Assembly (NCBI GenBank): GCA_964562685.1
Contig: CAZLUP010000003.1
Location: 31,586-95,585, forward strand
DNA length: 64,000 bases
Origin: an uncultured bacterium
GTDB lineage: Bacteria; Cyanobacteriota; Cyanobacteriia; Cyanobacteriales; Xenococcaceae
Reading direction: 5' to 3'
Part shown: positions 1 to 64,000 of the stretch, piece by piece
Layout of the letters: each line of letters opens with the position of its first letter
Position numbering within the stretch: the stretch's first letter is position 1
Notes under the pieces: generated by a model
Databases searched by the model: none
Told to the model about the DNA's origin: nothing
Seen by the model: the letters and a program-made list of their open reading frames with translations, nothing else
Translations under genes and position numbers: made by a program

Positions 1-85
1 GTGGGATATGCTGAGGTCTCCTCAGCTTATAGAACCACGTAAGAAGGCAAAAGGCAAAAAGTAGAATAATTAATTTTATTACTTG

Positions 86-134
86 TTCCCTATTCCCTAT
101 TTCTTCCTGATAACTGATAACTGATAACTGAAAT
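86..134. repeat. heptamer tandem repeats TTCCCTA x2 then CTGATAA x3 (STRR-like)
   Basis: Seven consecutive heptads: ttcccta, ttcccta, tttcttc, ctgataa, ctgataa, ctgataa, ctgaaat. Confidence 0.75.
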
Positions 135-148
135 GATGAATAGCTTAA

Positions 149-361
149 CTATTCAATTGTGATCGACTGAGGTTTATCTTGTTTGCTGTTAGGGTTGGTA
201 TTATTGTTCTCAAAATTACTAAATCCCTGTTTGTCTAACCAACTGGCGAGAGGTTCTTCATTGAGATTAAGTCGTAAAAGTCCAGAACAAAAACCGCTAG
301 TAAAGGCAAGAGGTTGTTTCAGTAGTTCTTGAATTACAGGAGATAGTTCGCTTAAAAACAT
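149..361 (-). CDS. small hypothetical protein
   Basis: 70-aa ORF lying 51 nt downstream of the co-directional oxidoreductase gene. No recognisable motif. Confidence 0.35.
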   Translation of the reverse strand: MFLSELSPVIQELLKQPLAFTSGFCSGLLRLNLNEEPLASWLDKQGFSNFENNNTNPNSKQDKPQSITIE

Positions 362-412
362 AATCTATCTTTTAGGTAAATTTAAAATTGTCATGCTGTT
401 TTACTTGAAATT

Positions 413-1543
413 TTAACGCTTTCTCGTCTCTGAAAAGCTATTAATGAATTTTCGGTCAATATAATCTTTGAGATACCATAGTAAGGGAGATTGCCAACCA
501 ATTAATCCCCAAGAAGCGATCGCGTTTTTGTCTCCAGTGCCGATTAAGGCTAAGTAGTTTTTTTGTGGAGTGTAGGTTTTAAGTGGTTGCCCTAAAATTA
601 TTCTACGCCAATTTTTAAATAGTGGGCGACCCTGACGTACGGCAAAGACACCTGCTTTAGGACGCTGATAATTTTGCATAGTTGCTATATCCCCTGTCGC
701 GAAAATATGGGGATGAGAAACAGATTGAAGAGTATCTTTAACTAAAATAAAACCTCTTTCATCGGTAGTTAAGCCTGAATTCTTAATCCAAGTGGGTGCG
801 GAAGCTTGAGTTACCCAAAATATATGATTACAATCTACAACTAAACCAGAATCACAAATAATTTGATTGGCTAAAACTTCTTTGACAGTTTCCTGTAAAT
901 GGAGTTTAATTCCTCTTTGAATTAAAATTTTTTCTAAATGATTACTCACCCAATGATTATGATTTGATAAAAGTTTTGCTTCGCGATGAAATAAATGAAT
1001 TGTAGTTTGATTATTTTGTTCTTTTTGCAAACGAGCCTGCATATTTAAGGCTAATTCAACTCCTCCCGCACCGCCACCAACAATTGCCAAGGAAGTTGAA
1101 ACATCTGGATGTTTTTTAATTGTGATTAATAACTTTTCCCAAGCTTGTAAAAATTGAGGAACAGGTTTGGCAGGAATAGCATATTCTTTAGCTCCAGGTA
1201 TATTATTTATTTGGGGAGTGCTACCGATATCAATTGATAAGTAATCGAATTTAATGGGAGAGTTTTGTAAACAAATTACTTGTTGATTATTTAAATCTAA
1301 ACCCATTGCTTGATCTATAATTAAATCTGCTCCTGCAAACTCAGATAAATGTCGTAAATTAATATGACTTTCTTGATAAGAATAAAACCCCGCCACATGA
1401 CCAGGCAACATACCCGAATAAGGTGTTTGTTCCACATCACTGATTAAAGTAAGTTTTACTCCTGGAATCGGATTTTGCCCAAATAATTTTAAAGCGATCG
1501 CATGGCTGTGTCCACCACCAATTAAAACTAATTTTTGTGTCAT
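413..1543 (-). CDS. FAD-dependent pyridine nucleotide-disulfide oxidoreductase (NDH-2-like)
   Basis: Two Rossmann dinucleotide-binding motifs: LVLIGGGHSHAIAL at the N-terminus and LAIVGGGAGGVELAL mid-protein. ATGDIA motif near the C-terminal third. Confidence 0.8.
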   Translation of the reverse strand: MTQKLVLIGGGHSHAIALKLFGQNPIPGVKLTLISDVEQTPYSGMLPGHVAGFYSYQESHINLRHLSEFAGADLIIDQAMGLDLNNQQVICLQNSPIKFDYLSIDIGSTPQINNIPGAKEYAIPAKPVPQFLQAWEKLLITIKKHPDVSTSLAIVGGGAGGVELALNMQARLQKEQNNQTTIHLFHREAKLLSNHNHWVSNHLEKILIQRGIKLHLQETVKEVLANQIICDSGLVVDCNHIFWVTQASAPTWIKNSGLTTDERGFILVKDTLQSVSHPHIFATGDIATMQNYQRPKAGVFAVRQGRPLFKNWRRIILGQPLKTYTPQKNYLALIGTGDKNAIASWGLIGWQSPLLWYLKDYIDRKFINSFSETRKR

Positions 1544-1846
1544 AAATAATTCAAATTATTTAAAGATTTTCAAATTGTTAAATCCTTTTAAATAAAAATT
1601 ACATTTAAGCAACAATCGGTAGTAATTAAACTAATAAACTAATTTTAAAAATTTTTGTTGTTAATAATTAGTGTTCTTTAGTCAGTTATCTAAGAAAAAA
1701 ATTAGCAGGCTGAATATTTATAGTAATCTTAATTCGCTCCACAAATATTTTGTATTTTAAAATAATACTAATAAAAAAAAATAATGAGATATCTATTTGA
1801 GGTCGAAAGTTATAAGCTCTAAGTCAATTTTAATATATTACTTATA

Positions 1847-1867
1847 ACCTATTACCTATTACCTTTT
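1847..1867. repeat. heptamer tandem repeat ACCTATT
   Basis: The units are acctatt, acctatt, acctttt. Confidence 0.55.
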
Positions 1868-1914
1868 TTTTATTCAATCTATCTCACTATTAAATTTAAT
1901 CAGTATAAATAAAA

Positions 1915-3255
1915 TCAACCTACATTTTTAAACCTTTCTTTAGCAGACTGAAAAGCTTCTCGCATTACTGACTGAATTTTTTCGGGATCAGGTTTTTTGC
2001 CACCCATTAAATCTCCAAAATAAACACAAGCACCTTCACCCAATGCCCAAGTATAAGCAGCAGCCCAAGAAGCAGCAATTACACTACCAAAACCAGGAAT
2101 AAATTTAATCAATTCTCTACCCACAGCTTGCGCGACAAAACCACCAGCGATCGCACTAACAATTCCTCCAGCTTGGGATGGGGTGATATTTTGTCCGTAT
2201 AATTTGCCCAATAAACTTACCATTGAGACTTGTAGCGCAGTTAAAACAGGCATCGTCGCAAAAGGAAGAGGTACGGCTGCTAAAGTAGCTGCAATCGTCG
2301 AAAATGCCAACAGATAACGTCTAGCAACATCTCGATACAAATTGCCGATTTGTTCAGTAGCGGTTTGATCCAATAATTGAGAAATGGCATGAGCTTCTGC
2401 TTCAGGCAGTAATTCTGCGATCGCATCTCTTAAAGCTTCTAAACCGTAAAAAATCGGCTGATATTCATCTTCTTCTAAAGTAAAATCAATCAAAACAGAG
2501 TGATCGCATAAATTAGCAAAAGCTTCTCCAATAGCTGTAAAAGCTCGCTTTACTTCGGCAACATCTGGAGGATACTCAGGATGATTAACTAAATCGGGCG
2601 GATAAACCTCGTGGAGACAGGTCACTGCTAATAAACAGGGAATGTTCGGATATTTTTGGCGTAATTGTTGAGCAATTTGTTTTAAAGTATCAGTCGCAAA
2701 ATCATTGATTTTAACCGTGAGAATTAAAATTTTGGCTCGATTAGTTTCCTGTCGCAAATCTCCAATTAATTCTTCAATAATCGCTTGAGTATCTTGAGCA
2801 ACATCTCCTAGCCCAACCGTATCAGTAAAAATTAATAAAGGTATTTCGCTGGAAGGATAAGCATATTGCTGAGTATGTTGAGTATGGGGGCGAAATCCTT
2901 GTCCCACAATTTCAGCCGACACTCCTGTCAATCCTCGGATAATCGAACTTTTACCTGCTTGTGGTTTACCAATCAGTAAAGCCTCAGTTGTGGGTAATTT
3001 GGCTCTAACAGTTTCTAAAATTTCTGTTACTTGAGCCTCGTCGACATTAAACCATTTAGTAGCAGTTTGAGCAATTTGCTCTAAAGGTAAAGTCTTAACA
3101 ATTTTTTGCGTTGCCTCATTCCAAGTATTAGTAACCCAGGCTGCCCAGGCATTGCCATGGAGTTTACGGGAAGATTGAGATTCGTTAGATGATAAATCAG
3201 GTTTAGGGGAATCAGTCATAAATTCTGAATTTTCAATTCTGAATTCTGATTTCAT
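1915..3255 (-). CDS. P-loop GTPase fused to a Gly/Ala-rich hydrophobic C-terminal domain (DUF697/YcjF-like)
   Basis: Walker A motif GKPQAGKSS and G3-like DTVGLGD. The C-terminal ~130 aa are hydrophobic and glycine-rich (GGIVSAIAGGFVAQAVG...). The true start may be the internal MTDSPKP. Confidence 0.65.
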   Translation of the reverse strand: MKSEFRIENSEFMTDSPKPDLSSNESQSSRKLHGNAWAAWVTNTWNEATQKIVKTLPLEQIAQTATKWFNVDEAQVTEILETVRAKLPTTEALLIGKPQAGKSSIIRGLTGVSAEIVGQGFRPHTQHTQQYAYPSSEIPLLIFTDTVGLGDVAQDTQAIIEELIGDLRQETNRAKILILTVKINDFATDTLKQIAQQLRQKYPNIPCLLAVTCLHEVYPPDLVNHPEYPPDVAEVKRAFTAIGEAFANLCDHSVLIDFTLEEDEYQPIFYGLEALRDAIAELLPEAEAHAISQLLDQTATEQIGNLYRDVARRYLLAFSTIAATLAAVPLPFATMPVLTALQVSMVSLLGKLYGQNITPSQAGGIVSAIAGGFVAQAVGRELIKFIPGFGSVIAASWAAAYTWALGEGACVYFGDLMGGKKPDPEKIQSVMREAFQSAKERFKNVG

Positions 3256-3260
3256 CTTAG

Positions 3261-4493
3261 TTAAAAATTGGCACCTACTGCTTCAATCGCAGCTTCAAGT
3301 GCGATCGCAATCTGAGTCCAATGAGTACCACCCTGACAAAATACGAGATAAGGTTCTCGCAAAGGACCATCGGCAGAAAATTCCGAAGTACTCCCATCAA
3401 TAAAAGTTCCTCCAGCCATAACTAATTGGCTCTCATAGCCAGGCATTTCGGCAGGAATAGGTTCTAGGTAAGAATCGATTGGAGAACATCTTTGAATCGC
3501 TTTACAAAACGCAATCAGTTTTTCTGGTGAACCTAACTGAATAGCTTGAATCACATCCCGACGAGGTTCTAAGGGCAACGGATTAACAGGATAACCTAAT
3601 TGATCAAAAACATAAGCAATTAAATGACTTCCTTTGACCGCTTCACCCACCATTTGAGGAGCTAAAAATAAACCCTGAAACAACAACCGATTTTGATCTA
3701 GGGTAGCACCGCCACTACTACCAATACCTGGTGCTGTCAAACGACAAGCTGCTGCTTCTACCAATTCAGCTTTTCCTGCCACATAACCACCAGTAGTAAC
3801 AATTGTTCCCCCCGGATTTTTAATCAAAGAACCCGCCATCAAATCTGCACCAACTGCCGTCGGTTCTCGATCTTCGATAAATTCTCCATAACAATTATCC
3901 ACAAAACAAACTGTATCAGGATTTTGTCGTTTAACTATCGCAATAATTTTTTCAATATCGGCAATTGATAAACTCTTACGCCATGAATAACCACAAGAAC
4001 GTTGAATTAAAACCAAACGGGTTTTATCTTTAACTGCTGTTTCCAAATTTTTCCAATCAATATTTCCATCCAAAGTCAGGTTTAATTGGCGATATTCAAT
4101 GTTAAACTCAGCAAGAGAACCATGATGGTTTCCTCTTAAACCGATTACTTCTTCGAGGGTGTCATAAGGTGAGCCTGCTACAGCTAACATTTCGTCTCCT
4201 GGACGAAGTACGCCAAATAAAGCACTGGCGATCGCATGAGTACCTGAAACAAATTGAATTCGGACTATTGCTTCGTCTGCGCCCATGATGTCAGCAAAGA
4301 CTCTATCCAGAGTGTCTCTACCAAGGTCGTCATGTCCATAACCACTAACACTAGCAAAGTGATGGACTCCGACACGGCGATCGCCAAACGCGGTTAATAC
4401 TTTTTTTAAGTTTTGCTTGACCTGGGTGTCAATTCCAGAAAAAATCGGTAATAAGGCTTTTTCTGCTTCAAACAGCAGAGCTTGGGTGTTCAT
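3261..4493 (-). CDS. PLP-dependent methionine gamma-lyase family / aluminium-resistance family protein (YnbB-like)
   Basis: 410 aa. The N-terminal SGYGHDDLGRDTLDRVFADIMG...VSGTHAIA pattern is recalled as typical of this family. Assigned from memory, not by search. Confidence 0.6.
   Translation of the reverse strand: MNTQALLFEAEKALLPIFSGIDTQVKQNLKKVLTAFGDRRVGVHHFASVSGYGHDDLGRDTLDRVFADIMGADEAIVRIQFVSGTHAIASALFGVLRPGDEMLAVAGSPYDTLEEVIGLRGNHHGSLAEFNIEYRQLNLTLDGNIDWKNLETAVKDKTRLVLIQRSCGYSWRKSLSIADIEKIIAIVKRQNPDTVCFVDNCYGEFIEDREPTAVGADLMAGSLIKNPGGTIVTTGGYVAGKAELVEAAACRLTAPGIGSSGGATLDQNRLLFQGLFLAPQMVGEAVKGSHLIAYVFDQLGYPVNPLPLEPRRDVIQAIQLGSPEKLIAFCKAIQRCSPIDSYLEPIPAEMPGYESQLVMAGGTFIDGSTSEFSADGPLREPYLVFCQGGTHWTQIAIALEAAIEAVGANF
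3301..3308. repeat. HIP1 octamer GCGATCGC (one representative of many copies in the window)
   Basis: Exact GCGATCGC. Further copies include 516-523, 1494-1501 and 2147-2154, with many more in genes and spacers. Confidence 0.9.
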
Positions 4494-4731
4494 GAGCGAA
4501 TGGGGATTTTAAATTTTGTTGCCAATCATCTATCGAAAAACATTTGCTTTATTGCTGTCAATAGGTTTTAGTTTGGTAAGTGATTTTCTCCAATCCCATT
4601 AGACACCACAGCATAAAGTAAAAGGTAAAAACTTAATGAGTATTTTTTCCGTTTTTACCTTTTGCGTTTATGTTTTTTTGTGTTGGTTTTAAAACACAAA
4701 TTTTGCATAAAGTATAGATTTAGGTTAATAA

Positions 4732-5565
4732 ATGACAGTTGCTACATCAGATCGACTTCCTCCAGATTGGCTCAACATTAGCTATTTTGGACTAATACAT
4801 TTAGTCGCTTTATTAGCTGTTTTACCCCAAAATTTTAGTTGGGGAGCAGTCGGAGTTGCTTTTTTGCTTTATTGGTTAACGGCAGGGATCGGAATTACTC
4901 TTGGATTCCATCGTCTAGTTACCCATCGAAGTTTTGAAACTCCTAAATGGGTAGAATACATTTTAGTTTTTTGTGGAACTCTAGCTTGTGAAGGAGGACC
5001 CCTGGATTGGGTTGGAGCGCATCGTGTTCATCATAAATATTCTGATACAGAATTAGACCCTCACGATTCTAATCGGGGTTTTTGGTGGAGTCATATCGGT
5101 TGGATGATGTGTCAACATCCTGTCAATCAAGAAATTCCTCGTTATACCAAAGATATTGCTGACGATCCTTTTTATCAATTCTGTCAAAAATATTTAGTTC
5201 CTATTCAAGTTGCTTTAGGCTTACTTTTATATTTCATTGGGGGTTGGTCTTATGTAATTTGGGGCATTTTTGTTCGTTTAGTAGTTGTTTTCCACGTTAC
5301 CTGGTTAGTCAATAGCGCAACTCATAAATTTGGCTATAAAAGTCATGAATCAAACGATAACTCAACCAATTGTTGGTGGGTAGCTTTACTTACTTTTGGG
5401 GAAGGTTGGCACAACAACCACCACGCATACCAATATTCTGCCCGTCATGGCTTAAGATGGTGGGAAATCGATGCTACTTGGATGACTATTAAATTACTTG
5501 AATTCTTAGGATTAGCAAAAAATATTAAATTACCACCAATTCAAACTAAGCAAACTCAAGTTTAA
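4732..5565 (+). CDS. desC: acyl-lipid delta-9 fatty-acid desaturase
   Basis: Three histidine boxes (HRLVTH, HRVHHKYSD, HNNHHAY) with hydrophobic membrane segments between them. Confidence 0.9.
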   Translation: MTVATSDRLPPDWLNISYFGLIHLVALLAVLPQNFSWGAVGVAFLLYWLTAGIGITLGFHRLVTHRSFETPKWVEYILVFCGTLACEGGPLDWVGAHRVHHKYSDTELDPHDSNRGFWWSHIGWMMCQHPVNQEIPRYTKDIADDPFYQFCQKYLVPIQVALGLLLYFIGGWSYVIWGIFVRLVVVFHVTWLVNSATHKFGYKSHESNDNSTNCWWVALLTFGEGWHNNHHAYQYSARHGLRWWEIDATWMTIKLLEFLGLAKNIKLPPIQTKQTQV

Positions 5566-5587
5566 ATTTTAATTAAATCAAGACTAT

Positions 5588-5640
5588 AAGGTAAAAGATA
5601 TTGATTGAACAGATGTTCTCATTATCTTTTACCTTTTTTT
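5588..5640 (+). terminator. rho-independent terminator of desC
   Basis: Perfect 13-bp stem, AAGGTAAAAGATA (5588-5600) pairing with TATCTTTTACCTT (5623-5635), followed by a T-run. It starts 23 nt after the desC stop. Confidence 0.6.
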
Positions 5641-6076
5641 ATTGAAACAAAAATTATTCCAATTTAAGTAAGAAACAAAATTTTATTTTAATATTTTTAG
5701 AAGAGAAAAAAAAACAACAGTAGTAGTCAACAACTCTTGCTATAAAAACAAAGCAAATAACCAAGCAATCAGAATCTTTTCTGCTTAACTCTGAAACCGT
5801 AATTATAAAACTTGGTTGGGAATTGATTTAAGAAAATTTTGAAAATTAATTATTTTAAGATTAATCTTTTTCAAAGATTTACTAGGCTATTTTAATGAAA
5901 AAATACTTTTAATATTTTGTTTTTGTCTAAGCTAACAAACTCTAAATTAATCAGGACAAATTAATAACTGTCCATCAGATAGAAGACATTTTCTGAAAAA
6001 AAAATTAAGGTAAGAATATACACCTAATTATCAGTCCATTACGTCTAAAGCAAAGAAAATTGCAGTTAATTAATTA

Positions 6077-6811
6077 ATGAATCAGTCTTTGTCGTCTCAA
6101 CAATCTCTTTCAAAACAACAATCCGATTCGATTAACTCTCGTGTATCTCCTTGGTTAGCTCGATTACTGTATCCCTTAGCGCGATATTTTGTTTTACCTG
6201 TCTTTTTTAGCAAAATTGAGGTAACCGGGCAAGAAAATATTCCCAAGACTGAACCTGTAATTGTTGCCCCTACTCATCGTTCTCGTTGGGATGCCATGAT
6301 TATTCCCTATGCAGTAGGGAGATTAGTTAGTGGCAGAGACTTACGTTTTATGGTTTCTGCTAATGAGGTTAAAGGTGTACAAGGATGGTTTATTAGAAGA
6401 ATGGGTGGATTTCCTGTTGATACTGAACGCCCAGGAATAGGCAGTGTTCGCCACAGCATTAAACTACTGCATAAAGATGAAATGCTAGTAATTTTTCCAG
6501 AGGGAGGGATATATAGAGAGAATATAGTTCATCCTCTCAAGCGTGGGGTAGCTAGGATCGCTTTAGAAGTAGAATCAGAACAACCAGGAAGTGAAATAAA
6601 AATTTTACCTATTAGTATTAAATACAATCAGCCCTATCCTAGTTGGGGGTCAAAAGTGATAGTAGAAATTGGCTCACCTCTCAATGTAGCTGATTATTTA
6701 GGTGATTCTTTACGTCAAAGCTCTCAGAAACTCACAAATGCACTAAAAGAATCATTAGAAAAGTTGCACAAAGTTGAAGATGAATGTAGATTAGCATCTT
6801 CTGAAATATAA
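6077..6811 (+). CDS. plsC: 1-acyl-sn-glycerol-3-phosphate acyltransferase family protein
   Basis: HX4D catalytic motif HRSRWD and a FPEGG motif. Confidence 0.8.
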   Translation: MNQSLSSQQSLSKQQSDSINSRVSPWLARLLYPLARYFVLPVFFSKIEVTGQENIPKTEPVIVAPTHRSRWDAMIIPYAVGRLVSGRDLRFMVSANEVKGVQGWFIRRMGGFPVDTERPGIGSVRHSIKLLHKDEMLVIFPEGGIYRENIVHPLKRGVARIALEVESEQPGSEIKILPISIKYNQPYPSWGSKVIVEIGSPLNVADYLGDSLRQSSQKLTNALKESLEKLHKVEDECRLASSEI

Positions 6812-6896
6812 TTTGATAAAGATCTCAGACGTTACAATTCTTGGCGTAATAAACTGGTTAATAAGCCAATGATCTTGGTTTAACCTCTAGTAACAA

Positions 6897-8909
6897 TTGA
6901 GTGAAACTATCAGCGCAAAATTTATGAAGCGCGCTTCCCAATTCCGAGTATCTATGTCAAACACGGAGCGAACAATTCAGTGCTCGAATCCTCATTGTCT
7001 AGCTGTTAATTCGATAGATAATCAATTTTGTCATCGATGTAAAACGCCGATAGTCAAACGTTATCTGTGGGCAATAACAGAACCGAGTTCATCATCAGTA
7101 AGTGCAAGAGCGATCGCAGATGAGCAAATTGGGCAATTAATTGGAGATCGCTATTTGGCATTAGATCAAAGAGTATTTCTTGATACCCAACCAGGAAAAT
7201 TACCTCAAACTGCGGAGGAAGTACCGAGAACAATTATTGCTTATCTACAACTTTTTTCTTATGTGCCTCACATTCCTCAAGTTTATGGACAACTAGATGG
7301 TACAGATATTTGGTTACTAGAATATGGCACTGTCCCAACCGACCAACGAGGAGGATTAATCCATCCCCAATTAATGCCTGAGATCACTGAAGTATGGCAA
7401 CAAGCAACTGCTTTACAACAGTTAAGTTGGTTGAGGCAAATTGTAAGTCTTTGGCAACCTTTAGCTAGTAAGCAGCTAGTTTCTACTCTACTTAATGCTC
7501 AATTAATTAGACTTAATGGAACATTAATTCAGCTTTTAGAATTAGAACCCGACCAGTCAACTACCCCTCAGTTAAAGGATCTGGCTCAGTTATGGTCTGA
7601 GTGGAATCAAACTTCCTCTCCACAAATTCAAGAATTATTAACACAACTTTGTCTTCATCTTCAACAAGGAAAGATTAATCAACCAGAACAGATCATCGCT
7701 GTTTTAGACCGAGCAATTCAATTATGTAGTTATGCTTTTGATTATTCTTATCGAGTGGTTGCCTGTACTGATTCAGGTCCAAGTCGCAATAATAACGAAG
7801 ATGCTTCCTACCCTCCTAATGAAACGTTGATTAATGTAGGTGACCAAGAAACTTCTCTAGCTATTGTTTGTGATGGAGTAGGAGGACACGAAGGAGGGGA
7901 GATTGCTGCCGAACAGACCATTAAGTATCTTAGAGATCGAGTGGCTGAATTATCTTTAGGCAAATACGATACTCATCCGCCTAGTGTAATTAATAAGTTA
8001 GCCAATTTTACTAACGCAGCTAACGATATTATTAGTAATCGTAACGATAACGAACAGCGTCAAGAAAGACGGCGCATGGGGACAACCTTGGTCATGAGTT
8101 TAGCTCATCATCATGAAATGTACCTAGCTCATGTAGGGGATTCTCGAATTTATTTGATTACTCCAGAAAGTTGTCATCAAGTTACCGTTGACGATGATTT
8201 GGCATCAAGAGAAGTACGTTTGGGCTATGCTGTTTATCGAGAAGCTTTGCAATACCCATCAGCAGGAGCTTTAATCCAAGCGTTGGGCATGAGAGATTCT
8301 GGTTCTCTTCATCCTAATGTCCAACGGCTGATTATTGACCGCGACTGTGTCTTTTTGCTTTGTACTGATGGCTTAAGTGATTTTGACCGAGTAGAACAAT
8401 ATTGGCAGAGTACAGTTCTACCGCTTTTACATAATCCAGACCAAAATAATCTGATTAAAGCTGCTAAAGCATTAGTGAAAATTGCTAATGAAAAGAATGG
8501 TCATGACAATGTTACTGTTGCTTTAGTCCATTGTCAGATTCGACCTAAATCGGACACAGAAACAGAAGCTATTTCTTGGGCAGAGGTAGAATCAGTAATT
8601 GGGGAATCGATGGGTTGGTCTGAAGTTGATCCAACTGATAGTTCTTTGCCCGACTCCGAATCATTACAGCCTACAGAAGCACAATTTATTGAACCGCTTC
8701 CTCATCGACGCAAATCTAAAAAACTACAGCTATTATTGTTAAGTTTGATTATTTTAATTGGAATCGGGGTGTTATCTTCTTTATTTGTACTGAAATTAAT
8801 GAATGAGGCAGAAGATTCTAAAGAACTTGGGCCAACTATTCCTGAGCGAGAAATGACTAATCCCGAGCAGGAAATAACCACTCCTCGTCCCAAAAATCAG
8901 AACTTTTAA
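6897..8909 (+). CDS. PP2C-family Ser/Thr phosphatase with N-terminal 4-Cys zinc ribbon and C-terminal TM anchor
   Basis: Zinc ribbon CSNPHC...CHRC. PP2C motifs NNEDA, VCDGVGGHEGG, DGLSD and GHDNVT. TM segment LLLLSLIILIGIGVLSSLFVL. The TTG start is doubtful; the ATG at 6954 (MSNTERT) is more likely. Confidence 0.8.
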   Translation: MSETISAKFMKRASQFRVSMSNTERTIQCSNPHCLAVNSIDNQFCHRCKTPIVKRYLWAITEPSSSSVSARAIADEQIGQLIGDRYLALDQRVFLDTQPGKLPQTAEEVPRTIIAYLQLFSYVPHIPQVYGQLDGTDIWLLEYGTVPTDQRGGLIHPQLMPEITEVWQQATALQQLSWLRQIVSLWQPLASKQLVSTLLNAQLIRLNGTLIQLLELEPDQSTTPQLKDLAQLWSEWNQTSSPQIQELLTQLCLHLQQGKINQPEQIIAVLDRAIQLCSYAFDYSYRVVACTDSGPSRNNNEDASYPPNETLINVGDQETSLAIVCDGVGGHEGGEIAAEQTIKYLRDRVAELSLGKYDTHPPSVINKLANFTNAANDIISNRNDNEQRQERRRMGTTLVMSLAHHHEMYLAHVGDSRIYLITPESCHQVTVDDDLASREVRLGYAVYREALQYPSAGALIQALGMRDSGSLHPNVQRLIIDRDCVFLLCTDGLSDFDRVEQYWQSTVLPLLHNPDQNNLIKAAKALVKIANEKNGHDNVTVALVHCQIRPKSDTETEAISWAEVESVIGESMGWSEVDPTDSSLPDSESLQPTEAQFIEPLPHRRKSKKLQLLLLSLIILIGIGVLSSLFVLKLMNEAEDSKELGPTIPEREMTNPEQEITTPRPKNQNF

Positions 8910-10054
8910 GGATATAAAACTTGCTTTAAAGCATTAAGTAAAAGAATGACATTTTCGGGGCGACTATTATATCCCATTAAGCCAATTCGCCAAACTTTAC
9001 CACCTAATTCGCCCAAACCACCAGCAATTTCAATATTGTATTCGTTAAGAAGCTTACCAGCGATCGCTTTACCATCAACTCCATCAGGGATACGGACAGT
9101 AGTTAAAGTTGGTAAACGGTATTGTTGCTCTACATGACAGACTAATTTTAATTCGGCTAAACCTTGCCACAATAACTCAGCATTGGCTTGATGTCTTTGC
9201 CAACGTTTTTCTAATTCTTCTTCAGCTACTAGACGTAAAGCTTCTCGTAAACCGTAATAAAGGTTAATTGGTGCAGTATGGTGATAAATTCTTTCACTGC
9301 CCCAGTATTTACTCAGCAGCGACATATCTAAATACCAGTTAGCAACGGGAGTACGACGGCTGTTTAATTTAGCAATTGCCTTGGCACTCATAGTAAAGGG
9401 TGAAGCACCAGGAGGACAACCTAAACCTTTTTGACTACAACTGTAAGCCAAATCGATCCCCGATTGGTCAATTGACAAAGGTACACCTCCCAAGCTGGTG
9501 ACAGTATCAATTAATAGCAAACAATCGTAATGTTGGCACAATTCTCCCAACCCTTCTAAAGGTTGTTTAACACCTGTTGAAGTTTCGGCATGAACTAAAG
9601 CTAAAATTTTCGGACGATGAGTTTCTAAGGCAGTTTTGATTTCAGCTAGATCAAATACTTGTCCCCAAGGTTTGCTAATGGTACGAACATCTGCACCATA
9701 ACGACTTGCCATATCTACTAGGCGATTGCCAAAATAGCCTTTTACCCCTACTAAAACTACATCTTCGGGTTCGACAACATTGGCTAGAGTCGCTTCCATC
9801 GCTGCACTACCAGTACCACTAACCGCAATAGTTAATTCATTGTCAGTTTGCCAAGCATAACGAAGTAAATCTTGAATTTCATCCATCACGGCTAAAAAAG
9901 TAGGGTCGAGATGTCCTACTGGTGGGGTACTCAGCGCAGTTAAGACGCGGGGATGAACATTGGCAGGGCCAGGACCTAATAGTAAACGAGGTGGTAAATC
10001 TAATTGAGCAGTTTGACGACGAAAGCGATCGCTCTTTGAGATGGTTGAAGTCAT
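8906..10054 (-). CDS. class V aminotransferase (serine-pyruvate / alanine-glyoxylate aminotransferase type)
   Basis: 382 aa. PLP-lysine context SCSQKGLGCPPG, and overall length and layout fit the AGAT family. Its end overlaps the convergent PP2C gene by 4 nt. Confidence 0.8.
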   Translation of the reverse strand: MTSTISKSDRFRRQTAQLDLPPRLLLGPGPANVHPRVLTALSTPPVGHLDPTFLAVMDEIQDLLRYAWQTDNELTIAVSGTGSAAMEATLANVVEPEDVVLVGVKGYFGNRLVDMASRYGADVRTISKPWGQVFDLAEIKTALETHRPKILALVHAETSTGVKQPLEGLGELCQHYDCLLLIDTVTSLGGVPLSIDQSGIDLAYSCSQKGLGCPPGASPFTMSAKAIAKLNSRRTPVANWYLDMSLLSKYWGSERIYHHTAPINLYYGLREALRLVAEEELEKRWQRHQANAELLWQGLAELKLVCHVEQQYRLPTLTTVRIPDGVDGKAIAGKLLNEYNIEIAGGLGELGGKVWRIGLMGYNSRPENVILLLNALKQVLYP

Positions 10055-10497
10055 GGTTTTAATTAAGTTTAATTTTTTTAATGGTTTCCTTTGCTTAGTT
10101 TAGAAGAATCGCTTGCTCTTGTTAAAACTAGTCTTCAAAATCTGTAATTTATTTAGTTATTATTTGAATTAACTTTGCTAAAAATTTTAATTTACTAAAA
10201 CTTAAAAATCAGTTAAAGATACCGTCTATCTGGTAGACATTAAGCAAAACACGTGTTAAAAATAATCCCAGTTCAACTGATGAAATATTTAAATTGAAGT
10301 CAATAAAATCTTTAATAATTGAGGCAAGCTTGAACCAGAAAAAATTATCGATCTCAATCAAGAAACTCTAAGCGAAGAGTCACGTCAAGTAATGCGAAAG
10401 AAGCTTGTTCAACCTCAAAGAGTAAATACTATACATCTAGTTTTTACAATTATTGATCTCTATTTACTGAGGAAAGAACCGAAAAAATTTGGAATAA

Positions 10498-11235
10498 TTG
10501 AAACTGTTTGAGAAAAATTTTTTGAACAACAAATGGAGGGACAACAACACCGTGAATTTTGCTGAACTTATTGCCAAAGGTGGGGTAACAATCTGGCCAC
10601 TATTATTTCTTTCAATTCTTTCTGTAGGAACGATTTTAGAACGAATCTGGTTTTGGTCAAGAGTTTTGATTCAAGAAAAATTAATTATTAATCGCGTCAT
10701 GGAAGCGGCTACCCTTAACTGGCGTTTAGTTGAGAAAATTGCTCGTGAATACAAAAATCATCCTCTAGCAAATTTTATTTATTCTCCTCTACAATTGATT
10801 AATCCCGAACCAGAAGTCTTTCACTTAGCTTTGGAAGCTGCTGCTGATGATGAGTTGGCTCATATGCGTAAGGGAGAAAAAGTTTTAGAAGCGGTGATTG
10901 CTCTTTCGCCTCTGTTGGGATTATTTGGTACGGTTTGGGGTTTGATTCAAGCTCTTGGTTCGATTAAACTGAGCGATCTAGGTACTGCTTCTACTTCTGG
11001 CGTTACTTTGGGAATAAGTGAGGCGTTAATCTCTACCGCGGTAGGTTTGTTAGTTGCCATTATTAGTCTGGCTTTTTATCGTCTGTTTCAAGCTTTTTGG
11101 GCAAATCAAGTCAGAATTTTTCGTAAAATTGGCAGTCAACTAGAATTAATTTATCGGCAGAAATGGTTGGAAGCAGAAACTGAAGGATTACCAATGGATT
11201 TTCACCTAGAAGCTGATTCTAGTTTGGAACGATAA
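10498..11235 (+). CDS. exbB: MotA/TolQ/ExbB proton-channel family protein
   Basis: Three TM segments and a conserved C-terminal channel region ([15 protein letters not shown]...[13 protein letters not shown]). The likely true start is the GTG at 10552, preceded by GGAGGG. Confidence 0.8.
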
Positions 11236-11258
11236 GATTTAAATTGATTTAAACAATT

Positions 11259-11855
11259 ATGACTGCAAAAAAAACTAATACGCGCCATCAGTATCCTACT
11301 CATCTTCCTATGCGTCGAATGCGACTCTGGCAAGATGAATCAGTTCACCAAGAAACCAGAATTGAGATTCTTCCCCTGATTGATGTTATTTTTTGTATTT
11401 TGACGTTTTTTATTTTGGGAGCAGTCGGTTTATCTCGTCAGCAGGCAATTAATCTCGATTTACCTAGTGCTAAAACAGGTAAACCCCAAATGCGAGATAT
11501 GTTAGTCGTGAGTTTAGATGATTTGGGTCAAATTTATGTGGAAGAGCAAATCGTAACCAAAACTCAGCTATCTCAGTCGATTAAAAACTATCATCAATCT
11601 AATCCTGAAGGCTTAATGGTACTTCATGCTGCTAAAAACGCTACTTATCGTGAAGTTGTAGAAGTATTAGATGTGTTAAGAGAGGTAGGAGGCGATCGCG
11701 TGGCTTTAGCTACTCTTCCTGGAGATTCTCAAGCAACAGAAGAATCTCCTAACTTTGATACTAACCCAAATCCTTATTTACCAGGTCTGCCAGGTTTACC
11801 AAGTAACTATAATCCTTATTCTATTCCCAATCCTCCTAGTCCACCGAGTAATTAA
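11259..11855 (+). CDS. exbD: ExbD/TolR biopolymer transport protein with Pro-rich tail
   Basis: N-terminal TM segment ILPLIDVIFCILTFFIL followed by a periplasmic ExbD-type domain. Lies immediately downstream of exbB. Confidence 0.75.
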   Translation: MTAKKTNTRHQYPTHLPMRRMRLWQDESVHQETRIEILPLIDVIFCILTFFILGAVGLSRQQAINLDLPSAKTGKPQMRDMLVVSLDDLGQIYVEEQIVTKTQLSQSIKNYHQSNPEGLMVLHAAKNATYREVVEVLDVLREVGGDRVALATLPGDSQATEESPNFDTNPNPYLPGLPGLPSNYNPYSIPNPPSPPSN

Positions 11856-11977
11856 TTTTGGGACGGATCAACCAGGGCAATTAATTTGATTAACAGTTAA
11901 TTTATTGAAATAGGAAGATGAGAAGATTGTCAAGATAAATTTAAAATATTGCCATTCCATCATCTTGACTAGAAATA

Positions 11978-12658
11978 ATGTCTGACATTCAAACTTTAAT
12001 TAGCCAAGTTCAACAAGAAGCTCAACAAGAAGAATTTCCTCTTGATATTCCAGTTTATCAATCTGCTCATTTAGAACCTACCCATCCTGTACTTTATGCA
12101 GGTAATTTACAAAGTCCTTTATGTTTTTTTGGACGCGATCTCGGTAGAGATGAAGTTCATGCCCGTCAACCTCTTATTGGTGCAGCAGGAAAACTAGTCA
12201 GACAAGGTTTCTATCAAGCAATTCATCAGCAGTCAGCCACCTCAGATCGAGAGTTACAAACGGTTTGCGATCGCATTTTACTAACCAATACTGTTCCCTA
12301 TAAACCGCCTGAAAATAAAGCCTATTCAACTAAAGTTAAAGAAAGATTTCGTCCTTTTATTGAACGTCTGTTAGTGATTCATTGGCAAGGACATCAAATT
12401 ATCACCCTTGGGACAGAGGCTTTTAAATGGTTTGCTCCCTACGGTGAGAAAGGGGAAGTTAATAATTTTTTTCTTGATAAAGAACGGCGTTATGTAACTA
12501 AATTAGCTGTTAATTTGAGAGCAACGGATGAATTGGGCATGGAATATCAAAAAACTATTTATTTACTTCCTTTACCCCATCCTTCTCCTTTAAATAAAAC
12601 CTATTACGCTAAGTTTCCGCAGATGCTTCAGCAGAGGCTGACTCAAATTGATTTTTAA
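11978..12658 (+). CDS. uracil-DNA glycosylase superfamily protein
   Basis: GRDLGRDE...PLIGAAGKL motif-A-like region and C-terminal HPSPLN motif B. Confidence 0.65.
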   Translation: MSDIQTLISQVQQEAQQEEFPLDIPVYQSAHLEPTHPVLYAGNLQSPLCFFGRDLGRDEVHARQPLIGAAGKLVRQGFYQAIHQQSATSDRELQTVCDRILLTNTVPYKPPENKAYSTKVKERFRPFIERLLVIHWQGHQIITLGTEAFKWFAPYGEKGEVNNFFLDKERRYVTKLAVNLRATDELGMEYQKTIYLLPLPHPSPLNKTYYAKFPQMLQQRLTQIDF

Positions 12659-12830
12659 ATTAAACATTCTGATTATGTGAGCAAATATCAATATTAATTA
12701 ATTCTGATGATTAAATATTGAATTTTGTTGTTAAAATCAACCAAATAAAAGCTGGATATGTTAACCAGAAAAATCTAAAATTTTTGTTAAAATTGATACA
12801 AAAGAGGACCTTCAGAGAGGGAATGAAATT

Positions 12831-13526
12831 ATGACCAATAACAAAATAGTAGTAGCACCATCGATTTTATCGGCTGATTTTAGTCGTTTAGGAGAAGAGA
12901 TTACTAAAGTAGACGAAGCTGGTGCTGATTGGATTCACGTTGATGTTATGGATGGTAGATTTGTTCCTAACATTACCATTGGTCCTCTGATTGTTGATGC
13001 CATTCGCCCCTACACTAAAAAACCTCTCGATGTTCACTTAATGATTGTTGAACCAGAAAAGTACGTTGAAGATTTTGCTAAAGCTGGGGCTGATCTTATT
13101 TCTGTTCACGCAGAACATAATGCTTCTCCTCATTTACACCGTACTTTGTGTCAAATTCGTGAATTAGGTAAACAAGCGGGAGTAGTACTCAATCCCTCTA
13201 CACCTTTAGAATTAATTGAATATGTTCTTCCCGTCTGCGATCTAGTTTTGATCATGAGCGTTAACCCTGGTTTTGGTGGTCAAAGTTTCATCCCTGAAGT
13301 AGTTCCCAAAATCAGCAAATTGCGTCAAATGTGTGACGAAAAAAGTTTAAATCCTTGGATTGAAGTAGATGGTGGACTCAAACCTAATAATACTTGGCAA
13401 GTATTAGAAGCTGGTGCTAATGCGATCGTAGCAGGTTCGGCAGTATTTAAAGCTCCCAGTTATGCTGAAGCAATTGAAGGTATTCGCAACAGTAAGCGTC
13501 CTGAACCAGAATTAGCTACTGTATAA
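12831..13526 (+). CDS. rpe: ribulose-phosphate 3-epimerase
   Basis: Motifs [21 protein letters not shown] and VNPGFGGQ. Confidence 0.95.
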
Positions 13527-13544
13527 CCAATATTTTAAGCTGGA

Positions 13545-14143
13545 AATAAAATTACAGAAAAAACGGGATGTTTGAAAGCCAACTGGCTTTAGCCGTTGGA
13601 TGAAAAACGACTCGGCAACGGGGCGTTGACATGGGCTTGAAGTAAATTCAAGCCACAGCCCCTCCTTAAAAGAGCCTACTAAAGATACAATTTCGATACC
13701 AAATCTTCATAAAATAAAGATGGAGATTGTCGTATACTTTTTCTTGAGTAGTCCAGTCCAAGTCAGTGATTGACTTAGCCGACAATTAAACTAAAGGCAT
13801 AAAGCGAGACTGGTAATAGTGGCGCGAAAAACCACTCTAAAAACGTATGGACTCTAGCCGAGTACCGAAAACCAGTAAAATACAATTTCTTGTAAACAAC
13901 TACTGTAAGGCGGGGCGCGCCTAAACAGAATAATCAACGCTTGGGGAGAGACGACCACTGGGGACATAATGCTAATTTCTGGGTACTTGCACCGTTAGGT
14001 AGGGGTAGTTGGGATTAGGGTGAGGGATACGCCTCCTTTATGTTTTTAAGTCTTGCTCGATGAACCAAGAATCCCACGAATTCTATTCGTGTGGAGCGTC
14101 AAAATAAGATAAGACCGTAGTCTCGTTAGACTTCGGTTTTTTT
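13545..14143 (+). ncRNA. candidate large structured non-coding RNA (class unknown)
   Basis: No ORF of 60 aa or more on either strand. Visibly more G+C than the other spacers. Contains multiple hairpins (e.g. 13620-13662 GGGGC..GGCTTGAA gtaaa TTCAAGCC..GCCCC) and ends in a terminator hairpin plus T7. Confidence 0.3.
14114..14143 (+). terminator. rho-independent terminator
   Basis: ACCGTAGTCT (14114-14123) pairs with AGACTTCGGT (14128-14137). The stem is 10 bp with 1 mismatch and a 4-nt loop, followed by a run of 7 T. Confidence 0.6.
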
Positions 14144-14174
14144 CTATTAATGTTTAGTATCGTTCAATTTCTTT

Positions 14175-14525
14175 ATGTCTTCTAAACGTAAATCTACTAG
14201 CAAAGATGCTACGGTATATCGTGAGTTTGGTAATGAAACTAATAGTGATGCCCTTGAGCGAGGTGTCCCCAATTTGCCTCCTCAACAACAAAATATCAGA
14301 ATTCAAGTAACCAGAGCAGGAAAAAAAGGTAAAACTTTTAGTGTAATCTCTGGTTTTCAACACAATCAAGAGTCTTTAGCTCAATTACTCAAAAAATTAA
14401 AAACTCAATGTGGTACTGGCGGAACAATCAAAGATAATACCGTTGAAATTCAAGGCGACCACAAACAAAAGCTATTAGAGATTCTTAGTCAGTTGGGATA
14501 CAAAGCTAAAATTAGTGGTGGTTAA
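14175..14525 (+). CDS. SUI1/YciH-family translation initiation factor
   Basis: 116 aa. RIQVTRAGKKGKTFSVISGF and LKTQCGTGGT are typical of SUI1. Confidence 0.85.
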   Translation: MSSKRKSTSKDATVYREFGNETNSDALERGVPNLPPQQQNIRIQVTRAGKKGKTFSVISGFQHNQESLAQLLKKLKTQCGTGGTIKDNTVEIQGDHKQKLLEILSQLGYKAKISGG

Positions 14526-14626
14526 AGATAACAGTGGTAATTTTCTGGGGGAGAAGCAATATTTTGATTTTTGTTAATTGTTAATAGTTGGTCATTCCGC
14601 GCGCCTTCGGCAGGGTTGATTGTTTG

Positions 14627-14657
14627 TCCGCAGATAAACACTGATAAACGCTGATAG
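14627..14657. repeat. short dispersed repeat (GTCCGCAGATAAACACTGATAAACGCTGAT), partner at 54501-54530 in inverted orientation
   Basis: 27 of 30 nt are identical to the reverse complement of 54501-54530. Confidence 0.7.
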
Positions 14658-14803
14658 AGTTATAATTTTTTCCCTAGCTTTTACCCAGATAAACTTTGTT
14701 CTGAGAGCAGCGAAGGAACAGATAATTGATAGATTTTAGGTTAATTGTGACTTGAAATGTATTGGAAGGGTCTAAGAATTACTATAAACTTTTCTAATTA
14801 AAA

Positions 14804-15583
14804 TTAACTCGAAGCACTGGTGTAAAAACGCAAAGCAAATTGCCAGAACAAGATCGAAATTATTAATAAAATAATGGCAAGAATACCAGCACCAAAAAAC
14901 CAAGTCAACTCACTACGACCAAGCATAGCTTCAGCAGGAACAGTAGTTAAAAATGCCACAGGTACAATGAAGGTAAAAAATAAACGATAAATAGCAGGAT
15001 AAGCAACCATCGGATATCTTCCAGCTTCTAATAAACCTCTTAAAACTTCGGTTACATTATAAATTTTGACAAACCAAATACTGGTTGCTCCTAAAATAAA
15101 CCAAAGACTATATAAAATAATTACGCCAAAAAAAACTGGAATCGAACTAATCAAATAATCTTGCCAATTTAAGTTTAGTTGTATTCCTGCATAAATAATT
15201 AAAATAATTCCAAACAATAAATCTGGAAATCCCCAAGGAGAAACCATTCTAGTCGATAACCAAAATTGACTACTAATTGGTTTAAGTAACACAAAATCTA
15301 ATGTACCCTGTTCAATTTGTTCGACAATGCGATTAAGATTGGGAACTAAAAAAGTATTAGAAAACCCTTGTAATAAAGTAAACAACCCTAAAACAATCAG
15401 TGCTTCTTGCCAACTCCAACCTTGAAAGGTATAGCCAGTCCGATAAAATAAAAATAATCCAAAAATACTACCTACCAAATTAGCAATACTAGTAAAAGTA
15501 GCGATCGCAAAATTAAGCCGATATTCTAATTCTGTGGCAATTGAGGTAGTCCAAAACAACCATAAAACTCGCCAATATCTCAT
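14804..15583 (-). CDS. ABC-2 family transporter permease
   Basis: 259 aa, about 6 TM segments. The N-terminal WRVLWLFW...ELEYRLNF pattern is recalled from ABC-2 (COG3694-type) permeases. Confidence 0.55.
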   Translation of the reverse strand: MRYWRVLWLFWTTSIATELEYRLNFAIATFTSIANLVGSIFGLFLFYRTGYTFQGWSWQEALIVLGLFTLLQGFSNTFLVPNLNRIVEQIEQGTLDFVLLKPISSQFWLSTRMVSPWGFPDLLFGIILIIYAGIQLNLNWQDYLISSIPVFFGVIILYSLWFILGATSIWFVKIYNVTEVLRGLLEAGRYPMVAYPAIYRLFFTFIVPVAFLTTVPAEAMLGRSELTWFFGAGILAIILLIISILFWQFALRFYTSASS

Positions 15584-15593
15584 AAAACAACTT

Positions 15594-16463
15594 TTATCCC
15601 TTCACTGCACCAGCCGTCAAACCTTGAACAATGCGACGTTGGAAAAATAAAACCAGCAAAACTAAAGGCAGTGTACCTAATACTGTAGCAGACGCGATCG
15701 GTCCGTAGGGAATATCAAATAAAGTTGTTCCTCCCAATTGTGCTGTCGCTACTGGAATTGTTTTCATCGTTTCTTGAGTAATAAAAGTCAATGCAAAAAT
15801 ATATTCATTCCAGGCAAATATAAACGTTAATATTCCTGTGGTAACCAAAGCAGGAATAGTCATTGGTAAGACAATGTTGAACAACATGGGAATAGTTTTA
15901 TAACCATCAATTTTGGCTGCATCTTCTAAATCTTTAGGTAATTGCTTAAAAAAGCTACGCATAACCAAAATAGTCAAGGGTAAGTTAATGGCTGTATAAG
16001 GAATAATTAAAGCTAAATAATTATTTCCTAAACCAATTGCTTTTACTATTTCTAATAATCCTAAAAATAGCAGGACGTAGGGAAATAAAGTAACAATTAA
16101 AATACCTGCTAAAATAACTTGTTCTCCTGGAAGTTTTAATCTAGCTAAAGCATAAGCAGCAGGAGAACCTAAGATTAGGCATAAAACTGTAGAAACAATT
16201 GAAACTAAAGCACTATTCAGAATATAGAGTAAAAAAGGACGACGATTAAATAATTCTAGATAATGAGTTAAAGTAATTCTTCTAGGCAAGTAAATATTAG
16301 GAATTGCGGAGATATCTTGATTGAATTTCAAAGAAGTCAATACTTGCCAAACAATTGGGGCAAGAAAAAAAACAATTACCCAAATAACGCTCAAGACTAA
16401 AATAAATCTGCCTAAATTAAAAGTAGTATTTTTATTTTCAGATTTTACACTTTTCATTGCCAA
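15594..16463 (-). CDS. carbohydrate ABC transporter permease (MalG-like)
   Basis: EAA loop EDAAKIDGYKTIPMLFNIVLP and 6 TM segments. Confidence 0.85.
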   Translation of the reverse strand: MAMKSVKSENKNTTFNLGRFILVLSVIWVIVFFLAPIVWQVLTSLKFNQDISAIPNIYLPRRITLTHYLELFNRRPFLLYILNSALVSIVSTVLCLILGSPAAYALARLKLPGEQVILAGILIVTLFPYVLLFLGLLEIVKAIGLGNNYLALIIPYTAINLPLTILVMRSFFKQLPKDLEDAAKIDGYKTIPMLFNIVLPMTIPALVTTGILTFIFAWNEYIFALTFITQETMKTIPVATAQLGGTTLFDIPYGPIASATVLGTLPLVLLVLFFQRRIVQGLTAGAVKG

Positions 16464-16539
16464 ATTTAAATTAATTAAAAATTGTTTTTCAACTTATATT
16501 TCTCAAGACAACATCTCGATTAATAAATTTTGAAACCCA

Positions 16540-17457
16540 TTAAATAGTTCTTAATTTACGTAAAAAATAACTAGTAGCTATCACAACCAAAACTAACAAC
16601 AAAAAAGTTACCACAACTAAAGCTGCTCCATAGCCAAAGTCAAGATAACGCATTACCATTGAATAAATATAGATAGAAACTGTTTCTGTTGCTCCTGCTG
16701 GACCACCACCAGTCATAACTTGAACTAAGTCAAAAATACCAAAAGCTTGAGCAAATCTAAACAGTAAAGCAATCAAAATTTGAGGCAGCAATAAAGGCAA
16801 AGTAATTTGATAAAAACTCTGCCAGTAATTAGCACCATCCATAGCATGAGCTTCGTATAAATCCTGAGAAATTGATTGTAATCCCGCCAGCAAAATAATA
16901 CTAATAAAAGGTGTTGTTTTCCAAACATCAGCAATGATTAAAGCTACCATCGCTAAACTTGGTTCTCCTAACCAATTAATGCCTGTATCAATCAATCCTA
17001 ATCGTTGCAAAATATCATTAACAACACCAAATTGATCGTTAAAAATCCATGCCCAAGCTAGTCCCATAACTGCGGTGGGTAATGCCCAAGGAATAATGGC
17101 AATAGTTCTGACAATACCTCTACCTCGAAAAGATTGATTCAGAACCAAAGCAATAGCTAGACCTAACAATAATTCTAAAAATACACTGACAACTGTAAAC
17201 AGCGTGGTATTACCCATCGTTTGCCAAAATCTTCCATCTCCAAGCATTCTTTGGTAATTACCAATGCCTGAAAAAACTGGATTTAATTGTGTACCAAGAT
17301 TTTCGGTAAAAAAACTTAACCAAAGAGCTCTTCCTATTGGGTAAATGAATACCAATAATAAAATTAATAAAGCTGGTATTAATAACAACCATCCTGTGAG
17401 TTTTTCTTGGGAATTAATAGACATAGTGATATTTTTTTTATTAAGCAATTTTAACAA
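16540..17457 (-). CDS. carbohydrate ABC transporter permease (MalF-like)
   Basis: EAA loop YEAHAMDGANYWQSFYQITLPLL and 6 TM segments. Confidence 0.85.
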   Translation of the reverse strand: MLKLLNKKNITMSINSQEKLTGWLLLIPALLILLLVFIYPIGRALWLSFFTENLGTQLNPVFSGIGNYQRMLGDGRFWQTMGNTTLFTVVSVFLELLLGLAIALVLNQSFRGRGIVRTIAIIPWALPTAVMGLAWAWIFNDQFGVVNDILQRLGLIDTGINWLGEPSLAMVALIIADVWKTTPFISIILLAGLQSISQDLYEAHAMDGANYWQSFYQITLPLLLPQILIALLFRFAQAFGIFDLVQVMTGGGPAGATETVSIYIYSMVMRYLDFGYGAALVVVTFLLLVLVVIATSYFLRKLRTI

Positions 17458-17885
17458 TTTGTATTTTTAGTAATAATCAAAAAAATCAGTATATTTAACA
17501 GCATTAATCAGTAAATTCTAGGACTTAGCTATTTAAACTCAAAAATAAACTTTAAAAATAAAAACCTTTTAAAAAATAGAAAAAAAGTAGTTTTAATCCA
17601 GAAAAATAGTTTAGCGATCGCTTTTTTTAGTAGTTAATTGATACAACTATTATGATTAGCTCAAAAAGCTTTTAAGTTTTTTAATGTTTTTTGAAAACAA
17701 AATGAAGAATTATTATTCTTGCCTCCGTAAAAATAACTAACTCAATAGGATTCAGTAACAAAAATCAGTGTTTATACGAATGTACTCGTTAGTGATGAAT
17801 AGTAACATTCAATATTAAGAAAAGCCAAATATAGTTTTGACTATTCTTTAATTTCTATTTTATTTAATTCCTCTTGCTCCACATA

Positions 17886-17920
17886 CCCCGCTCTTGGCAA
17901 AATACTGAGTGGGGTTTTTT
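17886..17920 (+). terminator. orphan rho-independent terminator-like hairpin
   Basis: CCCCGCTC (17886-17893) pairs with GAGTGGGG (17907-17914, one G-U pair), followed by T6. There is no plus-strand CDS upstream. Confidence 0.4.
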
Positions 17921-18094
17921 ATAGACTTTGCTCAAAATCTTCCTTGAAACCAAAGCTTTTTGACGAAGGCGAAGCTTGCTTTGACTTGATTTATCAGAAA
18001 TTTTTAAGTCTCCCCAGAAAAGATAAACATTACTACTAAGAAATGGGCTATACTGTACCATTGACCAGATTAAGCTAGAGTTGAGGAGGAAACT

Positions 18095-18460
18095 ATTCCT
18101 GAGCAACTAAACCTGACAGTTAGCTTAAGAGGCACTCGCGAAGTCAGGAAAAACTATCAAATATTTCGTCTGGCTGGATTACTTGATGCCTTTTCTGAGC
18201 CTACTTTCCGTAAGGTAATCGGTAATTATATTGACGAAGGACCTTATCATGTAATTCTCGTTCTCTCTCAAATTGATTTTATTGATAGTTCGGGATTAGG
18301 TGCTTTAGTACAGCTAGTCAAGAAGGCACAAACTGCGGGCGGAAGTTTACAAATAGTTACCAACGCGAGGGTAACTCAAACAGTTAAACTAGTTCGCCTA
18401 GAGAAATTTCTTTCTCTTCAGCCTTCAGTTGAAGCTGCTATCGAAAATATAGAAAAATAG
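18095..18460 (+). CDS. STAS-domain anti-sigma-factor antagonist (non-canonical start)
   Basis: The open frame 18074-18460 encodes ...[13 protein letters not shown]...[18 protein letters not shown]...[20 protein letters not shown]...[18 protein letters not shown]. It has no in-frame ATG/GTG/TTG and is absent from the ORF track. GAGGAGG at 18083-18089 precedes an ATT at 18095. Confidence 0.65.
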
Positions 18461-18474
18461 CGTCAGTAATAGAC

Positions 18475-18951
18475 GTGAATTTACCAGAACGAGATCGAGA
18501 TCAATCAAAGTTAACAACTTCGGCTTCTGCTTGGACAGAAGCTAGTTTATTTTCTAATCAAATGGCAACTTCTCTTGTTTCCCAAGTAGAAAGTTTGTCA
18601 CCTAGTGCTTTGGCGTATATTGGGGATGCAGTCTATGAACTATATGTTCGTACTTGCTACCTCATCCCGCCGAAACGACTTGCAGACTATCATAATCAAG
18701 TTGTTGCTCAAGTAAGAGCCGAAAGTCAGGCGGATTATCTCCAATTGCTTCAACCTTATCTGACTTCCTCAGAACAAGAAATTGTACGTCGTGGACGGAA
18801 TGCAGTTGACAAGAAACCACGACGTATATCTGCCCATATTTATCAACAAGCTACCAGTTTTGAAACTTTGCTGGGCTATCTTTATCTAACCAATCCTCAA
18901 CGTTTAGATGAATTATTAGCCAAATTAGAAATTAATCCTGCAAAATCTTGA
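18475..18951 (+). CDS. mrnC: Mini-ribonuclease 3
   Basis: [15 protein letters not shown] catalytic signature. The ATG at 18562 (MATSLV) is a likelier start than the GTG at 18475. Confidence 0.8.
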
Positions 18952-19000
18952 AGTTAATTGCAATTTTAAATAAAACTAATTCCTTTTAAATCTATTCTTT

Positions 19001-19885
19001 ATGAGCGAGCAACCTTTGACTAAACGGAATAGGGTTCCCAAGCATTTTAACCAAACTAAACCTCAACCTAAAGAGCATAAATCTAAGATTCAACTATCTC
19101 GTAAAAGTGACCAAATCGAATTTAACCCAAAACCAGAACAAGAAGATTCTGAGTTAGTTTATGGTCGTCATTCAGTTTTAGCAATCTTGAAAAGTGAGCG
19201 TGATATTGCTCGGATTTGGGTTACTGCTAAGCTACGACAAATTCCTCAATTTTATTCTCTTCTTCAAGAAGCTAAAGCTAATGGAGCAGTCATAGACGAA
19301 GTAGAAATGCGTCGTTTAGATTTATTAACTCAAGGAGGCAATCACCAAGGGATAGCAGTTCAAATTGCTCCTTATTCTTATTGGGAGTTAGAAGATTTAC
19401 TTCAACACGCAAAAACTAACACTACAGAACCAGTAATTATTATTGCAGATGGCATAAATGATCCCCATAATTTAGGTGCAATTATTCGTACTGCTGAGGC
19501 AATGGGTGTACAAGGTTTAGTTATACCTCAAAGACGAGCAGTAGGAGTTACCTCTACAGTAATGAAGGTAGCAGCAGGCGCTTTGGCAAATTTTCCTGTT
19601 GCCAGAGTAGTCAATTTAAATCAAGCTTTAGACAAATTAAAAGAAGCGGGGTTTTGGCTTTATGGCACTACCTCTGAAAGTAGTAAACTGTTACACACAA
19701 TTAATTTTCGAGGAGCGATAGGATTAGTAGTAGGTTCAGAAGGGAAAGGATTAAGTCCTTTGATTCAACGTAATTGTGACGAATTGGTAGCTATTCCTTT
19801 ATCAGGAGAAACTCCTAGTCTTAATGCTTCGGTTGCAGCAGCTATTGCTATTTACGAAATTTGTCGTCAGAGATTTTCTAATTAG
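19001..19885 (+). CDS. rlmB: 23S rRNA (guanosine-2'-O)-methyltransferase RlmB (SpoU/TrmH family)
   Basis: SpoU motifs [20 protein letters not shown] and [22 protein letters not shown], with an N-terminal substrate-binding domain. Confidence 0.8.
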
Positions 19886-20038
19886 ACTTAATTATTCTTA
19901 CTACCAATCAACAGTGATCAGAGTTACAATCGGGCTGTTATAAATAAACAAAAAATTTTGTAACTTAATATAAAGATTTAAGACACATCTGTAACAATCA
20001 ACCAATTAAATTACGGTAATAAATAGAGAAAATTTAAA

Positions 20039-20323
20039 ATGCTCAAAGAAATTTTAACTAAAGTTCTCGATAGCGTAGGTAAAGCTTATTGGGTTGAAAT
20101 AACTACTGATACTCCTGCTTGCATTTATTATTTTGGTCCTTTTTTGACTGCTAGGGAAGCTCAAATTGCCCAAGGTGGTTATTTAGAAGATTTAAAAGGA
20201 GAAGGCGCACAAGGAATTTCTTTGACTATCAAACGCTGTCAACCAAGTGAATTGACAATTTTTGATGAGTTGGATGAACCCGTCGATTTTAAGGCTGTTC
20301 CTGCTTTCGGTAAGTCTTACTGA
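20039..20323 (+). CDS. DUF1816-type cyanobacterial protein
   Basis: The YWVEITTDTPACIYYFGPFLTAREA pattern is recalled from DUF1816. Confidence 0.55.
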   Translation: MLKEILTKVLDSVGKAYWVEITTDTPACIYYFGPFLTAREAQIAQGGYLEDLKGEGAQGISLTIKRCQPSELTIFDELDEPVDFKAVPAFGKSY

Positions 20324-20338
20324 TATCTTAAATATTAG

Positions 20339-21163
20339 TTAGTTTTTTTCCATAACTGTTTCAGGATAATCATTTAACCATTGCTCGATCTCTGCTTGGA
20401 CTAAGTTAGGAATTTCCCAAGGAAATAAGTGAGCAGTGTCAGGAAAACATCGCCATTGACAACAACTTAGTGTATTAGCGGTTTCTTCGCTAGAAATAGC
20501 GGTAATATGCCGATCTTCTGCGCCAGCTAAAGCCAAACAAGGGAGATCGAGTAATTGAAGCTCTTGAAGACGATTGTATCCTTGACTAATCGCTTGCGAT
20601 AATGATTGATGAGCAGCAGTGGAAGTTTTAAAATAAGCAGGAACACCTTCTTTGGCTAAATATTGATATGCTTGAGTAGTTTGTTGAGCTAGAAGATAGC
20701 GAAACAAAGACTGTTTACCAAAAGTATCTATATTCCATTGCCATCCAGGTTTTAAGTAATTCACGATCCCTGCAATTCCGGTATAGAGTAAATCTTGCCA
20801 AGTAATGGGAGGATGATTACTACGAGGGCAGGCAGCCGAAGCGATTAAAATTAACCCTGTAAATTTTTGTGGTAATCTGAGGGCTAATTCTAATGCTAGA
20901 ATACCTCCTAAAGACCAGCCTAAAAGTAAACAACGTTCAATTTTCAAACGTTCCAAAAGCTCTTCAAGATTGTCAAGATGATCCTCCATTTTAAATTTAT
21001 TGGTTGGTCTACTGTTACCGTATCCTCGTAAATCTGGCGCAACAGTTTGATATTTTTGTGAAAGAAAGTTTGTAAATACTGACATACTTTGTCCTGAACC
21101 AGGATGACCATGTAAACATAAAATTGGAAATCCTGTTCCTTGAATTTCAACGTGTAATTTCAT
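20339..21163 (-). CDS. alpha/beta hydrolase
   Basis: HGHPGS oxyanion region, GWSLGG nucleophile elbow and a C-terminal His (DTAHL). Confidence 0.75.
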   Translation of the reverse strand: MKLHVEIQGTGFPILCLHGHPGSGQSMSVFTNFLSQKYQTVAPDLRGYGNSRPTNKFKMEDHLDNLEELLERLKIERCLLLGWSLGGILALELALRLPQKFTGLILIASAACPRSNHPPITWQDLLYTGIAGIVNYLKPGWQWNIDTFGKQSLFRYLLAQQTTQAYQYLAKEGVPAYFKTSTAAHQSLSQAISQGYNRLQELQLLDLPCLALAGAEDRHITAISSEETANTLSCCQWRCFPDTAHLFPWEIPNLVQAEIEQWLNDYPETVMEKN

Positions 21164-21439
21164 CTTATTTTTACTTTAATTAAAAGCGGTCTCAGCAAAG
21201 CTGAGGCACTACGTAATCGCTCTAACCCAAAAATTGGGCATAAAAAAATAGCAATATTTTAATTGGTGTGATGGCTCTCAATTGGTTTGCTAAATATATT
21301 GCCTTTTAAAAAGTAGTATCAATGTTGTTTATTCTACCAAAAATGGTTTTAAACTTTGACCAGATGTATAATTTTGCTTTCTAAAATATCCCCTTGAAAG
21401 CCTATTTCTTCCTCTCTTTATTTTTTACTTGCTACTTAC

Positions 21440-21997
21440 TTAAGAACTTGTTTGACAATTACTAGCACTAACTGAACCAGACACATCACCTGTATAATTG
21501 CCACTCCTAATAATTCCTAGTCCCAGAGAAATAGCAAGACATTTTTTAGTAGAATTATTTTGATTATGATAGACAACAATTGTACCAGCACTATTAGTAT
21601 TACCTCGTGGCGAAAAAGTAATTACTGGTGTGGCGTAATTGGTTTTAATTTCTACTCCAGTTGGCAAAGAGCGATCGCTTAATAAACAGCCTTCATAACT
21701 ACCATAAATATCAGGAGTTTTAACTTTAATTGTACGATTAGTTGTATCGATTTGAATTCGGCAACGTTTGCCTCTACGAATAGCTTGTCTTTGTGCTTCT
21801 TTAATTGCACCTTTGACTGTTTCAAAACCTTCAAAAACTCTTTGTTGCGCTAATAAACCAGCAAAATTAGGAATTGCGATCGCAGCTAAAATACCTATTA
21901 TAATTACTACTATTAATACTTCAATCAAACTATAACCGCGATCGCTTAGTGCCTCAACTCTCCTACAATCGCTTCTGTTTGTATTGTATGATTTCAT
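21440..21997 (-). CDS. GspH/FimT-like minor pilin (pseudopilin), paralog 2
   Basis: Prepilin cleavage/methylation motif DRG|YSLIEVLIVVIIIGILAAIAIPNF. Shares EAQRQAIRRGKRC and the C-terminal GNYTGDV...C.TS with the 23944-24450 product. Confidence 0.8.
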   Translation of the reverse strand: MKSYNTNRSDCRRVEALSDRGYSLIEVLIVVIIIGILAAIAIPNFAGLLAQQRVFEGFETVKGAIKEAQRQAIRRGKRCRIQIDTTNRTIKVKTPDIYGSYEGCLLSDRSLPTGVEIKTNYATPVITFSPRGNTNSAGTIVVYHNQNNSTKKCLAISLGLGIIRSGNYTGDVSGSVSASNCQTSS

Positions 21998-22271
21998 AAA
22001 AAATCAGCTAAACTTGCTTTAATTTTCGTGACAGTTTCAACAGTTTAGCGGTACAAAGAACTTATGACCAACTATTTTGAGATTAAATCTAATGTATAAA
22101 AATAAAAAGTAAGAAATAACAATATGATTAAGGCTTCAAAATTTAACAACGATGAAGTTATAACCTAGTTTTTTTAAACTCAGTTAAGTAAAATTACCAA
22201 GAAGTAAAAAAATAGTAAATGTTAAAGATTAAAGCCCTAAATTCTAAAACAAAAAGCCTAAATCAAAATGA

Positions 22272-23504
22272 TTATTCAACAGTAACTACCAATACTTGAT
22301 CTTGCCAATCAAAACCAGGATGAATTGGACTAGTTTGCCCGATTTCAAAAGCTATAATATAGTGGTCTTTAGGCAGGGTAATTTTGTTATTTTGAATATA
22401 GTTGTTAGTCCTTAGTATATTTCCAATATTTTGATAACGGTTGGGATTGGCAGTCGGATTCCAAGCATCCTTAGAAGGAGCATCACTACCATCTCCTAAG
22501 ATTAATACTCTGGTAGAATCAGTTGAAAGCACAGGATTACTGTTATTTTGTTGTCCTGGTGAAAATTTGTCTGGTAAAGTTGTTGAAGGAGTTACTTCGA
22601 TATAAAATTCCTCGCTAATGGTAAAAGCTTTGTCACCATTTGCATTTGTAGTTGTTGTTATTTCTGAGTTATTGCTTGTCTTTTTAAATTTTATTGTCAT
22701 AGTACAAGGATCACCAGAAGGATTACAACCCATAGCACTTACCAAGTTTTTTACTGTGTATGTTCTAGAGGTACCGTTGGGATTGAGAGGATTAGTAGCA
22801 AGAGAACCAAAAGAGTTGTTAGAACTAGCACCAGTTAAATTTTCTGCCTCTGCTCTAGCATATACTTGAGTGTTGGCTTGATATTCTTCGTTACTGTCTC
22901 CAAATACACCGCTAATATAAACTTGAGCAGTTTTCTTATTATTATTAACGCAAGCAGCAAAACCTGTACCACTAATAGCTGTACCCGTACAAGGTGAAGG
23001 AGTAAGGGTTTGATCGTCTACTCGATCAACCAAGGGCTGATTTACCCAAGTACCATTAGTATAATTACCATTATTATCTAATGGCGGCCCGTACCGATAG
23101 ATTACTCTCGGACCAAGCCATTTGTCATCTGGTTTCGATCTAACATAATAAATTACTCTATTATCTGTATTGGCTTGTCCCATATTAGGTAGATCTAATG
23201 CTAGTATGGCTTGACCACCAGTAGGTATAGTTAAACCAGCAGGGACATTTGCCGTTGGATCTGTTTCAATTGCTTCAGCTTTTTTGACTTCATCAGAAAT
23301 AAATTCAAGAGCGCGGTTAACTTCGGTTCTACTTTCTGCCTGGACTGAAGAGGTTTTATTTCCCTGTAGCATATTTATTAAACCCCAGCCAGCAGCACCT
23401 ATAACCACAAAAGAAATAGATGCGCCAAGAAGTATTTCTGGCAAAGTATAACCAGTAAATTTTTGCTGTTTATTTTTTAGTTTAATTGGTAAGTTAACGT
23501 GCAT
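22272..23504 (-). CDS. large prepilin-type N-terminal domain protein (PilW/HpsD-like)
   Basis: KFTG|YTLPEILLGASISFVVIGAAG class III signal with Glu at +5. Long Ser/Thr/Asn-rich C-terminal region. Confidence 0.7.
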   Translation of the reverse strand: MHVNLPIKLKNKQQKFTGYTLPEILLGASISFVVIGAAGWGLINMLQGNKTSSVQAESRTEVNRALEFISDEVKKAEAIETDPTANVPAGLTIPTGGQAILALDLPNMGQANTDNRVIYYVRSKPDDKWLGPRVIYRYGPPLDNNGNYTNGTWVNQPLVDRVDDQTLTPSPCTGTAISGTGFAACVNNNKKTAQVYISGVFGDSNEEYQANTQVYARAEAENLTGASSNNSFGSLATNPLNPNGTSRTYTVKNLVSAMGCNPSGDPCTMTIKFKKTSNNSEITTTTNANGDKAFTISEEFYIEVTPSTTLPDKFSPGQQNNSNPVLSTDSTRVLILGDGSDAPSKDAWNPTANPNRYQNIGNILRTNNYIQNNKITLPKDHYIIAFEIGQTSPIHPGFDWQDQVLVVTVE

Positions 23505-23943
23505 ATTACTGATTAGATTTATTTATTTTATTTTTAGCCAAGTAAGTATTTTAATTAGCCAATAATTTGATAATGTTTTACTTTAGTTTTATGAATATTT
23601 TATTTGATTACTTAATAAAATTAGCCTTGCCAAGAACCTAATAATGAATATAAATATACTTCTTTTATAACAATTATTTTGCTTGACGTTAACTAGAGTA
23701 AATACGGATAATAATTATAAAAAAATAATTTTTTATATTGAAAATAGGGTAAATTCACCACGTATTCCTAATAATTACTTTTCACATTTTTGCCTGTCAA
23801 AAATAGAGCTTTACCGTCGTTAAATTTAATTAAACATACTAATTTTGATCTATTTAATTGTTAGCTCAGAATTTAGCAAAAAATCAATTACAAAAGATAG
23901 TTATTGATAATTAGTAGATTTATTGAGTATCTTTATTAGTTAA

Positions 23944-24450
23944 TTAGTCAGACGTAGTGCATGAATTGGCAGTAAGTGTCGTAGCGACATCGCCTGTATA
24001 ATCACCAGTTCTAAGCGAACCTAATCCATCACTAACCACTACACATTTTTTTTCATTACTTGAAGAATTATAAACTACTATTGTTTTACCAGGACTAACA
24101 ATACCTTTGTGGGTAAAAGAAATAGTATTAGCATTACCATCATTAGCTGTGATAGAAACTTGAGTATCTAAAGTACGAGTACTGAGTAAACAGTTATTAG
24201 TAGAAGAAAGAGTTTTTGCACTCGTATCAATGGTTACTGTACAATTTCTTCCTCTTCTAATTGCTTGTCTTTGAGCTTCTTTTAATGCTGCTTCTACTTG
24301 TCGTTGCGCTTCTTTAACTCGATTTTGATTGAGTAAACCTAGAAAATTAGGAGTAATAATTGCAGCTAAAATACCAACAACAATCATTGCAACAAGCATT
24401 TCTGTTAGTGTAAAACCTTGTTTTTTATTTCGGGCATTGTACCGCTGCAT
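23944..24450 (-). CDS. GspH/FimT-like minor pilin (pseudopilin), paralog 1
   Basis: KKQG|FTLTEMLVAMIVVGILAAIITPNF. C-terminal Cys pair. Confidence 0.8.
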   Translation of the reverse strand: MQRYNARNKKQGFTLTEMLVAMIVVGILAAIITPNFLGLLNQNRVKEAQRQVEAALKEAQRQAIRRGRNCTVTIDTSAKTLSSTNNCLLSTRTLDTQVSITANDGNANTISFTHKGIVSPGKTIVVYNSSSNEKKCVVVSDGLGSLRTGDYTGDVATTLTANSCTTSD

Positions 24451-25027
24451 TAGGAATTACCTCAATATAATCTGTTGCTATAGCATCTCCAACTAAATTA
24501 GTTCCATTCCACTCCTTGACTTCATAATTAATTCTCAAAACTTTATAAGGAGAAGAACTTTCAACAAATGTACGAGTTAATCGATAAGTTTTACCTTCAT
24601 CCCCTAATAATTTTTTATCAGCAGGAACACTGGGTAAACCATCCTGCAAGGCTTTAGCATAACCAGTGTTATAAGTAGTTGCGCTACATTTACTATAATC
24701 AACTGCTAAATCTCTAGCTGCTAATTGAATTTGTTCAATATCTTCTTGTATTAGTTGATTTGCTCTCTGCTGTTCTTGTGCTTGAACTCGCAGCATAGTT
24801 GCTAATACTAAAGCTTGCATTGATCCAAGAACAAAAAATGTAGCAATCAACATCGCAACTAATACTTCTATTAAAGAAAAACCTGCCTCTGATTTTGATT
24901 TTTTCTTATAAATTGTCTTGCTCATTCTAAATGAAGCAGAAGAACAAGAAGAATTGATGGTTTCAAAGCTATTTTGAGGTAATTTTTTGAGTATTAACAT
25001 AATTAATTTACCTGCTGAGTTTCCCAA
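24425..25027 (-). CDS. PilV-like minor pilin
   Basis: SEAG|FSLIEVLVAMLIATFFVLG. The probable true start is the ATG at 24925 (MSKTIYKKK), which gives a 15-aa leader. Confidence 0.75.
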   Translation of the reverse strand: MGNSAGKLIMLILKKLPQNSFETINSSCSSASFRMSKTIYKKKSKSEAGFSLIEVLVAMLIATFFVLGSMQALVLATMLRVQAQEQQRANQLIQEDIEQIQLAARDLAVDYSKCSATTYNTGYAKALQDGLPSVPADKKLLGDEGKTYRLTRTFVESSSPYKVLRINYEVKEWNGTNLVGDAIATDYIEVIPNAAVQCPK

Positions 25028-26583
25028 CGTGAAGGAATATCAATTATGGGATCGACTACTCTGGCATTAGCACTAACCAAATCGTCTTTAATGTAGGTAT
25101 AGCTATAATATTGTTCTGATACTAGTGCTTGATCTGTAGGGTCATCTGGACTAATATTAACAGCAGTAGTAAGACCAGAATCTCCATCCCAATCTTTTAC
25201 CCAAACAGCACCTTTAATAGTTACAGTTGGATTATTTGCTAGAGTTACTGTAGCGTTAGGAGCATGAATTAAAGCTGCAATGTTAATTGGATAATTACCT
25301 TCAAATCTAATATTCGTCGTAGCAGCCGTACCGTAAATTTCCAAATTATAAGATTTATTATTATTCCCTGCTCTAACATTGAGATCGACATTTCTTTCGT
25401 CAGGTCCTGTACCATCAGGATCTGCTTCTCCTTTTAGAGTTATATTGCCATTTACATATAGTAGGACTTTACTACCGGCAACAATATTTATATCTTCGCC
25501 ATCAAGGTCTATATTGCCATTAATTAAATAATGATAATAAACATTTTCATCAGGATCGATGACACCATCTCCGTCAGTGTCATCGTGTTCTGATAGGTCA
25601 CCTGAACGGGGTAAGGTAAGAGTACTATTAATATCACCAGCAATCACATTGACATCAACAGCTGCATCAGAATCAAGATTAGTTGCACCAGTAGCAGGAG
25701 GTGTTTTATATGACGGTTGTAAAGGAGTAAAACTTACTGATTTTTCTTTATTAGTTGCCCAATCTTGAAGATTTGCTGTAGTTGGGATGGTGTTTGTGCT
25801 AGCACAATTTGCATCAGTTAAAATAATATTTCCATTAACTGTGAGCTTGCTTGCATCAGTTACTGAAGCATCTACTGTACCACCAGGAGTTCCAGTTATC
25901 CACAAAGCGGGGTTGAAGCGATTAAAATTGCCTTCTAATTGAACTATTTCTCCATTAGGAGTGGGAATTCCTGGCTGAATCGGTAAATCCACTCTAATTT
26001 GAGTAACTGCTGCTAGTGTATCGTTGGTTAAATTAGTATTACTTTGATTAACTCTGCCTTCTACTATTAATGTCCCAAATGGTTGAGCAGTATATGCACC
26101 GCCAGAGTAATTACTAGTATAGGTATAACTAATTAATCTATATTGATATTCATTGAGATCGACGCTGTTATCTCCATCTGCATCGACATATTGCCATCCT
26201 CTAGTCGCCATTGCTGCTACAGTAGTAGCTCCATCGGTGGGGCAAGAACCAGCTATATTAGGAATATTAGCTGCTAGTTTCCAGCTTATACCGCCAGTAT
26301 CACTGCAATTTTCATCTGTCCATGTGCCATTACAAGCGTTATATACAGCAATAACTTTGTATTTATCAATTAACTCCCTGTATCTAGCAACGCCCAATTC
26401 TGCTGCTGCTAAGGCTCTTGATGTTGCTCTTTGACTAACAGCAGTTATTTGTTCATCACTCGACTGGAAAATACTAATTGTCCCTACCAAAGTCATAATT
26501 AATCCCAAAGCAATGACGGCAGGAATAACAAAACCCTGATGTTTAGACTGACGTAATACAAGAGTTTTGAATAAAAGATTCAT
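25003..26583 (-). CDS. PilX-N/HpsA-like large pilus-associated protein with Ca-binding-type loops
   Basis: N-terminal HQGFVIPAVIALGLIMTLVGTISIF lacks Glu5. DxDxDG-type loops DADGDNSVD, DDTDGDGVIDPDE and DPDGTGPDE. First gene of the pilin operon. Confidence 0.65.
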   Translation of the reverse strand: MNLLFKTLVLRQSKHQGFVIPAVIALGLIMTLVGTISIFQSSDEQITAVSQRATSRALAAAELGVARYRELIDKYKVIAVYNACNGTWTDENCSDTGGISWKLAANIPNIAGSCPTDGATTVAAMATRGWQYVDADGDNSVDLNEYQYRLISYTYTSNYSGGAYTAQPFGTLIVEGRVNQSNTNLTNDTLAAVTQIRVDLPIQPGIPTPNGEIVQLEGNFNRFNPALWITGTPGGTVDASVTDASKLTVNGNIILTDANCASTNTIPTTANLQDWATNKEKSVSFTPLQPSYKTPPATGATNLDSDAAVDVNVIAGDINSTLTLPRSGDLSEHDDTDGDGVIDPDENVYYHYLINGNIDLDGEDINIVAGSKVLLYVNGNITLKGEADPDGTGPDERNVDLNVRAGNNNKSYNLEIYGTAATTNIRFEGNYPINIAALIHAPNATVTLANNPTVTIKGAVWVKDWDGDSGLTTAVNISPDDPTDQALVSEQYYSYTYIKDDLVSANARVVDPIIDIPSRWETQQVN

Positions 26584-26879
26584 ATATATATATTCAAAAT
26601 AAGCACAGTCTTTGTTGATAACAATATGATGTAGTCTTGCTTAATTGACTTTAATTCAGTGTGATCTTGATCACTAACTATAATAATTTTTGTTATTAAT
26701 TTTTAATTAAATAAATTTAAATTATCTTAGAGCTTGATTAATGAGTTAAAAAATAAACAATCTTAACATTCGCATTTTTCTTAGGATGCGGTCTTTTTTT
26801 TTAGTTCAAGGTAGAAATCTTAAAGCGATCGCTTATTATTCAAACTTCAAAAGCGATCGCAATAAATAATCTTTTCAAT

Positions 26880-27116
26880 TTAAAATTTATTAAGATTAAT
26901 ACCTGCTTCTTTTGCCATTGCATCGATGCCTTTCTTCTCAAGGGTTTTGATTGCCTTGGTAGACATACGTAATTTCACCCAACGATTACCTTCTGGCCAC
27001 CAAACTCTTTTAGTTTGTAAATTAGCGTGCTGTAATCTTTTAGTACGACGATGAGAGTGAGATACAGCAAAAGCATTGTTGGCTTTTTTGCCTGTTAATT
27101 GACATCTGCGAGACAC
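26880..27116 (-). CDS. rpmB: 50S ribosomal protein L28
   Basis: [29 protein letters not shown] is canonical for L28. Confidence 0.95.
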
Positions 27117-27232
27117 AGTTTCCCTCCTATTTTATCACACAATCTCTTATTATATCTTATAAAAGACTAAATTTATCAGAAAAACTGTTTGTAATTACAA
27201 ATAAATTGCATTGGTAAGCAACAGGAAAATTT

Positions 27233-27700
27233 TTATAAAAATCTACTTAAATCAAACTCTTCTTCAATCGATTCTTCTTGAAATCTTTCAGCACTTAAAA
27301 TTAATAATAATCTTTCTGTGTAATCTACTGCTCCACGTAATTCATCTTTTAATTTTTCCAAACCGCCGTTAGCGTATTCTTCAAAAATTTGAATTCTTTC
27401 TGCTTCTATATCACGATCGCAATTAGCTAGAGTTTTTAGCTGTTGAGTTTCAGAAATAGCAATTAATTTAATTGCCCAATCATAACCACGAGAGATAAAT
27501 ACTTCTAAACTAATCGGTGCTGGTTCACTATTAGATATTTCTTGCAATGGTACTCGCTTATGATATTTGACTCCTAAACTAGCAGCAAAAGCGATAACAT
27601 CTGCATAGGTTTGAAAAGGTCCAGTGCCGCTTTTATTATCTATAAGTTTTTGAATTAATTCTGCTTTGTCTTTAGCAATTTTAATTCTAGGAAGAGCCAT
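27233..27700 (-). CDS. small acidic-tailed protein, reminiscent of proteins annotated as DNA phosphorothioation-associated protein 4
   Basis: 155 aa. The GPFQTYADVIAFAASLG segment is recalled from that family. From memory only, and no dnd genes are visible. Confidence 0.4.
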   Translation of the reverse strand: MALPRIKIAKDKAELIQKLIDNKSGTGPFQTYADVIAFAASLGVKYHKRVPLQEISNSEPAPISLEVFISRGYDWAIKLIAISETQQLKTLANCDRDIEAERIQIFEEYANGGLEKLKDELRGAVDYTERLLLILSAERFQEESIEEEFDLSRFL

Positions 27701-27726
27701 AATGACAATTTTAATTTTTTGTTATT

Positions 27727-29910
27727 TTAAGACCAATTTAATTCCATGCCAAGGTACTCCTCTAACTGGGTATTATGACTTCTAAAAAACTCACTTAGAT
27801 TTTTTTGAAACTGTACGTCTTGATAATTGTAAGAACCGACATTATGCTTTTTAAATTGTAGATTTGGATTATCAGCCAAGTTGAGAAAATGATAAATTTG
27901 TTGCATGGTTTGTTCTGGTTCTGCCAATAACTGTTCATTAGTTAAAATTAAAAGTTGTTTTTTAGAAAATACTTTCAACCATCTTTTAAGAGTATGAATA
28001 TATAAACCGCCTAATAAATAAATTGATTTTTTTTCTCGGTAAAACTGTTCAATCTGCTCTGGAGAGTCAAGCTCGTTAAGCATTTTTAATTCAGAATTAA
28101 TTGCTACTTCTAAAGAATTATTTTCCCAACCATGCTTGAGACGATGATAATAGTGAGAAATGGCTCTTTCAACAGGATTTCTCAAAATAGTAATTAATTT
28201 AATCTGAGGAAATAAAGCAAAAACTTGTTCTTGAATATCACTAATTAAATAAGAAGGGGTAGCTTCTCCTGTAATAAAATTCGTCCCTTCAGGAATTGCA
28301 GGAAAATGAGATAAATACCAATTAAGATCTGGTTGTAAATAATCACTGCGATTGAAATATCCTACTTCTTTCTTTACGGCTGGTAAGATTTGAGGATGTT
28401 GTGATAAATAATGATAAAGAGAGGTTGTGCCAGCTTTTGCTGCTCCAATAATTAGAAAATTAGGTCCTTGAGACTGTTTAAAATTCCAATGTTTTTCGAC
28501 AAAATGTGGTCGATTTTGGCTGACGATAATATAACAAGCATGACGATAATGATTAGCTGCCTCGTCAAATTTTTCTTGTTTAGTTAGTAAATCTCCTATA
28601 GTAATGTAATATTCTGAAGGGAAACTAGTTTCTCTTTGTTGTGCTTGTTGGTAACAATTAAGAATTTGCTCGATTTGATTAGGATCAATTTTTTGAATAT
28701 TTCTAATTTTAGTATAAATAGATTTGATGTTTGGTTGAATTTCAATTGCTTGCAAGTAAAATTCAATAGCTTGATTCCATTTTTTTTGTTTTTCAAAAAT
28801 TGTACCTAAATGATTATAAAATTGACCAATTTTATAATTTCTATTTTGTTCATGTCCCAGCCAAGTCAATTCAGGATCAATTTCTAAAGCTTTTTGATAA
28901 CTCTGCATAGCTAAAGACCAATTTTTTTGCTGAAAATAAATTTGCCCTAATTGCTCAAAAAAGAAAGCATTTTCTGTACTAACATCGATAGCTTTTTGAT
29001 AAATAGCGATCGCTTGTTCCCATTCTCCTTGTTTAAGATAAATTTGTCCTAATTGATGATAAGATTCCAGATAACTAGGTTCGATTTCAATAGCTCGAAG
29101 ATAAGAATAAATTGCTTTGTCTAGATAATTTTGTTTAGTATAAGCTAATCCTTGTTCATAATATAATTGGGCTGAGTCTGGATATAATTGTGTTAAAAGA
29201 AGAGGTTTGAGGATACCAATATTTCTCAGGGTTTTGACTATATTATGTTCGTTACCATCATAGGCTTGGAGGGTCACATTGTGGCATCCTTGAAGACGTG
29301 CTGCATGAACTGTGTCTAAATGATTTTCTCGACAAAAATAAATGTAAAATTGAGTTTTAATCTTGTTTTTATCTTGCCAGAGCTTTAGTAAATCAAAGTA
29401 TTTATTGGAAGTTTCAGGATTAAAAGATTTATATAATTTATTTATCTGAGATTGCCAACGATTATCGCCAAAAATAGACCGATTTTTAGGGTCAATAAAA
29501 GTTTGAGGAGAAAAAGCGATCGCAGCATCTGCTTCTAATAAATAGCCGAATAAAATTGCTGCATATCCTCCAGCAGAGTTACCAGTAACTACTACTTTTT
29601 GAATTTGTTCTTTTTGAATAAAATCTTTTAAATAACTAACAATTTGTTCAATATTATCTCCTACTAATTTAATTCCGTTTTGATACCAACTTTGCAAACA
29701 ATCTCTTAAAAAGATTTTTTTTATTTCAAAGTCTGAGGTAATTCGAGAAAATTCATAAGGAGGAATTCCCATTCCTTGAGAAATACCACCACAAGTAATC
29801 AATAAAATATTACTGTTATACTGACAATCTATCTGAATACCTTCTGCTTGTTGTAAACTTTTATGGGTTTGTTCTCTTAATTCGCTTTCGGCAAAACTTG
29901 CAGCAGTCAT
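27727..29910 (-). CDS. tri-domain protein: alpha/beta-hydrolase-like N-domain + TPR repeats + sulfotransferase
   Basis: GNSAGG nucleophile-elbow-like motif (N-terminal domain). TPR units (AIYSYLRAIEIEPSY...). 5'-PSB loop GAAKAGTTSLY and 3'-PB motif ILRNPVERAISHYYH. Confidence 0.8.
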   Translation of the reverse strand: MTAASFAESELREQTHKSLQQAEGIQIDCQYNSNILLITCGGISQGMGIPPYEFSRITSDFEIKKIFLRDCLQSWYQNGIKLVGDNIEQIVSYLKDFIQKEQIQKVVVTGNSAGGYAAILFGYLLEADAAIAFSPQTFIDPKNRSIFGDNRWQSQINKLYKSFNPETSNKYFDLLKLWQDKNKIKTQFYIYFCRENHLDTVHAARLQGCHNVTLQAYDGNEHNIVKTLRNIGILKPLLLTQLYPDSAQLYYEQGLAYTKQNYLDKAIYSYLRAIEIEPSYLESYHQLGQIYLKQGEWEQAIAIYQKAIDVSTENAFFFEQLGQIYFQQKNWSLAMQSYQKALEIDPELTWLGHEQNRNYKIGQFYNHLGTIFEKQKKWNQAIEFYLQAIEIQPNIKSIYTKIRNIQKIDPNQIEQILNCYQQAQQRETSFPSEYYITIGDLLTKQEKFDEAANHYRHACYIIVSQNRPHFVEKHWNFKQSQGPNFLIIGAAKAGTTSLYHYLSQHPQILPAVKKEVGYFNRSDYLQPDLNWYLSHFPAIPEGTNFITGEATPSYLISDIQEQVFALFPQIKLITILRNPVERAISHYYHRLKHGWENNSLEVAINSELKMLNELDSPEQIEQFYREKKSIYLLGGLYIHTLKRWLKVFSKKQLLILTNEQLLAEPEQTMQQIYHFLNLADNPNLQFKKHNVGSYNYQDVQFQKNLSEFFRSHNTQLEEYLGMELNWS

Positions 29911-30019
29911 CTTTAAATTTCTCTTCTATATTTACCTGATGGATAAATTATCTAGAGGAAGGGAAAAAAGAGAATTCTTCCCCTATATAAATAGCAACAA
30001 TTAGGATAAGTTAATTTTC

Positions 30020-31489
30020 CTAATCCCAGTCAAATTTCATTCCTAAAAATTCTTCTAATCTTTGATTGTGAGGTTGAAAACATTCCGCTAGAAGCTGATG
30101 CATTTCTGGGTCAATATTAGAATAAGAACCAGCATTGTAAGTTTTATAATCTTTAAGTTGATAATTTGGTAAACCAATAAAATCAAAAACTTGATTCAGC
30201 GTAGCTGGCGTATTTTGATAAAAGTCTTCGCTTTTTAAAATCAAAAACTTCTCTTTAGGAATAATTGACATCCATTGCTCTAAAAAATAAATATAAACAC
30301 TTTCTAATAAACAACCAGAATTACCTTTTCTACTTAAATTTCCATCAAAAGAAGGTTGTGACATTTTTTTTATTAATTCAATTTCATCTGCGATCGCTTC
30401 TTTTAAAGAACGAAATTCTGCGCCAACTTTACGCCAGTGATAATATTGAGAAATAGAGCGGTCTATTGGATTTCTCAACATCACAATTAATTTCATGTCA
30501 GGAAATAATTCGAGAATTCTGGGAGCTACTTCTGGATAATAAAGATGATCAGGACTACCTTCACCAGTGACATAATTTTTTCCTTCAGCAATGGCAGGAA
30601 AATGAGCTAAATACCATTCTTTACCAGCATCAAAATTAAAATTAAAGAATTTAACTTCTTTTTTAAGTGCAGGAACAAATTGAGGATGAAAAGTTAAATA
30701 TTCATAAAGAGAAGTTGTTCCGCAACGCATCGAACCAATAATGACAAATTTCGGTTCTTGTCCTCTTTTTCCTGCATCCCAAGCTTGTTCAATAAACTTC
30801 GGTTTTAGTTTTAAATTTTGTCGATAACTAGCATTTTGGTAACAACTTATTGCTTCATCTAAACGACCTAATTTAGTTAAAATATCTCCTAAATTAGAAT
30901 AACCAAGTAAATAATCAGGACTTTTCCGAATTACTTCTTGATATGGTTTAATCATTCTTTCTAGTAATTCAGGTGAAAGTTTTTCTCGTTGAACTTTAAT
31001 TAATAAACGATCATGAGGTTGCCAAAATTCAGGCGCGATCGCAATTGCTTTTAAATATGCGTCAATTGCTGCTAAAGTATCACCTTGGCGATTATATAAA
31101 TCTCCAATATAAAGATAAAACCATTTACGATCTAAATCTAATTCAACTGCTTGTTCATAAATCGAGATCGCATCTTGAAAAAGATTTTTTTTAGCTAAAG
31201 TTTCGCCAATCTTTTGATATAAACTAATTGCTTTATCTTGGTGATTTAATTTAATTAAATACCTGCCCAATTCTTGGCAAGAATTAAAGAGTTTAGGTTC
31301 TAACTCCACAGTTTTATGATAATAATTAATTGCTTCTTGCCAATAACCTTTTTTAGTTAGGGCTTTGGCTAAACGATGATGAGCTTGAGCCGATTTTGGT
31401 TCAGTTTTAACAGCACGACGATAAGCAAAAACAGCTTCTTCTAAATTACCTTGTTGTTCTAAGGTAGCTCCTAATTGTAAATCTTTCAT
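30020..31489 (-). CDS. TPR repeat + sulfotransferase fusion protein
   Basis: N-terminal TPRs. GSMRCGTTSLYEY and MLRNPIDRSISQYYH PAPS-binding motifs. The C-terminus is paralogous to that of the 27727-29910 product. Confidence 0.8.
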   Translation of the reverse strand: MKDLQLGATLEQQGNLEEAVFAYRRAVKTEPKSAQAHHRLAKALTKKGYWQEAINYYHKTVELEPKLFNSCQELGRYLIKLNHQDKAISLYQKIGETLAKKNLFQDAISIYEQAVELDLDRKWFYLYIGDLYNRQGDTLAAIDAYLKAIAIAPEFWQPHDRLLIKVQREKLSPELLERMIKPYQEVIRKSPDYLLGYSNLGDILTKLGRLDEAISCYQNASYRQNLKLKPKFIEQAWDAGKRGQEPKFVIIGSMRCGTTSLYEYLTFHPQFVPALKKEVKFFNFNFDAGKEWYLAHFPAIAEGKNYVTGEGSPDHLYYPEVAPRILELFPDMKLIVMLRNPIDRSISQYYHWRKVGAEFRSLKEAIADEIELIKKMSQPSFDGNLSRKGNSGCLLESVYIYFLEQWMSIIPKEKFLILKSEDFYQNTPATLNQVFDFIGLPNYQLKDYKTYNAGSYSNIDPEMHQLLAECFQPHNQRLEEFLGMKFDWD

Positions 31490-31549
31490 AAGTTAAATAC
31501 CTTGGCTAAAATTGAATTAATTCTGAGAAAATACTTGAGAGCAAACTAC

Positions 31550-34500
31550 TTATTTCTGCTTGTTTTTAATCAAAGCTAAAATTTCCTGTTCGTAGCGAGC
31601 AAAAATATTTTGCCAATCATAGGCTTGCTCGACTAATTTACGACCATTGACACTTAATCTTGTCTTTAATTCAAGATCTTTACTAACCTGTATCACCGCT
31701 TCAGCAAATTCTTTGGGAGTATCACGAATTAAAATGTTTACTCCATCAGTTACCTCTAATCCTTCGCAACCAAGACTGGTAGAAATCACTGGTAAACCCA
31801 TTGCCATAGCATGAAGAATTTTGATCCTTGTCCCACTACCCAAACGGATGGGTACAATTGCAATTGAGCAATTCTGAGCTACATCGCTCATATTTTTGGG
31901 ACTAGCGACGATTTCAATATCTGAATAACGAGTAGCTAAAGCTTGAATTTCAGCAGAAGGTTCGCGTCCGGCAATACAGAAAGGAAGCTGAGAATTTTGT
32001 TGACGAATTAGTGGTAAGATCTCTTCAGCAAAGTATAGTACAGCATCAATGTTGGGATAATAAGTCATTGTTCCCATGTACAACATTTTGTGTGCCTGAC
32101 TATGGTTGACAGGAGCAATGTTGCGGGTGTCTATCCCATTCTTAACTACGATCACTTTACTGTTCGGACAACGACTGAGCAATTCTTGTCGATCATCTTC
32201 ACTAACTACAGTAGTTAAAGTAAATTTAGACCAAGTTTTGTTTTCGTAGGCTTCAAGTAATTTAGATTCCCGTTCAGAATCCAAAAACACTCTAACTGCT
32301 TCTACATCTGTTGCAGCCGTTGCAATATCGGACTCGGTAATCGTAGCGCATTGTTTGAGAATTCTTGACTCAATATTATGTTCATTTAAGATTGTCAGAT
32401 GATTTTTGAACAGTTCATGATAGGGAGTAGCAAAAATAAAATCAAATAAAACTGCATCGAACTTAACTTGACTAAATTGTTGGAGAACTTTCCACATATT
32501 CCAAGTTCCCCATTGGTAGATTTGTTTTTGTTGATCGACTCGACGTGGTGCTAAAGGTACACCTAGTTTGACCATAATGGCGCGATCGCAATACTCTTGT
32601 AAATCCTCTTCAATTTGATAATCAGCCTCATCAAAAATAAAAGAAACAACTGTGAGATGATGGCGACTCCCTAAATATTTGATTTCTTCAAACATCCGAA
32701 TCGCTCCCCCTGTATTGGGAGGATAGGGAGGATAGGGAGTAATTAGCAAAATTCTCAGCTGATCATGGCATTCAGTTTGCTTTAACTGCTCACAATAATC
32801 TAGAACTTGCTGCCAACGGTGTAATAATTGCTGAGATTGTTCTCTATTTTCGTAAAATCCTGCAAAATCTGGATTAAGTTCAATTGCTCGACTATAAGCT
32901 GAAATTGCCTCCGCTAAATCCCATCTACCCTTCAGTGCATCACCGTAACCATTGTAATACCAACAGTTATTCGGTTCTAATTGTAAAGCTTGACGATAAC
33001 ATTCGATAGCGCGATCGAGATTAGCCTGTTTTGTCAAAGCATTACCTAATTGAAAATAAGCTTCTGGATAATTAGGATGAAATTCTAAAGCTGTATTTAA
33101 AGCAACAATTGCCAGATCGATCTGATTTTCTCCTAAATATGTTTTAGCCTTGGCGAGAAAAGCTTCAGCTTTTTCTGGTTGTTCTTTTGATGATGCTGGA
33201 AGACTACTAAGTAAAAGTTTTTGATTAAACTGTGCTTGTTCGGGTAATAACTTGGCTAATTGAGTCGATATTTCACGATTTTGAGGCTGGTATTGAAGAG
33301 CTATTTGATAATAAACGATCGCTTTTTCTAGCTGATTCTGTTTAACTAAGGCATTACCTAACTGTAAATACAGTTTGCCATTATCTGGTTGCAGCGCGAT
33401 CGCTTTATAATAATTGTGAAGATTATCAGGATTTAATTGAATCTCGCGCTGATAATAACTCAAAGCTCGATCCGAATCAATTTTAGAGCGATGTCCTAAG
33501 GCATCAGCTAATTTAATTCCTACCGTCGGCAAATCTGGCTTAAGTTCAATGGCTCGACGATAAGCTACTACTGCTTCATCCCATTTACCCAAGTTACTAA
33601 AAATTTCGCCTAAATTATAATAAGCCCAAGGAAAATCGGGGTTTAATTCACTCGCTCTTCTAAAAGCTACCGCAGCCTCTTCCCATCGGCTTAATTGAAC
33701 TAAGGCATCACCTAAATTATTATGTGTCCAACAAAAATCATCTTTGACTTGAATTGCTGCTTGATAAGCAGTAACCGCTTCTTCCCATCGGTATACTTTA
33801 CTCAGTGCATCACCAAGATGATGACAAGCTTCCCAATAATCAGGTTGTAGTTTGATCGCTTGTTGATAACAGATAATAGCATCTTGCCATTGTTTTTGTT
33901 GAGTGAAAACAAATCCAAGACGATAATGATGTAGAGCAATTTGAGAATTATATTGAACCGCCTTGCGATAATATTGAATTGCTTCTTCTAATTTTCCTTT
34001 GCTATGTAAAATTTCTCCTAGATGTAAATAAGCTTCTGCTAAATTAGGAGCGAGTTCCAAAGCACGACGATAACAAGTTATCGCTTCATTTAGTTGATTG
34101 TGTTTGACAAAAGCATTGCCCAATTGCAAATGTTCTTCTGCTTTGACACTGCCCGGCTCCAAACTATAAGCTTGATACCAATATTTAATTGCCTCAGCAG
34201 ATTGATCCGCTTTTTCTAACGCCCTAGCTAAATTACGATAAACACCTGCCAATTGAGGATTTAATGTAATTGCTCGCTGATAACAGTTAATCGCTTCTTG
34301 CCACTGTTGTTTTTGAGCGTATAAACTACCTAAATTTGAGTAAATAGCTGCCGAGTTAGGATTGATTTGAGCTTTTTGTTGATATTGAGCAATCTTTAAA
34401 TCAATAGCTTCAGTAGGAACAGGACTTGTTTGTGTAGTTATTTCCTGTTTAACTGGGGAACGCAAGTCCGTGCCGTCTCCGTTCGGGAACGACTCGGAGT

Positions 34501-35842
34501 TCAACTCCGAGTCGCAAGCCCGAAGTGATTCCCACCCGTTGAACGGCGGAGTACCTGCGATTTGATTGGGAGACTGCAAAACATTCTCACTAGTTGATAG
34601 CAATTTTTGTTGAAGAGGATTATTTCCTTTTAATCTATTTTGATAGTGCCAAGCTTGCTCATAATAAGTAGCAGCTTCTTGCCATCGTCCTAATTGTTCC
34701 AAAACTTGAGCCAATTTTTGATATCCTTCTTGTAAGGAAGGCTCTAATTTAATTCCATAACGATAGTGAATTATTGCTTGTTCTAACTGATCTTCTTCTC
34801 TAAGCCAATCTGCTAACAGAATATGATCTTTGGCCTTCGCTCGCTCTGGCTCTAAGCTCAAAGCTTGATGATGATATTGCCAAAATTTACTCGTTTCTCC
34901 TAACTGTTGATAAACTTTCGCTAGATTTTCATAAGCACCTGCAAATTTGGGGTTAATAATAATCGCTTTTTGATAATATTCAATTGCCTGTTGCCATTGC
35001 TTTTGCCCAGCATATAAACTGCCTAAATTTGCATATACTTCAGCTAAATCTGGTTGTATAGCGATCGCTTTAGCATAATAACCCATTGCTTCGGCAGTTT
35101 TACCACTTCTTTGCAGTGCATTGCCCCAAATTTTATAAGCCTCCGCAGAATTAGGCTCAATTTCCAAGACTCGCTGACAGGCAACTATTGCTTGTTGCCA
35201 TTCTTGGCGATCACAATAAGCTAAAGCCTGTTGTAAATATACTCGAGCAGCTTCTAATCCTAAGCTATTAGCAATTTCAGGTTTGTTAGAATGAGGCTCT
35301 TGATTAGTAGCCGATTTTTCAATTAATTTAAAAGAAAAAGACGATTTTTCTGAAGAATAAACTGCTGATAGCTGTCTATATTGAGGTGAATTAGGATCAA
35401 AGTCAGGAAGTTGTAATTTTGTTGAGAAGCTGCGATGGGAATGCTCTTCTGTTTCGCTGGTGTTGACAGTTAGGTGTGACAAAGAATTTTTTTCCAACTG
35501 TGACAGTGAAGTCTTCCCTTCAGCAGTCCAAGAATTGTTGAGCATAATCGCCTTGCGATAGTGAATCATTGCCTCGGGAATTTTACCGATTTTTTGCAAA
35601 CCTACCGCCAATTTTTGACGAGCCAAACCTAAATCTGGTTCAATTTCTACTGCTTGACGATAAAGCTTAATCGCCTCAGTAAACTTACCTTGTTCCCAAA
35701 GTCGATCTGCTTGATAAATTTTAGTACTGGCTAAATCTGGTAATTTTAAGTAAGAGTTAACATCTGGAGACTTTGGATTAACATTGTCATTATTTTTGAC
35801 AAAAGCAGCAGAATTCAACAAATTTTTCAGACGATCAAACAT
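31550..35842 (-). CDS. giant TPR array fused to a C-terminal GT4-type (GT-B) glycosyltransferase
   Basis: About 1000 aa of TPR units (AEVYANLGSLYAGQKQWQQAIEYYQKAI...). C-terminal LRILLITPYPPYPPNTGGAIRM...GSGTRIKILHAMAMGLPVISTSLGCEGLEV. Confidence 0.8.
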   Translation of the reverse strand: MFDRLKNLLNSAAFVKNNDNVNPKSPDVNSYLKLPDLASTKIYQADRLWEQGKFTEAIKLYRQAVEIEPDLGLARQKLAVGLQKIGKIPEAMIHYRKAIMLNNSWTAEGKTSLSQLEKNSLSHLTVNTSETEEHSHRSFSTKLQLPDFDPNSPQYRQLSAVYSSEKSSFSFKLIEKSATNQEPHSNKPEIANSLGLEAARVYLQQALAYCDRQEWQQAIVACQRVLEIEPNSAEAYKIWGNALQRSGKTAEAMGYYAKAIAIQPDLAEVYANLGSLYAGQKQWQQAIEYYQKAIIINPKFAGAYENLAKVYQQLGETSKFWQYHHQALSLEPERAKAKDHILLADWLREEDQLEQAIIHYRYGIKLEPSLQEGYQKLAQVLEQLGRWQEAATYYEQAWHYQNRLKGNNPLQQKLLSTSENVLQSPNQIAGTPPFNGWESLRACDSELNSESFPNGDGTDLRSPVKQEITTQTSPVPTEAIDLKIAQYQQKAQINPNSAAIYSNLGSLYAQKQQWQEAINCYQRAITLNPQLAGVYRNLARALEKADQSAEAIKYWYQAYSLEPGSVKAEEHLQLGNAFVKHNQLNEAITCYRRALELAPNLAEAYLHLGEILHSKGKLEEAIQYYRKAVQYNSQIALHHYRLGFVFTQQKQWQDAIICYQQAIKLQPDYWEACHHLGDALSKVYRWEEAVTAYQAAIQVKDDFCWTHNNLGDALVQLSRWEEAAVAFRRASELNPDFPWAYYNLGEIFSNLGKWDEAVVAYRRAIELKPDLPTVGIKLADALGHRSKIDSDRALSYYQREIQLNPDNLHNYYKAIALQPDNGKLYLQLGNALVKQNQLEKAIVYYQIALQYQPQNREISTQLAKLLPEQAQFNQKLLLSSLPASSKEQPEKAEAFLAKAKTYLGENQIDLAIVALNTALEFHPNYPEAYFQLGNALTKQANLDRAIECYRQALQLEPNNCWYYNGYGDALKGRWDLAEAISAYSRAIELNPDFAGFYENREQSQQLLHRWQQVLDYCEQLKQTECHDQLRILLITPYPPYPPNTGGAIRMFEEIKYLGSRHHLTVVSFIFDEADYQIEEDLQEYCDRAIMVKLGVPLAPRRVDQQKQIYQWGTWNMWKVLQQFSQVKFDAVLFDFIFATPYHELFKNHLTILNEHNIESRILKQCATITESDIATAATDVEAVRVFLDSERESKLLEAYENKTWSKFTLTTVVSEDDRQELLSRCPNSKVIVVKNGIDTRNIAPVNHSQAHKMLYMGTMTYYPNIDAVLYFAEEILPLIRQQNSQLPFCIAGREPSAEIQALATRYSDIEIVASPKNMSDVAQNCSIAIVPIRLGSGTRIKILHAMAMGLPVISTSLGCEGLEVTDGVNILIRDTPKEFAEAVIQVSKDLELKTRLSVNGRKLVEQAYDWQNIFARYEQEILALIKNKQK
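34470..34557. repeat. GC-rich palindromic mini-element inserted in-frame in the TPR-GT4 gene
   Basis: Termini GTGCCGTCTCC...GGAGTACCTG. Internal perfect hairpin GACTCGGAG ttcaa CTCCGAGTC. Translated as part of the linker peptide GTPPFNGWESLRACDSELNSESFPNGDG. Confidence 0.6.
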
Positions 35843-36237
35843 AATTAAGCTGAGATAGCGAAGAGAAATGAATAACGTTCAGCTTGAAACAACAATAATC
35901 TTATTGAAACTACAGTAGAAATTACTTGCGTGAAAACACTAGATTTTAGTTAATAATTCGGATTAATTTCAGCTAAATATTTTCATGATCTCTGTAAAAA
36001 CTTTTAAGAAGCAAAATTCAGCCCAAAATTAACAACAGATTGCTAGTATCGTCGATAAAAATAAATATTTCTTGAAAGAATTAAACATTAATTAATACAT
36101 ACTCAATTATCACTACTCAAATGCGAGCAGCTTCGCGCTTCGCGTAGTGATTGCTATTCTAGAAATCAATTAAGCTATAGGATAAAATTAGACCGACTTA
36201 ACACAATTGAGCGCAGGTTTCAGAAGGAGCAAACATC

Positions 36238-36981
36238 TTGAGTTGGCGACTAAAATTATCCAATTGGCTTTCGGATGGTATTTTAGATAAATATCAGCAA
36301 CAAATAGAATCAGCAAAAGCTAAATTAAATCAAACAGAATCGGAACTAAATAATTTAAAAATTCAATTAAAACAATCTCAGGTAGAACTACAACAAACTC
36401 TGGCACAACTCCAAATTAATCAAGGTTTTCAGATAGAATTAGGCGAAAAACAAATTCAACTGCAACAAACCAAAGCTCAACTTCAGCAGTGTCAAGCGCA
36501 ACTTCAACAGAAACAAGAACAGTTAGAAAAGTCCCAAACTCAACTCCAGCAAACTCAAACAAAATTAGTCAATTCTCAAGATTGGCTACAACAAATTCAG
36601 GCTCCTATTCAGGTGGTAGAAGTTAAACGTTTACCGCAAAAAGATTTTGAGGCTTTATGGGGTTTTGGAATCGGTTCTCCTCTTCCAGAAAGCCAAGCTA
36701 TTGGGGGTTCTCTTTTATTTAAAGGATGGGTATTAGGCAAAAAATCTCTAGCTAAAAAAGTTAGAATTACTTATCAAGGACAAATGTTGATTGAAACTCC
36801 AGTTGAACAACCTCGCCCAACGATTACTCAGTATTATCCGGATATACCAGCAGCAGCTAACAGTGGTTTTGAAACTCCTTTTTCAGTGACAGCAATGGGT
36901 TCGGAAGCTGAATTAGAGTTACAAGCTGTTTTAGAAGATGAAAGTATTATTCCCCTTAGTGTTATTTACCTAAAACGCTAA
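36238..36981 (+). CDS. Gln-rich coiled-coil protein with beta-rich C-terminal domain
   Basis: TTG start preceded by AAGGAG. Iterated (L/T)QLQQ heptad-like repeats over about 110 aa. The only plus-strand gene inside the cluster. Confidence 0.55.
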   Translation: MSWRLKLSNWLSDGILDKYQQQIESAKAKLNQTESELNNLKIQLKQSQVELQQTLAQLQINQGFQIELGEKQIQLQQTKAQLQQCQAQLQQKQEQLEKSQTQLQQTQTKLVNSQDWLQQIQAPIQVVEVKRLPQKDFEALWGFGIGSPLPESQAIGGSLLFKGWVLGKKSLAKKVRITYQGQMLIETPVEQPRPTITQYYPDIPAAANSGFETPFSVTAMGSEAELELQAVLEDESIIPLSVIYLKR

Positions 36982-37309
36982 AGTTGAATATTTATTTTTA
37001 GTTTGGCATATTATTTCACAGCAATTTTTATCAAGATACGAAAAAATTAGCAGGACAACAAATAGCCTTAAATTTAAATATTTTGAATTTTCGCTTCTTG
37101 ACTTAAGAAGAGGGAAAGATTGCGTTTTAATACCAATTTTCTCAAGTAATGAGAGGCTAGATAAATCTTAATGAAACTCGCGAAGACAGAGAGCAGAAGG
37201 CAGTTTTAATTTAAGTAATAAATTAAATTATTTAAATAGGCAAAAAAAAGTAGGTAAAAATTAGAAATTACCCACTCTCAAAAATCTTATTTGCAATATT
37301 ATCTATTAA

Positions 37310-38152
37310 TTATTGAGCAGCACGATCATAACATTGTTCTGCTTCTTGTTCTCTACCTTGTTTCTTTAAAATATCTCCGATTAAACGGAAAATATAGATA
37401 GCATCTGGTTTAACTTCTATAGCTTTTTGATAACAGCGAATTGCCGTATCTAACTGATCTTTTTGCTGAAAAACATCTCCTAATTTCTTGTATGCCGAAC
37501 CAGAATCGGGCTTAAGCTGAGTTGTTTTCTGATAATAACGAATTGCCTCATCAAGTTGTCCTTGTTTGAACAATGCGTCCCCTAAAGATAAATAAACTTT
37601 AGCCGAATCTGGTTTCAGTTGAATCACTTTTTGATAATAACTAATCGCTTCATCAAAACGTTCCTTTTTCATCAAAGTATCGGCATACTTAGTATAAAAA
37701 CCAGCGTTCCAGTTTGAATTCAATTCTGCTGCTTTTTGATAATAATTAATTGCAGATTCGATCTGATCTTGTTCTTGTAGAAGCAAATCACCTAATTCTT
37801 TATAAACTTTAGCAGGAAGATCGGGTTTTAATTCAATCGCTTCTTGATATGCTGCGATCGCAGCATAAATTTTGTTTTGTTGTTGTAAAACTTTAGCTAA
37901 TTTTAGATATGGAGTATAATTTTCTGGATTTAAACCAATCATGCGTTGATAGCATTTTACTGCTTCTGACCAATTTTGCTGAGATTCATAAATTTCAGCT
38001 AACTTGGGTAATGGTTGAGTATAGTTAGGTTTAATTTTAATTGCTTGCTGATAGCTTTGAATTGATTCTTCAAAATTTCCTTGTTCTTTTAATTCATTTC
38101 CTTTTTCAAAATTAGCTTTAGCTTTTTCTCCAGTTTTGTTAATAGAACTCAT
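37310..38152 (-). CDS. stand-alone TPR repeat protein
   Basis: Consecutive 34-aa units, e.g. AINYYQKAAELNSN and AISYYQKVIQLKPDSAKVY. Confidence 0.8.
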   Translation of the reverse strand: MSSINKTGEKAKANFEKGNELKEQGNFEESIQSYQQAIKIKPNYTQPLPKLAEIYESQQNWSEAVKCYQRMIGLNPENYTPYLKLAKVLQQQNKIYAAIAAYQEAIELKPDLPAKVYKELGDLLLQEQDQIESAINYYQKAAELNSNWNAGFYTKYADTLMKKERFDEAISYYQKVIQLKPDSAKVYLSLGDALFKQGQLDEAIRYYQKTTQLKPDSGSAYKKLGDVFQQKDQLDTAIRCYQKAIEVKPDAIYIFRLIGDILKKQGREQEAEQCYDRAAQ

Positions 38153-38410
38153 ATCTTTTTACCTCATTGATTGTAAATATCGATCTTCAAATTTATAAAC
38201 AAGATTTAGACCATATTTATTAGTTAAAAAACTAATTAATTTTTGCCCAAACCATATTAGTCCAAATTATTTCTATCTTTTTACATACTTGCTATAACTC
38301 CTTGATTGGCTTTGTTTTTATATTCAAAATTAATAGCTTATACTCCTATACCAGCGAATAAATAATACTCAAAATATAAAATAATCTGTTTATAATTGTT
38401 TACGAATACT

Positions 38411-39484
38411 TTATTTTGCCTCAGCCAATTTAACCATAACAAAAGCCATCGCTTCATTTAATAACGATGGAGATAAATCTGTAATTATTTTTTTGATATC
38501 CATATAATTTTTTGATTCTGTAGGTGATTTGAGAAAAAGTCTAAATTTATCTCGAGAAGCAAATCTATCTATTAATTCTAAATTAGACCCATAATAATAA
38601 TCAAATACTTGTTTTTTCTGTTCCAGAGACATAAAATCAATTTTTTCTTGATTAAATCCTCTATGTTGAGCAAATTCTTGTATATATTTAGAGATTTTTT
38701 CTCTTGTCCTAATAGTTTCTTCTTGTAAAAATAACCATGATAGTTCTTCTGTTTCTTTCATAAAAGAAAATATTTTTTGACATAAAATAATTGTTTTGTA
38801 AGAAGGCGATATATTGTAGTTTTTAGATTCTTGCAATAAATCAGAAGGTATCCCTTGAATTCCAATAAAATCAAAAAAGTTACTTAATAGACCACTATTA
38901 GAATATACCAAGTCCTCAAAAGATAAAATATGTAAATAAGAAGGTTGGAAATATTCATCCCAAAAATCGCAAACCTCATTATATTTTAAGGCACGCAAAG
39001 ATAAAGAAAAACGCTCAAACCAAGCATCAAAATTATCAAAAGTTATACCATTTTTTGCTAATTGCGCCCATTGTGAAGATAACCATTGATATTGATTTCT
39101 ATAAATAAAAACCAAATGTAATTCTAAATTATTTGGAAAGCAATCACGTAACTGTTGCAGTTGTTGTTTTTCTGTTATTTGAATAAAATTTTCTGCACTA
39201 ATTATAAAATGCTCTGCATCTGAGTTATTTATTTCTTGTTGAAGGTTATCAAATAAAATATTTTTTCCATTTTTAAAATTATTTGTTAATACTTCTAAAG
39301 CAAGTTCATGATGAACATAAGAATTGCCTAATTCACCTCTACCAGTTTTTAGGTATTTTATCCCCATTTTTTCTAAGTTTTTTTCCTGTTTTTTTAACCA
39401 GTGTTGAATAGTTGTAGAACCACATTTTTGATGACCAACATGGAGATAAAGTTTTTTAGTGGCAGTCATAATTCCTATTCTCAC
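38411..39484 (-). CDS. hypothetical protein, possibly sulfotransferase-fold
   Basis: N-terminal LYLHVGHQKCGSTTIQ resembles a PAPS 5'-phosphosulfate-binding loop. No clear 3'-PB motif. Very AT-rich gene. Confidence 0.45.
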   Translation of the reverse strand: MRIGIMTATKKLYLHVGHQKCGSTTIQHWLKKQEKNLEKMGIKYLKTGRGELGNSYVHHELALEVLTNNFKNGKNILFDNLQQEINNSDAEHFIISAENFIQITEKQQLQQLRDCFPNNLELHLVFIYRNQYQWLSSQWAQLAKNGITFDNFDAWFERFSLSLRALKYNEVCDFWDEYFQPSYLHILSFEDLVYSNSGLLSNFFDFIGIQGIPSDLLQESKNYNISPSYKTIILCQKIFSFMKETEELSWLFLQEETIRTREKISKYIQEFAQHRGFNQEKIDFMSLEQKKQVFDYYYGSNLELIDRFASRDKFRLFLKSPTESKNYMDIKKIITDLSPSLLNEAMAFVMVKLAEAK

Positions 39485-39531
39485 AAATTACAAAGTTAAT
39501 AATAATTAGACAGAGTTTTTTGTTCAAAAAA

Positions 39532-42210
39532 CTAGATAGAAGCTTGAAGCACTTCAAAAAGCTCGTAAATATATTTTGTTGGTAAAAATCTTGACATATC
39601 TTCTAATAGTTGAAACCATAAAATAGACCCTTGATGTTTATTAAGAGAATCCCAAGGTTTAGGACGATCTAGTAAATGGATAATTAAACTTTGATCAGAA
39701 AACATCAATTCATCAAATGTTCTTTGGTCATAAGGAGGATAAAAATCATTAAATCGAGGAGATAAATCGGCAATTTGACCATCAAATGCTATATTCAAAG
39801 CACACTGATCATGGTAAAGAAGTTTATGTCCCTCTTCTACAGCAACTCTAACTGCTTGATTTAATAAATTAGTTAATTTAGGATGAGTTGAATCAAAAGC
39901 AATGACTCCAGAATTATAGTATTTTTTACTTTCTAAGTTATTAATTTTAATTGCCTCTTCTATTTCAGACTTTGGTCTTTCTCTACGAGCTGCAATTGGA
40001 TAACCATTAAAATCTAGATAATCTATTTCTTCAAGAGAATCAAGAATAATAGTATCTGAATCTATGTATAACCACCGAGAGTTAGAGCAAATATCATTCA
40101 ATACTTGACCAAAAAATAATCTATAATAAGCTGTTCTTGAAAGAGAATCTCCTCCAGTAAAAACACCATAACCAGTAGTGAGTTTATAATCACTAAGCCC
40201 TTTGACTAAAGATTCAATATCTATAAATTCGATTATTAAATTTAAATTTCTAGCTAAAACTTGATAAGGTTCTTTAATCAATTTTAGAGTTCGGTTATCG
40301 GCTACAACATAAATTGGGTTGTTACCTAGTTTATGTTTATTATGTTTATGCAGTGAAAATATTGATACTAAAGTTGGTAGACTATAAGCTTTGTCTGTAC
40401 AATAAAATATTTTTGTTTTAATTAATTCTAATTGAGAAAGTTGCTCATAAAAAATATTTTCTTTTAATCTTAATCTGTTTTCATAAATAATTAAATCTCT
40501 TGATAATGAGTTATCTTGTTTCATTAAAGAGATACATTGTCTGGCTTGACTTATTGGTTCTATTAATTGTTCAAGCAGAGCAGTTTTTATTAATAAAAAA
40601 TTCGCCCTAGTTTCTTGATTATCTATATAGTTTTCTATAACATTTAAAGCTTCTTTAAATTTTTTGCTTTTACGAACAACTTTAATAAATAAATTATGAT
40701 TGTGTACGTTTGTAGGTTCTTTAAAAATTGCTTCTGTTGCAAAATCAAAAGCTTTTTCCCATTCTCCCAATTCGCAAAATAATTTAGCTACAGCTTGATA
40801 ATAAGAATTAGGCGGGACGGTGATTGTTTGCAACTTATTAAAATAATCTTGAGCTTTATCTAAATTTCCTGAATAGCAATATAACTCTAGTAATCTAACT
40901 TTAACTTCTTCGTTATTAGGACAAATCGCTAAAGCTTGTTCAAGCATTTGAGCGGATTTATCCCAATCTCGTTTTGCTAAATATGCGTGTGCTGCTGCAA
41001 AGATAATATCAAAATCTTCTCCAAAAAAGCTTAAAGCTTGATTAAAAATTATTTCTGCTTGTTCAATTTTTTTATCTTCAATGTAAGAATATCCTAAACT
41101 AATATAAGACCATTTATTCTCTGGTTGACGCTCAATAGCTTTGCACCAATTAACTTGTGCTACTGATTTATTTCCTTGTTTTTTTTGTAATTCAGCTAAA
41201 CCAAGATAACCAAGAGCGTTATTAGGATCAATTTCAATGATTTTATTAAAACAAGCTTGAGCTTGTTGATATTCATTAATACTTTGGTAAGACTTTCCTA
41301 ATAAATGCCAGCACCATAAATTGCGATCATCTATATTTATTGCTTTTTCAAAAGATAAAATTGCTTCTTTAATTTTTGATTGATGAAAGTAAACTTCTCC
41401 CAGACAAATTAAAAGCCAAAATTTATCACCGAATTGTTGATTTACTGTTAGTAGAGTTTGTTCCGCATCAGAATATCTTTTTAATCTGAATAAGCATTCT
41501 CCTTTACGTAGCATGGCATGATAATGTTCAGGATTAAGAGCTAATGACTGTTCATACATAGTCAAAGCTTTTTGAAAATTCTTATTTTCAAAAATATCGT
41601 CAGCTTTTTTGAGAATTATTTCAAATGATTCTGAGGTAAAATACTTTTTAACAAGTTGAAAATTAGGTTCTATTTCTATGACTTTGAGGAAAAAATTATT
41701 GGCTTCATCTAGTTTGGATAACCTTTCATAAAGTTGACCAAGGCGATAATAAGCCCAATGAAAATTTTCATTCAAATTAATGACTTTGAGAAAATGTTTT
41801 TCAGCTAAATCTAGCTGATTCTGTTCCAACAAAATTTCTCCAAGCTTTTGATGAATTAAAAAATCATCTGGGTTAAGAGTTAATGCTTGTTGGTAAGCAT
41901 CAATTGCTTCAGCTATTTTACCTTGTTGGGCAAAGAAAAGTCCTAATCCATAATGACCCCAGTGAAAATCAGATTCAAGTACGACTGATTTATAAAAATT
42001 CTCGTAAGCTTCTGATGAATTTCCTTGTTCTAGAAAAGCTACTCCCAACTTAAAATAAATAGTAGCGGAATCAGGATGGTAGTATAAGCCTTGTTGATAA
42101 ATTTCAATAGCTTGTTGTATATTTCCTTCTTTTAAGAATGATGCTCCTCGGTCTAAGCATTCTTGGACTGATAATTCTTGAGACTGTTGGCTAATATTTG
42201 TTACGGTCAT
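39532..42210 (-). CDS. TPR array fused to a C-terminal GT8 glycosyltransferase
   Basis: N-terminal ~550 aa of TPRs. GT8 motifs YIDSDTIILD (DxD), YYNSGVIAFD, HDQCALNIAF and HLLDRPKPW. Confidence 0.8.
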   Translation of the reverse strand: MTVTNISQQSQELSVQECLDRGASFLKEGNIQQAIEIYQQGLYYHPDSATIYFKLGVAFLEQGNSSEAYENFYKSVVLESDFHWGHYGLGLFFAQQGKIAEAIDAYQQALTLNPDDFLIHQKLGEILLEQNQLDLAEKHFLKVINLNENFHWAYYRLGQLYERLSKLDEANNFFLKVIEIEPNFQLVKKYFTSESFEIILKKADDIFENKNFQKALTMYEQSLALNPEHYHAMLRKGECLFRLKRYSDAEQTLLTVNQQFGDKFWLLICLGEVYFHQSKIKEAILSFEKAINIDDRNLWCWHLLGKSYQSINEYQQAQACFNKIIEIDPNNALGYLGLAELQKKQGNKSVAQVNWCKAIERQPENKWSYISLGYSYIEDKKIEQAEIIFNQALSFFGEDFDIIFAAAHAYLAKRDWDKSAQMLEQALAICPNNEEVKVRLLELYCYSGNLDKAQDYFNKLQTITVPPNSYYQAVAKLFCELGEWEKAFDFATEAIFKEPTNVHNHNLFIKVVRKSKKFKEALNVIENYIDNQETRANFLLIKTALLEQLIEPISQARQCISLMKQDNSLSRDLIIYENRLRLKENIFYEQLSQLELIKTKIFYCTDKAYSLPTLVSIFSLHKHNKHKLGNNPIYVVADNRTLKLIKEPYQVLARNLNLIIEFIDIESLVKGLSDYKLTTGYGVFTGGDSLSRTAYYRLFFGQVLNDICSNSRWLYIDSDTIILDSLEEIDYLDFNGYPIAARRERPKSEIEEAIKINNLESKKYYNSGVIAFDSTHPKLTNLLNQAVRVAVEEGHKLLYHDQCALNIAFDGQIADLSPRFNDFYPPYDQRTFDELMFSDQSLIIHLLDRPKPWDSLNKHQGSILWFQLLEDMSRFLPTKYIYELFEVLQASI

Positions 42211-42283
42211 AAATACAAGTTGAATTTGAATTAATTATTGACTTTGAAATAGTTATATATATTTAAATAATTAAAATTTATAA

Positions 42284-45200
42284 TTAAATCATCAAAAACT
42301 TTTTTAAAGAAGCTTTTACTACTTCACAACTATAGGGAATAAGTGCTTCTTGAGATTTTGTTGCTAGCTGATTCCAAATATTTTCATCTTGATAAAGTCT
42401 TAAAATTTGATTAGCAAATTCCTCAGTATTATTTGCTTCTAAAATATTTTCTTCGTGGATTAGATTCATTCCTTCTATCCCAATAGAAGTAGAGACAATT
42501 GGCAAGCCGTATTCCAAACTTTGTCCAATTTTTCCTTTCATTCCTGCGCCATATCTTAAAGGAGAAACAAACACTTTATGGCTTAAAAAATAGGAACTTA
42601 CATCAGAAATATATCCTGGTACAATAATGCGATCGCACTCTAAGTTTTTTACTTCTGGAGTCGGATTACTGCCAAGTAAAGTTACTTTTACTTTTGGTAT
42701 TTTTTCCCATACCAATGGCATAATTTCTTCACACAACCATAACACAGCATCTACGTTGGGGGGATGAGTGTAACTACCAATAAATAAAATATTTTCTCTA
42801 CTATGAAAATCTCTAGTTTCACCTAAATAAGGAGTATGAATATTGGGAATAACTGCTACATTAGAAACGCCTTGCTGTTTTAGTATTTCTTTTTCTACAG
42901 AAGTAACTGTAATAGTCAAATCTGCTTGGTGAGAAATGGTTAATTCCCTGGCTTGCATATTGATCCATTCAGTTGCTGCTTGCATATTTTTTTCTGGAGA
43001 TAATTCCCAAGCACGTTTCATTCTCAAATAATGTAAATCGATAGTGTCGTAGATAATTTTGATATCTGGTTGTTGCCGAATAATTGGGATATATTTTTCG
43101 TTAAGTTCGGGGCGACAAATCCAGGCAAAATCTACTAGAGGTAATCTAGCTTTGATCTGTTCTTCAGGAGTCGTTCCATAACCATCTTGAGTGTAGAGGA
43201 CTTCAATTTGAAGATTTTGTAAAATCGAGGTATAGGGTTCGTCTTTGACACCATTATCGGCTGTAAAGATAACGTGATAGTTAAGTTCTTTAAAGATAGT
43301 TAGAAGATGAAATAGGCGTTTTGAGCCTGATTCTTTGTCATAGCAAGGCATATAACTGTCTATGACTAAAATAGTTTTTTGTCCTGAGTATTTTCTTGCC
43401 GTTTGAGGCACATTTTCAGCACCTTGATTGGGTTGATAAAGTTCCGTTGCTAAGACTGATTGCCATTTTTGTTTAAATTTAGCTGCATTGATGACTTGAT
43501 ATTTTTTAGTACCGCTATGGGTAGAAGTTCCTGATGTGATGCCTTCATAATGTACTACTTCAGACTTTGGTTGATACATTACTTTTAAGCCTAAGCGATG
43601 ACGAATTGCAAAGCATAAGTCAGTATCTTCGTAGTAAGCAGGAGCAAAATCGGTTTCAAAGCCTTTTAAAGCTTCAAAAGTCGCTTTTTTAACCATTAAA
43701 CTTGCTCCCGAACAATAATCTACCTCCCGCAAGTAATTATATTGAGGGTCATGAGGATTATCGTTTCTGCCATAATTCCAACCAGAAGCATCCTGCCAAA
43801 TAATACCGCCAGCTTCTTGAAGAGAGCCTTGAGGATAAACTAGTTTTGAGCCTACTGCGCCTACCTGTTCGTCTTGGAGGAAGACATCAATTAAACTTTC
43901 AATACAGTTGGGGCGAATTTCTGTATCATTATTGAGGAAGTAAAGGTATTCACCTTTAGCTACTGCTGCACCTTTATTGCAAGAATGAATAAAGCCTAAA
44001 TTCTGATTATTATCAATCAAAATTAAGCCTTCAATCTCGCTTAACGTCTCTTGAGTCTTGTCTTGAGAACAGTCATTAATAACGATAACTTCAACTAAAG
44101 TAGTTGCTTGGATGTTTTTGACTAAGGCTTGTAAACATTGAAGAGTGTATTGAAGTTGGTTGTAGACGGGAATAATAATTGAAACCGTAGGGCAATCATT
44201 GTGAGGTAAAACTATAACTGATTGAATAGTGATAGCTTGATTCACTTCGGATGATGGTTGAGGATCACCAGTTACCAGGGATTCAAGAATTTTCTTGACA
44301 TCGGTTTGGGGATTTTGTTTGAGTAAAGTATTGTCTAATCGAATCGAAGCTTCCAAGTTGCGCGGTTGAACTTGCATTGCCATTTGATAGGCGATAACTG
44401 CTTCATCTAATTTTTCTTGCTTGACTAGAGCATTACCTAAACCAATATAAAGTTCTGCATTATATTTATCGATTGCTAATGCTTGATGATAGTTATGAGG
44501 TTCATCAGGATTTTTAGCGATCGCTTGGCGATAACATTGAAGTGCTAATTCGCGATCTTTTTGAATTCTTTGATAAAGAGCATCGCCTAATTTATTTTGA
44601 ATTTTTGGTAAATCTGAGTTGAGTGTAACTACCGACTGATAAGCGGTGATTGCTTCATTCCAAAGTTTGATTTTACTACAAGCTTCTCCTAGGTTGTAAT
44701 GTGACCAAACAAATTCGGGATTCAGTTTAACTGACTGACGAAGAGCATCAACGGCTTCTTGCCATTGTTCGATTTGAATTAGAGCGTATCCTAAATTATT
44801 GTGTGACCAAGAAAAATCTGGATTAATTTTAATTGCCTGACGATAAGCTTCAATTGCTTCATGCCATTTTTTTTGTTTGGTTAAAGCTTCGCCCCAATAA
44901 TGATAGGCTTCCCAGTAATTAGGCTCTAGTTGAATAGCTGCTCGATAATGATCGCTGGCTTTTTGCCATTGTTGTTGTTCAAAGCAAGCTTGAGCAATCT
45001 GATAATGTAGTGGGGCATAATTAGGACTGTTTTTCAGTCCTTGTTGATAACAATTGAGTGCTTGTTGTTTTTGTCCTGCTAAATTAAGTAACTCGCCAAG
45101 ACGCAGATAAGCCTCTCCTAAAGATGGTTGCAATTGAATTGCCTGGCGATAAAGTGCGATCGCTTTGTCAGATTTTCTTTGTTTTAATAACTGATTGCCT

Positions 45201-46723
45201 AATTGTAAATATTCTTCTGCTTTAATTTTTTCAGGTTCTAACTGAATTGCTCGCAACCAATAAGAAATTGCTTTGTTTTCTTCTCCTGACTGGGTTAAAG
45301 CTCTAGCTAAATTACGATAAGCTCCAGCAAAATTAGGATTGAGTTGGATTGCTTTTTGATAATGAGCGACTGCTTTTTGCCATTGTTTTTGTTCTGCATA
45401 GATACTAGCTACATTAGCTTGCGCTTCAGCCGAGTGAGGATTTTGCTCTGCTTTTTGTAAATATTGTTGTAATTTTGAATCAGGGTTTTGGGCTGAGGAA
45501 ATTTGTAATTGTTCTGGACTATGGTGAGAATTTAAAAATTTTTGTTGAATCGGATTAACTGTTAATTGATGAGGATTATTTTTAAGTTCTAAAACTCGCT
45601 GATAATATTTGCTAGCTTGTTGCCATTCGCCCAGTTGTTCTAAGGTGATAGCTAATTTTTGATGAGCTTCAATGGAAGTAGGAGCTAGTTCAATTGCATG
45701 GGAATACTGCTGAAGAGCCTCTTGAAATTTACCTATTTTAAGTAATTGTTCACCCAACTGAAAATGTTGTTGAAAAGCTAACTCGGGTTTGGCTTGTAAT
45801 TGAATTGCTAATTGATTATATTCTCTAACTTTATCTTGGTTGCCTAAATGTTCCCAAACTTTGGCTAAATGCTTATAAACACCAGGAAAATCAGGTTTAA
45901 AAACCAAGGCTTTTTGATAATAATTAAGTGCTAGTTGCCATTGTTGCTTGCTTGCATAAAGAGTACCTAAATTAGCATAAATTTCTGCTAAATCAGGACG
46001 TAATTCTAAAGCTTTAGCATAACAACCAATTGCCTCAGTTGTATTACCAATTCTTTGATAAGCATTACCTAAAAGTTTATAAGCTTCTACTATAGTTGGA
46101 TTGATTTTGAGAGCATTGTGACAAGCTTTAATTACTTCTTCCCATTGCTGATTTTCCCAGTAAATTGTTGCTTGTTCGAGATAAACTTGCGCTACTTCTA
46201 ATTTAGGCATCAAAATTTGAGTATTAGCAGTTATAGCTACTTGAGCTAAGTGGCAGGTACTCCCGAGTTCAACTCGGGAGACGGCACGCATCGGTGTTCC
46301 TCGGTCAGTTTTAGAAGATTGATGTGTCGGCATTTGCTGATATTGAGGTGTAAAATTTTGCCAACTAAAACTAGGCGCAGGTAACTGAATAAATTCAGGT
46401 TGTCTATCTTCGTTTTCAGATTTGATTTGTCTAGGTTTCATTTGAGAAATTGTTGGTGTAAACTTAGCTCGATTTACTTTTAAATTGATAGCATTCAAAT
46501 AATGAGCGATCGCCTCAGTGAAATTACCTTGTTGTCTTAAAATTATTGCTAATTTTTCATGAGTTTCAAGTGAATTGGGTTGAGATTTTAAGACTTGTCG
46601 ATATCCATAAACTGCTTCGTTTAAATTACCAAATCCCCAAAAATCAGTAGTTTGTTCAAACTTGATTGAAGCTAACTCTGAATTAGAAAAACTTACGAAA
46701 CTAGTTGTCGAATCTTCAGACAT
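42284..46723 (-). CDS. giant TPR array + GT2 + GT4-like (GT-B) triple-module glycosyltransferase
   Basis: TPRs to about aa 800. GT2 motifs [24 protein letters not shown] and [10 protein letters not shown]-terminal GT-B motifs [13 protein letters not shown]...[28 protein letters not shown]. Confidence 0.8.
46254..46287. repeat. short copy of the palindromic mini-element, opposite orientation, in-frame in the TPR-GT2-GT4 gene
   Basis: CAGGTACTCC CGAGTTCAACTCG GGAGACGGCAC. Its reverse complement has the same termini as 34470-34557. Translated as part of [11 protein letters not shown]. Confidence 0.6.
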
Positions 46724-47087
46724 TAGAGTTAATCAAGAAAATAATAATAAATAAATTTAAAAATCTAAATTATTTAACAATACTAAAATATCAATTGTTT
46801 TAATAATATTCAAGCTTTATTTTTTCTGTTTTTTTAATTAATTAATTTTACGTAAATAGTGTTTATACTAATAATCTAAATTTGACCCAATACTTTTGAA
46901 AAAAAATATTGTTTTTGACATAGCTATTAAAGCTGAAAAATATTCATCTAATTACTTTTCAACTGCTTAGAACACAAATATAATTAATAAAATATAAAAT
47001 AAGCTAGCTTGAAATTTAGCTAGCTGACCTGAGTAAAAATATTTAATTGTATTTGTTAACTAATTAACAACTTCCTCTAGTTATAAA

Positions 47088-48155
47088 CTAGGAATAAACT
47101 TGTTGATAATAACTTTGATACTCTGGAGACAGTAAAGGTTGCCACCAAGAACGATTATTTAAGTACCATACCACTGTTTGACGTAAACCTTCTTGTACAG
47201 TGACTTGAGGGGTCCAACCTAATTCAGTTTTAATTTTAGTAGCATCGATCGCATACCTACGGTCGTGTCCTGGTCGATCTTTAACAAAGCTTATTAGTTT
47301 TTGCGCGGGAGTAACGGGTAATTCTGAGGCAAGTTCATCCATCAAATCGCAAATTTGCTGAACTAATTCTATATTTTTGACTTCGTTATTTCCACCAATA
47401 TTGTATGTTTCTCCTGGTGTACCACGATTGATGACGACATCTAAAGCACGACAATGATCTTCAACATACAACCAATCTCGAATATTTTGACCATCTCCAT
47501 ACACTGGCAGAGGTTTACCAAGCAGTATATTAATACACATTAAAGGAATGAGCTTTTCAGGAAAATGATAAGGACCATAATTATTGGAGCAATTGGTAAT
47601 TATCGTAGGCATTCCGTAGGTATGATAGTAAGCACGAGCAAGATGATCGCTACCTGCTTTTGATGCTGAATAGGGACTGTTAGGTGCATAGGGAGTAGTT
47701 TCAGAGAAGGCTGGGTCGTCTGGTGCTAAACTTCCATAAACTTCATCTGTAGAAACATTAAGAAAACGATAATTTAAAGGCTTTCCCTGCTCTTGCCATC
47801 TCTTACGAAAAGATTCGAGTAGAGTGAATGTGCCAACCACATTGGTTTCTATAAAAGCACCAGGACCTAAAATTGAACGATCCACATGAGATTCAGCAGC
47901 AAAATGGGCAATTGTATCAATTTGTTCTTCTTGAAGCAGTCGGTCAATTAAGTCGCGATCGCAAATATTACCATGAACAAAACGTAGGTTAGCCTTACCT
48001 TCTAAAGTAGCAAGATTTTGGCGATTTCCTGCATAGGTAAGAGCGTCTAAAACTACAACACGGTCGCTTTTATACGTTTTGCACCAATGATGGACAAAAT
48101 TAGAGCCAATAAAACCAGCCCCACCAGTTATTAGTATGTTTCGAGATTGATTCAT
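47088..48155 (-). CDS. rfbB: dTDP-glucose 4,6-dehydratase
   Basis: [14 protein letters not shown] Rossmann motif, YSASKAGSD (YxxxK) and typical length. Confidence 0.9.
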
Positions 48156-48265
48156 TTAGTTATCGGTCATTAGTTATTGGTTATTAGAATAGCTCTTAGC
48201 GAGCTAGCTAATGGCTAACAGCTTATAGCTTTTAAAAGACAAAGGACAAACAACCAAGGAACAAT

Positions 48266-49339
48266 TTAAGCTAATTCAATTTGAGAATCATCTCCAATCA
48301 TGAATCTCAGTGCTATAGGACGTTGGGGTGTAACTTTTAATTGCACTCTAGCACCAATCAGGCTGTCGACAATTCGTTGTTGAATTCCAATTACCTTAGC
48401 TTCAGTTAAAATTACACTATGTTCAATTTCGGTATCAATGATAGTAGCGCGATCGGCAATACTACTATAAGGTCCGATAAAACAGTTTTCAATTTGACAA
48501 TTCTCACCAATAGTTACGGGACCGCGAATCGTACTATTAATGATCCGAGAACCTTTACCTATATGAACTCTACCACTGATTTTGCTGTTAGAATCAACTT
48601 CTCCAGCCATAGTTGAGTCAAGGCAGGTATCTAAAATAATTTGATTGGCTGCGAGTAGATCATCTTTTTTCCCAGTATCTAGCCACCAACCTTGTAACTG
48701 GAAAGATTCAACATTTTTCTGACTTTCGATCAAATACTGAATTGCATCAGTAATCTCTAATTCTCCTCTAGGGGAAGGTTTAATATTTGCGATCGCTTCA
48801 TGAATGGCAGGAGAAAATAAATATACTCCTACTAATGCCAGATTAGAAGGAGGAACTTTCGGTTTTTCAATTAGTTCTAACACTTTCCCCTGTTCATCAA
48901 CTCTAGCTACCCCAAAAGCAGTAGGGTTTTCAACTTCACAAAGTAAAGTTAAGGCATCTAGATGTTTAGATTTAAATTTATCTAAAAATAAATCTAACTG
49001 ACTTTGAACTAGATTATCTCCCAGATACATGACAAAAGGAGAATCTTCGAGAAAAGGTCGGGCAATCTTGACGGCGTGAGCTAAACCCAAAGGTTGGTCT
49101 TGTAAGATATAGGTAATTTTAGCTCCAAAGCGATCGCCATTGCCTGTTTTTGCTTTAACTTCCGCACCTGTTTCTGGACTAATAATAATACCAATATCGG
49201 TGATGCCAGCAGCAATAATTGATTCAATACCGTACCAAAGAATCGGTTTATTAGCGACAGGGACAAGTTGTTTAGCACCAGTGTACGTCAAAGGACGTAA
49301 GCGAGTACCTTTACCACCAGAGAGAATGAGTGCTTTCAT
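48266..49339 (-). CDS. rfbA: glucose-1-phosphate thymidylyltransferase (long form with C-terminal left-handed beta-helix)
   Basis: LSGGKGTRLRPLT signature. C-terminal hexapeptide repeats (IGKGSRIINSTIRGPVTIGENCQIENCFIG). Confidence 0.85.
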   Translation of the reverse strand: MKALILSGGKGTRLRPLTYTGAKQLVPVANKPILWYGIESIIAAGITDIGIIISPETGAEVKAKTGNGDRFGAKITYILQDQPLGLAHAVKIARPFLEDSPFVMYLGDNLVQSQLDLFLDKFKSKHLDALTLLCEVENPTAFGVARVDEQGKVLELIEKPKVPPSNLALVGVYLFSPAIHEAIANIKPSPRGELEITDAIQYLIESQKNVESFQLQGWWLDTGKKDDLLAANQIILDTCLDSTMAGEVDSNSKISGRVHIGKGSRIINSTIRGPVTIGENCQIENCFIGPYSSIADRATIIDTEIEHSVILTEAKVIGIQQRIVDSLIGARVQLKVTPQRPIALRFMIGDDSQIELA

Positions 49340-49373
49340 GATTTGTTCCTAAATAGTAATGAATGAGATCAAA

Positions 49374-50267
49374 TTAGAGCAGCGATTGCCACTGAATCAG
49401 CATTTTATGTAAAGACTGTCGCCAATCAGGAGGATGTACACCCAAAGCTTTAGTGATTTTAGTTTTGTCAAGTACTGAATAAGCTGGACGTTCGGCAGGA
49501 GTAGGATATTGAGAAGTAGAAATTGGTATGATCTGCTTAACCTTGAGCGGAAATCCTAATTGTTTTGCCTCGGCAAAAATTGCTACAGCAAAGTCGTACC
49601 AACTAGCTACACCACTATTGGTAAAGTGATAAATTCCCGTTGGCAGAATTGAACTTCCAGCTATTTCTCTAGCAAGCATTTGAGTAATAGTTACCGCAAG
49701 ATCATAAGACCAAGTTGGACTGCCGATTTGATCGGCAACTACCCGAATTTCTTCTCGTTCTGCTCCTAGTCTCAGCATTGTTTTGACAAAGTTACCATGT
49801 CCGCGAGAACCATATACCCAGGCGGTACGGAGAATTAGATAACGGGAACAGTTATTGATAATGCCTTCTTCTCCTAACAGTTTGGATTTTCCATATATTC
49901 CAATTGGATTAGTAGCATCTTCTTCGTGATAAGGAGTATGATTGCAACCATCAAAAACATAATCTGTGGAAATATGTACCAACGTTGCCCCAATTTTTTC
50001 CGTTATTTCTGCCATTGCAGTAGGAGCAACACCATTAATGGTATTAGCCAGTTTTGCTTCAGTTTCAGCTTGATCTACTGCGGTATAGGCTGCTGCATTG
50101 ACAATAATACTGGGTTTGATTTGGCTGATTACTTCTTCAATCGACAGAGGATCGGTTAAATCTAACTGGTGACGTTTTAAGCCAATCACTTCTCCCAAAG
50201 AACTTAGAGTTTGTTGCAACTCCTGACCTACTTGTCCTGTAACTCCTGTAAGAACAATTTTACTCAT
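49374..50267 (-). CDS. rfbD: dTDP-4-dehydrorhamnose reductase
   Basis: MSKIVLTGVTGQVGQEL and YGKSKLLGE motifs. I trimmed the start to the ATG at 50267, which abuts the rfbC stop; the track ORF extends to 50345. Confidence 0.85.
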   Translation of the reverse strand: MSKIVLTGVTGQVGQELQQTLSSLGEVIGLKRHQLDLTDPLSIEEVISQIKPSIIVNAAAYTAVDQAETEAKLANTINGVAPTAMAEITEKIGATLVHISTDYVFDGCNHTPYHEEDATNPIGIYGKSKLLGEEGIINNCSRYLILRTAWVYGSRGHGNFVKTMLRLGAEREEIRVVADQIGSPTWSYDLAVTITQMLAREIAGSSILPTGIYHFTNSGVASWYDFAVAIFAEAKQLGFPLKVKQIIPISTSQYPTPAERPAYSVLDKTKITKALGVHPPDWRQSLHKMLIQWQSLL

Positions 50268-50809
50268 AAAAATACCTCGGCTGTTTGTAAAGGTTGGGCT
50301 GCTTGGTCTTTTGCCGAAAGAATAGGAGTAGTTTGTAGAGGCCAATCAATGTTGAGAGTGGGGTCATTCCAAAGAATCGCTCTTTCGTATTCAGGGGCAT
50401 AGTAGTCAGTAGTTTTATAGAGAAAATCTGCTGTTTCAGACAAAACCAAAAAACCATGAGCAAATCCTGGAGGAACCCAAAATAATCTTTTATTTTCTGC
50501 ACTCAAGAGGCAACTTACCCACTCTCCAAAGGTAGGAGAATTTTTTCTGATATCAACTGCCACATCAAACACCTCTCCAATGACTACTCGGACTAATTTG
50601 CCTTGAGGCTGTTGAATTTGATAGTGTAATCCTCTGAGAACGTTTTTAGCAGAGCGAGAGTGATTATCTTGAACAAATTTCGCGTTAATACCTGTTTTTT
50701 GAGCAAAAGTTTTCTCGTTGTAACTTTCTAGGAAAAAACCGCGATCGTCACCAAACACTTGTGGTTCGATAATGATAACTTCAGGGATTTTAGTGCTAAT
50801 TACCTTCAT
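50264..50809 (-). CDS. rfbC: dTDP-4-dehydrorhamnose 3,5-epimerase
   Basis: Cupin motifs FGDDRGFF, RGLHYQ and GFAHGF. Confidence 0.9.
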   Translation of the reverse strand: MKVISTKIPEVIIIEPQVFGDDRGFFLESYNEKTFAQKTGINAKFVQDNHSRSAKNVLRGLHYQIQQPQGKLVRVVIGEVFDVAVDIRKNSPTFGEWVSCLLSAENKRLFWVPPGFAHGFLVLSETADFLYKTTDYYAPEYERAILWNDPTLNIDWPLQTTPILSAKDQAAQPLQTAEVFL

Positions 50810-51027
50810 GATTTACTTGAGTACTATTTTAAAAATTAGAACTTACAGAAGTGAAGATTTAGATGGTTTAATGGTTAAAGTGAGGGTATGTCCCCACCAC
50901 TGACTTTTTAAGTAACCCATGTTAGCAAAATATAATTAATCGAAAATTTAAATCAATTAATAGTTAACAAACAAGTCTAAACTTAAGTTTATAATTGCGA
51001 AGTAGTTGATAACTCAATAACTAGATC

Positions 51028-52008
51028 ATGCGTGCTTTTGTCACAGGAGGGACTGGTTTTATTGGGTCTAATTTAGTGCGACTATTGCTACAACAAGGAT
51101 ATGAAGTAAAAGTTTTAGTACGTTCTAGCAGTCGCTTGGATAATTTAGACTCTTTAAACATCGAAACCGTTGCAGGAGATTTAAACGATTCTAATTTATC
51201 TCAACAGATGCAAGGATGCCAGGTGTTATTTCACGTGGCTGCCCATTATTCTTTGTGGCAAACCAGTAAAAAACAATTGTATCAAGATAATGTTTTAGGT
51301 ACGCGTAATATTTTGCAAGCAGCCCGTCAAGCAGGTATTGAGCGTGTTGTTTATACAAGTTCGGTTGCAGCCATTGGTGTAAGAAAAAATGGTATACCAG
51401 TTACTGAAGCTTATCAAAGTCCTGTCAATCAATTGGTAGGTGATTATAAAAAATCAAAATATTATGCTGAACAAGAAGCTGTTAAAGCATTTAAATTAGG
51501 TCAAGATCTAGTAATTGTTAATCCTAGTACTCCGATTGGTGCATGGGATCTTAAACCTACTCCCACTGGAGAGATGATTGTGCGTTTTTTGCGCCGAAAA
51601 ATGCCTTTTTATGTCGATACTGGTTTGAATATTATTGATGTTAAGGATGTAGCTTGGGGACATTTATTAGCTTTAGAAAAAGGTAGTTCAGGCGATCGCT
51701 ATATTTTGGGTAATCAAAATATTACTCTCAAAGCATTATTAGAAAAACTTTCAGTTATTACAGGTTTACCAGCACCTCAAAGAACTATTCCCTATTGGAT
51801 ACCTTATACTGTTGCTTGGCTTGATGAACGAGTTTTAAGTTTGTTTGGCAAAAAACCATCGATTCCTTTAGATGGTGTACGAATGTCGAGGCAAAAAATG
51901 TATTACTATGCAACTAAAGCCATCACAGAGTTGGGTTTACCTCAATCTTCTATTGATGCAGCTTTAGAAGATGCTGTCAATTGGTTTTCTAGCAAGAGCG
52001 ATCACTAG
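51028..52008 (+). CDS. NAD-dependent sugar epimerase/dehydratase (HpnA / dihydroflavonol-reductase-like SDR)
   Basis: FVTGGTGFIGSNLV and YKKSKYYAE (YxxxK) motifs. Confidence 0.75.
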   Translation: MRAFVTGGTGFIGSNLVRLLLQQGYEVKVLVRSSSRLDNLDSLNIETVAGDLNDSNLSQQMQGCQVLFHVAAHYSLWQTSKKQLYQDNVLGTRNILQAARQAGIERVVYTSSVAAIGVRKNGIPVTEAYQSPVNQLVGDYKKSKYYAEQEAVKAFKLGQDLVIVNPSTPIGAWDLKPTPTGEMIVRFLRRKMPFYVDTGLNIIDVKDVAWGHLLALEKGSSGDRYILGNQNITLKALLEKLSVITGLPAPQRTIPYWIPYTVAWLDERVLSLFGKKPSIPLDGVRMSRQKMYYYATKAITELGLPQSSIDAALEDAVNWFSSKSDH

Positions 52009-52053
52009 TATTTGATTTTATAGCAGTCGAAGCAAAGATTAAGACGATCTTTG

Positions 52054-52074
52054 TTCCCTATTCCCTATTCACTT
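52054..52074. repeat. heptamer tandem repeat TTCCCTA (STRR-like)
   Basis: The units are ttcccta, ttcccta, ttcactt. Confidence 0.6.
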
Positions 52075-52123
52075 CAAACTGATATCTAGTGTCCGCGCCC
52101 TATAGTTTGGTTGCTATAAATCA

Positions 52124-54193
52124 TTAATCAGCGTGTTCTGATTGATTCGCTGGATTACTATGATTATCCTGGTTAAACAAATTTCTCAGTTTTTGGAAAA
52201 AATTATCAGAAGAATTGGTTGTGGATTTATTTTGAACCCAAGCTAAATACTGCTTCATTTCTGCAATAGTATCACTATCTATTTGTTGAGTAGGCAAATT
52301 ACTTTCTAGTTGTTTGATAGGACTATCTGCTCTTAAACGAAAATCATAATTTTCTGAATCAACAAAATAGGGTTCTCTCCAGTGATAATTTATTTCCCTA
52401 GTATAATTTCCCCAATTACTAAGATTAGTCATATTAGTTCTTTGGAAATCTACGCCAAAAGTTTTTCTCAAAGGAGCCCAATAATAATTTCCTCTACCTA
52501 TATATTCCTGTTTAAGAAATTGTTGATACAGTTGTGGATTTCCAGTTTTTTGAACGATTAAAGCTTGTTCTTTCTGATTGGCAACAATCAAATTATTCTG
52601 GAATCTAGTTAAACCCAAGTTAATTGGTATTTCTTGACCCTGATTCTGTCCTAAAATTTGACCCAGACTATCAGTATAGGTACGAGAACTTGCCGAAGTA
52701 AATTGAACAGAATCTCCTCCATTAACTGCACAAATAATTGAATTTGATAAGACAATGTTATGAGCATTTTCAACTAAAAAATTGACTTCTTGGTCGTCAG
52801 CTAATAGTGAATTACGAACTATAAAAGGACCTGGGGAAATTTCTAAAGCTAAACCGCGAATATTGTGAAGTGCAATGAGTCGATCAATCGTAATATTGCG
52901 ATTACCAATATCAAACCATAATCCTACCGTCATATTTCCAATCGTACGATGATTGCGAAATACACCATTCCAAGTATTATGAATTTTTGCTCCTGCTAAT
53001 GCCCATTGCAGCATTCCACCTTGATGCCCACGCCAGTTATTAAAGCTAGTTTCATTGTTATTCCAAACAGTGTTGAGAAGGGTATGAGCATCTACGCCCA
53101 TAAAACCGTTATAGTTAAACTTATTATTCCGTAAAGTAACATTTTGCTGATGAAGTAAACTTAAACCTCTGCCATTATTCCAACTAAAATTGCAGTTTTC
53201 GATCAGAATATTTTTACCCCGAAACTCATTATTACCGTACCAAGGACCAAACATAACTGCTGCTCCTGAAATTTCAATTTCATTAGTACTGTGCTGAAAA
53301 TTTAATCGACGCAATACCACATTTTCCATGTGGAAAAATCGCAACAGAAATCTTTTGGTGGAAACTTCTACTTCTGCTTGAGAAAAATTGGTTCCTTCTG
53401 GAGGACAAAGATAAATTTTATTGCCATTTTTATCTAATTCAGCTACCCCAAAAGTTCCTGGTTGAAGAGCATTGTAGGGTTGTTCATAACCAAGATAGCT
53501 ATAAGAACCTTTACCCTGATAATCATTAGGTGTAGTGTAACTATATTTTTCTAGTAAAACTTGTTTTAAGGGTTGTCCGTTAACAAACACCATTTCACTA
53601 CGATGAGCTATAACATCTGGAGGATTGTATTTCCCCCAGGCACCGCCATTATTACCAAAATCATAAAACCAGTCTTTTTCGTAATAAACAATTCCATTCC
53701 TTTGAATTGTTTTCCAACTAGAAGGATGCCATGTTTCAGCACCACTAATGACTACTTCTTTATTTACACCTTCAATAACCAAAACTGCATCTTTAGCTTG
53801 AGGAGTTAATTGTTCTCCATCAATGACTAATTCTCCTTCCTGATACACGCCAGGATAAAGAATAATTTTAGTTCCTTCTCCTCTATTTAAATATTGTTTG
53901 GCTTTTTCAAGGGCTGCACTTAGAGATTTTAAAGGCTGAGTTGAAGAGGCTGAATTATGATCTGAAGTGTTAGGAGCGTTGATATTAACATAAATAGTTT
54001 GAGTAATTGTATTCTCATCGATTTGAGCAGCAGTAATATTTTGAGCAGTGAGATTAGTAATTTTTAATAATTCTTCTCCTTGATAATTACTATTAACTGA
54101 ATTTTTTTGAAAAGCTCCAATCCCAACCGCAGTTGCTAACCCCAAACTCAACTTAAAAGTTTGTCTTCTCGTCAGCAATCTCTTGTGAAACAT
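52124..54193 (-). CDS. Tat-signal right-handed parallel beta-helix repeat protein (candidate secreted polysaccharide-active enzyme)
   Basis: N-terminal LLTRRQTFKLSLGLATAVGIGAF twin-arginine signal. Repeated N-rich turns (NVTLRNNKFNYNG, NCNFSWNNGRG) typical of pectate-lyase-fold repeats. Confidence 0.6.
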   Translation of the reverse strand: MFHKRLLTRRQTFKLSLGLATAVGIGAFQKNSVNSNYQGEELLKITNLTAQNITAAQIDENTITQTIYVNINAPNTSDHNSASSTQPLKSLSAALEKAKQYLNRGEGTKIILYPGVYQEGELVIDGEQLTPQAKDAVLVIEGVNKEVVISGAETWHPSSWKTIQRNGIVYYEKDWFYDFGNNGGAWGKYNPPDVIAHRSEMVFVNGQPLKQVLLEKYSYTTPNDYQGKGSYSYLGYEQPYNALQPGTFGVAELDKNGNKIYLCPPEGTNFSQAEVEVSTKRFLLRFFHMENVVLRRLNFQHSTNEIEISGAAVMFGPWYGNNEFRGKNILIENCNFSWNNGRGLSLLHQQNVTLRNNKFNYNGFMGVDAHTLLNTVWNNNETSFNNWRGHQGGMLQWALAGAKIHNTWNGVFRNHRTIGNMTVGLWFDIGNRNITIDRLIALHNIRGLALEISPGPFIVRNSLLADDQEVNFLVENAHNIVLSNSIICAVNGGDSVQFTSASSRTYTDSLGQILGQNQGQEIPINLGLTRFQNNLIVANQKEQALIVQKTGNPQLYQQFLKQEYIGRGNYYWAPLRKTFGVDFQRTNMTNLSNWGNYTREINYHWREPYFVDSENYDFRLRADSPIKQLESNLPTQQIDSDTIAEMKQYLAWVQNKSTTNSSDNFFQKLRNLFNQDNHSNPANQSEHAD

Positions 54194-54350
54194 ATAGAAA
54201 GTTTAAATTTATTGGCAAATTAAATATTAATTATTTAAGAGCTAATTATCTCTAAATCTTATAAAAATATGGATAAATCTCAAATTAAAGGTTTAAAGCA
54301 GTCATTTCAGTTAAGTACCTATGCATAATTAATTGTGCATTTATTATTAC

Positions 54351-54378
54351 TAGGGAATAGAGAACAGGCAATAGGGAA
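54351..54378. repeat. heptamer tandem repeat TAGGGAA (complement of TTCCCTA)
   Basis: The units are tagggaa, tagagaa, caggcaa, tagggaa. Confidence 0.55.
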
Positions 54379-54423
54379 TATCTAAGATAAATTGCTAGTA
54401 AGTATACAAATAATTTTGCCGAC

Positions 54424-54472
54424 CTACTTACCAGTTACCAGTTACCAGTTACCAGTTACCATCAATCATCAA
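54424..54472. repeat. heptamer tandem repeat CCAGTTA x4 plus degenerate flanking units
   Basis: The units are ctactta, ccagtta x4, ccatcaa, tcatcaa. Confidence 0.75.
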
Positions 54473-54500
54473 TAGAAAAATACTACTAACCGATAACTCC

Positions 54501-54530
54501 ATCTGCGTTTATCCGTGTTTATCTGTGGAC
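54501..54530. repeat. short dispersed repeat, inverted partner of 14627-14657
   Basis: The sequence is ATCTGCGTTTATCCGTGTTTATCTGTGGAC. Confidence 0.7.
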
Positions 54531-54602
54531 GAATTTTTAGTTGCTGTTTTTTTAGGGAAAATACTAGGATATCTCTGTAACATTTTTTCTTACAAGAACT
54601 TC

Positions 54603-55283
54603 ATGAAACAAAAAATCTCTAACTGGCAACCAAAACAACTTTTTTTTCATACAGGAAAGCAACATTTTAGTCGTATTCGCCTCTTAATTTGGTTGAATCT
54701 TTTAGCTATAACTATTCTTAGCAGTCTTAGTATTTATGCCAAACTAAGAAGTAAAGGACAAGGAGTTGAAAATTTATTTAGCGATCCTTTTACAATTGAT
54801 ACTTACTACTGGGGTTGGTTAACCAGTATTTCAGAAATTCTTTGGTGTAGTGCGATCGCAGTGTGTTTATTTACTAGTACTTTATCTGCTCAACTCAATC
54901 GTCGTTATCAAGTTTTTTTATTAGTTAGTTCTTTATTAATGACTTTATTATATGTTGACGATCGCTTTCGTCTTACTTTAATTTTGACTGTATTTTTTGG
55001 TAGTTATCTTAAAGTTAAAACTGTAGTTTATTCTTTATATGGTGCAATTTTAATTTTATATGGTCGTTTATTTTGGCAAAAAATTAAGCTTACACCTTAT
55101 TTTCCTTTACTAATTGCTTTCTTTTTATTTGCTTTTTCAACAGCTATCGATCTTACACCAGTTTCTAGTCCTGGAGCTCATGCCATGCTTGAAGATGGCA
55201 CGAAACTCCTTGGTTTGATTAATCTGACTTCGTATTTTTGGTACGTTTGTCGCTCAGAAATTACTCACTATTTAAAACCCTAA
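54603..55283 (+). CDS. integral membrane protein (unknown function)
   Basis: Multiple TM segments. The track start (GTG at 54525) lies inside the dispersed repeat, so I prefer the ATG at 54603 (MKQKISNW). Confidence 0.5.
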   Translation: MKQKISNWQPKQLFFHTGKQHFSRIRLLIWLNLLAITILSSLSIYAKLRSKGQGVENLFSDPFTIDTYYWGWLTSISEILWCSAIAVCLFTSTLSAQLNRRYQVFLLVSSLLMTLLYVDDRFRLTLILTVFFGSYLKVKTVVYSLYGAILILYGRLFWQKIKLTPYFPLLIAFFLFAFSTAIDLTPVSSPGAHAMLEDGTKLLGLINLTSYFWYVCRSEITHYLKP

Positions 55284-55301
55284 CTTTTCTACAAAATTAG
55301 C

Positions 55302-55805
55302 TTAAACCAAAGTACAACTGCTGCGATAAAACCAGCGCAATAAAATACTACCGATGATTAGTTTGCTAATTTCTAGTACCCAATAAATTCCATGCATGAG
55401 TGTCATCGTAGACATATCTTGTGAGATAGGATTGGTTACACCTAAAGATAATCCCAAGCTACTCATTTCTGGAGTCAAAATATAGGTATAAACTAGGGGA
55501 ATAGCTAGTAAAATTGTCCCTAAAACTAATGACCAAATTTCCTGGCGATGGGGAAAATTATGTTGATGACGAAATACTAAACAACCAGTTAAAGCTGTTG
55601 CAGCAGCTAATAATTCTAGGCGGTTAAAAGTCCCAAAAATCAGATAACCGGCACTAGCAAATCCTGGTTGAGTCATCATCCCTGCTGCCAACAAACCAGG
55701 AATAACTAGACAATCCAACAGCAAACTACTACTCAGCCAAAATCCTAAGACAAAAAGAATAATAGTAGACCAGTTAATTGGGTTACGAACGGAAATACTA
55801 TTCAT
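55302..55805 (-). CDS. integral membrane protein (4-5 TM, unknown function)
   Basis: Hydrophobic segments throughout. No catalytic motif recognised. Confidence 0.5.
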   Translation of the reverse strand: MNSISVRNPINWSTIILFVLGFWLSSSLLLDCLVIPGLLAAGMMTQPGFASAGYLIFGTFNRLELLAAATALTGCLVFRHQHNFPHRQEIWSLVLGTILLAIPLVYTYILTPEMSSLGLSLGVTNPISQDMSTMTLMHGIYWVLEISKLIIGSILLRWFYRSSCTLV

Positions 55806-55884
55806 AATATATTTTATGATTGCTCTACTATTTTCAGCTTAACCGATAGTTTCTGAGCAAAACATGACAAAAGATAAAGTATTT

Positions 55885-56523
55885 TTAAGCTTCATATTGT
55901 TGACGTTGGGATATGTCGAGGTCACCTCGACATATAGAACCAACGTGTTGAATTTCTTTAATAGAAAATAGAGCTTTAAATTCAATACCTTGAGACTGAT
56001 ACAACTCTGCGCCTCCTTGCTCTCTGTCTACTAAGGCAATAATTTGAGTTACTCGATAACCGCACGCGGTTAGACGTTCTACTGCTTGTAGTGCAGATTT
56101 ACCAGTAGTGACTACATCTTCTAAAACTACTACTCTTGCACCTGGAGTTAAATTAGGACCTTCAATATAAGCTTTAGTTCCGTGTCCTTTTGGTTCTTTA
56201 CGAATAATTAAGGCAGGAATGGGTTGATTAGAATAGGCAGAAACTATACTAACAGCACTGACAATGGGATCTGCACCTAGAGTTAAACCTGCTACGGCAT
56301 CGGTATCTTGTGGCAAAAGAGCAAAGAGTAAACGACCAATAACTAAAGCTCCTTCTGCTCTTAAAGTTACTTGTTTACCATTGATATAGTAACTACTTTT
56401 TGCTCCCGAAGATAGGACAAAATCACCTTCGACATAAGCATATTTAACTAATAACTCCAAGAGAATTTGACGAAGTTGGGCGGAATTTGCTGTAGTTAAT
56501 TCAGACAAGATAGTTTGATTCAT
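55885..56523 (-). CDS. pyrE: orotate phosphoribosyltransferase
   Basis: PRPP-binding motif VVVLEDVVTTGKS and KEPKGHG loop. Confidence 0.85.
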   Translation of the reverse strand: MNQTILSELTTANSAQLRQILLELLVKYAYVEGDFVLSSGAKSSYYINGKQVTLRAEGALVIGRLLFALLPQDTDAVAGLTLGADPIVSAVSIVSAYSNQPIPALIIRKEPKGHGTKAYIEGPNLTPGARVVVLEDVVTTGKSALQAVERLTACGYRVTQIIALVDREQGGAELYQSQGIEFKALFSIKEIQHVGSICRGDLDISQRQQYEA

Positions 56524-56609
56524 TATTGATCAAAAAAATTTATTGCAATACTGTTGGTTCGATAAATCTTCAGTTAGGATTGAGCAGAAGTTACCGAGGA
56601 TAATGCACA

Positions 56610-56966
56610 ATGTCCATTAAGTTTACAGTAGTTGGTCAAATTTTGTTAACAACTGCGGTTGCTAGTTTATTTAATGTTAAAGTAATGGCACAGTCTGAGT
56701 TTGCAGAAACTTTTGAAGAAGCTTATTTTACTAAATCTGGAGATGCTTTCGAGAGCGATGATTGGAGTAGACAATTAAATACTATTTTTGGTTTTAATCG
56801 TTTTCCAGAATTACAGATTGCTACTGAAGGAGAGTTAGTTAATACTATTTATCATGATGGTCTAAAACAGCAAGCTGGTAGTGCTGCTTTAATTAGAACG
56901 AGAGATTTAAACAATCCTTTTAATACTTCTTTAGGAGAAAATCCTAATTATAGTTTTGGCGAATAA
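56610..56966 (+). CDS. small secreted hypothetical protein
   Basis: Signal-peptide-like N-terminus ending VMAQSE. Confidence 0.4.
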   Translation: MSIKFTVVGQILLTTAVASLFNVKVMAQSEFAETFEEAYFTKSGDAFESDDWSRQLNTIFGFNRFPELQIATEGELVNTIYHDGLKQQAGSAALIRTRDLNNPFNTSLGENPNYSFGE

Positions 56967-57036
56967 ATAATTACAGTTTTTGACTATGATTAAGTAATCA
57001 GCTTTGATTAATTATTGTTAATTTTAGCGATTTTGA

Positions 57037-57109
57037 TCCAGGGTGCAGGAGTTGAACCTGCCTAGCACGAATTATGAGTTCGTTGCCTAAACCGCTCGGC
57101 CAACCCTGG
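57037..57109 (-). tRNA. tRNA with CAT anticodon (elongator Met or lysidine-modified Ile2)
   Basis: Hand-folded cloverleaf. Acceptor CCAGGGT/ACCCTGG, anticodon stem ACGAA/TTCGT with loop CTCATAA, T-arm GCAGG TTCAACT CCTGC, discriminator A. CCA is not encoded. Confidence 0.8.
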
Positions 57110-57198
57110 TAGTTTACTTTTCCCTATAATTTATCATCAATTTAGCATTATATTAGTAAATTTAGGAAATTTAGTTATCTTAACTCAAAAGCGATCGC

Positions 57199-57882
57199 AT
57201 GAAAACCAAATCCACAGTAATACTCATCTTGACTTTATTTGTCATGATGTTGGCTGCTGGTAGTACCAGTGCTTTTATTAGCTATCTGATGGGACAACAA
57301 GCACTGAGAGTGGTGACGCAACCAGAAGTAAAAACAGACAATAAATTAAGAAAAAAACCTTTAACAGGTCCTCATAAAGGATTACAGTTAGTTGATGAAA
57401 AGGCAGTTTTGGTTGAAGTTTATAACTTAATTCATACAGAAGACGATTCAGCCAGTCAGAATGAACAATCGCAATTACCAAAATCTAATCATTTAGTTAC
57501 TCATACCATCCAAGAAGAATTAGAATCAAACTCTACTATCTTGCCGATTAAAAATAGTTCCCAAGGAGTTACTTTAGAATTAGTCACCGCTAAAACTGAT
57601 GGTAGCTCTTTTTTACTAGATTTAAACTTAAAAAATGAAGGTTCTGAGACGATACGTTTTCTCTACAGTTTTATTGATGTCAGAGATGAACAAGGAAAAG
57701 TAATTAGTGCAATTCCTGAAGGTTTACCAGGAGAATTACCTGCTAACGGTCAAAATTTTCGTGGCAGCTTGAAAATTCCTTTAGCTTTACTAGACCAGAG
57801 CAACCATATTTCCCTTACTTTAACCGATTATCCCGATCAAAAACTAGAACTTAAATTAACGGAAATTCCAGTGGCAAGATAG
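57199..57882 (+). CDS. membrane-anchored hypothetical protein with beta-rich C-terminal domain
   Basis: N-terminal TM segment (VILILTLFVMMLAAG). The C-terminal region LDLNLKNEGSETIRFLYSFIDVRDEQGKV looks Ig-like. Confidence 0.45.
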   Translation: MKTKSTVILILTLFVMMLAAGSTSAFISYLMGQQALRVVTQPEVKTDNKLRKKPLTGPHKGLQLVDEKAVLVEVYNLIHTEDDSASQNEQSQLPKSNHLVTHTIQEELESNSTILPIKNSSQGVTLELVTAKTDGSSFLLDLNLKNEGSETIRFLYSFIDVRDEQGKVISAIPEGLPGELPANGQNFRGSLKIPLALLDQSNHISLTLTDYPDQKLELKLTEIPVAR

Positions 57883-57967
57883 CTACGATCAGTTTAAAAA
57901 AATAATGGTATGAGTTGACCCAAGGTAAGCAAATACCAAATTATAGTTTATCTTTTTTAGTTAATTA

Positions 57968-59383
57968 ATGACTGGTCGACAGTTTTTTCCTCTTTTATCT
58001 ATATTTGTGTTGATTGCTATTAATGCTTTTTTTGTTACGGCAGAATTTTCGATTGTCTCTGTTCGGCGTAGTCGCATCAGCCAGTTAGTTAAAGCAGGCG
58101 ATCTGCAAGCACAAACTGTTCAATCTTTGCAAAGAAGTATTGATCGTCTTTTATCTACTACTCAGTTAGGAATTACTCTTTCTAGTCTAGCTTTGGGTTG
58201 GATTGGTGAAGAAGTGATGGCAGGTTTTGTCATTCAAACCATTGCTAAATTACCCTTACCAACAATGGTAACAGACGCGATCGCTCATTCTTTGGCAATT
58301 CCCATTTCTTTTTTTACTCTAGTTTATTTACAAATAGTTTTGGGAGAACTTTGTCCCAAATCAGTTGCACTAATTTATTCAGAACAATTAGCTAAGTTTT
58401 TTGGTCCTCCAAGTCTGGTAATCGCAAGAATTTTTCGTCCTTTTATTTGGATTTTAAATCAATCAACTCGTTTATTACTAAGGTTAGCAGGAATTGAATA
58501 TACCGGTCAGGGATGGTACAACCAAGTAACTTCAGAAGAATTACAACTGATGATTGCCACCGAAAGAGAATCGATTGGTTTAGAAGCAGAGGAACGAGAG
58601 TTACTAAATAATGTTTTTGAATTTGGGGAAGTTACGGCAATAGAAGTGATGATTCCCCGCACTAGAATCGAATTTTTACCTATAAATGCTACTTTTGCCG
58701 AATTACTACTCAAAGTTGCCGATACGGAATTTTCTCGTTATCCGATTATTGGCGAATCTTTAGACGATATTCAAGGTATTATCGATTATAAGGATTTGGC
58801 TGCTCCTTTAGCAGAAGGAAAATTACTCAATGACTCTTCAATTCAACCTTGGGTAAAACCAGTGCGCTTCATTGCTGAATCTACTCCTTTAAATGAATTG
58901 TTACCCTTAATGCAGCGATCGCAACAAAAAATGGTGATTGTGGTTGATGATTTTGGTGGTACGTCAGGATTAGTAACTCTTCAAAACTTAATTGCAGAAA
59001 TTATTGGTGATAGTAATGATTCCACGGAAATCGAAACAGAATCAATGCAAATGCTTGATGAGCAAACTTTTATAGTTCCTGCTCAAATGAATTTAGAAGA
59101 AGTTAATGAATTATTGGGATTAGACTTGCCTTTAGGAGAAGATTATTACACACTAGGAGGATTTTTACTCGATCAATGGCAAAAAATCCCTACCTTAGGA
59201 GAAACCTTACAATATCAAAATTTAGATTTTACTGTTACCAAAGTAGAAGAAAATCGGCTCTATTTGGTACAAATTTATCGTCATGAATCTTCTAACGAAG
59301 TAGACAACTATCACGAGCATAATGGCAACCAAAGCAACCCCATTGATGAAAATGGTTTATCTTCTAATTTTATTGATGATTAA
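57968..59383 (+). CDS. CNNM/DUF21-CBS-CorC_HlyC family transporter (hemolysin-family protein)
   Basis: N-terminal 4-TM DUF21 (NAFFVTAEFSIVSVRRSRI), a central CBS pair and a C-terminal CorC-type domain (LGGFLLDQWQKIPTLGETL). Confidence 0.8.
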   Translation: MTGRQFFPLLSIFVLIAINAFFVTAEFSIVSVRRSRISQLVKAGDLQAQTVQSLQRSIDRLLSTTQLGITLSSLALGWIGEEVMAGFVIQTIAKLPLPTMVTDAIAHSLAIPISFFTLVYLQIVLGELCPKSVALIYSEQLAKFFGPPSLVIARIFRPFIWILNQSTRLLLRLAGIEYTGQGWYNQVTSEELQLMIATERESIGLEAEERELLNNVFEFGEVTAIEVMIPRTRIEFLPINATFAELLLKVADTEFSRYPIIGESLDDIQGIIDYKDLAAPLAEGKLLNDSSIQPWVKPVRFIAESTPLNELLPLMQRSQQKMVIVVDDFGGTSGLVTLQNLIAEIIGDSNDSTEIETESMQMLDEQTFIVPAQMNLEEVNELLGLDLPLGEDYYTLGGFLLDQWQKIPTLGETLQYQNLDFTVTKVEENRLYLVQIYRHESSNEVDNYHEHNGNQSNPIDENGLSSNFIDD

Positions 59384-59590
59384 AAATAATTAAAATAGAG
59401 CTTTTTAAGTTATCTAGCAAAAACTAAAGAGAAATAGCATCGTCTAATTTAAGCAAGTAATTAACAATAGTTAAAAAAAAATTATCTCGATTACTGTCAA
59501 ACGAAAAAAGAGAGTTTATAATTAGATGGAACTATATTGAAAATAAATAAAAGCTAGTAATAATAGTTAAAAACTTGTTTTTAGTTATGT

Positions 59591-60352
59591 ATGCAAAAAT
59601 CTATTGCTATCTTTAATCATCCTCAAGACAAAAAAATTCTGATTGAACAAGTTCTTGATGCACTTAATTATGTTAGTAACTCTACTAAATTGTATGTAGG
59701 AGGTATCATAACCGCCAAATACTGGAATCAAACTCGTCCTGATAGTGATTGGTGTGGATTATTTGCCATTAATAGCTCGGCAGAAATAGCTTTTGCTGGC
59801 TCTTCTCAAGAAATTGTTAACGATTTTAAACTCCAATTAATAAAAGTTTGGATTATTAATTTTATTAAAGCTTGTTCTGTTATTGTTAGTGAATTATCAT
59901 TGCTACTCGATCTAGAAAAACTTCTCTTTAATAAGGAAAAAGAAACAAAAAATAATCCCGAAAATCAAAAAAAGTTAGCGGTAGTACCAAGTTTAGAAAA
60001 AACAAATCTTTTGCTCACTGACGAAAAATCTTTGACCGCTACAAAATTAAATCAAGAACCAATTGATCTTGATAGAATTGTCAATCAATTGAAAAATCAA
60101 TCTCAAAATTCTTATGTTAAATATTTTACCAAAGAAGAAATCAAGATTCGAGGTGGAATTAAACTTAATGATTGTCAAATGATTTTTCAAAATAAAACCT
60201 TTAGAAGAGGAATGGATTTTTCTAAAAATATTATTGAAAAAGTTATTAATTACTGCGAAGATTACAACCAACAAAATACAGAAATATTACTTATAGATCA
60301 TCATTTTTATTTGACTTTTTGGATTGAGATATTACCTAAGAAAAAAGCATGA
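59591..60352 (+). CDS. hypothetical protein (AT-rich orphan)
   Basis: 253-aa ORF, Lys/Asn/Ile-rich, with no recognisable motif. Confidence 0.4.
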   Translation: MQKSIAIFNHPQDKKILIEQVLDALNYVSNSTKLYVGGIITAKYWNQTRPDSDWCGLFAINSSAEIAFAGSSQEIVNDFKLQLIKVWIINFIKACSVIVSELSLLLDLEKLLFNKEKETKNNPENQKKLAVVPSLEKTNLLLTDEKSLTATKLNQEPIDLDRIVNQLKNQSQNSYVKYFTKEEIKIRGGIKLNDCQMIFQNKTFRRGMDFSKNIIEKVINYCEDYNQQNTEILLIDHHFYLTFWIEILPKKKA

Positions 60353-60585
60353 AAATTCCAAAAAAAGTTAAATTAGGGAGTCATTTGTTTTAATAATAGT
60401 CTAAAAATGTTAGATTTTTGGTTTAAGGGGCGTAATTTACTCTTAAGCTAGTTTATAACTTAGCAGTTTATTGAAAATTAATAAAAAAAATCTTTGACCA
60501 GGACTTAAATAGTAAATAATATAAATACAATTATAACTAAGGTACAAGTTATCGTTTGTATCTTATATTTTATTATTGTCGCTCA

Positions 60586-61209
60586 ATGCCCGCTAAAATT
60601 ATTTTTAATTTAATCTCGCACTACTTGTATTATCGGACGTGCTAACAATTGTAATCTTCGACTACCTGATGATGAATATCATGTCAGTATTTCTCGTTAT
60701 CACTGTTTACTCGATATTAATCCTCATCAATATATGGTGGATTTGTTTCTACATTAGGGGATTATGGTTTAGCTAAAGCTTTTGATTCAGCAGGATTAAG
60801 CGGTCAAACTTTAACTGGTACTAAAGCTGGTACATCTCTATTTATGCCTAGGTAACAAGTGCTTAATTTTAAATATGTTCAGCCCGATGTAGATGTGTGG
60901 GCAACTACTTTTACTTTGTACTATATGGTTACAGGTAATTATACCAGAGATTTTGCTCATCAAGACCCTTTTTTATCTATTCTTCAGTCGCAACCTGTTC
61001 CCATTCGTCAGAGAAATGCTTTGATACCTCAACCTCTAGCAAATTTAATCGATTTAGCGTTGCAGGATTATCCTCAGCTTTATTTTAAAAATGCGTTAGC
61101 GTTTAAAAATGCCTTGTTAAGCGTTGTGCTAAAGTTAGAACAAAATGTTTCAGATGCGTTAATCAATGCCACATCAAACTCTTCAGCCTACATCCACCAT
61201 CAGAGCTAA
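60586..61209 (+). pseudogene. decayed FHA-domain Ser/Thr protein kinase
   Basis: Three frames carry pieces. MPAKIIFNLIS... is the N-terminus. CIIGRANNCNLRLPDDEYHVSISRYHCLLDINP is the FHA core and ends in a stop. GDYGLAKAF...GTSLFMPR*QVLNFKYVQPDVDVWA... is the kinase DFG-to-C-lobe region with an in-frame TAA. The N-lobe and catalytic loop are missing. Confidence 0.7.
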
Positions 61210-61276
61210 AATTATTTTGATAAATACTTGACAAATTTAGGGAATGAACTGCTAATATATTTAAGGCATTCTGAAT

Positions 61277-61348
61277 TGGGGTGTAGCCAAGCGGTAAGGC
61301 AGCGGGTTTTGGTCCCGCCATTCCTAGGTTCGAATCCTAGCACCCCAG
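61277..61348 (+). tRNA. tRNA-Gln (TTG)
   Basis: TGGGGTG acceptor, GCCAAGCGGTAAGGCA D-arm, anticodon stem GCGGG/CCCGC with loop TTTTGGT, T-arm CTAGG TTCGAAT CCTAG. Closely parallels E. coli tRNA-Gln. Confidence 0.9.
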
Positions 61349-61513
61349 TAAAACCGCAAAAATTTAACTCACTTTAAGGGTTGGAGCTGCTCGGGAAATA
61401 GGTAAAAAAGAGAAAAATTTATTCAATTTTCCAACTCGATACTTATGGCAAGGTTTTAGGCACGATTGCTTATATGAGATATTTAAATGTTTGCCACAGT
61501 TTGGATCGTTTTT

Positions 61514-61541
61514 TAGCTTTTAGTTCTTAGCTTTTAGCTGA
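61514..61541. repeat. heptamer tandem repeat TAGCTTT
   Basis: The units are tagcttt, tagttct, tagcttt, tagctga. Confidence 0.55.
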
Positions 61542-61589
61542 ACTTTATTTAAAATCAAACTATTGGTAACATTCTTTTTTTATTTCATA

Positions 61590-62552
61590 TTAAAAAACAG
61601 ATTGGTTAATTAACTCTTGCCATTCTTTAGTATTAGTTAGTTGATAGACATCGATTGGATTGCCGTATTCTGAAGCATAGTTTTTAAAGGCTTTAATCCA
61701 TTCAAATACGGTTTCGGTGTAATGTTTATTCGTATAAGACAAGGATTTAAGCAAGTATTTAGCCATTTCTACTAAATATCCTGTTTCATAAAGTCGCCAA
61801 GCACTCCAAACTAAGCTTTGATAACGAGATTGATTTTCTAAATCTTTAATGTCTGCCGATAAATTAGCTTGATGGAAAAATCGTTCGAGAATAAAATCTA
61901 ATTCTTGTGCTTGTAAAAGAGTGTTTTTAGAGACGTTAAGTTCGTGTTGACGATAGCAAACCGTTTCGCCTTTGATCCAATCTGCTTGACAACCCATTTG
62001 AGCTAGACGTAAGACTAAATCTACATCAGGAGTTTGTTCTAGTTGAACATCAAAACCACCAGAATTTTTTAACCAAGAATCTCGAAACAGCATTGCACCA
62101 AGGAACACAGGTTTCCAGACAATTAAACCAACCAAATCTAGTTGAGGTAAGGTTTGCCAAGGTTGTACTGCTGCTAAAAACGCATCATCTTCATTAACAA
62201 TTTGCCAACCGCTGTTAACTATACCAAGAGAAGGTTGTTGTTCTAATAAAGCTACTTGTAAAGCGAGTTTATTTGGTAAAAAAAAATCATCTTGGTCTAA
62301 AAAAGCAATATATTCTCCTTGAGCTACTTCTAACCCTCGATTACGGGCTGCTGCTACTCCTTGATTCTGCTGAGATCTATATTGAACTTTTGAGCCATAG
62401 CTTTGGACAATTTGACTCGTGCGATCGCTTGAACCATCATCAACCACGATGATTTCATAATCATGATAGCTTTGCTGCAAAACACTATCAATCGCTTTAC
62501 CAATATAGCGATCGCCATTATAGGCAGGAATAATTACACTTACTTTCGTCAT
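61590..62552 (-). CDS. family 2 glycosyltransferase
   Basis: Motifs VSVIIPAYNGDRYIGKAIDSVLQQ, IIVVDDGSSD and AFLDQDD (DxD). Confidence 0.8.
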   Translation of the reverse strand: MTKVSVIIPAYNGDRYIGKAIDSVLQQSYHDYEIIVVDDGSSDRTSQIVQSYGSKVQYRSQQNQGVAAARNRGLEVAQGEYIAFLDQDDFFLPNKLALQVALLEQQPSLGIVNSGWQIVNEDDAFLAAVQPWQTLPQLDLVGLIVWKPVFLGAMLFRDSWLKNSGGFDVQLEQTPDVDLVLRLAQMGCQADWIKGETVCYRQHELNVSKNTLLQAQELDFILERFFHQANLSADIKDLENQSRYQSLVWSAWRLYETGYLVEMAKYLLKSLSYTNKHYTETVFEWIKAFKNYASEYGNPIDVYQLTNTKEWQELINQSVF

Positions 62553-62783
62553 GGCTCGATCTTGCGAGTCGAAAAATAATTACCACTCTAACTCAAACGT
62601 GATCGAGATGAAGTGTTAAGTAACTGGGCAAAATTAAGCAATTGCTTATTCTAAACTTGCAAAGGAAGGTTGAAATGTTGAAGAGGCTTCAATCAAAAAT
62701 AAATTCTGATGTTTAAAAGCCCCTTCTCATCGATAGATTGAATTTTCTCACTCGGTTCTATAATCAATCAAACTAATCTTAAA

Positions 62784-63239
62784 TTAAACACTCATTTCCA
62801 ACTGCTGAGATTCTAATTTAAGTAAATTAACTAAATAATGATCTTGATTAGCTTGAGCAGCTTGTAAACGACGTTCAAGATTTTGGCGAAGATTCTCTAA
62901 ATGAAGTTGTCTGATTTCATCATGATCGGATCGAGCTTGCCAAAGACTAAAATCAGAATTCAATTCTTCACTTACTTTAAAAGAAGAAATTGCTAATTTA
63001 CAGGTAGTTGGTAAAGAATGACGTTGATAAGCGATCGCTTCGCGCCTCGGCTGTGCCGAGATCGCACTTTGATGAGAACGAGTTGGAAACTGAGGAATAT
63101 GTCTAGGGTAACGATATTTCCAAGCTTTTCCTTGAAGTTGATTATTAATCTCACCTTCAGTGATTTCTAGAGATAAAGGGCGATCGCTCTGTGTCTTGTC
63201 AAAATTTAAATCGCGACGAATAGAAGAATGATGTAACAT
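62784..63239 (-). CDS. hypothetical protein
   Basis: 151-aa ORF with a coiled-coil-like C-terminus. Co-directional with the upstream DUF4278 gene. Confidence 0.4.
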   Translation of the reverse strand: MLHHSSIRRDLNFDKTQSDRPLSLEITEGEINNQLQGKAWKYRYPRHIPQFPTRSHQSAISAQPRREAIAYQRHSLPTTCKLAISSFKVSEELNSDFSLWQARSDHDEIRQLHLENLRQNLERRLQAAQANQDHYLVNLLKLESQQLEMSV

Positions 63240-63385
63240 TTGCCTAAGTGTGATTATTAAAATTGTTTTTATTGGAGATGGTCATTAATTACAGTTGTCA
63301 AGAATGAACTGAAGCTAATCAAAGCGCGGTATCGCTGACAACTGTAGGGAGAGTTATTAATTTGTTAGAAATAAGCAAAATTAAA

Positions 63386-63577
63386 TTAATCGTGGTTTTT
63401 AGTATAATGAACACCCCGATAAACCATCTCGTTGATCTGACGACGGCAACGATGTTTTTCAAGTAAGCGATGAATTCGCCAGGGTGATCCACGATACGAA
63501 CCGCCAACTTGGCCTTCTTTTATTTCCCATTCAGTATGGGGACTATCGTATGTTAAGCCACGAAAATGTAGTTTCAT
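63386..63577 (-). CDS. DUF4278-type small cyanobacterial protein
   Basis: MKLHFRGLTYD...YRGVHY repeats the (Y/F)RG..Y pattern recalled for DUF4278. Confidence 0.55.
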   Translation of the reverse strand: MKLHFRGLTYDSPHTEWEIKEGQVGGSYRGSPWRIHRLLEKHRCRRQINEMVYRGVHYTKNHD

Positions 63578-63916
63578 AATTATTACCTTCGATTGACTAA
63601 GTTTAGGAGAGAAACCTTCTTGTTACAGCGGAATATCCCTAACTGTCAGTTAAATACCCTAAATTCTTATCCGTTCGGATAATTGATTGCTTAATTTGAT
63701 TGTGACCCCAGCAAAAAGCATTCACTAAATCTGGAGCCTACTTACAAATAATATCAAATTTATTCTGTATATTATTTTACCATTCCTTAGTTCAGCCCGA
63801 AATTTTTATAAAAGTTAATAGTTCTCCAGAGCGACATTGACTGACTTGCGCTCAAATCTTCTCAGAAACAATCGCTAAAATTAAAAGTATATTTAGAGAC
63901 AGAGGCAAAAAATCTT

Positions 63917-64000
63917 TTATTCAACTACAATATCGCCTGTCATCCCTGCTTCGGCGTGTCCAGGAATAGAACAATGAAATTCATATTTTCCTGGTTTCAT
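63917..64000 (-). CDS. cupredoxin-type copper protein, C-terminal fragment (gene continues beyond the window)
   Basis: The minus strand encodes ...KPGKYEFHCSIPGHAEAGMTGDIVVE* with type-1 copper ligands C..H....M. Confidence 0.6.
   Translation of the reverse strand: MKPGKYEFHCSIPGHAEAGMTGDIVVE

Follow-up and report, generated by a model that had tools for sequence, protein, structure and literature searches.

A probable protein-less IS200/IS605-type element with an omega-RNA-like gene in the rpe-SUI1 spacer of an uncultured cyanobacterium

The spacer between rpe and a gene for a SUI1/YciH-type translation factor, within the 64,000-nt stretch of DNA analysed here (the window), contains a 547-nt insertion that is missing from the same site in two genomes of the same genus. 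We are confident in interpreting this insertion as a single non-autonomous PATE-like IS200/IS605 element that derives from a TnpB-only insertion sequence (IS) and carries an omega-RNA gene, the RNA of which would be used in trans by a TnpB. Judging from the sequence, the 3' two-thirds of the insert is a gene for a structured RNA of ~360 nt with homology to the omega (right-end) RNAs found in one TnpB clade. The original prediction had described the spacer as a candidate large non-coding RNA. A conserved, structured RNA is indeed present, but it is not a host gene; it is the cargo of the insertion. The first ~190 nt, which had been included in the candidate RNA, are instead the left end of a transposon and a palindromic repeat.

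The spacer (13527-14174) is 648 nt long and has a GC content of 41.0%, with 43.5% in the insert, compared to a window average of 34.6%. Across the 25 other gaps of the window that are at least 150 nt long and lack an ORF, GC content has a mean of 28.1% and a maximum of 35.6%, and the GC enrichment that had been claimed for this spacer was thus confirmed. The longest ORFs in all six frames are 36-39 aa and lie on the minus strand, in agreement with the earlier statement that no ORF reaches 60 aa, and every hairpin listed at that time is present in the sequence, the first and last of them being the left-end and right-end hairpins of the transposon. The GC content, the hairpins, and the missing ORF can all be traced to one mobile insertion in the rpe 3' UTR. 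The folding energy of the spacer as a single sequence is ordinary (z = -0.91), and what supports a structure is therefore covariation among relatives, as opposed to the density of hairpins. An inverted-repeat finder with a minimum length of 10 gave no match in the spacer, because the hairpin arms are short or interrupted.

In a DNA search, none of 40 relatives matched the spacer as a whole; only pieces of it, scattered as dispersed repeats, were found. SUI1 was found in 38 of 41 genomes, and its adjacency to rpe is kept only in two genomes of the same genus (G001 and G002; the window's own genome is G000). In these congeners the rpe-SUI1 spacers are 92 and 102 nt long, and the three-way alignment (A1) resolves the window into this short spacer plus a single 547-nt block. 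In the empty sites AATAAGAT comes straight after TTAC, while in the window TTAC is followed by the insert and then by AATAAGA, with no target duplication, and joining the flank 14103-14122 to TTAC restores the empty-site sequence. Insertion 3' of a specific tetranucleotide, without a target-site duplication or terminal inverted repeats, is what defines IS200/IS605 elements, as are the imperfect subterminal hairpins at both ends and the right end that closes with a cleavage tetranucleotide. Neither a transposase nor an accessory gene lies inside the insert, which makes it non-autonomous, and the element is single-copy in the window's genome. Absence of conservation in relatives had been named in advance as an outcome that would speak against a non-coding RNA; this is what we observed at the locus itself for close relatives, but not for the RNA family, which is conserved elsewhere (see below). 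Coordinates of all features are given in Table 1.

Table 1. Features of the rpe-SUI1 spacer and its neighbours, in window coordinates.
Feature	Position	Strand	Basis
rpe (ribulose-phosphate 3-epimerase), upstream neighbour	12831..13526	+	Pfam PF00834, E = 3e-91
TTAC, target tetranucleotide and left cleavage site; would double as TAM	13552..13555	+	Empty sites; full-length G001 IS also preceded by TTAC
Protein-less IS200/IS605-type element, 547 nt, PATE-like	13556..14102	+	Absent in two congeners; boundaries equal those of full-length IS; no ORF
Left end (LE), 69 nt	13556..13624	+	97% identical to TnpB IS LE, G000:C45:36825-36893
Left subterminal hairpin (IPL), stem AAAGCC/GGCTTT	13575..13590	+	Foot exactly 19 nt from TTAC
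Palindromic hairpin module (stem 13620-13662)	13613..13666	+	~50-nt dispersed copies in many relatives
Hairpin GGGGC/GCCCC plus GGCTTGAA/TTCAAGCC	13620-13662	+	Read from sequence
TATACT, -10-like box, candidate internal promoter	13733..13738	+	Aligns with TGnTATAAT-like boxes, 6-9 nt upstream of conserved RNA start
Omega-RNA-like structured RNA scaffold, 5' end approximate	13745..14102	+	Alignment A4; model R2
5' domain, closing stem CCAGTC (13753-13758)/GACTGG (13808-13813)	13753..13813	+	Helix 1 of alignment A4
Hairpin GTGG-CGCGAAAAA-CCAC	13819..13835	+	Helix 1 of 175-column core
Hairpin with conserved GGGC(A/G) loop	13908..13922	+	Five pairs, four with compensatory changes
ACGCTTGGGGAGA box	13937..13949	+	Nearly invariant in family
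Right subterminal hairpin (IPR), also last omega-RNA stem	14073..14094	+	9 bp, one bulged T; helix 7 covaries
TCAA, right cleavage site, final bases of element	14099..14102	+	GTCAA terminus in 19/19 family members
Flanking DNA, putative guide segment of RNA	14103..14122	+	Directly 3' of right end; length by analogy
Ancestral rpe intrinsic terminator	14112..14143	+	Conserved in empty sites of G001 and G002; seen in RNA fold
SUI1/YciH-type translation factor gene, downstream neighbour	14175..14525	+	Pfam PF01253, E = 4e-18

The source of the element can be recognized from its ends. In G001, a left piece (97% identical) and a right piece matching 14061-14102 (90-93% identical) lie 1.34 kb apart in two places; counted with TTAC, the left piece spans 73 nt (13552-13624) and is 97% identical to G001:C1:2357093-2357165. 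A 1.38-kb element of this genome (L002:1501-2882) has its first 70 nt and last 42 nt in common with the window element and likewise has TTAC in front and GTCAA at its end. Its sole ORF encodes a 405-aa protein with OrfB_IS605 (PF01385) and Cas12f1-like TNB (PF07282) domains, which identify it as TnpB. The same TnpB IS is found in the window's genome, where the LE and the TnpB N-terminus lie at C45:36825-37224 and TnpB residues 85-405 (100% identical to G001) and the right end (RE) at C15:69881-70885; window positions 14061-14102 are 90% identical to this RE. As the ends match the IS of G001 and G000 in the right order and orientation, the insert carries both ends of a TnpB-only IS200/IS605 element without its gene. 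The full-length IS of the window's genome is split over two contig ends (G000:C45:36825-37246 and G000:C15:69881-70938), indicating that the assembly breaks inside the IS. In G001, the full-length IS lies directly downstream of a Phd/YefM-ParE toxin-antitoxin pair (PF02604 and PF05016; L002:907-1444).

The geometry of these ends can be compared to that of IS608 of Helicobacter pylori, which inserts 3' of TTAC without duplication and has TCAA as its CR; there, 19 nt separate TTAC from the left hairpin foot, and the TCAA site lies 10 nt 3' of the right foot (PMC3201880). The window element shares the TTAC target, the TCAA end, and the distance of 19 nt between TTAC and the IPL foot (13575). In the window, 8 nt lead from the right hairpin foot to the end of TCAA, as opposed to 10 nt in IS608, a difference for which the manner of counting may account. 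Unlike IS608, which carries both tnpA and tnpB, the window element has neither gene.

To describe the RNA, we aligned 19 members of the family, which are collinear along an RNA of 300-400 nt and all end in GTCAA. The full-length alignment (A4) contains 34 pairs in 7 helices, with compensatory changes in 22 of the 34, and 91.6% of its cells are paired compared to 75.6% in shuffles. None of 500 shuffles reached any of the five covariation measures, while slid controls pair at 35-43%. Within a 175-column core, 96% of cells are paired (80% when shuffled), and there are 53 double-change cells (18 when shuffled). The stem that closes the 5' domain has changed on both sides at all six of its pairs across the family, with the variants CTAGCA/TGCTAG, CTAACA/TGTTAG, CCGTTA/TAACGG, and CTGGTA/TACCAG, and the GTGG/CCAC pairing of the window and L077 is GAGG/CCTC in most other family members, which is again a compensatory change. 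We built two models, R1 with the window sequence and R2 from the other 18 sequences only. R2 matches the window at 13813-13972 with 142.8 bits (E = 1.7e-30) and has no other match in it. A long-range CCAGU/ACUGG helix proposed by R2 was excluded from the pair counts, because gap placement makes it uncountable on A4. Some members contain additional sequence: L059 and L065 share a GC-rich hairpin of ~52 nt, identical in both, that is inserted into the RNA directly ahead of the AAGG box (A4 columns 378-429), and the element of L073 is broken by a larger insertion, which suggests further nesting of mini-elements.

The relationship of this RNA to TnpB became apparent from a search of 61 relatives with R1, which gave two classes of matches, a strong one of 115-150 bits and a weak one of ~30-50 bits. 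The strong matches are TnpB-less copies, found in G000, G040, G025, and, with eight copies, G027; genomes such as G040 and G027 contain both forms. Of 26 loci that were fetched for R1 matches at or below about 50 bits (mostly 30-50 bits), 19 have a TnpB gene of the G001-IS clade, and the TnpB proteins of the weak-match loci are 52-60% identical to that of the G001 IS. Where coordinates were compared (L096 and L097), the R1 match falls on the last ~180 nt of the tnpB ORF. In autonomous elements the hairpin with the GGGC loop corresponds to the codons for TnpB STVGHTG, ACGCTTGGGGAGA to the YAWGD/E codons of the TnpB C-terminus, and GAACCAAGAATCCC to the NQESP codons, and the tnpB ORF reaches almost to the right end. 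Because the weaker R1 matches fall on tnpB 3' ends, the window RNA is a homologue of omega RNA, and the earlier suggestion that "omega-RNA-like" models be searched pointed in the right direction. As is expected of an omega RNA, the scaffold is homologous to the tnpB 3' end plus right end of autonomous elements and has a conserved secondary structure that is supported by covariation, and its alignment ends at the element boundary in all 19 members, with TTAC preceding the element. When 12-13 TnpB proteins were searched against the insert using tblastn, we recovered only relics of 9-34 aa, and a frameshifted protein gene was rejected for this reason. The tnpB-like relics in the window include INAWGETTT and NQESHEF; the TnpB reading frame is destroyed while the helices are kept. 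Relative to the tnpB-linked loci that were read, TnpB-less copies have an additional hairpin and spacer that separate the AAAAACG box from the GGGC hairpin, as well as the covarying 5' stem and a TGnTATAAT-like box.

TnpB-less copies of the RNA are widespread within the cyanobacteria. We searched 13640-14102 in 401 genomes of the order and found that block 13790-13960 is present at 65-80% identity in ~20 of them, which span many families; some of these matches reach the right end, and the interior is ~72% identical to the best relative found. In the cases examined the block is always intergenic, between unrelated housekeeping genes (neighbours include adenylate cyclase, PGDH, TldD, UreE, an ABC transporter, and an amine oxidase), and TnpB is adjacent in none of them. 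An exact-pattern scan of all prokaryotes, using one genome per species, returned 32 loci, all of them cyanobacterial, including Moorena, Pleurocapsales, Crocosphaera, Richelia, Rivularia, Prochloron, and Synechococcales, and TnpB adjoins none of the 32. An Elainellaceae MAG contains at least 14 copies of the RNA family. Our literature search found no published account of this cyanobacterial RNA family, which also falls outside the coverage of Rfam 15. With R1 and R2, a cyanobacteria-wide family of protein-less IS200/IS605 elements with a long omega-RNA-like gene now has a working covariance model.

The nearest candidate partner of the RNA in this genome, the resident IS on C45 and C15, has just the 3' ~125 nt of the scaffold in common with the window RNA, and the genome may lack the cognate TnpB. 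We identified one intact Y1 TnpA (Y1_Tnp, C36:17116-17481) and ~18 TnpB loci, and searching this 98.5%-complete genome with R1 recovered no TnpB gene with an attached omega-RNA at E <= 1. The window RNA could thus be an orphan in this genome.

Known RNA families do not account for the sequence. At gathering thresholds, Rfam 15 gave only two tRNAs in the whole window, both elsewhere, and ARAGORN detected no tmRNA or tRNA in the spacer; that no match to tmRNA, RNase P, SRP, or a group I/II intron could be made by eye was therefore upheld. We rejected tmRNA, RNase P, SRP, 6S, HEARO, and intron RNAs, none of which scored at the gathering threshold. At E <= 10, region 13450-14250 had only sub-threshold matches at chance level (DUF805 and, on the minus strand, two sRNA models), and seven family and tnpB-linked loci had no match in Rfam. 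The DUF805 RNA motif matched 13814-13885 with 21.4 bits, compared to a gathering threshold of 51.1 (E = 0.26). This match spans the GTGG..CCAC hairpin and the AAAAACG box, and the resemblance is noticeable, but it is probably due to chance.

Several described systems resemble the window element in part. The scaffold of TnpB omega RNA of the ISDra2 type overlaps the tnpB 3' end and the RE, the flank beyond the RE serves as the guide, and the TAM of TnpB systems is the transposon target motif; this omega or right-end RNA was reportedly described by Karvelis and by Altae-Tran in 2021. The window RNA is similar in that its scaffold comes from the tnpB 3' end and RE, its guide position is outside the RE, and its TAM would be the target motif. 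It differs from the ISDra2 type in that the scaffold is detached from any tnpB ORF and is free to change at the former codon level. The HEARO or IscB omega RNA (RF02033) is another large structured RNA of IS200/IS605-family elements that is common in cyanobacteria, often without an ORF. Even at E <= 10 it did not match the window, and its guide is at the 5' end beside the LE, whereas the window RNA, like TnpB RNAs, borders the RE. Meers et al. (2023, PMC10055086) note that PATEs "often encode omega RNAs" and that these must be used in trans, and protein-less PATEs with omega RNAs have been noted for Geobacillus stearothermophilus (PMC10055086). Like PATEs, the window element has no protein gene, has LE and RE hairpins of the IS200/IS605 type, shares its ends with a resident TnpB IS, and has an omega-RNA-like gene that abuts the right end; it would need both TnpA and TnpB in trans. 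Unlike the PATEs of G. stearothermophilus, it is cyanobacterial and belongs to another sequence family, and its RNA departs from those of PATEs in being long (~360 nt), with a covarying 5' domain, an extra hairpin and spacer, and a conserved -10-like box that suggests a promoter of its own.

From these comparisons a mechanism can be proposed. The element would have inserted 3' of TTAC in the rpe 3' UTR, after the stop codon of rpe and ahead of its terminator, by single-strand "peel-and-paste" transposition, and the LE and RE hairpins it has kept are those that a Y1 TnpA transposase would be expected to recognize. Its RNA may be transcribed from the internal -10-like promoter, by read-through from rpe, or both. 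The transcript would cross the right end into the flank from 14103 onward and stop at the rpe terminator, such that its 3' tail would be flanking sequence. A TnpB supplied in trans and loaded with this RNA would then cut the vacant site (TTAC plus flank) after excision, with TTAC-flanked AATAAGATAAGACC... as the predicted guide target, and repair from a sister copy would restore the element. This follows the homing logic of IS605-family elements as set out by Meers et al. (PMC10055086). Transcription, TnpB binding, and a homing function are thus predictions drawn from the architecture of the element.

We considered other explanations for the same observations. The insert could be an inert relic, i.e., a decayed and internally deleted IS in which the RNA-like part is conserved by descent and this copy produces no functional RNA. 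The element is single-copy in this genome, it contains short, scrambled tnpB-like relics such as INAWGETTT and NQESHEF, no TnpB here has an R1-type omega-RNA attached, and the genome contains other relics (C4:113721-113889), all of which fit such a history. However, this copy has kept every covarying helix and scores 143 bits with the model from which it was excluded, its ends are 90-97% identical to those of a live IS, and distant cyanobacterial members maintain pairing through compensatory changes even though the reading frame is destroyed. Pairing that is kept while the reading frame is lost points to selection on the RNA, and we therefore think it unlikely that the element is a relic of this kind. 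At the other extreme, the TnpB-less RNAs could be more than the debris of single IS copies and represent an old, self-propagating RNA-only lineage that spans cyanobacterial orders and has gained a promoter, a covarying 5' domain, and an internal hairpin of its own; it would then be either a guide-RNA hyperparasite that borrows TnpA and TnpB or a scaffold that another effector has taken over. We offer this only tentatively and would not expect it to hold.

Two readings that dispense with a single mobile element have very little in their favour. A large regulatory or catalytic RNA gene of the host that happens to lie between rpe and SUI1 would account for the conserved, covarying structure, for a -10-like box upstream and a terminator downstream, and, as an undescribed RNA, for the lack of an Rfam family. 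This is largely refuted, and we consider it highly improbable: the RNA is missing from the site in both congeners, has exact transposon-like boundaries with TTAC in front and TCAA at the end, is flanked by different genes in every genome, varies from 0 to at least 14 copies per genome, and is homologous to tnpB 3' ends, and the terminator is older than the insertion. The chances are equally slim that the spacer is a pile-up of unrelated short dispersed repeats (MITEs or REP-like units) that lacks the identity of a single element. While our first DNA search matched different segments that varied by genome and copy number, and the palindromic repeat at 13613-13666 does behave independently, the terminal 69 nt and 42 nt correspond to the opposite ends of a single IS and are correctly ordered and oriented, the gain over the empty site is one clean block, and the 3' 360 nt are collinear with whole family members. 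A single IS200/IS605-type element with an omega-RNA gene thus remains our preferred reading.

The element also bears on transcription at this locus. The "clean terminator" that had been assigned to the RNA is present, but its hairpin and T-run (14112-14143) also occur, in conserved form, at the empty sites, and it is therefore the original rpe terminator, which predates the insertion, and not inserted sequence. Its stem (14112-14139) has 12 positions with one T-T mismatch, and the 3' arm enters a run of seven T at 14137-14143; a simple terminator scan of the spacer missed it because of the internal mismatch. A two-hexamer promoter scan found no canonical promoter in the spacer, and the putative internal promoter at 13733-13738 is proposed from the aligned -10-like box. 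The rpe terminator is followed by only 31 nt (14144-14174) before the SUI1 start codon, and the SUI1 promoter must therefore sit upstream of or within the spacer. The insertion has made the rpe 3' UTR 547 nt longer and placed a possible promoter upstream of SUI1, and both the insertion and the -10-like box may affect SUI1 expression.

Protein-less omega-RNA elements are of interest for the sharing of guide RNAs and TnpB nucleases in trans, and they also give rise to false "novel ncRNA" calls when cyanobacterial genomes and transcriptomes are annotated. The element is relevant to work on TnpB, omega RNAs, and cyanobacterial repeats; it does not represent a new class of host RNA.

The left part of the element has a history of its own. 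The palindromic module at 13613-13666 has the layout GGGGC..GGCTTGAA GTAAA TTCAAGCC..GCCCC, with at least 10 copies in G003 and several in G018, G006, and G022, and a homologous palindrome lies in frame inside a tnpB gene (~L100:1078-1122). The module is probably a separate mini-element that lies nested in the PATE. A palindrome elsewhere in the window, at 34470-34557, has another sequence and is not this repeat. The first 190 nt of the window element are unlike those of other family members, and this divergence, together with the possible nested repeat, implies an element with some mosaic history. Two further right ends were observed in the window's genome. A second, degenerate omega-RNA-like right end (L087:1590-1745; G000:C4:113721-113950) scores 38.7 bits with R1 and has kept the GGGC hairpin and the ACGCTTGGGGAGA and GAACCAAGAATCCC boxes, while its terminus is damaged and no TnpB is nearby. 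Another omega-RNA-like right end, at G000:C36:16700-16990 (L088), closes with GGGAGCGTCAA and adjoins the only intact Y1 tnpA (on the opposite strand), near a tnpB gene at C36:17932-18807; this right end, tnpA, and tnpB may be two abutting elements.

Follow-up and report, generated by a model that had tools for sequence, protein, structure and literature searches.

We found that a block of eleven minus-strand genes in the window (the whole stretch of 64,000 nucleotides analysed here) is a genuine conserved gene cluster of a Stanieria-like (Pleurocapsales) cyanobacterium, which probably encodes cytoplasmic, TPR-scaffolded enzymes that act as an assembly line for a sulfated surface polysaccharide containing rhamnose. 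The source organism is closely related to Stanieria cyanosphaera PCC 7437, and because gene order is conserved in that genome, comparison of the sequences rules out a chance arrangement. The cluster (table 1) contains five soluble cytoplasmic proteins in which N-terminal or internal TPR arrays are fused to six transferase domains (two carbohydrate-type sulfotransferases, two GT4, one GT8, and one GT2), together with a serine-esterase domain, a TPR-only protein, a tentatively assigned sulfotransferase-like protein, and the full rmlCDAB set. Neither a signal peptide nor a transmembrane segment was found in the TPR-fusion proteins.

An earlier reading made from the sequence only (the sequence-only reading) had described nine minus-strand genes running head to tail. 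The strand was correct but the count was not, as seven genes and four rfb genes were found, and the run is interrupted by a plus-strand gene lying within a 1.47-kb gap, giving at least two transcription units. This gene has 86% identity to a gene at the identical position and orientation in S. cyanosphaera; Pfam and NCBIfam searches of it returned coiled-coil noise alone. The same reading held that every confidently assigned transferase domain is TPR-fused, and Pfam domain calls agreed for all six. The HMM check that it had proposed also showed that these domains are real; their catalytic motifs are intact.

Table 1. Features of the cluster, with domain borders and supporting matches
Feature	Position	Strand	Basis
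Esterase-TPR-sulfotransferase protein, 727 aa	27727-29910	-	N-terminal alpha/beta-hydrolase + TPR + Sulfotransfer_1
Its sulfotransferase domain, residues 466-727, carbohydrate-sulfotransferase type	27727-28515	-	Sulfotransfer_1, 78 bits
Its TPR linker array, residues 246-465, about 6 repeats	28516-29175	-	TPR_1, 110 bits
Its serine-esterase (alpha/beta-hydrolase) domain, residues 1-245	29176-29910	-	Homologues, AF2, Foldseek
TPR-sulfotransferase protein, 489 aa	30020-31489	-	TPR + sulfotransferase
Its sulfotransferase domain, residues 236-489	30020-30784	-	Sulfotransfer_1, 56 bits; Sulfotransfer_3, 57.5 bits
Its TPR array, residues 1-235	30785-31489	-	TPR_2, 92 bits
TPR-GT4 protein, 1430 aa	31550-35842	-	About 1000 aa TPR + GT4
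Its GT4 (GT-B) domain, residues 1001-1430	31550-32842	-	PF13692, 83.5 bits, residues 1251-1389
Its TPR array, residues 1-1000, about 28 repeats	32843-35842	-	TPR_11, 391 bits, 16 stretches
Plus-strand gene, 247 aa	36238-36981	+	Gln-rich coiled coil (about residues 15-120) + C-terminal globular domain, about 120 aa
TPR-only protein, 280 aa, about 8 repeats	37310-38152	-	TPR_1, 179 bits
Stand-alone sulfotransferase-like protein, 357 aa ORF	38411-39484	-	Sulfotransfer_3 at E 9e-4, sub-threshold
TPR-GT8 protein, 892 aa	39532-42210	-	TPR + GT8
Its GT8 domain, residues 561-892, retaining hexosyltransferase type	39532-40530	-	PF01501, 92.8 bits, residues 601-855
Its TPR array, residues 1-560	40531-42210	-	TPR_2, 180 bits
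TPR-GT2-GT4 protein, 1479 aa	42284-46723	-	About 800 aa TPR + GT2 + GT4
Its GT4 (GT-B) domain, residues 1131-1479	42284-43333	-	PF13692, 82 bits, residues 1310-1446
Its GT2 domain, residues 801-1130	43334-44323	-	PF00535, 96.5 bits, residues 848-976; PF13641
Its TPR array, residues 1-800, about 22 repeats	44324-46723	-	TPR_1, 315 bits, 13 stretches
rfbB/rmlB, dTDP-glucose 4,6-dehydratase, 355 aa	47088-48155	-	PF16363, 317 bits; PF01370
Long-form rmlA, glucose-1-phosphate thymidylyltransferase, 357 aa	48266-49339	-	TIGR01208 rmlA_long, PF00483
rfbD/rmlD, dTDP-4-dehydrorhamnose reductase	49374-50345	-	PF04321, 358 bits
rfbC/rmlC, dTDP-4-dehydrorhamnose 3,5-epimerase, 181 aa	50264-50809	-	PF00908, 252 bits

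RmlABCD supply dTDP-L-rhamnose. The rfbB-A-D-C calls of the sequence-only reading were reproduced by Pfam and, for rmlA, also NCBIfam, with all four genes on the minus strand. RmlA scores 512 bits against TIGR01208 (cut-off 320) and combines an NTP_transferase domain with a left-handed beta-helix. The true start of rmlD is likely to be at 50267, which would give 297 aa, the length of the S. cyanosphaera orthologue, and a 4-nt overlap with the rmlC stop. In S. cyanosphaera, Chondrocystis, and two MAGs, rmlC heads the locus and rmlCDAB lies immediately 5' of the TPR-GT2-GT4 orthologue.

The GT2 domain of the 1479-aa protein has a YYEDTD motif, with chondroitin synthase K4CP as its top PDB match, and the GT4 domain has an E-x7-E motif. 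Together they form a conserved didomain module of a very large family, in which 8703 cluster representatives match the full length at E<=1e-30. TPR was detected by phmmer in just 32 of the 150 top relatives of this module; others carry additional GT modules, methyltransferase or sulfotransferase domains, and the database name for these relatives is 'O-antigen biosynthesis protein'. DSD and KPW motifs are present in the GT8 domain, which matches 3tzt, GlyE, and LgtC in the PDB. For the GT4 domain of the 1430-aa protein, the top NCBIfam match is TIGR03087 (EPS-type GT), at 199 bits and under the cut-off. The TPR-only protein is conserved in S. cyanosphaera.

The sulfotransferase domains of the 489-aa and 727-aa proteins are 41% identical. 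The former contains the PAPS-binding motifs RCGTT and RNPIDRSIS, and the latter KAGTT and RNPVERAIS; the nearest PDB sequences of the latter are heparan sulfate NDST1 (E 1e-22) and 3-OSTs. The N-terminal domain of the 727-aa protein belongs to a family that has no Pfam model, and it gave no match in Pfam or NCBIfam. Its earlier designation as a hydrolase was nevertheless borne out: G110-x-S112-x-G114, D199, and H222 are invariant in 47 homologues, the AF2 model has a pLDDT of 89.6, and Foldseek retrieved esterases (EstA at E 1e-9; 928 matches at E<=1e-3). We found 51 homologues of this domain, mostly stand-alone proteins of about 230 aa. The 357-aa protein, probably 352 aa from its most plausible start, had been read as a possible sulfotransferase, and we call it sulfotransferase-like only tentatively. 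A KCGST loop is invariant and the best Foldseek matches are sulfotransferases, but the TM-scores are only 0.3-0.5 and the Pfam match is sub-threshold. Its AF2 model has a pLDDT of 80, and just six homologues were found, one of them with PF00685.

The rml and TPR-GT2-GT4 core is conserved in other Pleurocapsales, whereas the genes 3' of it differ between relatives and include GTs (some of them extra multi-domain proteins), sulfotransferases, methyltransferases, WcbI, and a KpsF/KdsB/KdsA/KdsC Kdo set. Such variability downstream of a fixed core resembles the pattern of variable surface-glycan loci.

The sequence-only reading noted that the window has no priming, flippase, polymerase, or export gene, which both Pfam and TM screens support: window ORFs of 90-100 aa or more gave no Pfam match to Wzx, Wzy, Wzc, WbaP, WecA, or Wzm/Wzt, and no multi-TM ORF of the Wzx/Wzy type occurs in the window. 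Within 10 kb past its right end, Wzx, Wzy, Wzc, an ABC exporter, and a priming transferase are likewise absent, and none of the seven loci examined has a linked priming enzyme or exporter. This absence had been taken as a sign of an unconventional system. It is not unusual, because cyanobacterial EPS and O-antigen (export) genes are scattered across the genome (PMC4594306) and sulfotransferase genes mostly lie within EPS clusters that are 'more or less partial' (PMC8205485). In S. cyanosphaera, the orthologous locus is separated by 76-190 kb or more from Wza, Wzc-like, five ABC-2, and Wzy-like genes, which are unlinked as published for this species.

The block thus reads most plausibly as those steps of a surface-glycan pathway that take place in the cytoplasm and depend on nucleotide sugars, and the polymer that the sequence-only reading offered as its second alternative becomes the best interpretation, given the motifs, the rml linkage, the variable tailoring genes, and a fall in GC content to 0.27-0.29 across the GT8 and sulfotransferase-like genes. 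Beyond the domain calls, we infer the acceptor, product, and export route of this glycan from sequence. TPR-GT2-GT4 may be a two-active-site enzyme that adds to a rhamnose-containing chain carried by a lipid-linked acceptor, like bifunctional capsule/O-antigen polymerases, rhamnose being only a candidate donor for any given GT domain. Further sugars would be added by TPR-GT8 and TPR-GT4, and the two TPR-sulfotransferases, perhaps with the 357-aa protein, would sulfate sugar hydroxyls with PAPS. More speculatively, the esterase domain may first strip an O-acyl group, a 'deacylate then sulfate' order analogous to NDST. By analogy with Cps3D/Cps7D and TviD-TviE, the long TPR arrays might be scaffolds rather than protein-substrate selectors, dimerising the enzymes, gathering the complex at the membrane, and presenting the lipid-linked chain. 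The genes for priming, translocation, and outer-membrane export would lie at other genomic sites, the usual situation in cyanobacteria, with translocation most likely by a Wzm/Wzt-type ABC-2 exporter and less likely by Wzx/Wzy. The product could be a sulfated polymer of EPS, capsule, or sheath type, or else resemble an O-antigen chain. Counting against this interpretation, TPR arrays of 800-1000 residues far exceed those of characterised capsule enzymes. In addition, the GT8 relatives include the protein glycosyltransferase GlyE and the GT2 profile weakly matches GmaR, so sequence alone leaves protein acceptors possible.

Protein modification was the leading inference of the sequence-only reading: cytoplasmic TPR superhelices would bind proteins (e.g., pilins, S-layer, sheath, or RTX-type proteins) on which the fused domains build a sulfated, rhamnose-containing O-glycan, as in OGT/SPINDLY, FlmG, and GmaR. 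The transferases are indeed soluble, cytoplasmic, and TPR-fused, the TPR domain of FlmG has been shown to bind flagellin substrates (PMC7591256), and evidence implicates a TPR-GT41 Ogt in the processing of cyanobacterial pilins (PMC12288463). The end of the block is 650 bp from minor-pilin genes, an RTX-repeat protein gene comes after the orthologue in Pleurocapsa PCC 7319, GlyE is a distant relative of GT8, and no lipid-carrier enzyme is linked. We nevertheless consider this explanation unlikely. No GT41 was found among the catalytic domains, which are of the GT2, GT4, and GT8 types usual in polysaccharide loci; the GT2-GT4 module mostly lacks TPR and occurs in multi-module 'O-antigen biosynthesis' proteins; and, at the sequence level, the sulfotransferase domains resemble glycan rather than tyrosylprotein sulfotransferases. 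Four GT domains, two or three sulfotransferases, and variable tailoring that includes Kdo genes suit a polymer better than site-specific modification. Flagellin is absent from cyanobacteria, and no candidate substrate gene conserved beside the core was identified across the related loci.

It also seems improbable that the block comprises two independent adjacent systems, in which rml and TPR-GT2-GT4 (with the GT8, sulfotransferase-like, and TPR proteins) make a rhamnan-type chain, whereas TPR-GT4 and the two TPR-sulfotransferases act on another glycan. The 1.47-kb gap with its conserved opposite-strand gene would fit such a division, as would the occurrence of the core by itself in one MAG and the varying GC content. 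On the other hand, synteny with S. cyanosphaera spans both halves, at least up to the TPR-GT4 gene, the core is again joined with sulfotransferases and GT4s in relatives, and the two largest proteins, one per half, have TPR arrays that are colinear paralogues (39% identity over 843 aa), which suggests shared partners. Export through the adjacent pseudopilins, proposed in the sequence-only reading, is highly improbable. Here the glycan would be secreted via type IV pilus/T2SS-like machinery, a route proposed for hormogonium polysaccharide and slime, with the pseudopilins as piston and PilQ as outer-membrane gate. Five prepilin-type genes (21440-26583), in the same orientation as the block, do follow closely downstream of it, recalling the hps locus of filamentous cyanobacteria with its five GTs and four pseudopilins (PMC12475490; PMC12288463), and S. 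cyanosphaera is listed as motile. However, the pilin genes score 29 against the NCBIfam HpsB cut-off of 150 and 45 against the HpsC cut-off of 200, the matches covering little past the prepilin region at the N terminus; none of the Hps models matches the 526-aa PilX_N protein; and against HpsE and HpsN, whose cut-offs are 300-425, the GT2 domain reaches 33-38 bits. Between the pilin genes and the cluster lie a 650-bp gap and an unrelated dnd-associated gene, and none of five other loci has a pilin gene within 10 kb of the orthologous core. Hps glycosyltransferases are not known to be TPR-fused. The adjacent set (GspH-like, PilV-like, PilW/HpsC-like, and PilX-like) looks like an ordinary core type IV pilus minor-pilin priming set.

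Comparison with known systems indicated that the earlier statement that no characterised system has this architecture was too strong. OGT/SPINDLY (GT41) and FlmG are likewise soluble cytoplasmic proteins with an N-terminal TPR array followed by a C-terminal glycosyltransferase (PMC7591256), but the cluster lacks GT41 and flagellin or another identified substrate, has several GT families plus sulfotransferases, and has a catalytic module that is mostly TPR-free in its relatives. The synechan (xss) cluster of Synechocystis PCC 6803 shares several GTs and two PAPS-type sulfotransferases, and its product contains rhamnose and sulfate; it differs in carrying Wzx, Wzy, PCP, a priming GT, and the XssQ/R/S regulators, and 'TPR' appears nowhere in the main text and supplementary files examined of that report (PMC8205485).

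TPR-fused cytoplasmic enzymes of ABC-transporter-dependent capsules have been characterised. In the Vi antigen system, TviD is a hydrolase-fold modifying enzyme whose TPR is necessary both to associate with the membrane and to bind the GT4 polymerase TviE, VexE is a second TPR-fused modifying enzyme, and TviD, TviE, and VexE act on the nascent polysaccharide in the cytoplasm (PMC8760489). This parallel is architectural only, since the TviD/TviE catalytic domains share no apparent homology with those of the cluster: TviD is an O-acetyltransferase of SGNH-like type whose TPR is C-terminal, whereas here an alpha/beta-hydrolase esterase domain precedes TPR and sulfotransferase, and the Vi locus holds its ABC exporter whereas this one does not. 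Cps3D/Cps7D of Actinobacillus pleuropneumoniae group 2 capsules differ in their non-homologous catalytic domains (TagF-like and GT4 rather than GT2 and GT4), a TPR of about 260 residues versus 800-1000, kps export genes in their own locus, and no sulfation. As in the cluster, however, they are soluble cytoplasmic proteins with an N-terminal TPR followed by two transferase domains, export is encoded by separate proteins, and their TPR serves dimerisation and elongation of a lipid-linked primer rather than protein-substrate choice (PMC11666461).

Based on an ORF listing and Pfam/NCBIfam scans of the window, the block of TPR-fused glycosyl- and sulfotransferase genes occupies 23 kb of the minus strand and holds 11 genes on that strand. 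The sequence-only reading was mostly right in its direct observations (domains, TPR fusions and missing exporters), but its count of nine genes and its unbroken head-to-tail run did not hold. A plus-strand gene lies inside a 1.47-kb gap, and the block therefore comprises at least two transcription units. A promoter/terminator scan of this gap (35.7–38.5 kb) gave counts no higher than background. The product of the plus-strand gene is 86% identical to a protein encoded at the same position in the close relative Stanieria cyanosphaera PCC 7437. No family match was found for its globular domain, and the protein might set chain length, act as a regulator or bind carbohydrate.

Features of the block, its surroundings and a related locus (window coordinates unless stated)
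Feature	Coordinates	Strand	Description
ABC2_membrane_6 ORF	14804–15583		PF06182
Minor-pilin operon	21440–26583	-	Five prepilin-type genes: 526-aa PilX_N/DUF7305 protein with weak EF-hand matches; PilV-like, 200 aa; GspH-like, 168 aa; 410-aa protein with HpsC/PilW-like N-terminus; second GspH-like, 185 aa
DNA phosphorothioation-associated protein 4	27233–27700	-	TIGR04062, 202 bits (cut-off 74)
727-aa protein	29910–27727	-	N-terminal domain (29176–29910), TPR, Sulfotransfer_1
489-aa protein	31489–30020	-	TPR-sulfotransferase
1430-aa protein	35842–31550	-	About 1000 aa of TPR (array 32843–35842), then GT4
Opposite-strand gene	36238–36981	+	Gln-rich (17% Q) coiled coil, then globular C-terminal domain of about 120 aa
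280-aa protein	38152–37310	-	TPR only
357-aa protein	39484–38411	-	Sub-threshold Sulfotransfer_3 match
892-aa protein	42210–39532	-	TPR-GT8
1479-aa protein	46723–42284	-	About 800 aa of TPR (array 44324–46723), then GT2, then GT4
rmlB	48155–47088	-	PF16363
rmlA, long form	49339–48266	-	PF00483; TIGR01208, 512 bits (cut-off 320)
rmlD	likely 50267–49374	-	PF04321
rmlC	50809–50264	-	PF00908
HpnA	51028–52008	+	Hopanoid-associated sugar epimerase, 471 bits (cut-off 368)
HpnA and beta-helix genes	51028–54193		Right-handed beta-helix protein of 689 aa, N-terminal RRQTF motif
GT2 glycosyltransferase	61590–62552	-	Stand-alone, 320 aa
Kdo set and WcbI-TPR fusion	18700–22077 of locus L005 (metagenome contig Ga0654433_000107)		KpsF-like SIS/CBS, KdsB, KdsA, KdsC

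The four rml genes, all of which score well over their Pfam cut-offs, encode the complete dTDP-L-rhamnose pathway (thymidylyltransferase, 4,6-dehydratase, 3,5-epimerase and 4-reductase). No signal peptide or hydrophobic segment was detected in any of the 11 proteins encoded by the minus-strand genes of the block, which are therefore soluble and cytoplasmic; a periplasmic TPR scaffold of the AlgK/PelB/BcsC type was rejected on the same ground.

Two sulfotransferase and four glycosyltransferase domains were confidently assigned by Pfam. A PAPS-dependent carbohydrate sulfotransferase was defined by a 5'-PSB loop (K/R-x-G-T-T), a 3'-PB motif (R-x7-S) and a score above the Pfam gathering threshold. 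Both motifs, with intact PAPS-binding loops, are present in the 727-aa and 489-aa proteins, which score 78 and 56 bits, respectively (cut-off 22). The nearest solved structures to the sulfotransferase domain in a PDB sequence search were heparan sulfate NDST and 3-OST (E 1e-22), which are carbohydrate sulfotransferases. Motifs of the glycosyltransferases are also present: DxD and KPW in GT8, ED-x-D in GT2, and E-x7-E in the GT4 domain of the 1479-aa protein. Once stripped of TPR, these regions match EPS- and LPS-type glycosyltransferases (NCBIfam). The GT4 domains are nearest an EPS-associated family, at a score under its cut-off, and GT8 resembles LPS galactosyltransferases, with a weaker likeness to the protein glycosyltransferase GlyE.

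Two regions were less readily classified. The first 245 residues of the 727-aa protein matched no Pfam or NCBIfam model, and PDB sequence searches with this domain and with the 357-aa protein returned nothing informative; structure prediction and Foldseek were used instead. The former has 51 homologues (P0127–P0177) from diverse bacteria, including Planktothrix, Bacteroidota and Parcubacteria, and from marine metagenomes, nearly all of them stand-alone proteins of about 230 aa. An invariant G-x-S-x-G motif, Asp and His form the conserved Ser-Asp-His triad of this family, and the predicted model (pLDDT 89.6) matches alpha/beta-hydrolase esterases (EstA, E 1e-9; 928 matches at E<=1e-3). The 357-aa protein is very rare, with six homologues among 5.8 billion sequences, four of which are at least 44% identical. 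Its invariant K-C-G-S-T loop resembles a 5'-phosphosulfate-binding loop, the only one of the two PAPS motifs present, and its Pfam score is sub-threshold. The top structural matches of its model (pLDDT 80) are sulfotransferases, with TM-scores of only 0.3–0.5. Thus, the earlier assignment of a hydrolase to the 727-aa protein was correct, and that of a possible sulfotransferase fold to the 357-aa protein is a fair description, to be put no more strongly.

Every confidently assigned transferase in the block is fused to TPR, including two sulfotransferases and an esterase–sulfotransferase fusion, which is unusual. The arrays sum to about 85 repeats as estimated from their length, and a tandem-repeat scan gave no evidence that the repeats in the TPR-coding DNA had expanded recently. 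In the 1430-aa and 1479-aa proteins, the arrays align colinearly as paralogues (39% identity over 843 residues). Judged from this alignment, their kinship exceeds generic TPR likeness and points to a conserved, specific function, possibly with shared partners.

We searched the GT2-GT4 didomain of the 1479-aa protein against 1.84 billion cluster representatives and obtained 8703 matches at E<=1e-30. The whole module is covered in all of the 150 best matches, 32 of which carry TPR (phmmer). A Pfam scan of 42 of the rest found extra glycosyltransferase modules as well as methyltransferase (5), sulfotransferase (3) and TPR (5) domains, and source names, where given, are 'O-antigen biosynthesis protein' or 'GT2 family glycosyltransferase'. 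Considering this wide family and its mixed attachments, GT2-GT4 is a common block of multi-module polysaccharide-type enzymes, to which TPR is one of several optional additions. When the module was searched against PDB by sequence and by profile, only generic GT2 relatives were recovered, which do not tell polysaccharide from protein glycosyltransferases.

The S. cyanosphaera counterpart of the 1479-aa protein shares 88% identity with it, and orthologues of the same architecture (53–60% identity) were detected in Xenococcus, Pleurocapsa, Chondrocystis and Xenococcaceae MAGs. Over the stretch that runs from the beta-helix gene past rmlCDAB to TPR-GT4, S. cyanosphaera has the identical gene order, and in Chondrocystis and two MAGs the TPR-GT2-GT4 orthologue likewise has rmlCDAB immediately upstream. 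The genes downstream of this core vary among the relatives' loci. One variant has a 1913-aa TPR-GT2-GT4-GT4 protein, a sulfotransferase and a methyltransferase; locus L005 has a GT4, a full Kdo set and a WcbI-TPR protein; and in one relative nothing follows the core of rml and TPR-GT2-GT4. A Pleurocapsa locus without rml encodes an RTX protein, TPR-GT2, GT4, a sulfotransferase and GT2-GT4. By analogy with ABC-transporter-dependent systems, the Kdo genes of L005 hint at a Kdo-containing or Kdo-terminated glycan. A scan of the genome contigs with the 727-aa protein gave one weak match, to TPR only. GC content is 0.27–0.29 across the sulfotransferase-like and TPR-GT8 genes (38001–42000), compared with 0.35–0.38 in the two largest TPR-GT genes and about 0.35 in the window as a whole, which suggests a separate acquisition or exchange of this part. 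Tailoring genes that interchange around a conserved core are typical of variable surface-glycan loci, as is the GC drop.

With regard to export and priming, Pfam scans of all ORFs of at least 90–100 aa in the 64-kb window detected no Wzx, Wzy, Wzc, Wza, WbaP/WecA or Wzm/Wzt, and a hydrophobicity scan found no ORF with 8–12 transmembrane segments in it; the earlier statement that such genes are absent is thus true of the window. The borders of the block are well within the window, and the 10 kb past its right end contain housekeeping genes and no Wzx, Wzy, Wzc or priming phosphoglycosyltransferase. Exporters, primers and pilins are likewise absent within 10 kb in the relatives' loci whose downstream genes differ. 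No Wzm/Wzt or KpsM/KpsT exporter occurs in the window, nor do KpsS/KpsC, which group 2 capsule loci carry in addition; the only ABC-2-like ORF (ABC2_membrane_6) was rejected as a candidate, being of another Pfam family, 12 kb away and beside sugar-uptake permeases. It has been reported that the genes for EPS assembly and export lie dispersed in cyanobacterial genomes (PMC4594306), and that sulfotransferase genes are mostly located in putative EPS clusters which are 'more or less partial' (PMC8205485). The absence of an exporter therefore loses force as an argument. S. cyanosphaera has unlinked Wza-type, Wzc-like, five ABC-2 transporter and O-antigen-polymerase-like genes (PMC4594306), the nearest of which are 76–190 kb from the orthologous locus.

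Several neighboring genes were also considered. Between the block and the minor-pilin operon is a gene for DNA phosphorothioation-associated protein 4, an orphan since dndA–E are absent from the window. HpnA passes the hopanoid-associated model and was ruled out as a sugar epimerase of the cluster. The adjoining beta-helix protein might work as a polysaccharide-processing enzyme in the periplasm, and its RRQTF motif may be a twin-arginine signal; both genes are kept beside the rml genes in S. cyanosphaera. The stand-alone GT2 glycosyltransferase lies 11 kb from the cluster, amid unrelated genes near tRNA-Gln.

The sequence-only reading had favored TPR-guided rhamnosylation and sulfation of proteins. 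In such a modular system, cytoplasmic TPR superhelices of 800–1000 residues would recruit specific proteins before export, such as pilins or proteins of the envelope, sheath or S-layer, for O-glycosylation and glycan sulfation by GT2, GT4, GT8 and sulfotransferase domains; it would be a bacterial counterpart of OGT/SPINDLY that attaches sulfated rhamno-oligosaccharides to them. The block does share with OGT/SPINDLY the position of TPR N-terminal to a catalytic domain in a soluble cytoplasmic protein, and its TPR-GT4 protein is superficially like FlmG in combining TPR with a GT-B architecture; enzymes of the FlmG type modify flagellins and have flagellin or nonulosonic-acid genes alongside. However, Pfam assigned the catalytic regions to PF00535, PF13692/PF00534 and PF01501 and not to GT41 (PF13844), which is also missing from the complete precomputed Pfam list for the exact 1479-aa protein; the enzymes are therefore not OGT/SPINDLY. 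Pfam detected no flagellin, flagellar or Pse/Leg genes in the window, and it is well established that flagella are missing from cyanobacteria. Given the lack of a flagellar context, FlmG (PMC7591256) does not apply either. On the sequence evidence, protein modification is not supported, and we consider it improbable.

The best reading is instead the one which had been held as an alternative, that the block makes a sulfated rhamnose-containing polymer, as supported by the carbohydrate-type domains and the variable-locus pattern. On this reading, the block would be a cyanobacterial cluster for a sulfated glycan and, at the same time, a cytoplasmic polysaccharide assembly scaffolded by TPR. Its suggested export through the adjacent pseudopilin locus recalls the hps locus, which unites glycosyltransferases with pseudopilins (PMC12475490, PMC12288463), and the pilin operon looks like the core minor-pilin priming set of type IV pili. 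An hps locus was defined by HpsB/C/D/H pseudopilins and HpsE–G/I–K/N glycosyltransferases over NCBIfam equivalog cut-offs. These were not reached by the pilins (HpsB, 29 bits, cut-off 150; HpsC, 45, cut-off 200) or by the GT2 domain (HpsE, 33 bits, cut-off 300; HpsN, 38, cut-off 425), and the matches extend little past the generic N-terminal part of prepilins or the core of GT2. Export is most likely carried out by conventional, unlinked machinery rather than by the adjacent minor pilins, and the present evidence does not point to a novel type of export or protein-modification system.

Cyanobacteria characteristically make sulfated polysaccharides, yet to our knowledge only one biosynthetic cluster for them has been dissected in this group, that of synechan. 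If the polymer reading is true, the locus would represent a second, widespread design, in which a TPR scaffold holds each of the cytoplasmic glycosyl- and sulfotransferases. The rml and TPR-GT2-GT4 core is a concrete candidate for a rhamnan-type polymerase in Pleurocapsales, and the interchangeable tailoring genes could account for strain-specific surface chemistry. The TPR-sulfotransferase and esterase-sulfotransferase fusions have no known characterized counterpart, and full-text literature searches found no description of cyanobacterial TPR-sulfotransferase or TPR-GT clusters. The locus also bears on whether long TPR arrays generally organize polysaccharide assembly lines, as in a few pathogen capsules.

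Among known systems, sulfated EPS clusters of the xss (synechan) type share with the block the presence of sulfotransferases and several glycosyltransferases in one cluster, but they include Wzx, Wzy, a PCP (Wzc) and a priming phosphoglycosyltransferase, none of which is found in the block. The capsule polymerases Cps3D/Cps7D consist of TPR and two transferase domains, and their TPR serves dimerization and is essential to elongate the lipid-linked primer (PMC11666461). In the Vi antigen system, VexE has ten TPRs, and TviD, a hydrolase-fold O-acetyltransferase, has nine, which it needs to associate with the membrane and to bind the GT4 polymerase TviE (PMC8760489). Compared with the block, systems of this type have an exporter in the locus and different catalytic domains (TviD is SGNH, whereas the esterase of the block has the alpha/beta-hydrolase fold by Foldseek), and the TPR arrays of characterized capsule enzymes are much shorter; the Cps3D chain was not recovered by PDB sequence or profile searches with the GT2-GT4 region. 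What is common is architecture alone: a soluble protein with TPR and two transferases (TPR-GT2-GT4) and a TPR-fused modifying enzyme (esterase-TPR-sulfotransferase). Cps3D/Cps7D, TviD and VexE work on nascent polysaccharide in the cytoplasm (PMC11666461, PMC8760489), and the precedents of Cps3D/Cps7D and TviD thus indicate that TPR is not restricted to the selection of protein substrates.

What the first reader, a model, noticed from the sequence alone, without database searches (positions are those of the whole stretch)
34470..34557. GC-rich palindromic mini-element inserted in-frame inside a coding sequence (long copy)
An 88-nt GC-rich block interrupts an AT-rich gene. It has termini GTGCCGTCTCC...GGAGTACCTG, and inside it a perfect 9-bp hairpin (GACTCGGAG ttcaa CTCCGAGTC) is nested in further pairing (TTCGGG/CCCGAA). 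It is read through without a stop, adding a non-TPR peptide (..GTPPFNGWESLRACDSELNSESFPNGDG..) in a linker between TPR blocks. A shorter copy with the same termini lies at 46254-46287 in the paralogous gene. That copy sits at a non-homologous position and in the opposite orientation, which argues for independent insertion rather than shared ancestry. This behaviour parallels the Rickettsia palindromic elements that insert in-frame into ORFs. A 10-mer from the element (AACGACTCGG) also occurs at about 13606-13615 in the putative ncRNA region, which is only a weak link.
Basis: seen in the sequence. Interest (0 to 1): 0.65.

Follow-up and report, generated by a model that had tools for sequence, protein, structure and literature searches.

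The report
Nested 54-nt hairpin elements inside genes
The GC-rich block is two small mobile hairpin DNA elements of exactly 54 bases (18 codons), one inserted inside the other, that landed in frame in a cyanobacterial glycosyltransferase gene; related strains still show the empty and the half-filled site, so it is a clean new example of a known phenomenon.

Summary
The anatomy needs revising.

The 88-nt block is the core of a 108-nt composite (34455-34562). An outer 54-nt hairpin unit, E1, is split by a second 54-nt unit, E2 (34482-34535), in the opposite orientation just 3' of E1's loop. The "short copy" in the second gene is a full 54-nt unit of its own (46249-46302).

All three states exist at the first gene:
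- Stanieria PCC 7437 and NIES-3757 have the empty site.
- A 97%-identical strain and several metagenome strains have E1 alone.
- The window strain has E1 with E2 inside.

Two orthologues of the second gene lack exactly 54 nt.

Contigs from the same population hold further copies with other flanks: about six outer units and three E2 copies, all three nested at the same spot in E1-type units. The units have no terminal inverted repeats and no clear target duplication. A subfamily-specific pentanucleotide, T[AG]AC[TC], sits beside one end, and the stems covary.

I infer trans-mobilised, REP/RPE-like hairpin elements, possibly moved by an IS200/IS605- or RAYT-type enzyme; that step is not shown. 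This is a new lineage-restricted family of a known kind.

The parts
34455..34481 (-). E1, first part on the + strand: the 3' half of the outer 54-nt unit in its own orientation. Sequence GGGGAACGCAAGTCCGTGCCGTCTCCG.
   Evidence: DNA alignment with the E1-only strain L002 and with the empty Stanieria sites. Contigs of X3, X4, X5, X6 and X9 join 34481 directly to 34536.
34482..34535 (+). E2, the nested 54-nt hairpin unit: TTCGGGAACGACTCGGAGTTCAACTCCGAGTCGCAAGCCCGAAGTGATTCCCAC. It lies in the opposite orientation to E1 and encodes WESLRACDSELNSESFPN within the gene.
   Evidence: Absent as exactly 18 aa / 54 nt from P0001/L002. The 'skips 54' joints run 34481->34536 in X4, X5 and X9. Single-strand DNA fold -18.4 kcal/mol, z -6.7. 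Three copies in run X2, all nested in E1-type units.
34536..34562 (-). E1, second part on the + strand: the 5' half of the outer unit, CCGTTGAACGGCGGAGTACCTGCGATT. It contains E1's loop TTGAA, immediately next to the E2 insertion point.
   Evidence: The uninterrupted form in L002 is AGTCGCAGGTACTCCGCCGTTGAACGGCGGAGACGGCAAGGACTGGCGTTCCTC.
34449..34454 (+). TTAACT beside the GRGGAAC end of E1. It is already present in the empty sites of the Stanieria orthologues, and TTAACT or TGACT is present at the same place in the other E1-type copies. Candidate target or cleavage motif.
   Evidence: Empty sites read ...T(T/G)AACT|TG.... Other E1-type loci start matching at 34448-34452 although their flanks differ.
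46249..46302 (+). ORF2 copy, a 54-nt unit: AGTGGCAGGTACTCCCGAGTTCAACTCGGGAGACGGCACGCATCGGTGTTCCTC. It is antisense to the gene and adds 18 aa (..[17 protein letters not shown]..). The edges are uncertain by 3-5 nt; the following GGTCA (46303-46307) is shared by all ORF2-type copies.
   Evidence: PCC 7437 (P0122/L005) and a Logan strain (P0061/L006) lack exactly 18 aa / 54 nt here. Extra copies with other flanks in X1/X2, X3 and X6. Fold z -3.6.
31550..35842 (-). Host gene 1: TPR-repeat glycosyltransferase (group 1), 1430 aa, intact. The composite sits in the least conserved linker, residues about 428-466.
42284..46723 (-). Host gene 2: TPR-repeat glycosyltransferase (family 2), 1479 aa, intact. 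The unit sits in the N-terminal linker, residues about 141-158.

Best explanation
The block is a nested pair of small, non-autonomous hairpin DNA elements from one lineage-restricted family. Each unit is 54 nt, which is 18 codons.

**Order of events**
- After the split from Stanieria PCC 7437 and NIES-3757, an E1-type unit inserted into a linker of the TPR-glycosyltransferase gene. A related unit inserted, in the other orientation, into a linker of the neighbouring TPR-glycosyltransferase gene.
- Later, only in the window's strain, a third unit (E2) inserted into E1 just 3' of its loop (TTCAACGG|).
- E2 did the same in two other E1-type copies elsewhere in the genome.

**Why the genes survive**
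- A unit of 18 codons cannot shift the reading frame.
- The units are GC-rich, so they carry few stop codons.
- They sit in variable linkers, so both genes stay open and the insert is translated as extra linker peptide.

**Inferred mechanism (not shown)**
The units move in trans as single-strand hairpins. The enzyme would be of the IS200/IS605-TnpA or RAYT (HUH, Y1) type, which inserts without target duplication next to a short specific motif, here T[AG]AC[TC]. The TT[CG]AAC sequence in each unit's own loop resembles that motif. This would explain why units nest in one another.
For: **Shown**
- Three states at one site. The site is empty in L003 and L004, holds E1 only in L002 and in X3, X4, X5 and X6, and holds E1 with E2 in the window. 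Each step is exactly 54 nt.
- The ORF2 site lacks exactly 54 nt in two orthologues.
- Copies are dispersed. Depth rises from 26 to 100-180 across the element in X1, and contigs with unrelated flanks match it. There are extra ORF2-type loci in X1/X2, X3 and X6 and extra E1-type loci in X1/X2, X6, X9 and X15.
- E2 is present three times in X2; the shared unitig has depth 800 against 260. Every copy is nested at the same position of an E1-type unit.
- Locus B carries E1 without E2 in X9 and X15. So E2 entered at least two pre-existing E1 copies.
- E2 is absent from X3 and X6.
- The hairpins are strong, z -3.6 to -6.7, and the stems covary: 7 of 14 pairs show compensatory changes, for example GCCG/CGGC against CGAG/CTCG.
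- The units have no terminal inverted repeats. The E2 junction has no duplication: AACGG|..|CGGAG against AACGGCGGAG in L002.

**Basis of the mechanism inference**
- The flanking pentanucleotide is specific to each subfamily: TTAACT or TGACT for at least 4 E1-type loci and TGACC for 4 ORF2-type copies. It is native in the empty ORF1 site.
- IS200/IS605 and REP biology is taken from PMC6006769 and PMC3733652.
Against: - No transposase of any kind is encoded in the window or in the fetched flanks, so the enzyme is a guess.
- The units have one central hairpin, not the two subterminal hairpins of IS200/IS605 ends.
- The copy number is low, about nine units per genome, unlike typical REPs.
- The two window copies lie in opposite orientation 12 kb apart. 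This does not fit a strict lagging-strand bias.
- At ORF1 and at locus B an AGT/ACT triplet stands on both sides, so a 51-nt element with a 3-bp duplication cannot be excluded for E1.
- The ORF2 junction is blurred: 3-4 differences next to one end against the nearest empty sites, which are only 88% identical.
- The three nested E2 copies could have spread by gene conversion between E1 copies rather than by insertion.
- The copy census rests on Logan unitigs and 30-nt flanks, not on a finished genome.
Confidence: 0.7

Rival explanations
1. E1 and the ORF2 unit did arrive by insertion, but E2 reached its three E1 hosts by short-tract gene conversion between E1 copies. In this view it was not repeated site-specific insertion.
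For: All three E2 copies sit at the identical position and are nearly identical: 0-1 differences in 51 nt. No free-standing E2 copy was seen in X1/X2. The E1 arms give about 27 nt of homology on each side.
Against: 27-nt arms that carry mismatches (3-6 differences between loci) are poor substrates for recombination. The first E2 still needs an insertion event. The junction lies right after a loop motif that resembles the flank motif of the other units.
Confidence: 0.2
2. The units are classical cut-and-paste miniature transposons moved by a DDE transposase: a 51-nt element plus a 3-bp target duplication (AGT/ACT).
For: AGT flanks E1 on both sides in L002 and the empty site has a single AGT. 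Locus B in X9 and X15 also shows ACT on both sides.
Against: The unit ends are not inverted repeats. E2 shows no duplication. In all four ORF2-type copies the two flanking triplets differ in the same way (ACC...ACT), so they behave as part of the unit rather than as a duplication.
Confidence: 0.1
3. The segment is an ancestral linker of the TPR proteins that was deleted in relatives, so it is not an insertion at all.
For: The region is a variable linker that carries other indels among orthologues.
Against: Both outgroup Stanieria genomes and a 72% orthologue lack it. The gaps are exactly 54 and 108 nt, with the intermediate state present. The same sequence occurs at other loci with unrelated flanks, and in a second gene at a non-homologous site in the opposite orientation.
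Confidence: 0.03
4. The hairpins are kept because they act in the mRNA or DNA, for example as a translation pause, an mRNA stability element or a protein-binding site. Their spread would be secondary.
For: The stems covary and the RNA fold of the composite is very stable: -51.5 kcal/mol, z -4.6.
Against: Presence or absence differs between 97%-identical strains, and the gene stays intact either way. Copies occur in either orientation and in both coding and non-coding settings. Covariation is equally expected if a transposase must recognise the hairpin. No Rfam family matches.
Confidence: 0.07

Closest known systems
Rickettsia palindromic elements (RPE) and intragenic REPs of other phyla (Ogata et al. 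2000, from my own knowledge; Di Nocera et al. 2013, PMC3733652; review PMC10969869)
   Same: They are short palindromic repeats found in frame inside intact genes for unrelated proteins. They add a peptide in tolerated positions, are polymorphic between relatives, and are also found outside genes.
   Different: - RPE-1 is about 100-150 bp, occurs in Rickettsia and carries a CGTC tag.
- Here the units are 54 nt, occur in a cyanobacterium, are low in copy number and nest in each other.
- No sequence similarity was tested or found.
REP/REPIN elements mobilised by RAYT (TnpA-REP, Y1 HUH) and IS200/IS605-derived hairpin elements (PMC3116915, PMC6006769)
   Same: All are GC-rich imperfect palindromes without terminal inverted repeats or target duplication, with a short conserved motif beside the hairpin. 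REP-type repeats and RAYT subclasses occur in cyanobacteria, and REP insertions inside genes are reported for subclass 2.4.
   Different: - REPs are usually 20-40 nt, number in the hundreds per genome and are mostly extragenic, with an unpaired GT[AG]G tag.
- Here the units are 54 nt and number about nine per genome. The tag is at best GTAC or GTGG.
- No RAYT or TnpA was seen.
Small dispersed repeats (SDR4-6) of Nostoc and relatives (Elhai et al. 2008, Genome Res 18:1484). The paper is not held in the library, so its features are given from memory.
   Same: These are very small hairpin-forming repeats in cyanobacteria. They are present or absent between orthologous sites, occur inside genes, and are often nested in one another.
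   Different: - SDR units are 21-27 nt and were described in heterocystous cyanobacteria.
- Here the units are 54 nt and occur in a Stanieria-like unicellular lineage.
- Sequence relatedness could not be checked.

Membership tests
Rickettsia palindromic elements (RPE) | Inserted in frame in ORFs that stay intact, with the peptide read through | tested here: met
   Both host ORFs are intact and the units are read through. Orthologues lack 18 or 36 aa.
Rickettsia palindromic elements (RPE) | Sequence homology to RPE families of Rickettsia, with CGTC-tagged ends | tested here: inconclusive
   No RPE consensus was available for comparison. CGTC does occur next to the inner stem of E1 and the ORF2 copy (GCCGTCTCC), but it is partly paired and is missing in the variant copies (GGAGCCTGCTGC). 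The host is a cyanobacterium, so this is an analogy and not membership.
REP / REPIN (RAYT-associated) | Imperfect GC-rich palindrome forming a stable hairpin | tested here: met
REP / REPIN (RAYT-associated) | Conserved unpaired GT[AG]G tetranucleotide at one end | tested here: inconclusive
   The ORF2-type copy starts AGTGG, E2 ends (reverse complement) GTGGG, and E1 has AGTCG. GTAC abuts the inner stem. None is a clean GTAG tag.
REP / REPIN (RAYT-associated) | High copy number, mostly extragenic | tested here: not met
   Unitig depth and distinct flanks indicate about six outer and three nested units per genome. Three units lie in 72 kb of contig, all inside genes.
REP / REPIN (RAYT-associated) | Cognate RAYT gene flanked by the repeats | not testable with these tools
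   None is present in the window or flanks. The rest of the genome is not available.
IS200/IS605-type hairpin elements | No terminal inverted repeats and no target site duplication | tested here: inconclusive
   No inverted repeats at the ends. E2 has no duplication. E1 has an AGT on both sides that could be a 3-bp duplication.
IS200/IS605-type hairpin elements | Insertion 3' of a specific tetra- or pentanucleotide that flanks one end of every copy | tested here: met
   T[AG]AC[TC] lies next to the GRGGAAC end in at least 8 copies. It is specific to each subfamily and is native in the empty ORF1 site. This rests on one empty site; the ORF2 empty sites do not show it clearly.
IS200/IS605-type hairpin elements | Two different subterminal hairpins (left and right ends) | tested here: not met
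   Each unit has one central hairpin.
Terminal-inverted-repeat MITEs (e.g. Nezha) | Terminal inverted repeats of 15-30 bp plus a target duplication | tested here: not met
   The unit ends AGTSGCAGG... and ...GTTCCYC are not complementary.
Cyanobacterial small dispersed repeats (SDR) | 21-27-nt unit; nested insertions; presence or absence between orthologous sites | tested here: inconclusive
   Nesting and presence/absence are met. Unit length is 54 nt, so that feature is not met.

The most novel reading that the evidence does not exclude
This would be a currently active, self-homing family of 18-codon hairpin elements. Each unit carries a copy of its own insertion motif (TT[CG]AAC) in its hairpin loop. 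Units would therefore insert into one another and into matching T[AG]AC[TC] sites, guided by a subfamily-specific motif and a single-strand-DNA (HUH) enzyme. The population sampled here caught a burst in progress: E2 entered three E1 hosts since strains that are 97% identical diverged.
Probability: 0.25. Interest if true: 0.65.

Novelty: new member of a known kind. Interest (0 to 1): 0.45.

Why it matters
It gives an unusually clean natural series at one site in an intact gene: empty, single unit, then nested unit. Each step is exactly 18 codons, and a second locus shows the same second step. This makes the family a good test case for three questions:
- how tiny hairpin repeats move;
- why they nest;
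- how proteins gain linker peptides from selfish DNA.

In practice, such units break short-read assemblies at these points and create strain-specific length variants of surface-polysaccharide enzymes.

It does not reveal a new kind of system. In-frame palindromic inserts (RPE, intragenic REPs) and nested small repeats in cyanobacteria (SDR) have already been described.

Tried and rejected
- **Pattern scans.** GGTACTCCNNNNTTSAANNNNGGAGACGG gave 0 hits in genome contigs and in metagenome contigs, although it matches the window and L002 locally. Those collections therefore lack this lineage, so absence there says little. Looser patterns gave only chance hits: a high-GC Actinomycetota MAG (L012) and an unrelated contig (L013). 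Viral contigs gave 0.
- **Peptide search.** A protein search with concatenated six-frame peptides of the units returned nothing at E<=10. The peptides are too short for a database of 5.8 billion sequences, so that search was wasted.
- **Other collections.** blastn against plasmids and phages gave no match. Rfam has no family on the element.
- **More copies in held sequence.** A hairpin and GC-island scan of the window and about 150 kb of loci found no further copies. The syntenic Stanieria regions have none.
- **RNA evidence.** The RNA runs do not cover the element, so transcription through it is not shown.
- **Adaptation to coding.** Five of six open frames is not more than shuffles give (P 0.15-0.37). 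I dropped the idea that the units are adapted to be stop-free.
- **Rejected readings.** A tRNA-like origin was rejected (loop of 5 nt, no ARAGORN or Rfam hit). So were an intron or intein (far too small) and an assembly artefact (the same structure appears in independent runs and JGI samples).
- **Literature.** The Elhai 2008 SDR paper is not held.


Full report
**Source and setting**

The window is part of a 115.9-kb contig of JGI metagenome 3300037465. It has 34.6% GC and carries the cyanobacterial HIP1 octamer. Its nearest sequenced relatives are Stanieria sp. NIES-3757 and S. cyanosphaera PCC 7437, with 85-88% protein identity and conserved gene order.

The finding lies in a 1430-aa TPR glycosyltransferase gene (31550-35842, minus strand). 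The second copy lies in a 1479-aa TPR glycosyltransferase gene (42284-46723, minus strand).

**Checking the observation**

- The sequence is as described.
- The two "terminal" motifs occur only in these two places, against 0.09 expected for the 11-mer.
- The block is one of six stretches in the window with at least 62% GC over 40 nt.
- The inner hairpin is a perfect 10-bp stem with a TTCAA loop.
- Both genes read through their blocks.

**Anatomy at the first gene**

The protein alignment of the gene with its four closest relatives was decisive:

| Sequence | Identity to window | State at the site |
|---|---|---|
| P0001 (another JGI metagenome) | 97% | lacks exactly 18 residues (WESLRACDSELNSESFPN) |
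| Both cultured Stanieria | 85-86% | lack all 36 extra residues |

The DNA alignment shows the same three states, in gene sense:

- The empty site reads ..CCA|AGTT.. .
- L002 carries a 54-nt unit, E1: AGTCGCAGGTACTCCGCCGTTGAACGGCGGAGACGGCAAGGACTGGCGTTCCTC.
- The window carries E1 plus a further 54 nt, E2 (window 34482-34535), placed between AACGG and CGGAG. That point is directly 3' of E1's loop.

The true composite is 34455-34562.

E2 aligns with E1 only when reverse-complemented. It then shows the same layout: outer stem, 9-10-bp inner stem, TT[CG]AA loop, G(G)CAAG, and a TTCCYC tail. So E2 is a diverged member of the same family, inserted in the opposite orientation.

**The second gene**

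The "short copy" is also a full 54-nt unit (46249-46302). It aligns with E1 along its whole length.

S. cyanosphaera PCC 7437 and an 88%-identical Logan strain lack exactly 18 residues / 54 nt at that place. The left junction is blurred by 3-4 differences from these rather distant empty sites, so the edges are uncertain by 3-5 nt.

If the insertion point is taken as 3' of TGACC, the pre-insertion sequence would encode ..KTDLAQ.. against ..QTALAQ.. in the relatives. That is a plausible amount of divergence. This step is inference.

**Is it a dispersed, polymorphic repeat?**

Exact-pattern scans of the genome and metagenome collections found nothing real. They also failed to find the window's own copy, so those collections do not hold this lineage.

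Public runs do hold it. Laying Logan contigs on the region gave the census:

- **Depth and breaks.** In X1 and X2, the same population as the window, word depth rises from 26 to 100-180 across the element. Contigs break inside it, and contigs with unrelated flanks match it.
- **E1::E2 composites.** In X2 exactly three loci carry one. A shared 38-nt unitig has depth 800 against 260 for single-copy sequence, and three different left and right flanks are seen.
- **Locus B.** One of these loci (left flank CAAGCTGGAATTAC..) occurs in X9 and X15 with E1 but without E2.
- **E2-free alleles of the first gene.** Contigs of X4 and X5 join 34481 to 34536 at this gene, and X3 and X6 also lack E2 there. 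The same join in X9 is seen only in its locus B contig.
- **E2 elsewhere.** No E2-like sequence at all is laid in X3 or X6.
- **ORF2-type units.** They have at least one more locus in X1/X2, and further loci in X3 and X6.
- **Variants.** Some copies have GGAGCCTGCTGC in place of GGAGACGGCAC.

I estimate about six outer units and three nested E2 units per genome. This is a low copy number. The estimate rests on unitigs and 30-nt flanks.

Some copies appear to be intergenic or at ORF ends. At least one more is open in four frames.

**Structure**

- All units fold as strong hairpins as single-strand DNA (z -3.6, -4.0 and -6.7). The composite also folds strongly as DNA and as RNA.
- The inner stem is kept through compensatory changes. 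E1 has CTCC-GCCG/CGGC-GGAG and the ORF2 copy has CTCC-CGAG/CTCG-GGAG. Overall, 7 of 14 consensus pairs show double changes (only four sequences).

**Ends and target**

- The unit ends are not inverted repeats.
- E2's junction shows no duplication, since L002 already reads AACGGCGGAG.
- E1 has AGT on both sides at this gene and at locus B. A 51-nt element with a 3-bp duplication therefore cannot be excluded.
- Every E1-type copy has TTAACT or TGACT beside its GRGGAAC end, and every ORF2-type copy has TGACC there.
- The empty ORF1 sites already contain T(T/G)AACT at the junction.
- E2 sits after TTCAACGG, which is the loop of its host.

A subfamily-specific short motif beside one end that is native in the empty site is the signature of IS200/IS605-type single-strand transposition. 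REP-type repeats and their RAYT enzymes are known in cyanobacteria, including REP insertions inside genes (PMC6006769, PMC3733652).

This is the basis of my mechanistic proposal. It is an inference. No such enzyme is encoded in the window or its flanks. The units have one central hairpin rather than two subterminal ones. The two window copies have opposite orientations.

**Why in frame**

Three independent events each added exactly 54 nt. A unit of 18 codons cannot shift the frame. The scarcity of stop codons (4-5 of 6 frames open) is what GC-rich sequence gives by chance (P 0.15-0.37). Both sites are variable linkers between TPR blocks.

I see tolerance, not adaptation. Translation itself is not shown, because the RNA runs do not cover the element.

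**Rivals**

- **Ancestral linker with later deletions.** Excluded by the outgroups, the exact step sizes and the dispersed copies.
- **Gene conversion.** It could explain E2's spread among E1 copies (0.2) but not its first arrival.
- **Cut-and-paste transposon with a 3-bp duplication.** It fits E1's AGT, but not E2, the ORF2-type flanks or the lack of inverted repeats (0.1).
- **Selected RNA or DNA function.** Not needed, and it is hard to square with presence/absence between 97%-identical strains.

**Comparison and novelty**

The element behaves like Rickettsia palindromic elements and the intragenic REPs described in several phyla (PMC3733652, PMC10969869). In its nesting it behaves like the small dispersed repeats of Nostoc (Elhai 2008, from memory; the paper is not held).

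It cannot be filed in any of these families:

- There is no RPE homology or host match.
- Copy number and tag do not fit REPs.
- Unit size does not fit SDRs.
- Inverted repeats are absent, so it is not a classical MITE.

No match exists in Rfam, plasmids, phages, viral contigs or 185,579 species-representative genomes. I rate it a new, lineage-restricted member of a known kind. Its value is the unusually clear empty / single / nested series.

Noticed in passing
L004:10040-10125 and L006:19882-19925 (Stanieria NIES-3757 and a Logan strain; orthologue of the gene at window 31550-35842): The N-terminus of the orthologue carries a different GC-rich in-frame insert with its own hairpin (GGAGGACAACCCC tcacaagct GGGGTTGCTCC). 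It adds about 28 residues that the window lacks, and PCC 7437 lacks 12 of them. This suggests other small hairpin families also live in these TPR glycosyltransferase genes.
   Followed up: partly
window 14623-14663 and 54493-54533: A 41-nt inverted pair, 88% complementary, lies 40 kb apart: TTTGTCCGCAGATAAACACTGATAAACGCTGATAGAGTTAT. The copy at 14623-14663 lies in non-coding DNA; the copy at 54493-54533 lies just upstream of, and overlaps the first bases of, the ORF listed at 54525. It looks like a second, AT-rich dispersed repeat family.
   Followed up: no
window 63019-63080 (inside the ORF at 62784-63239, minus strand): A GC-rich island with a short hairpin (CTCGGC tgt GCCGAG) and HIP1 sites lies inside a 151-aa ORF of unknown function. 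It is conserved in three JGI samples. It may be another small in-frame insert.
   Followed up: no
window 13527-14174: A 650-nt gene-free stretch lies between ribulose-phosphate 3-epimerase and a SUI1-family gene and contains several hairpins. No Rfam family reaches threshold; the best hits are E 0.26 and 0.91. The 10-mer it shares with E2 (13606) has no extended similarity.
   Followed up: partly
run X5, flanks beside window 34452 and 34483: A hot-spring metagenome holds a contig that matches about 30 nt of E1's arm but has very GC-rich, unrelated flanks (CCCTTTGAGGGCGGGGACGACCCCTT ... GTTGCTCCTCTACGCGGAGCGTCTCGGCG). This may be another nested or composite repeat.
   Followed up: no
window 27727-46723: A cluster of at least six TPR-domain genes is fused or adjacent to glycosyltransferase and sulfotransferase domains, and is syntenic with Stanieria. 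The TPR repeats produce many low-identity direct repeats, which dominate any repeat search of the window.
   Followed up: no
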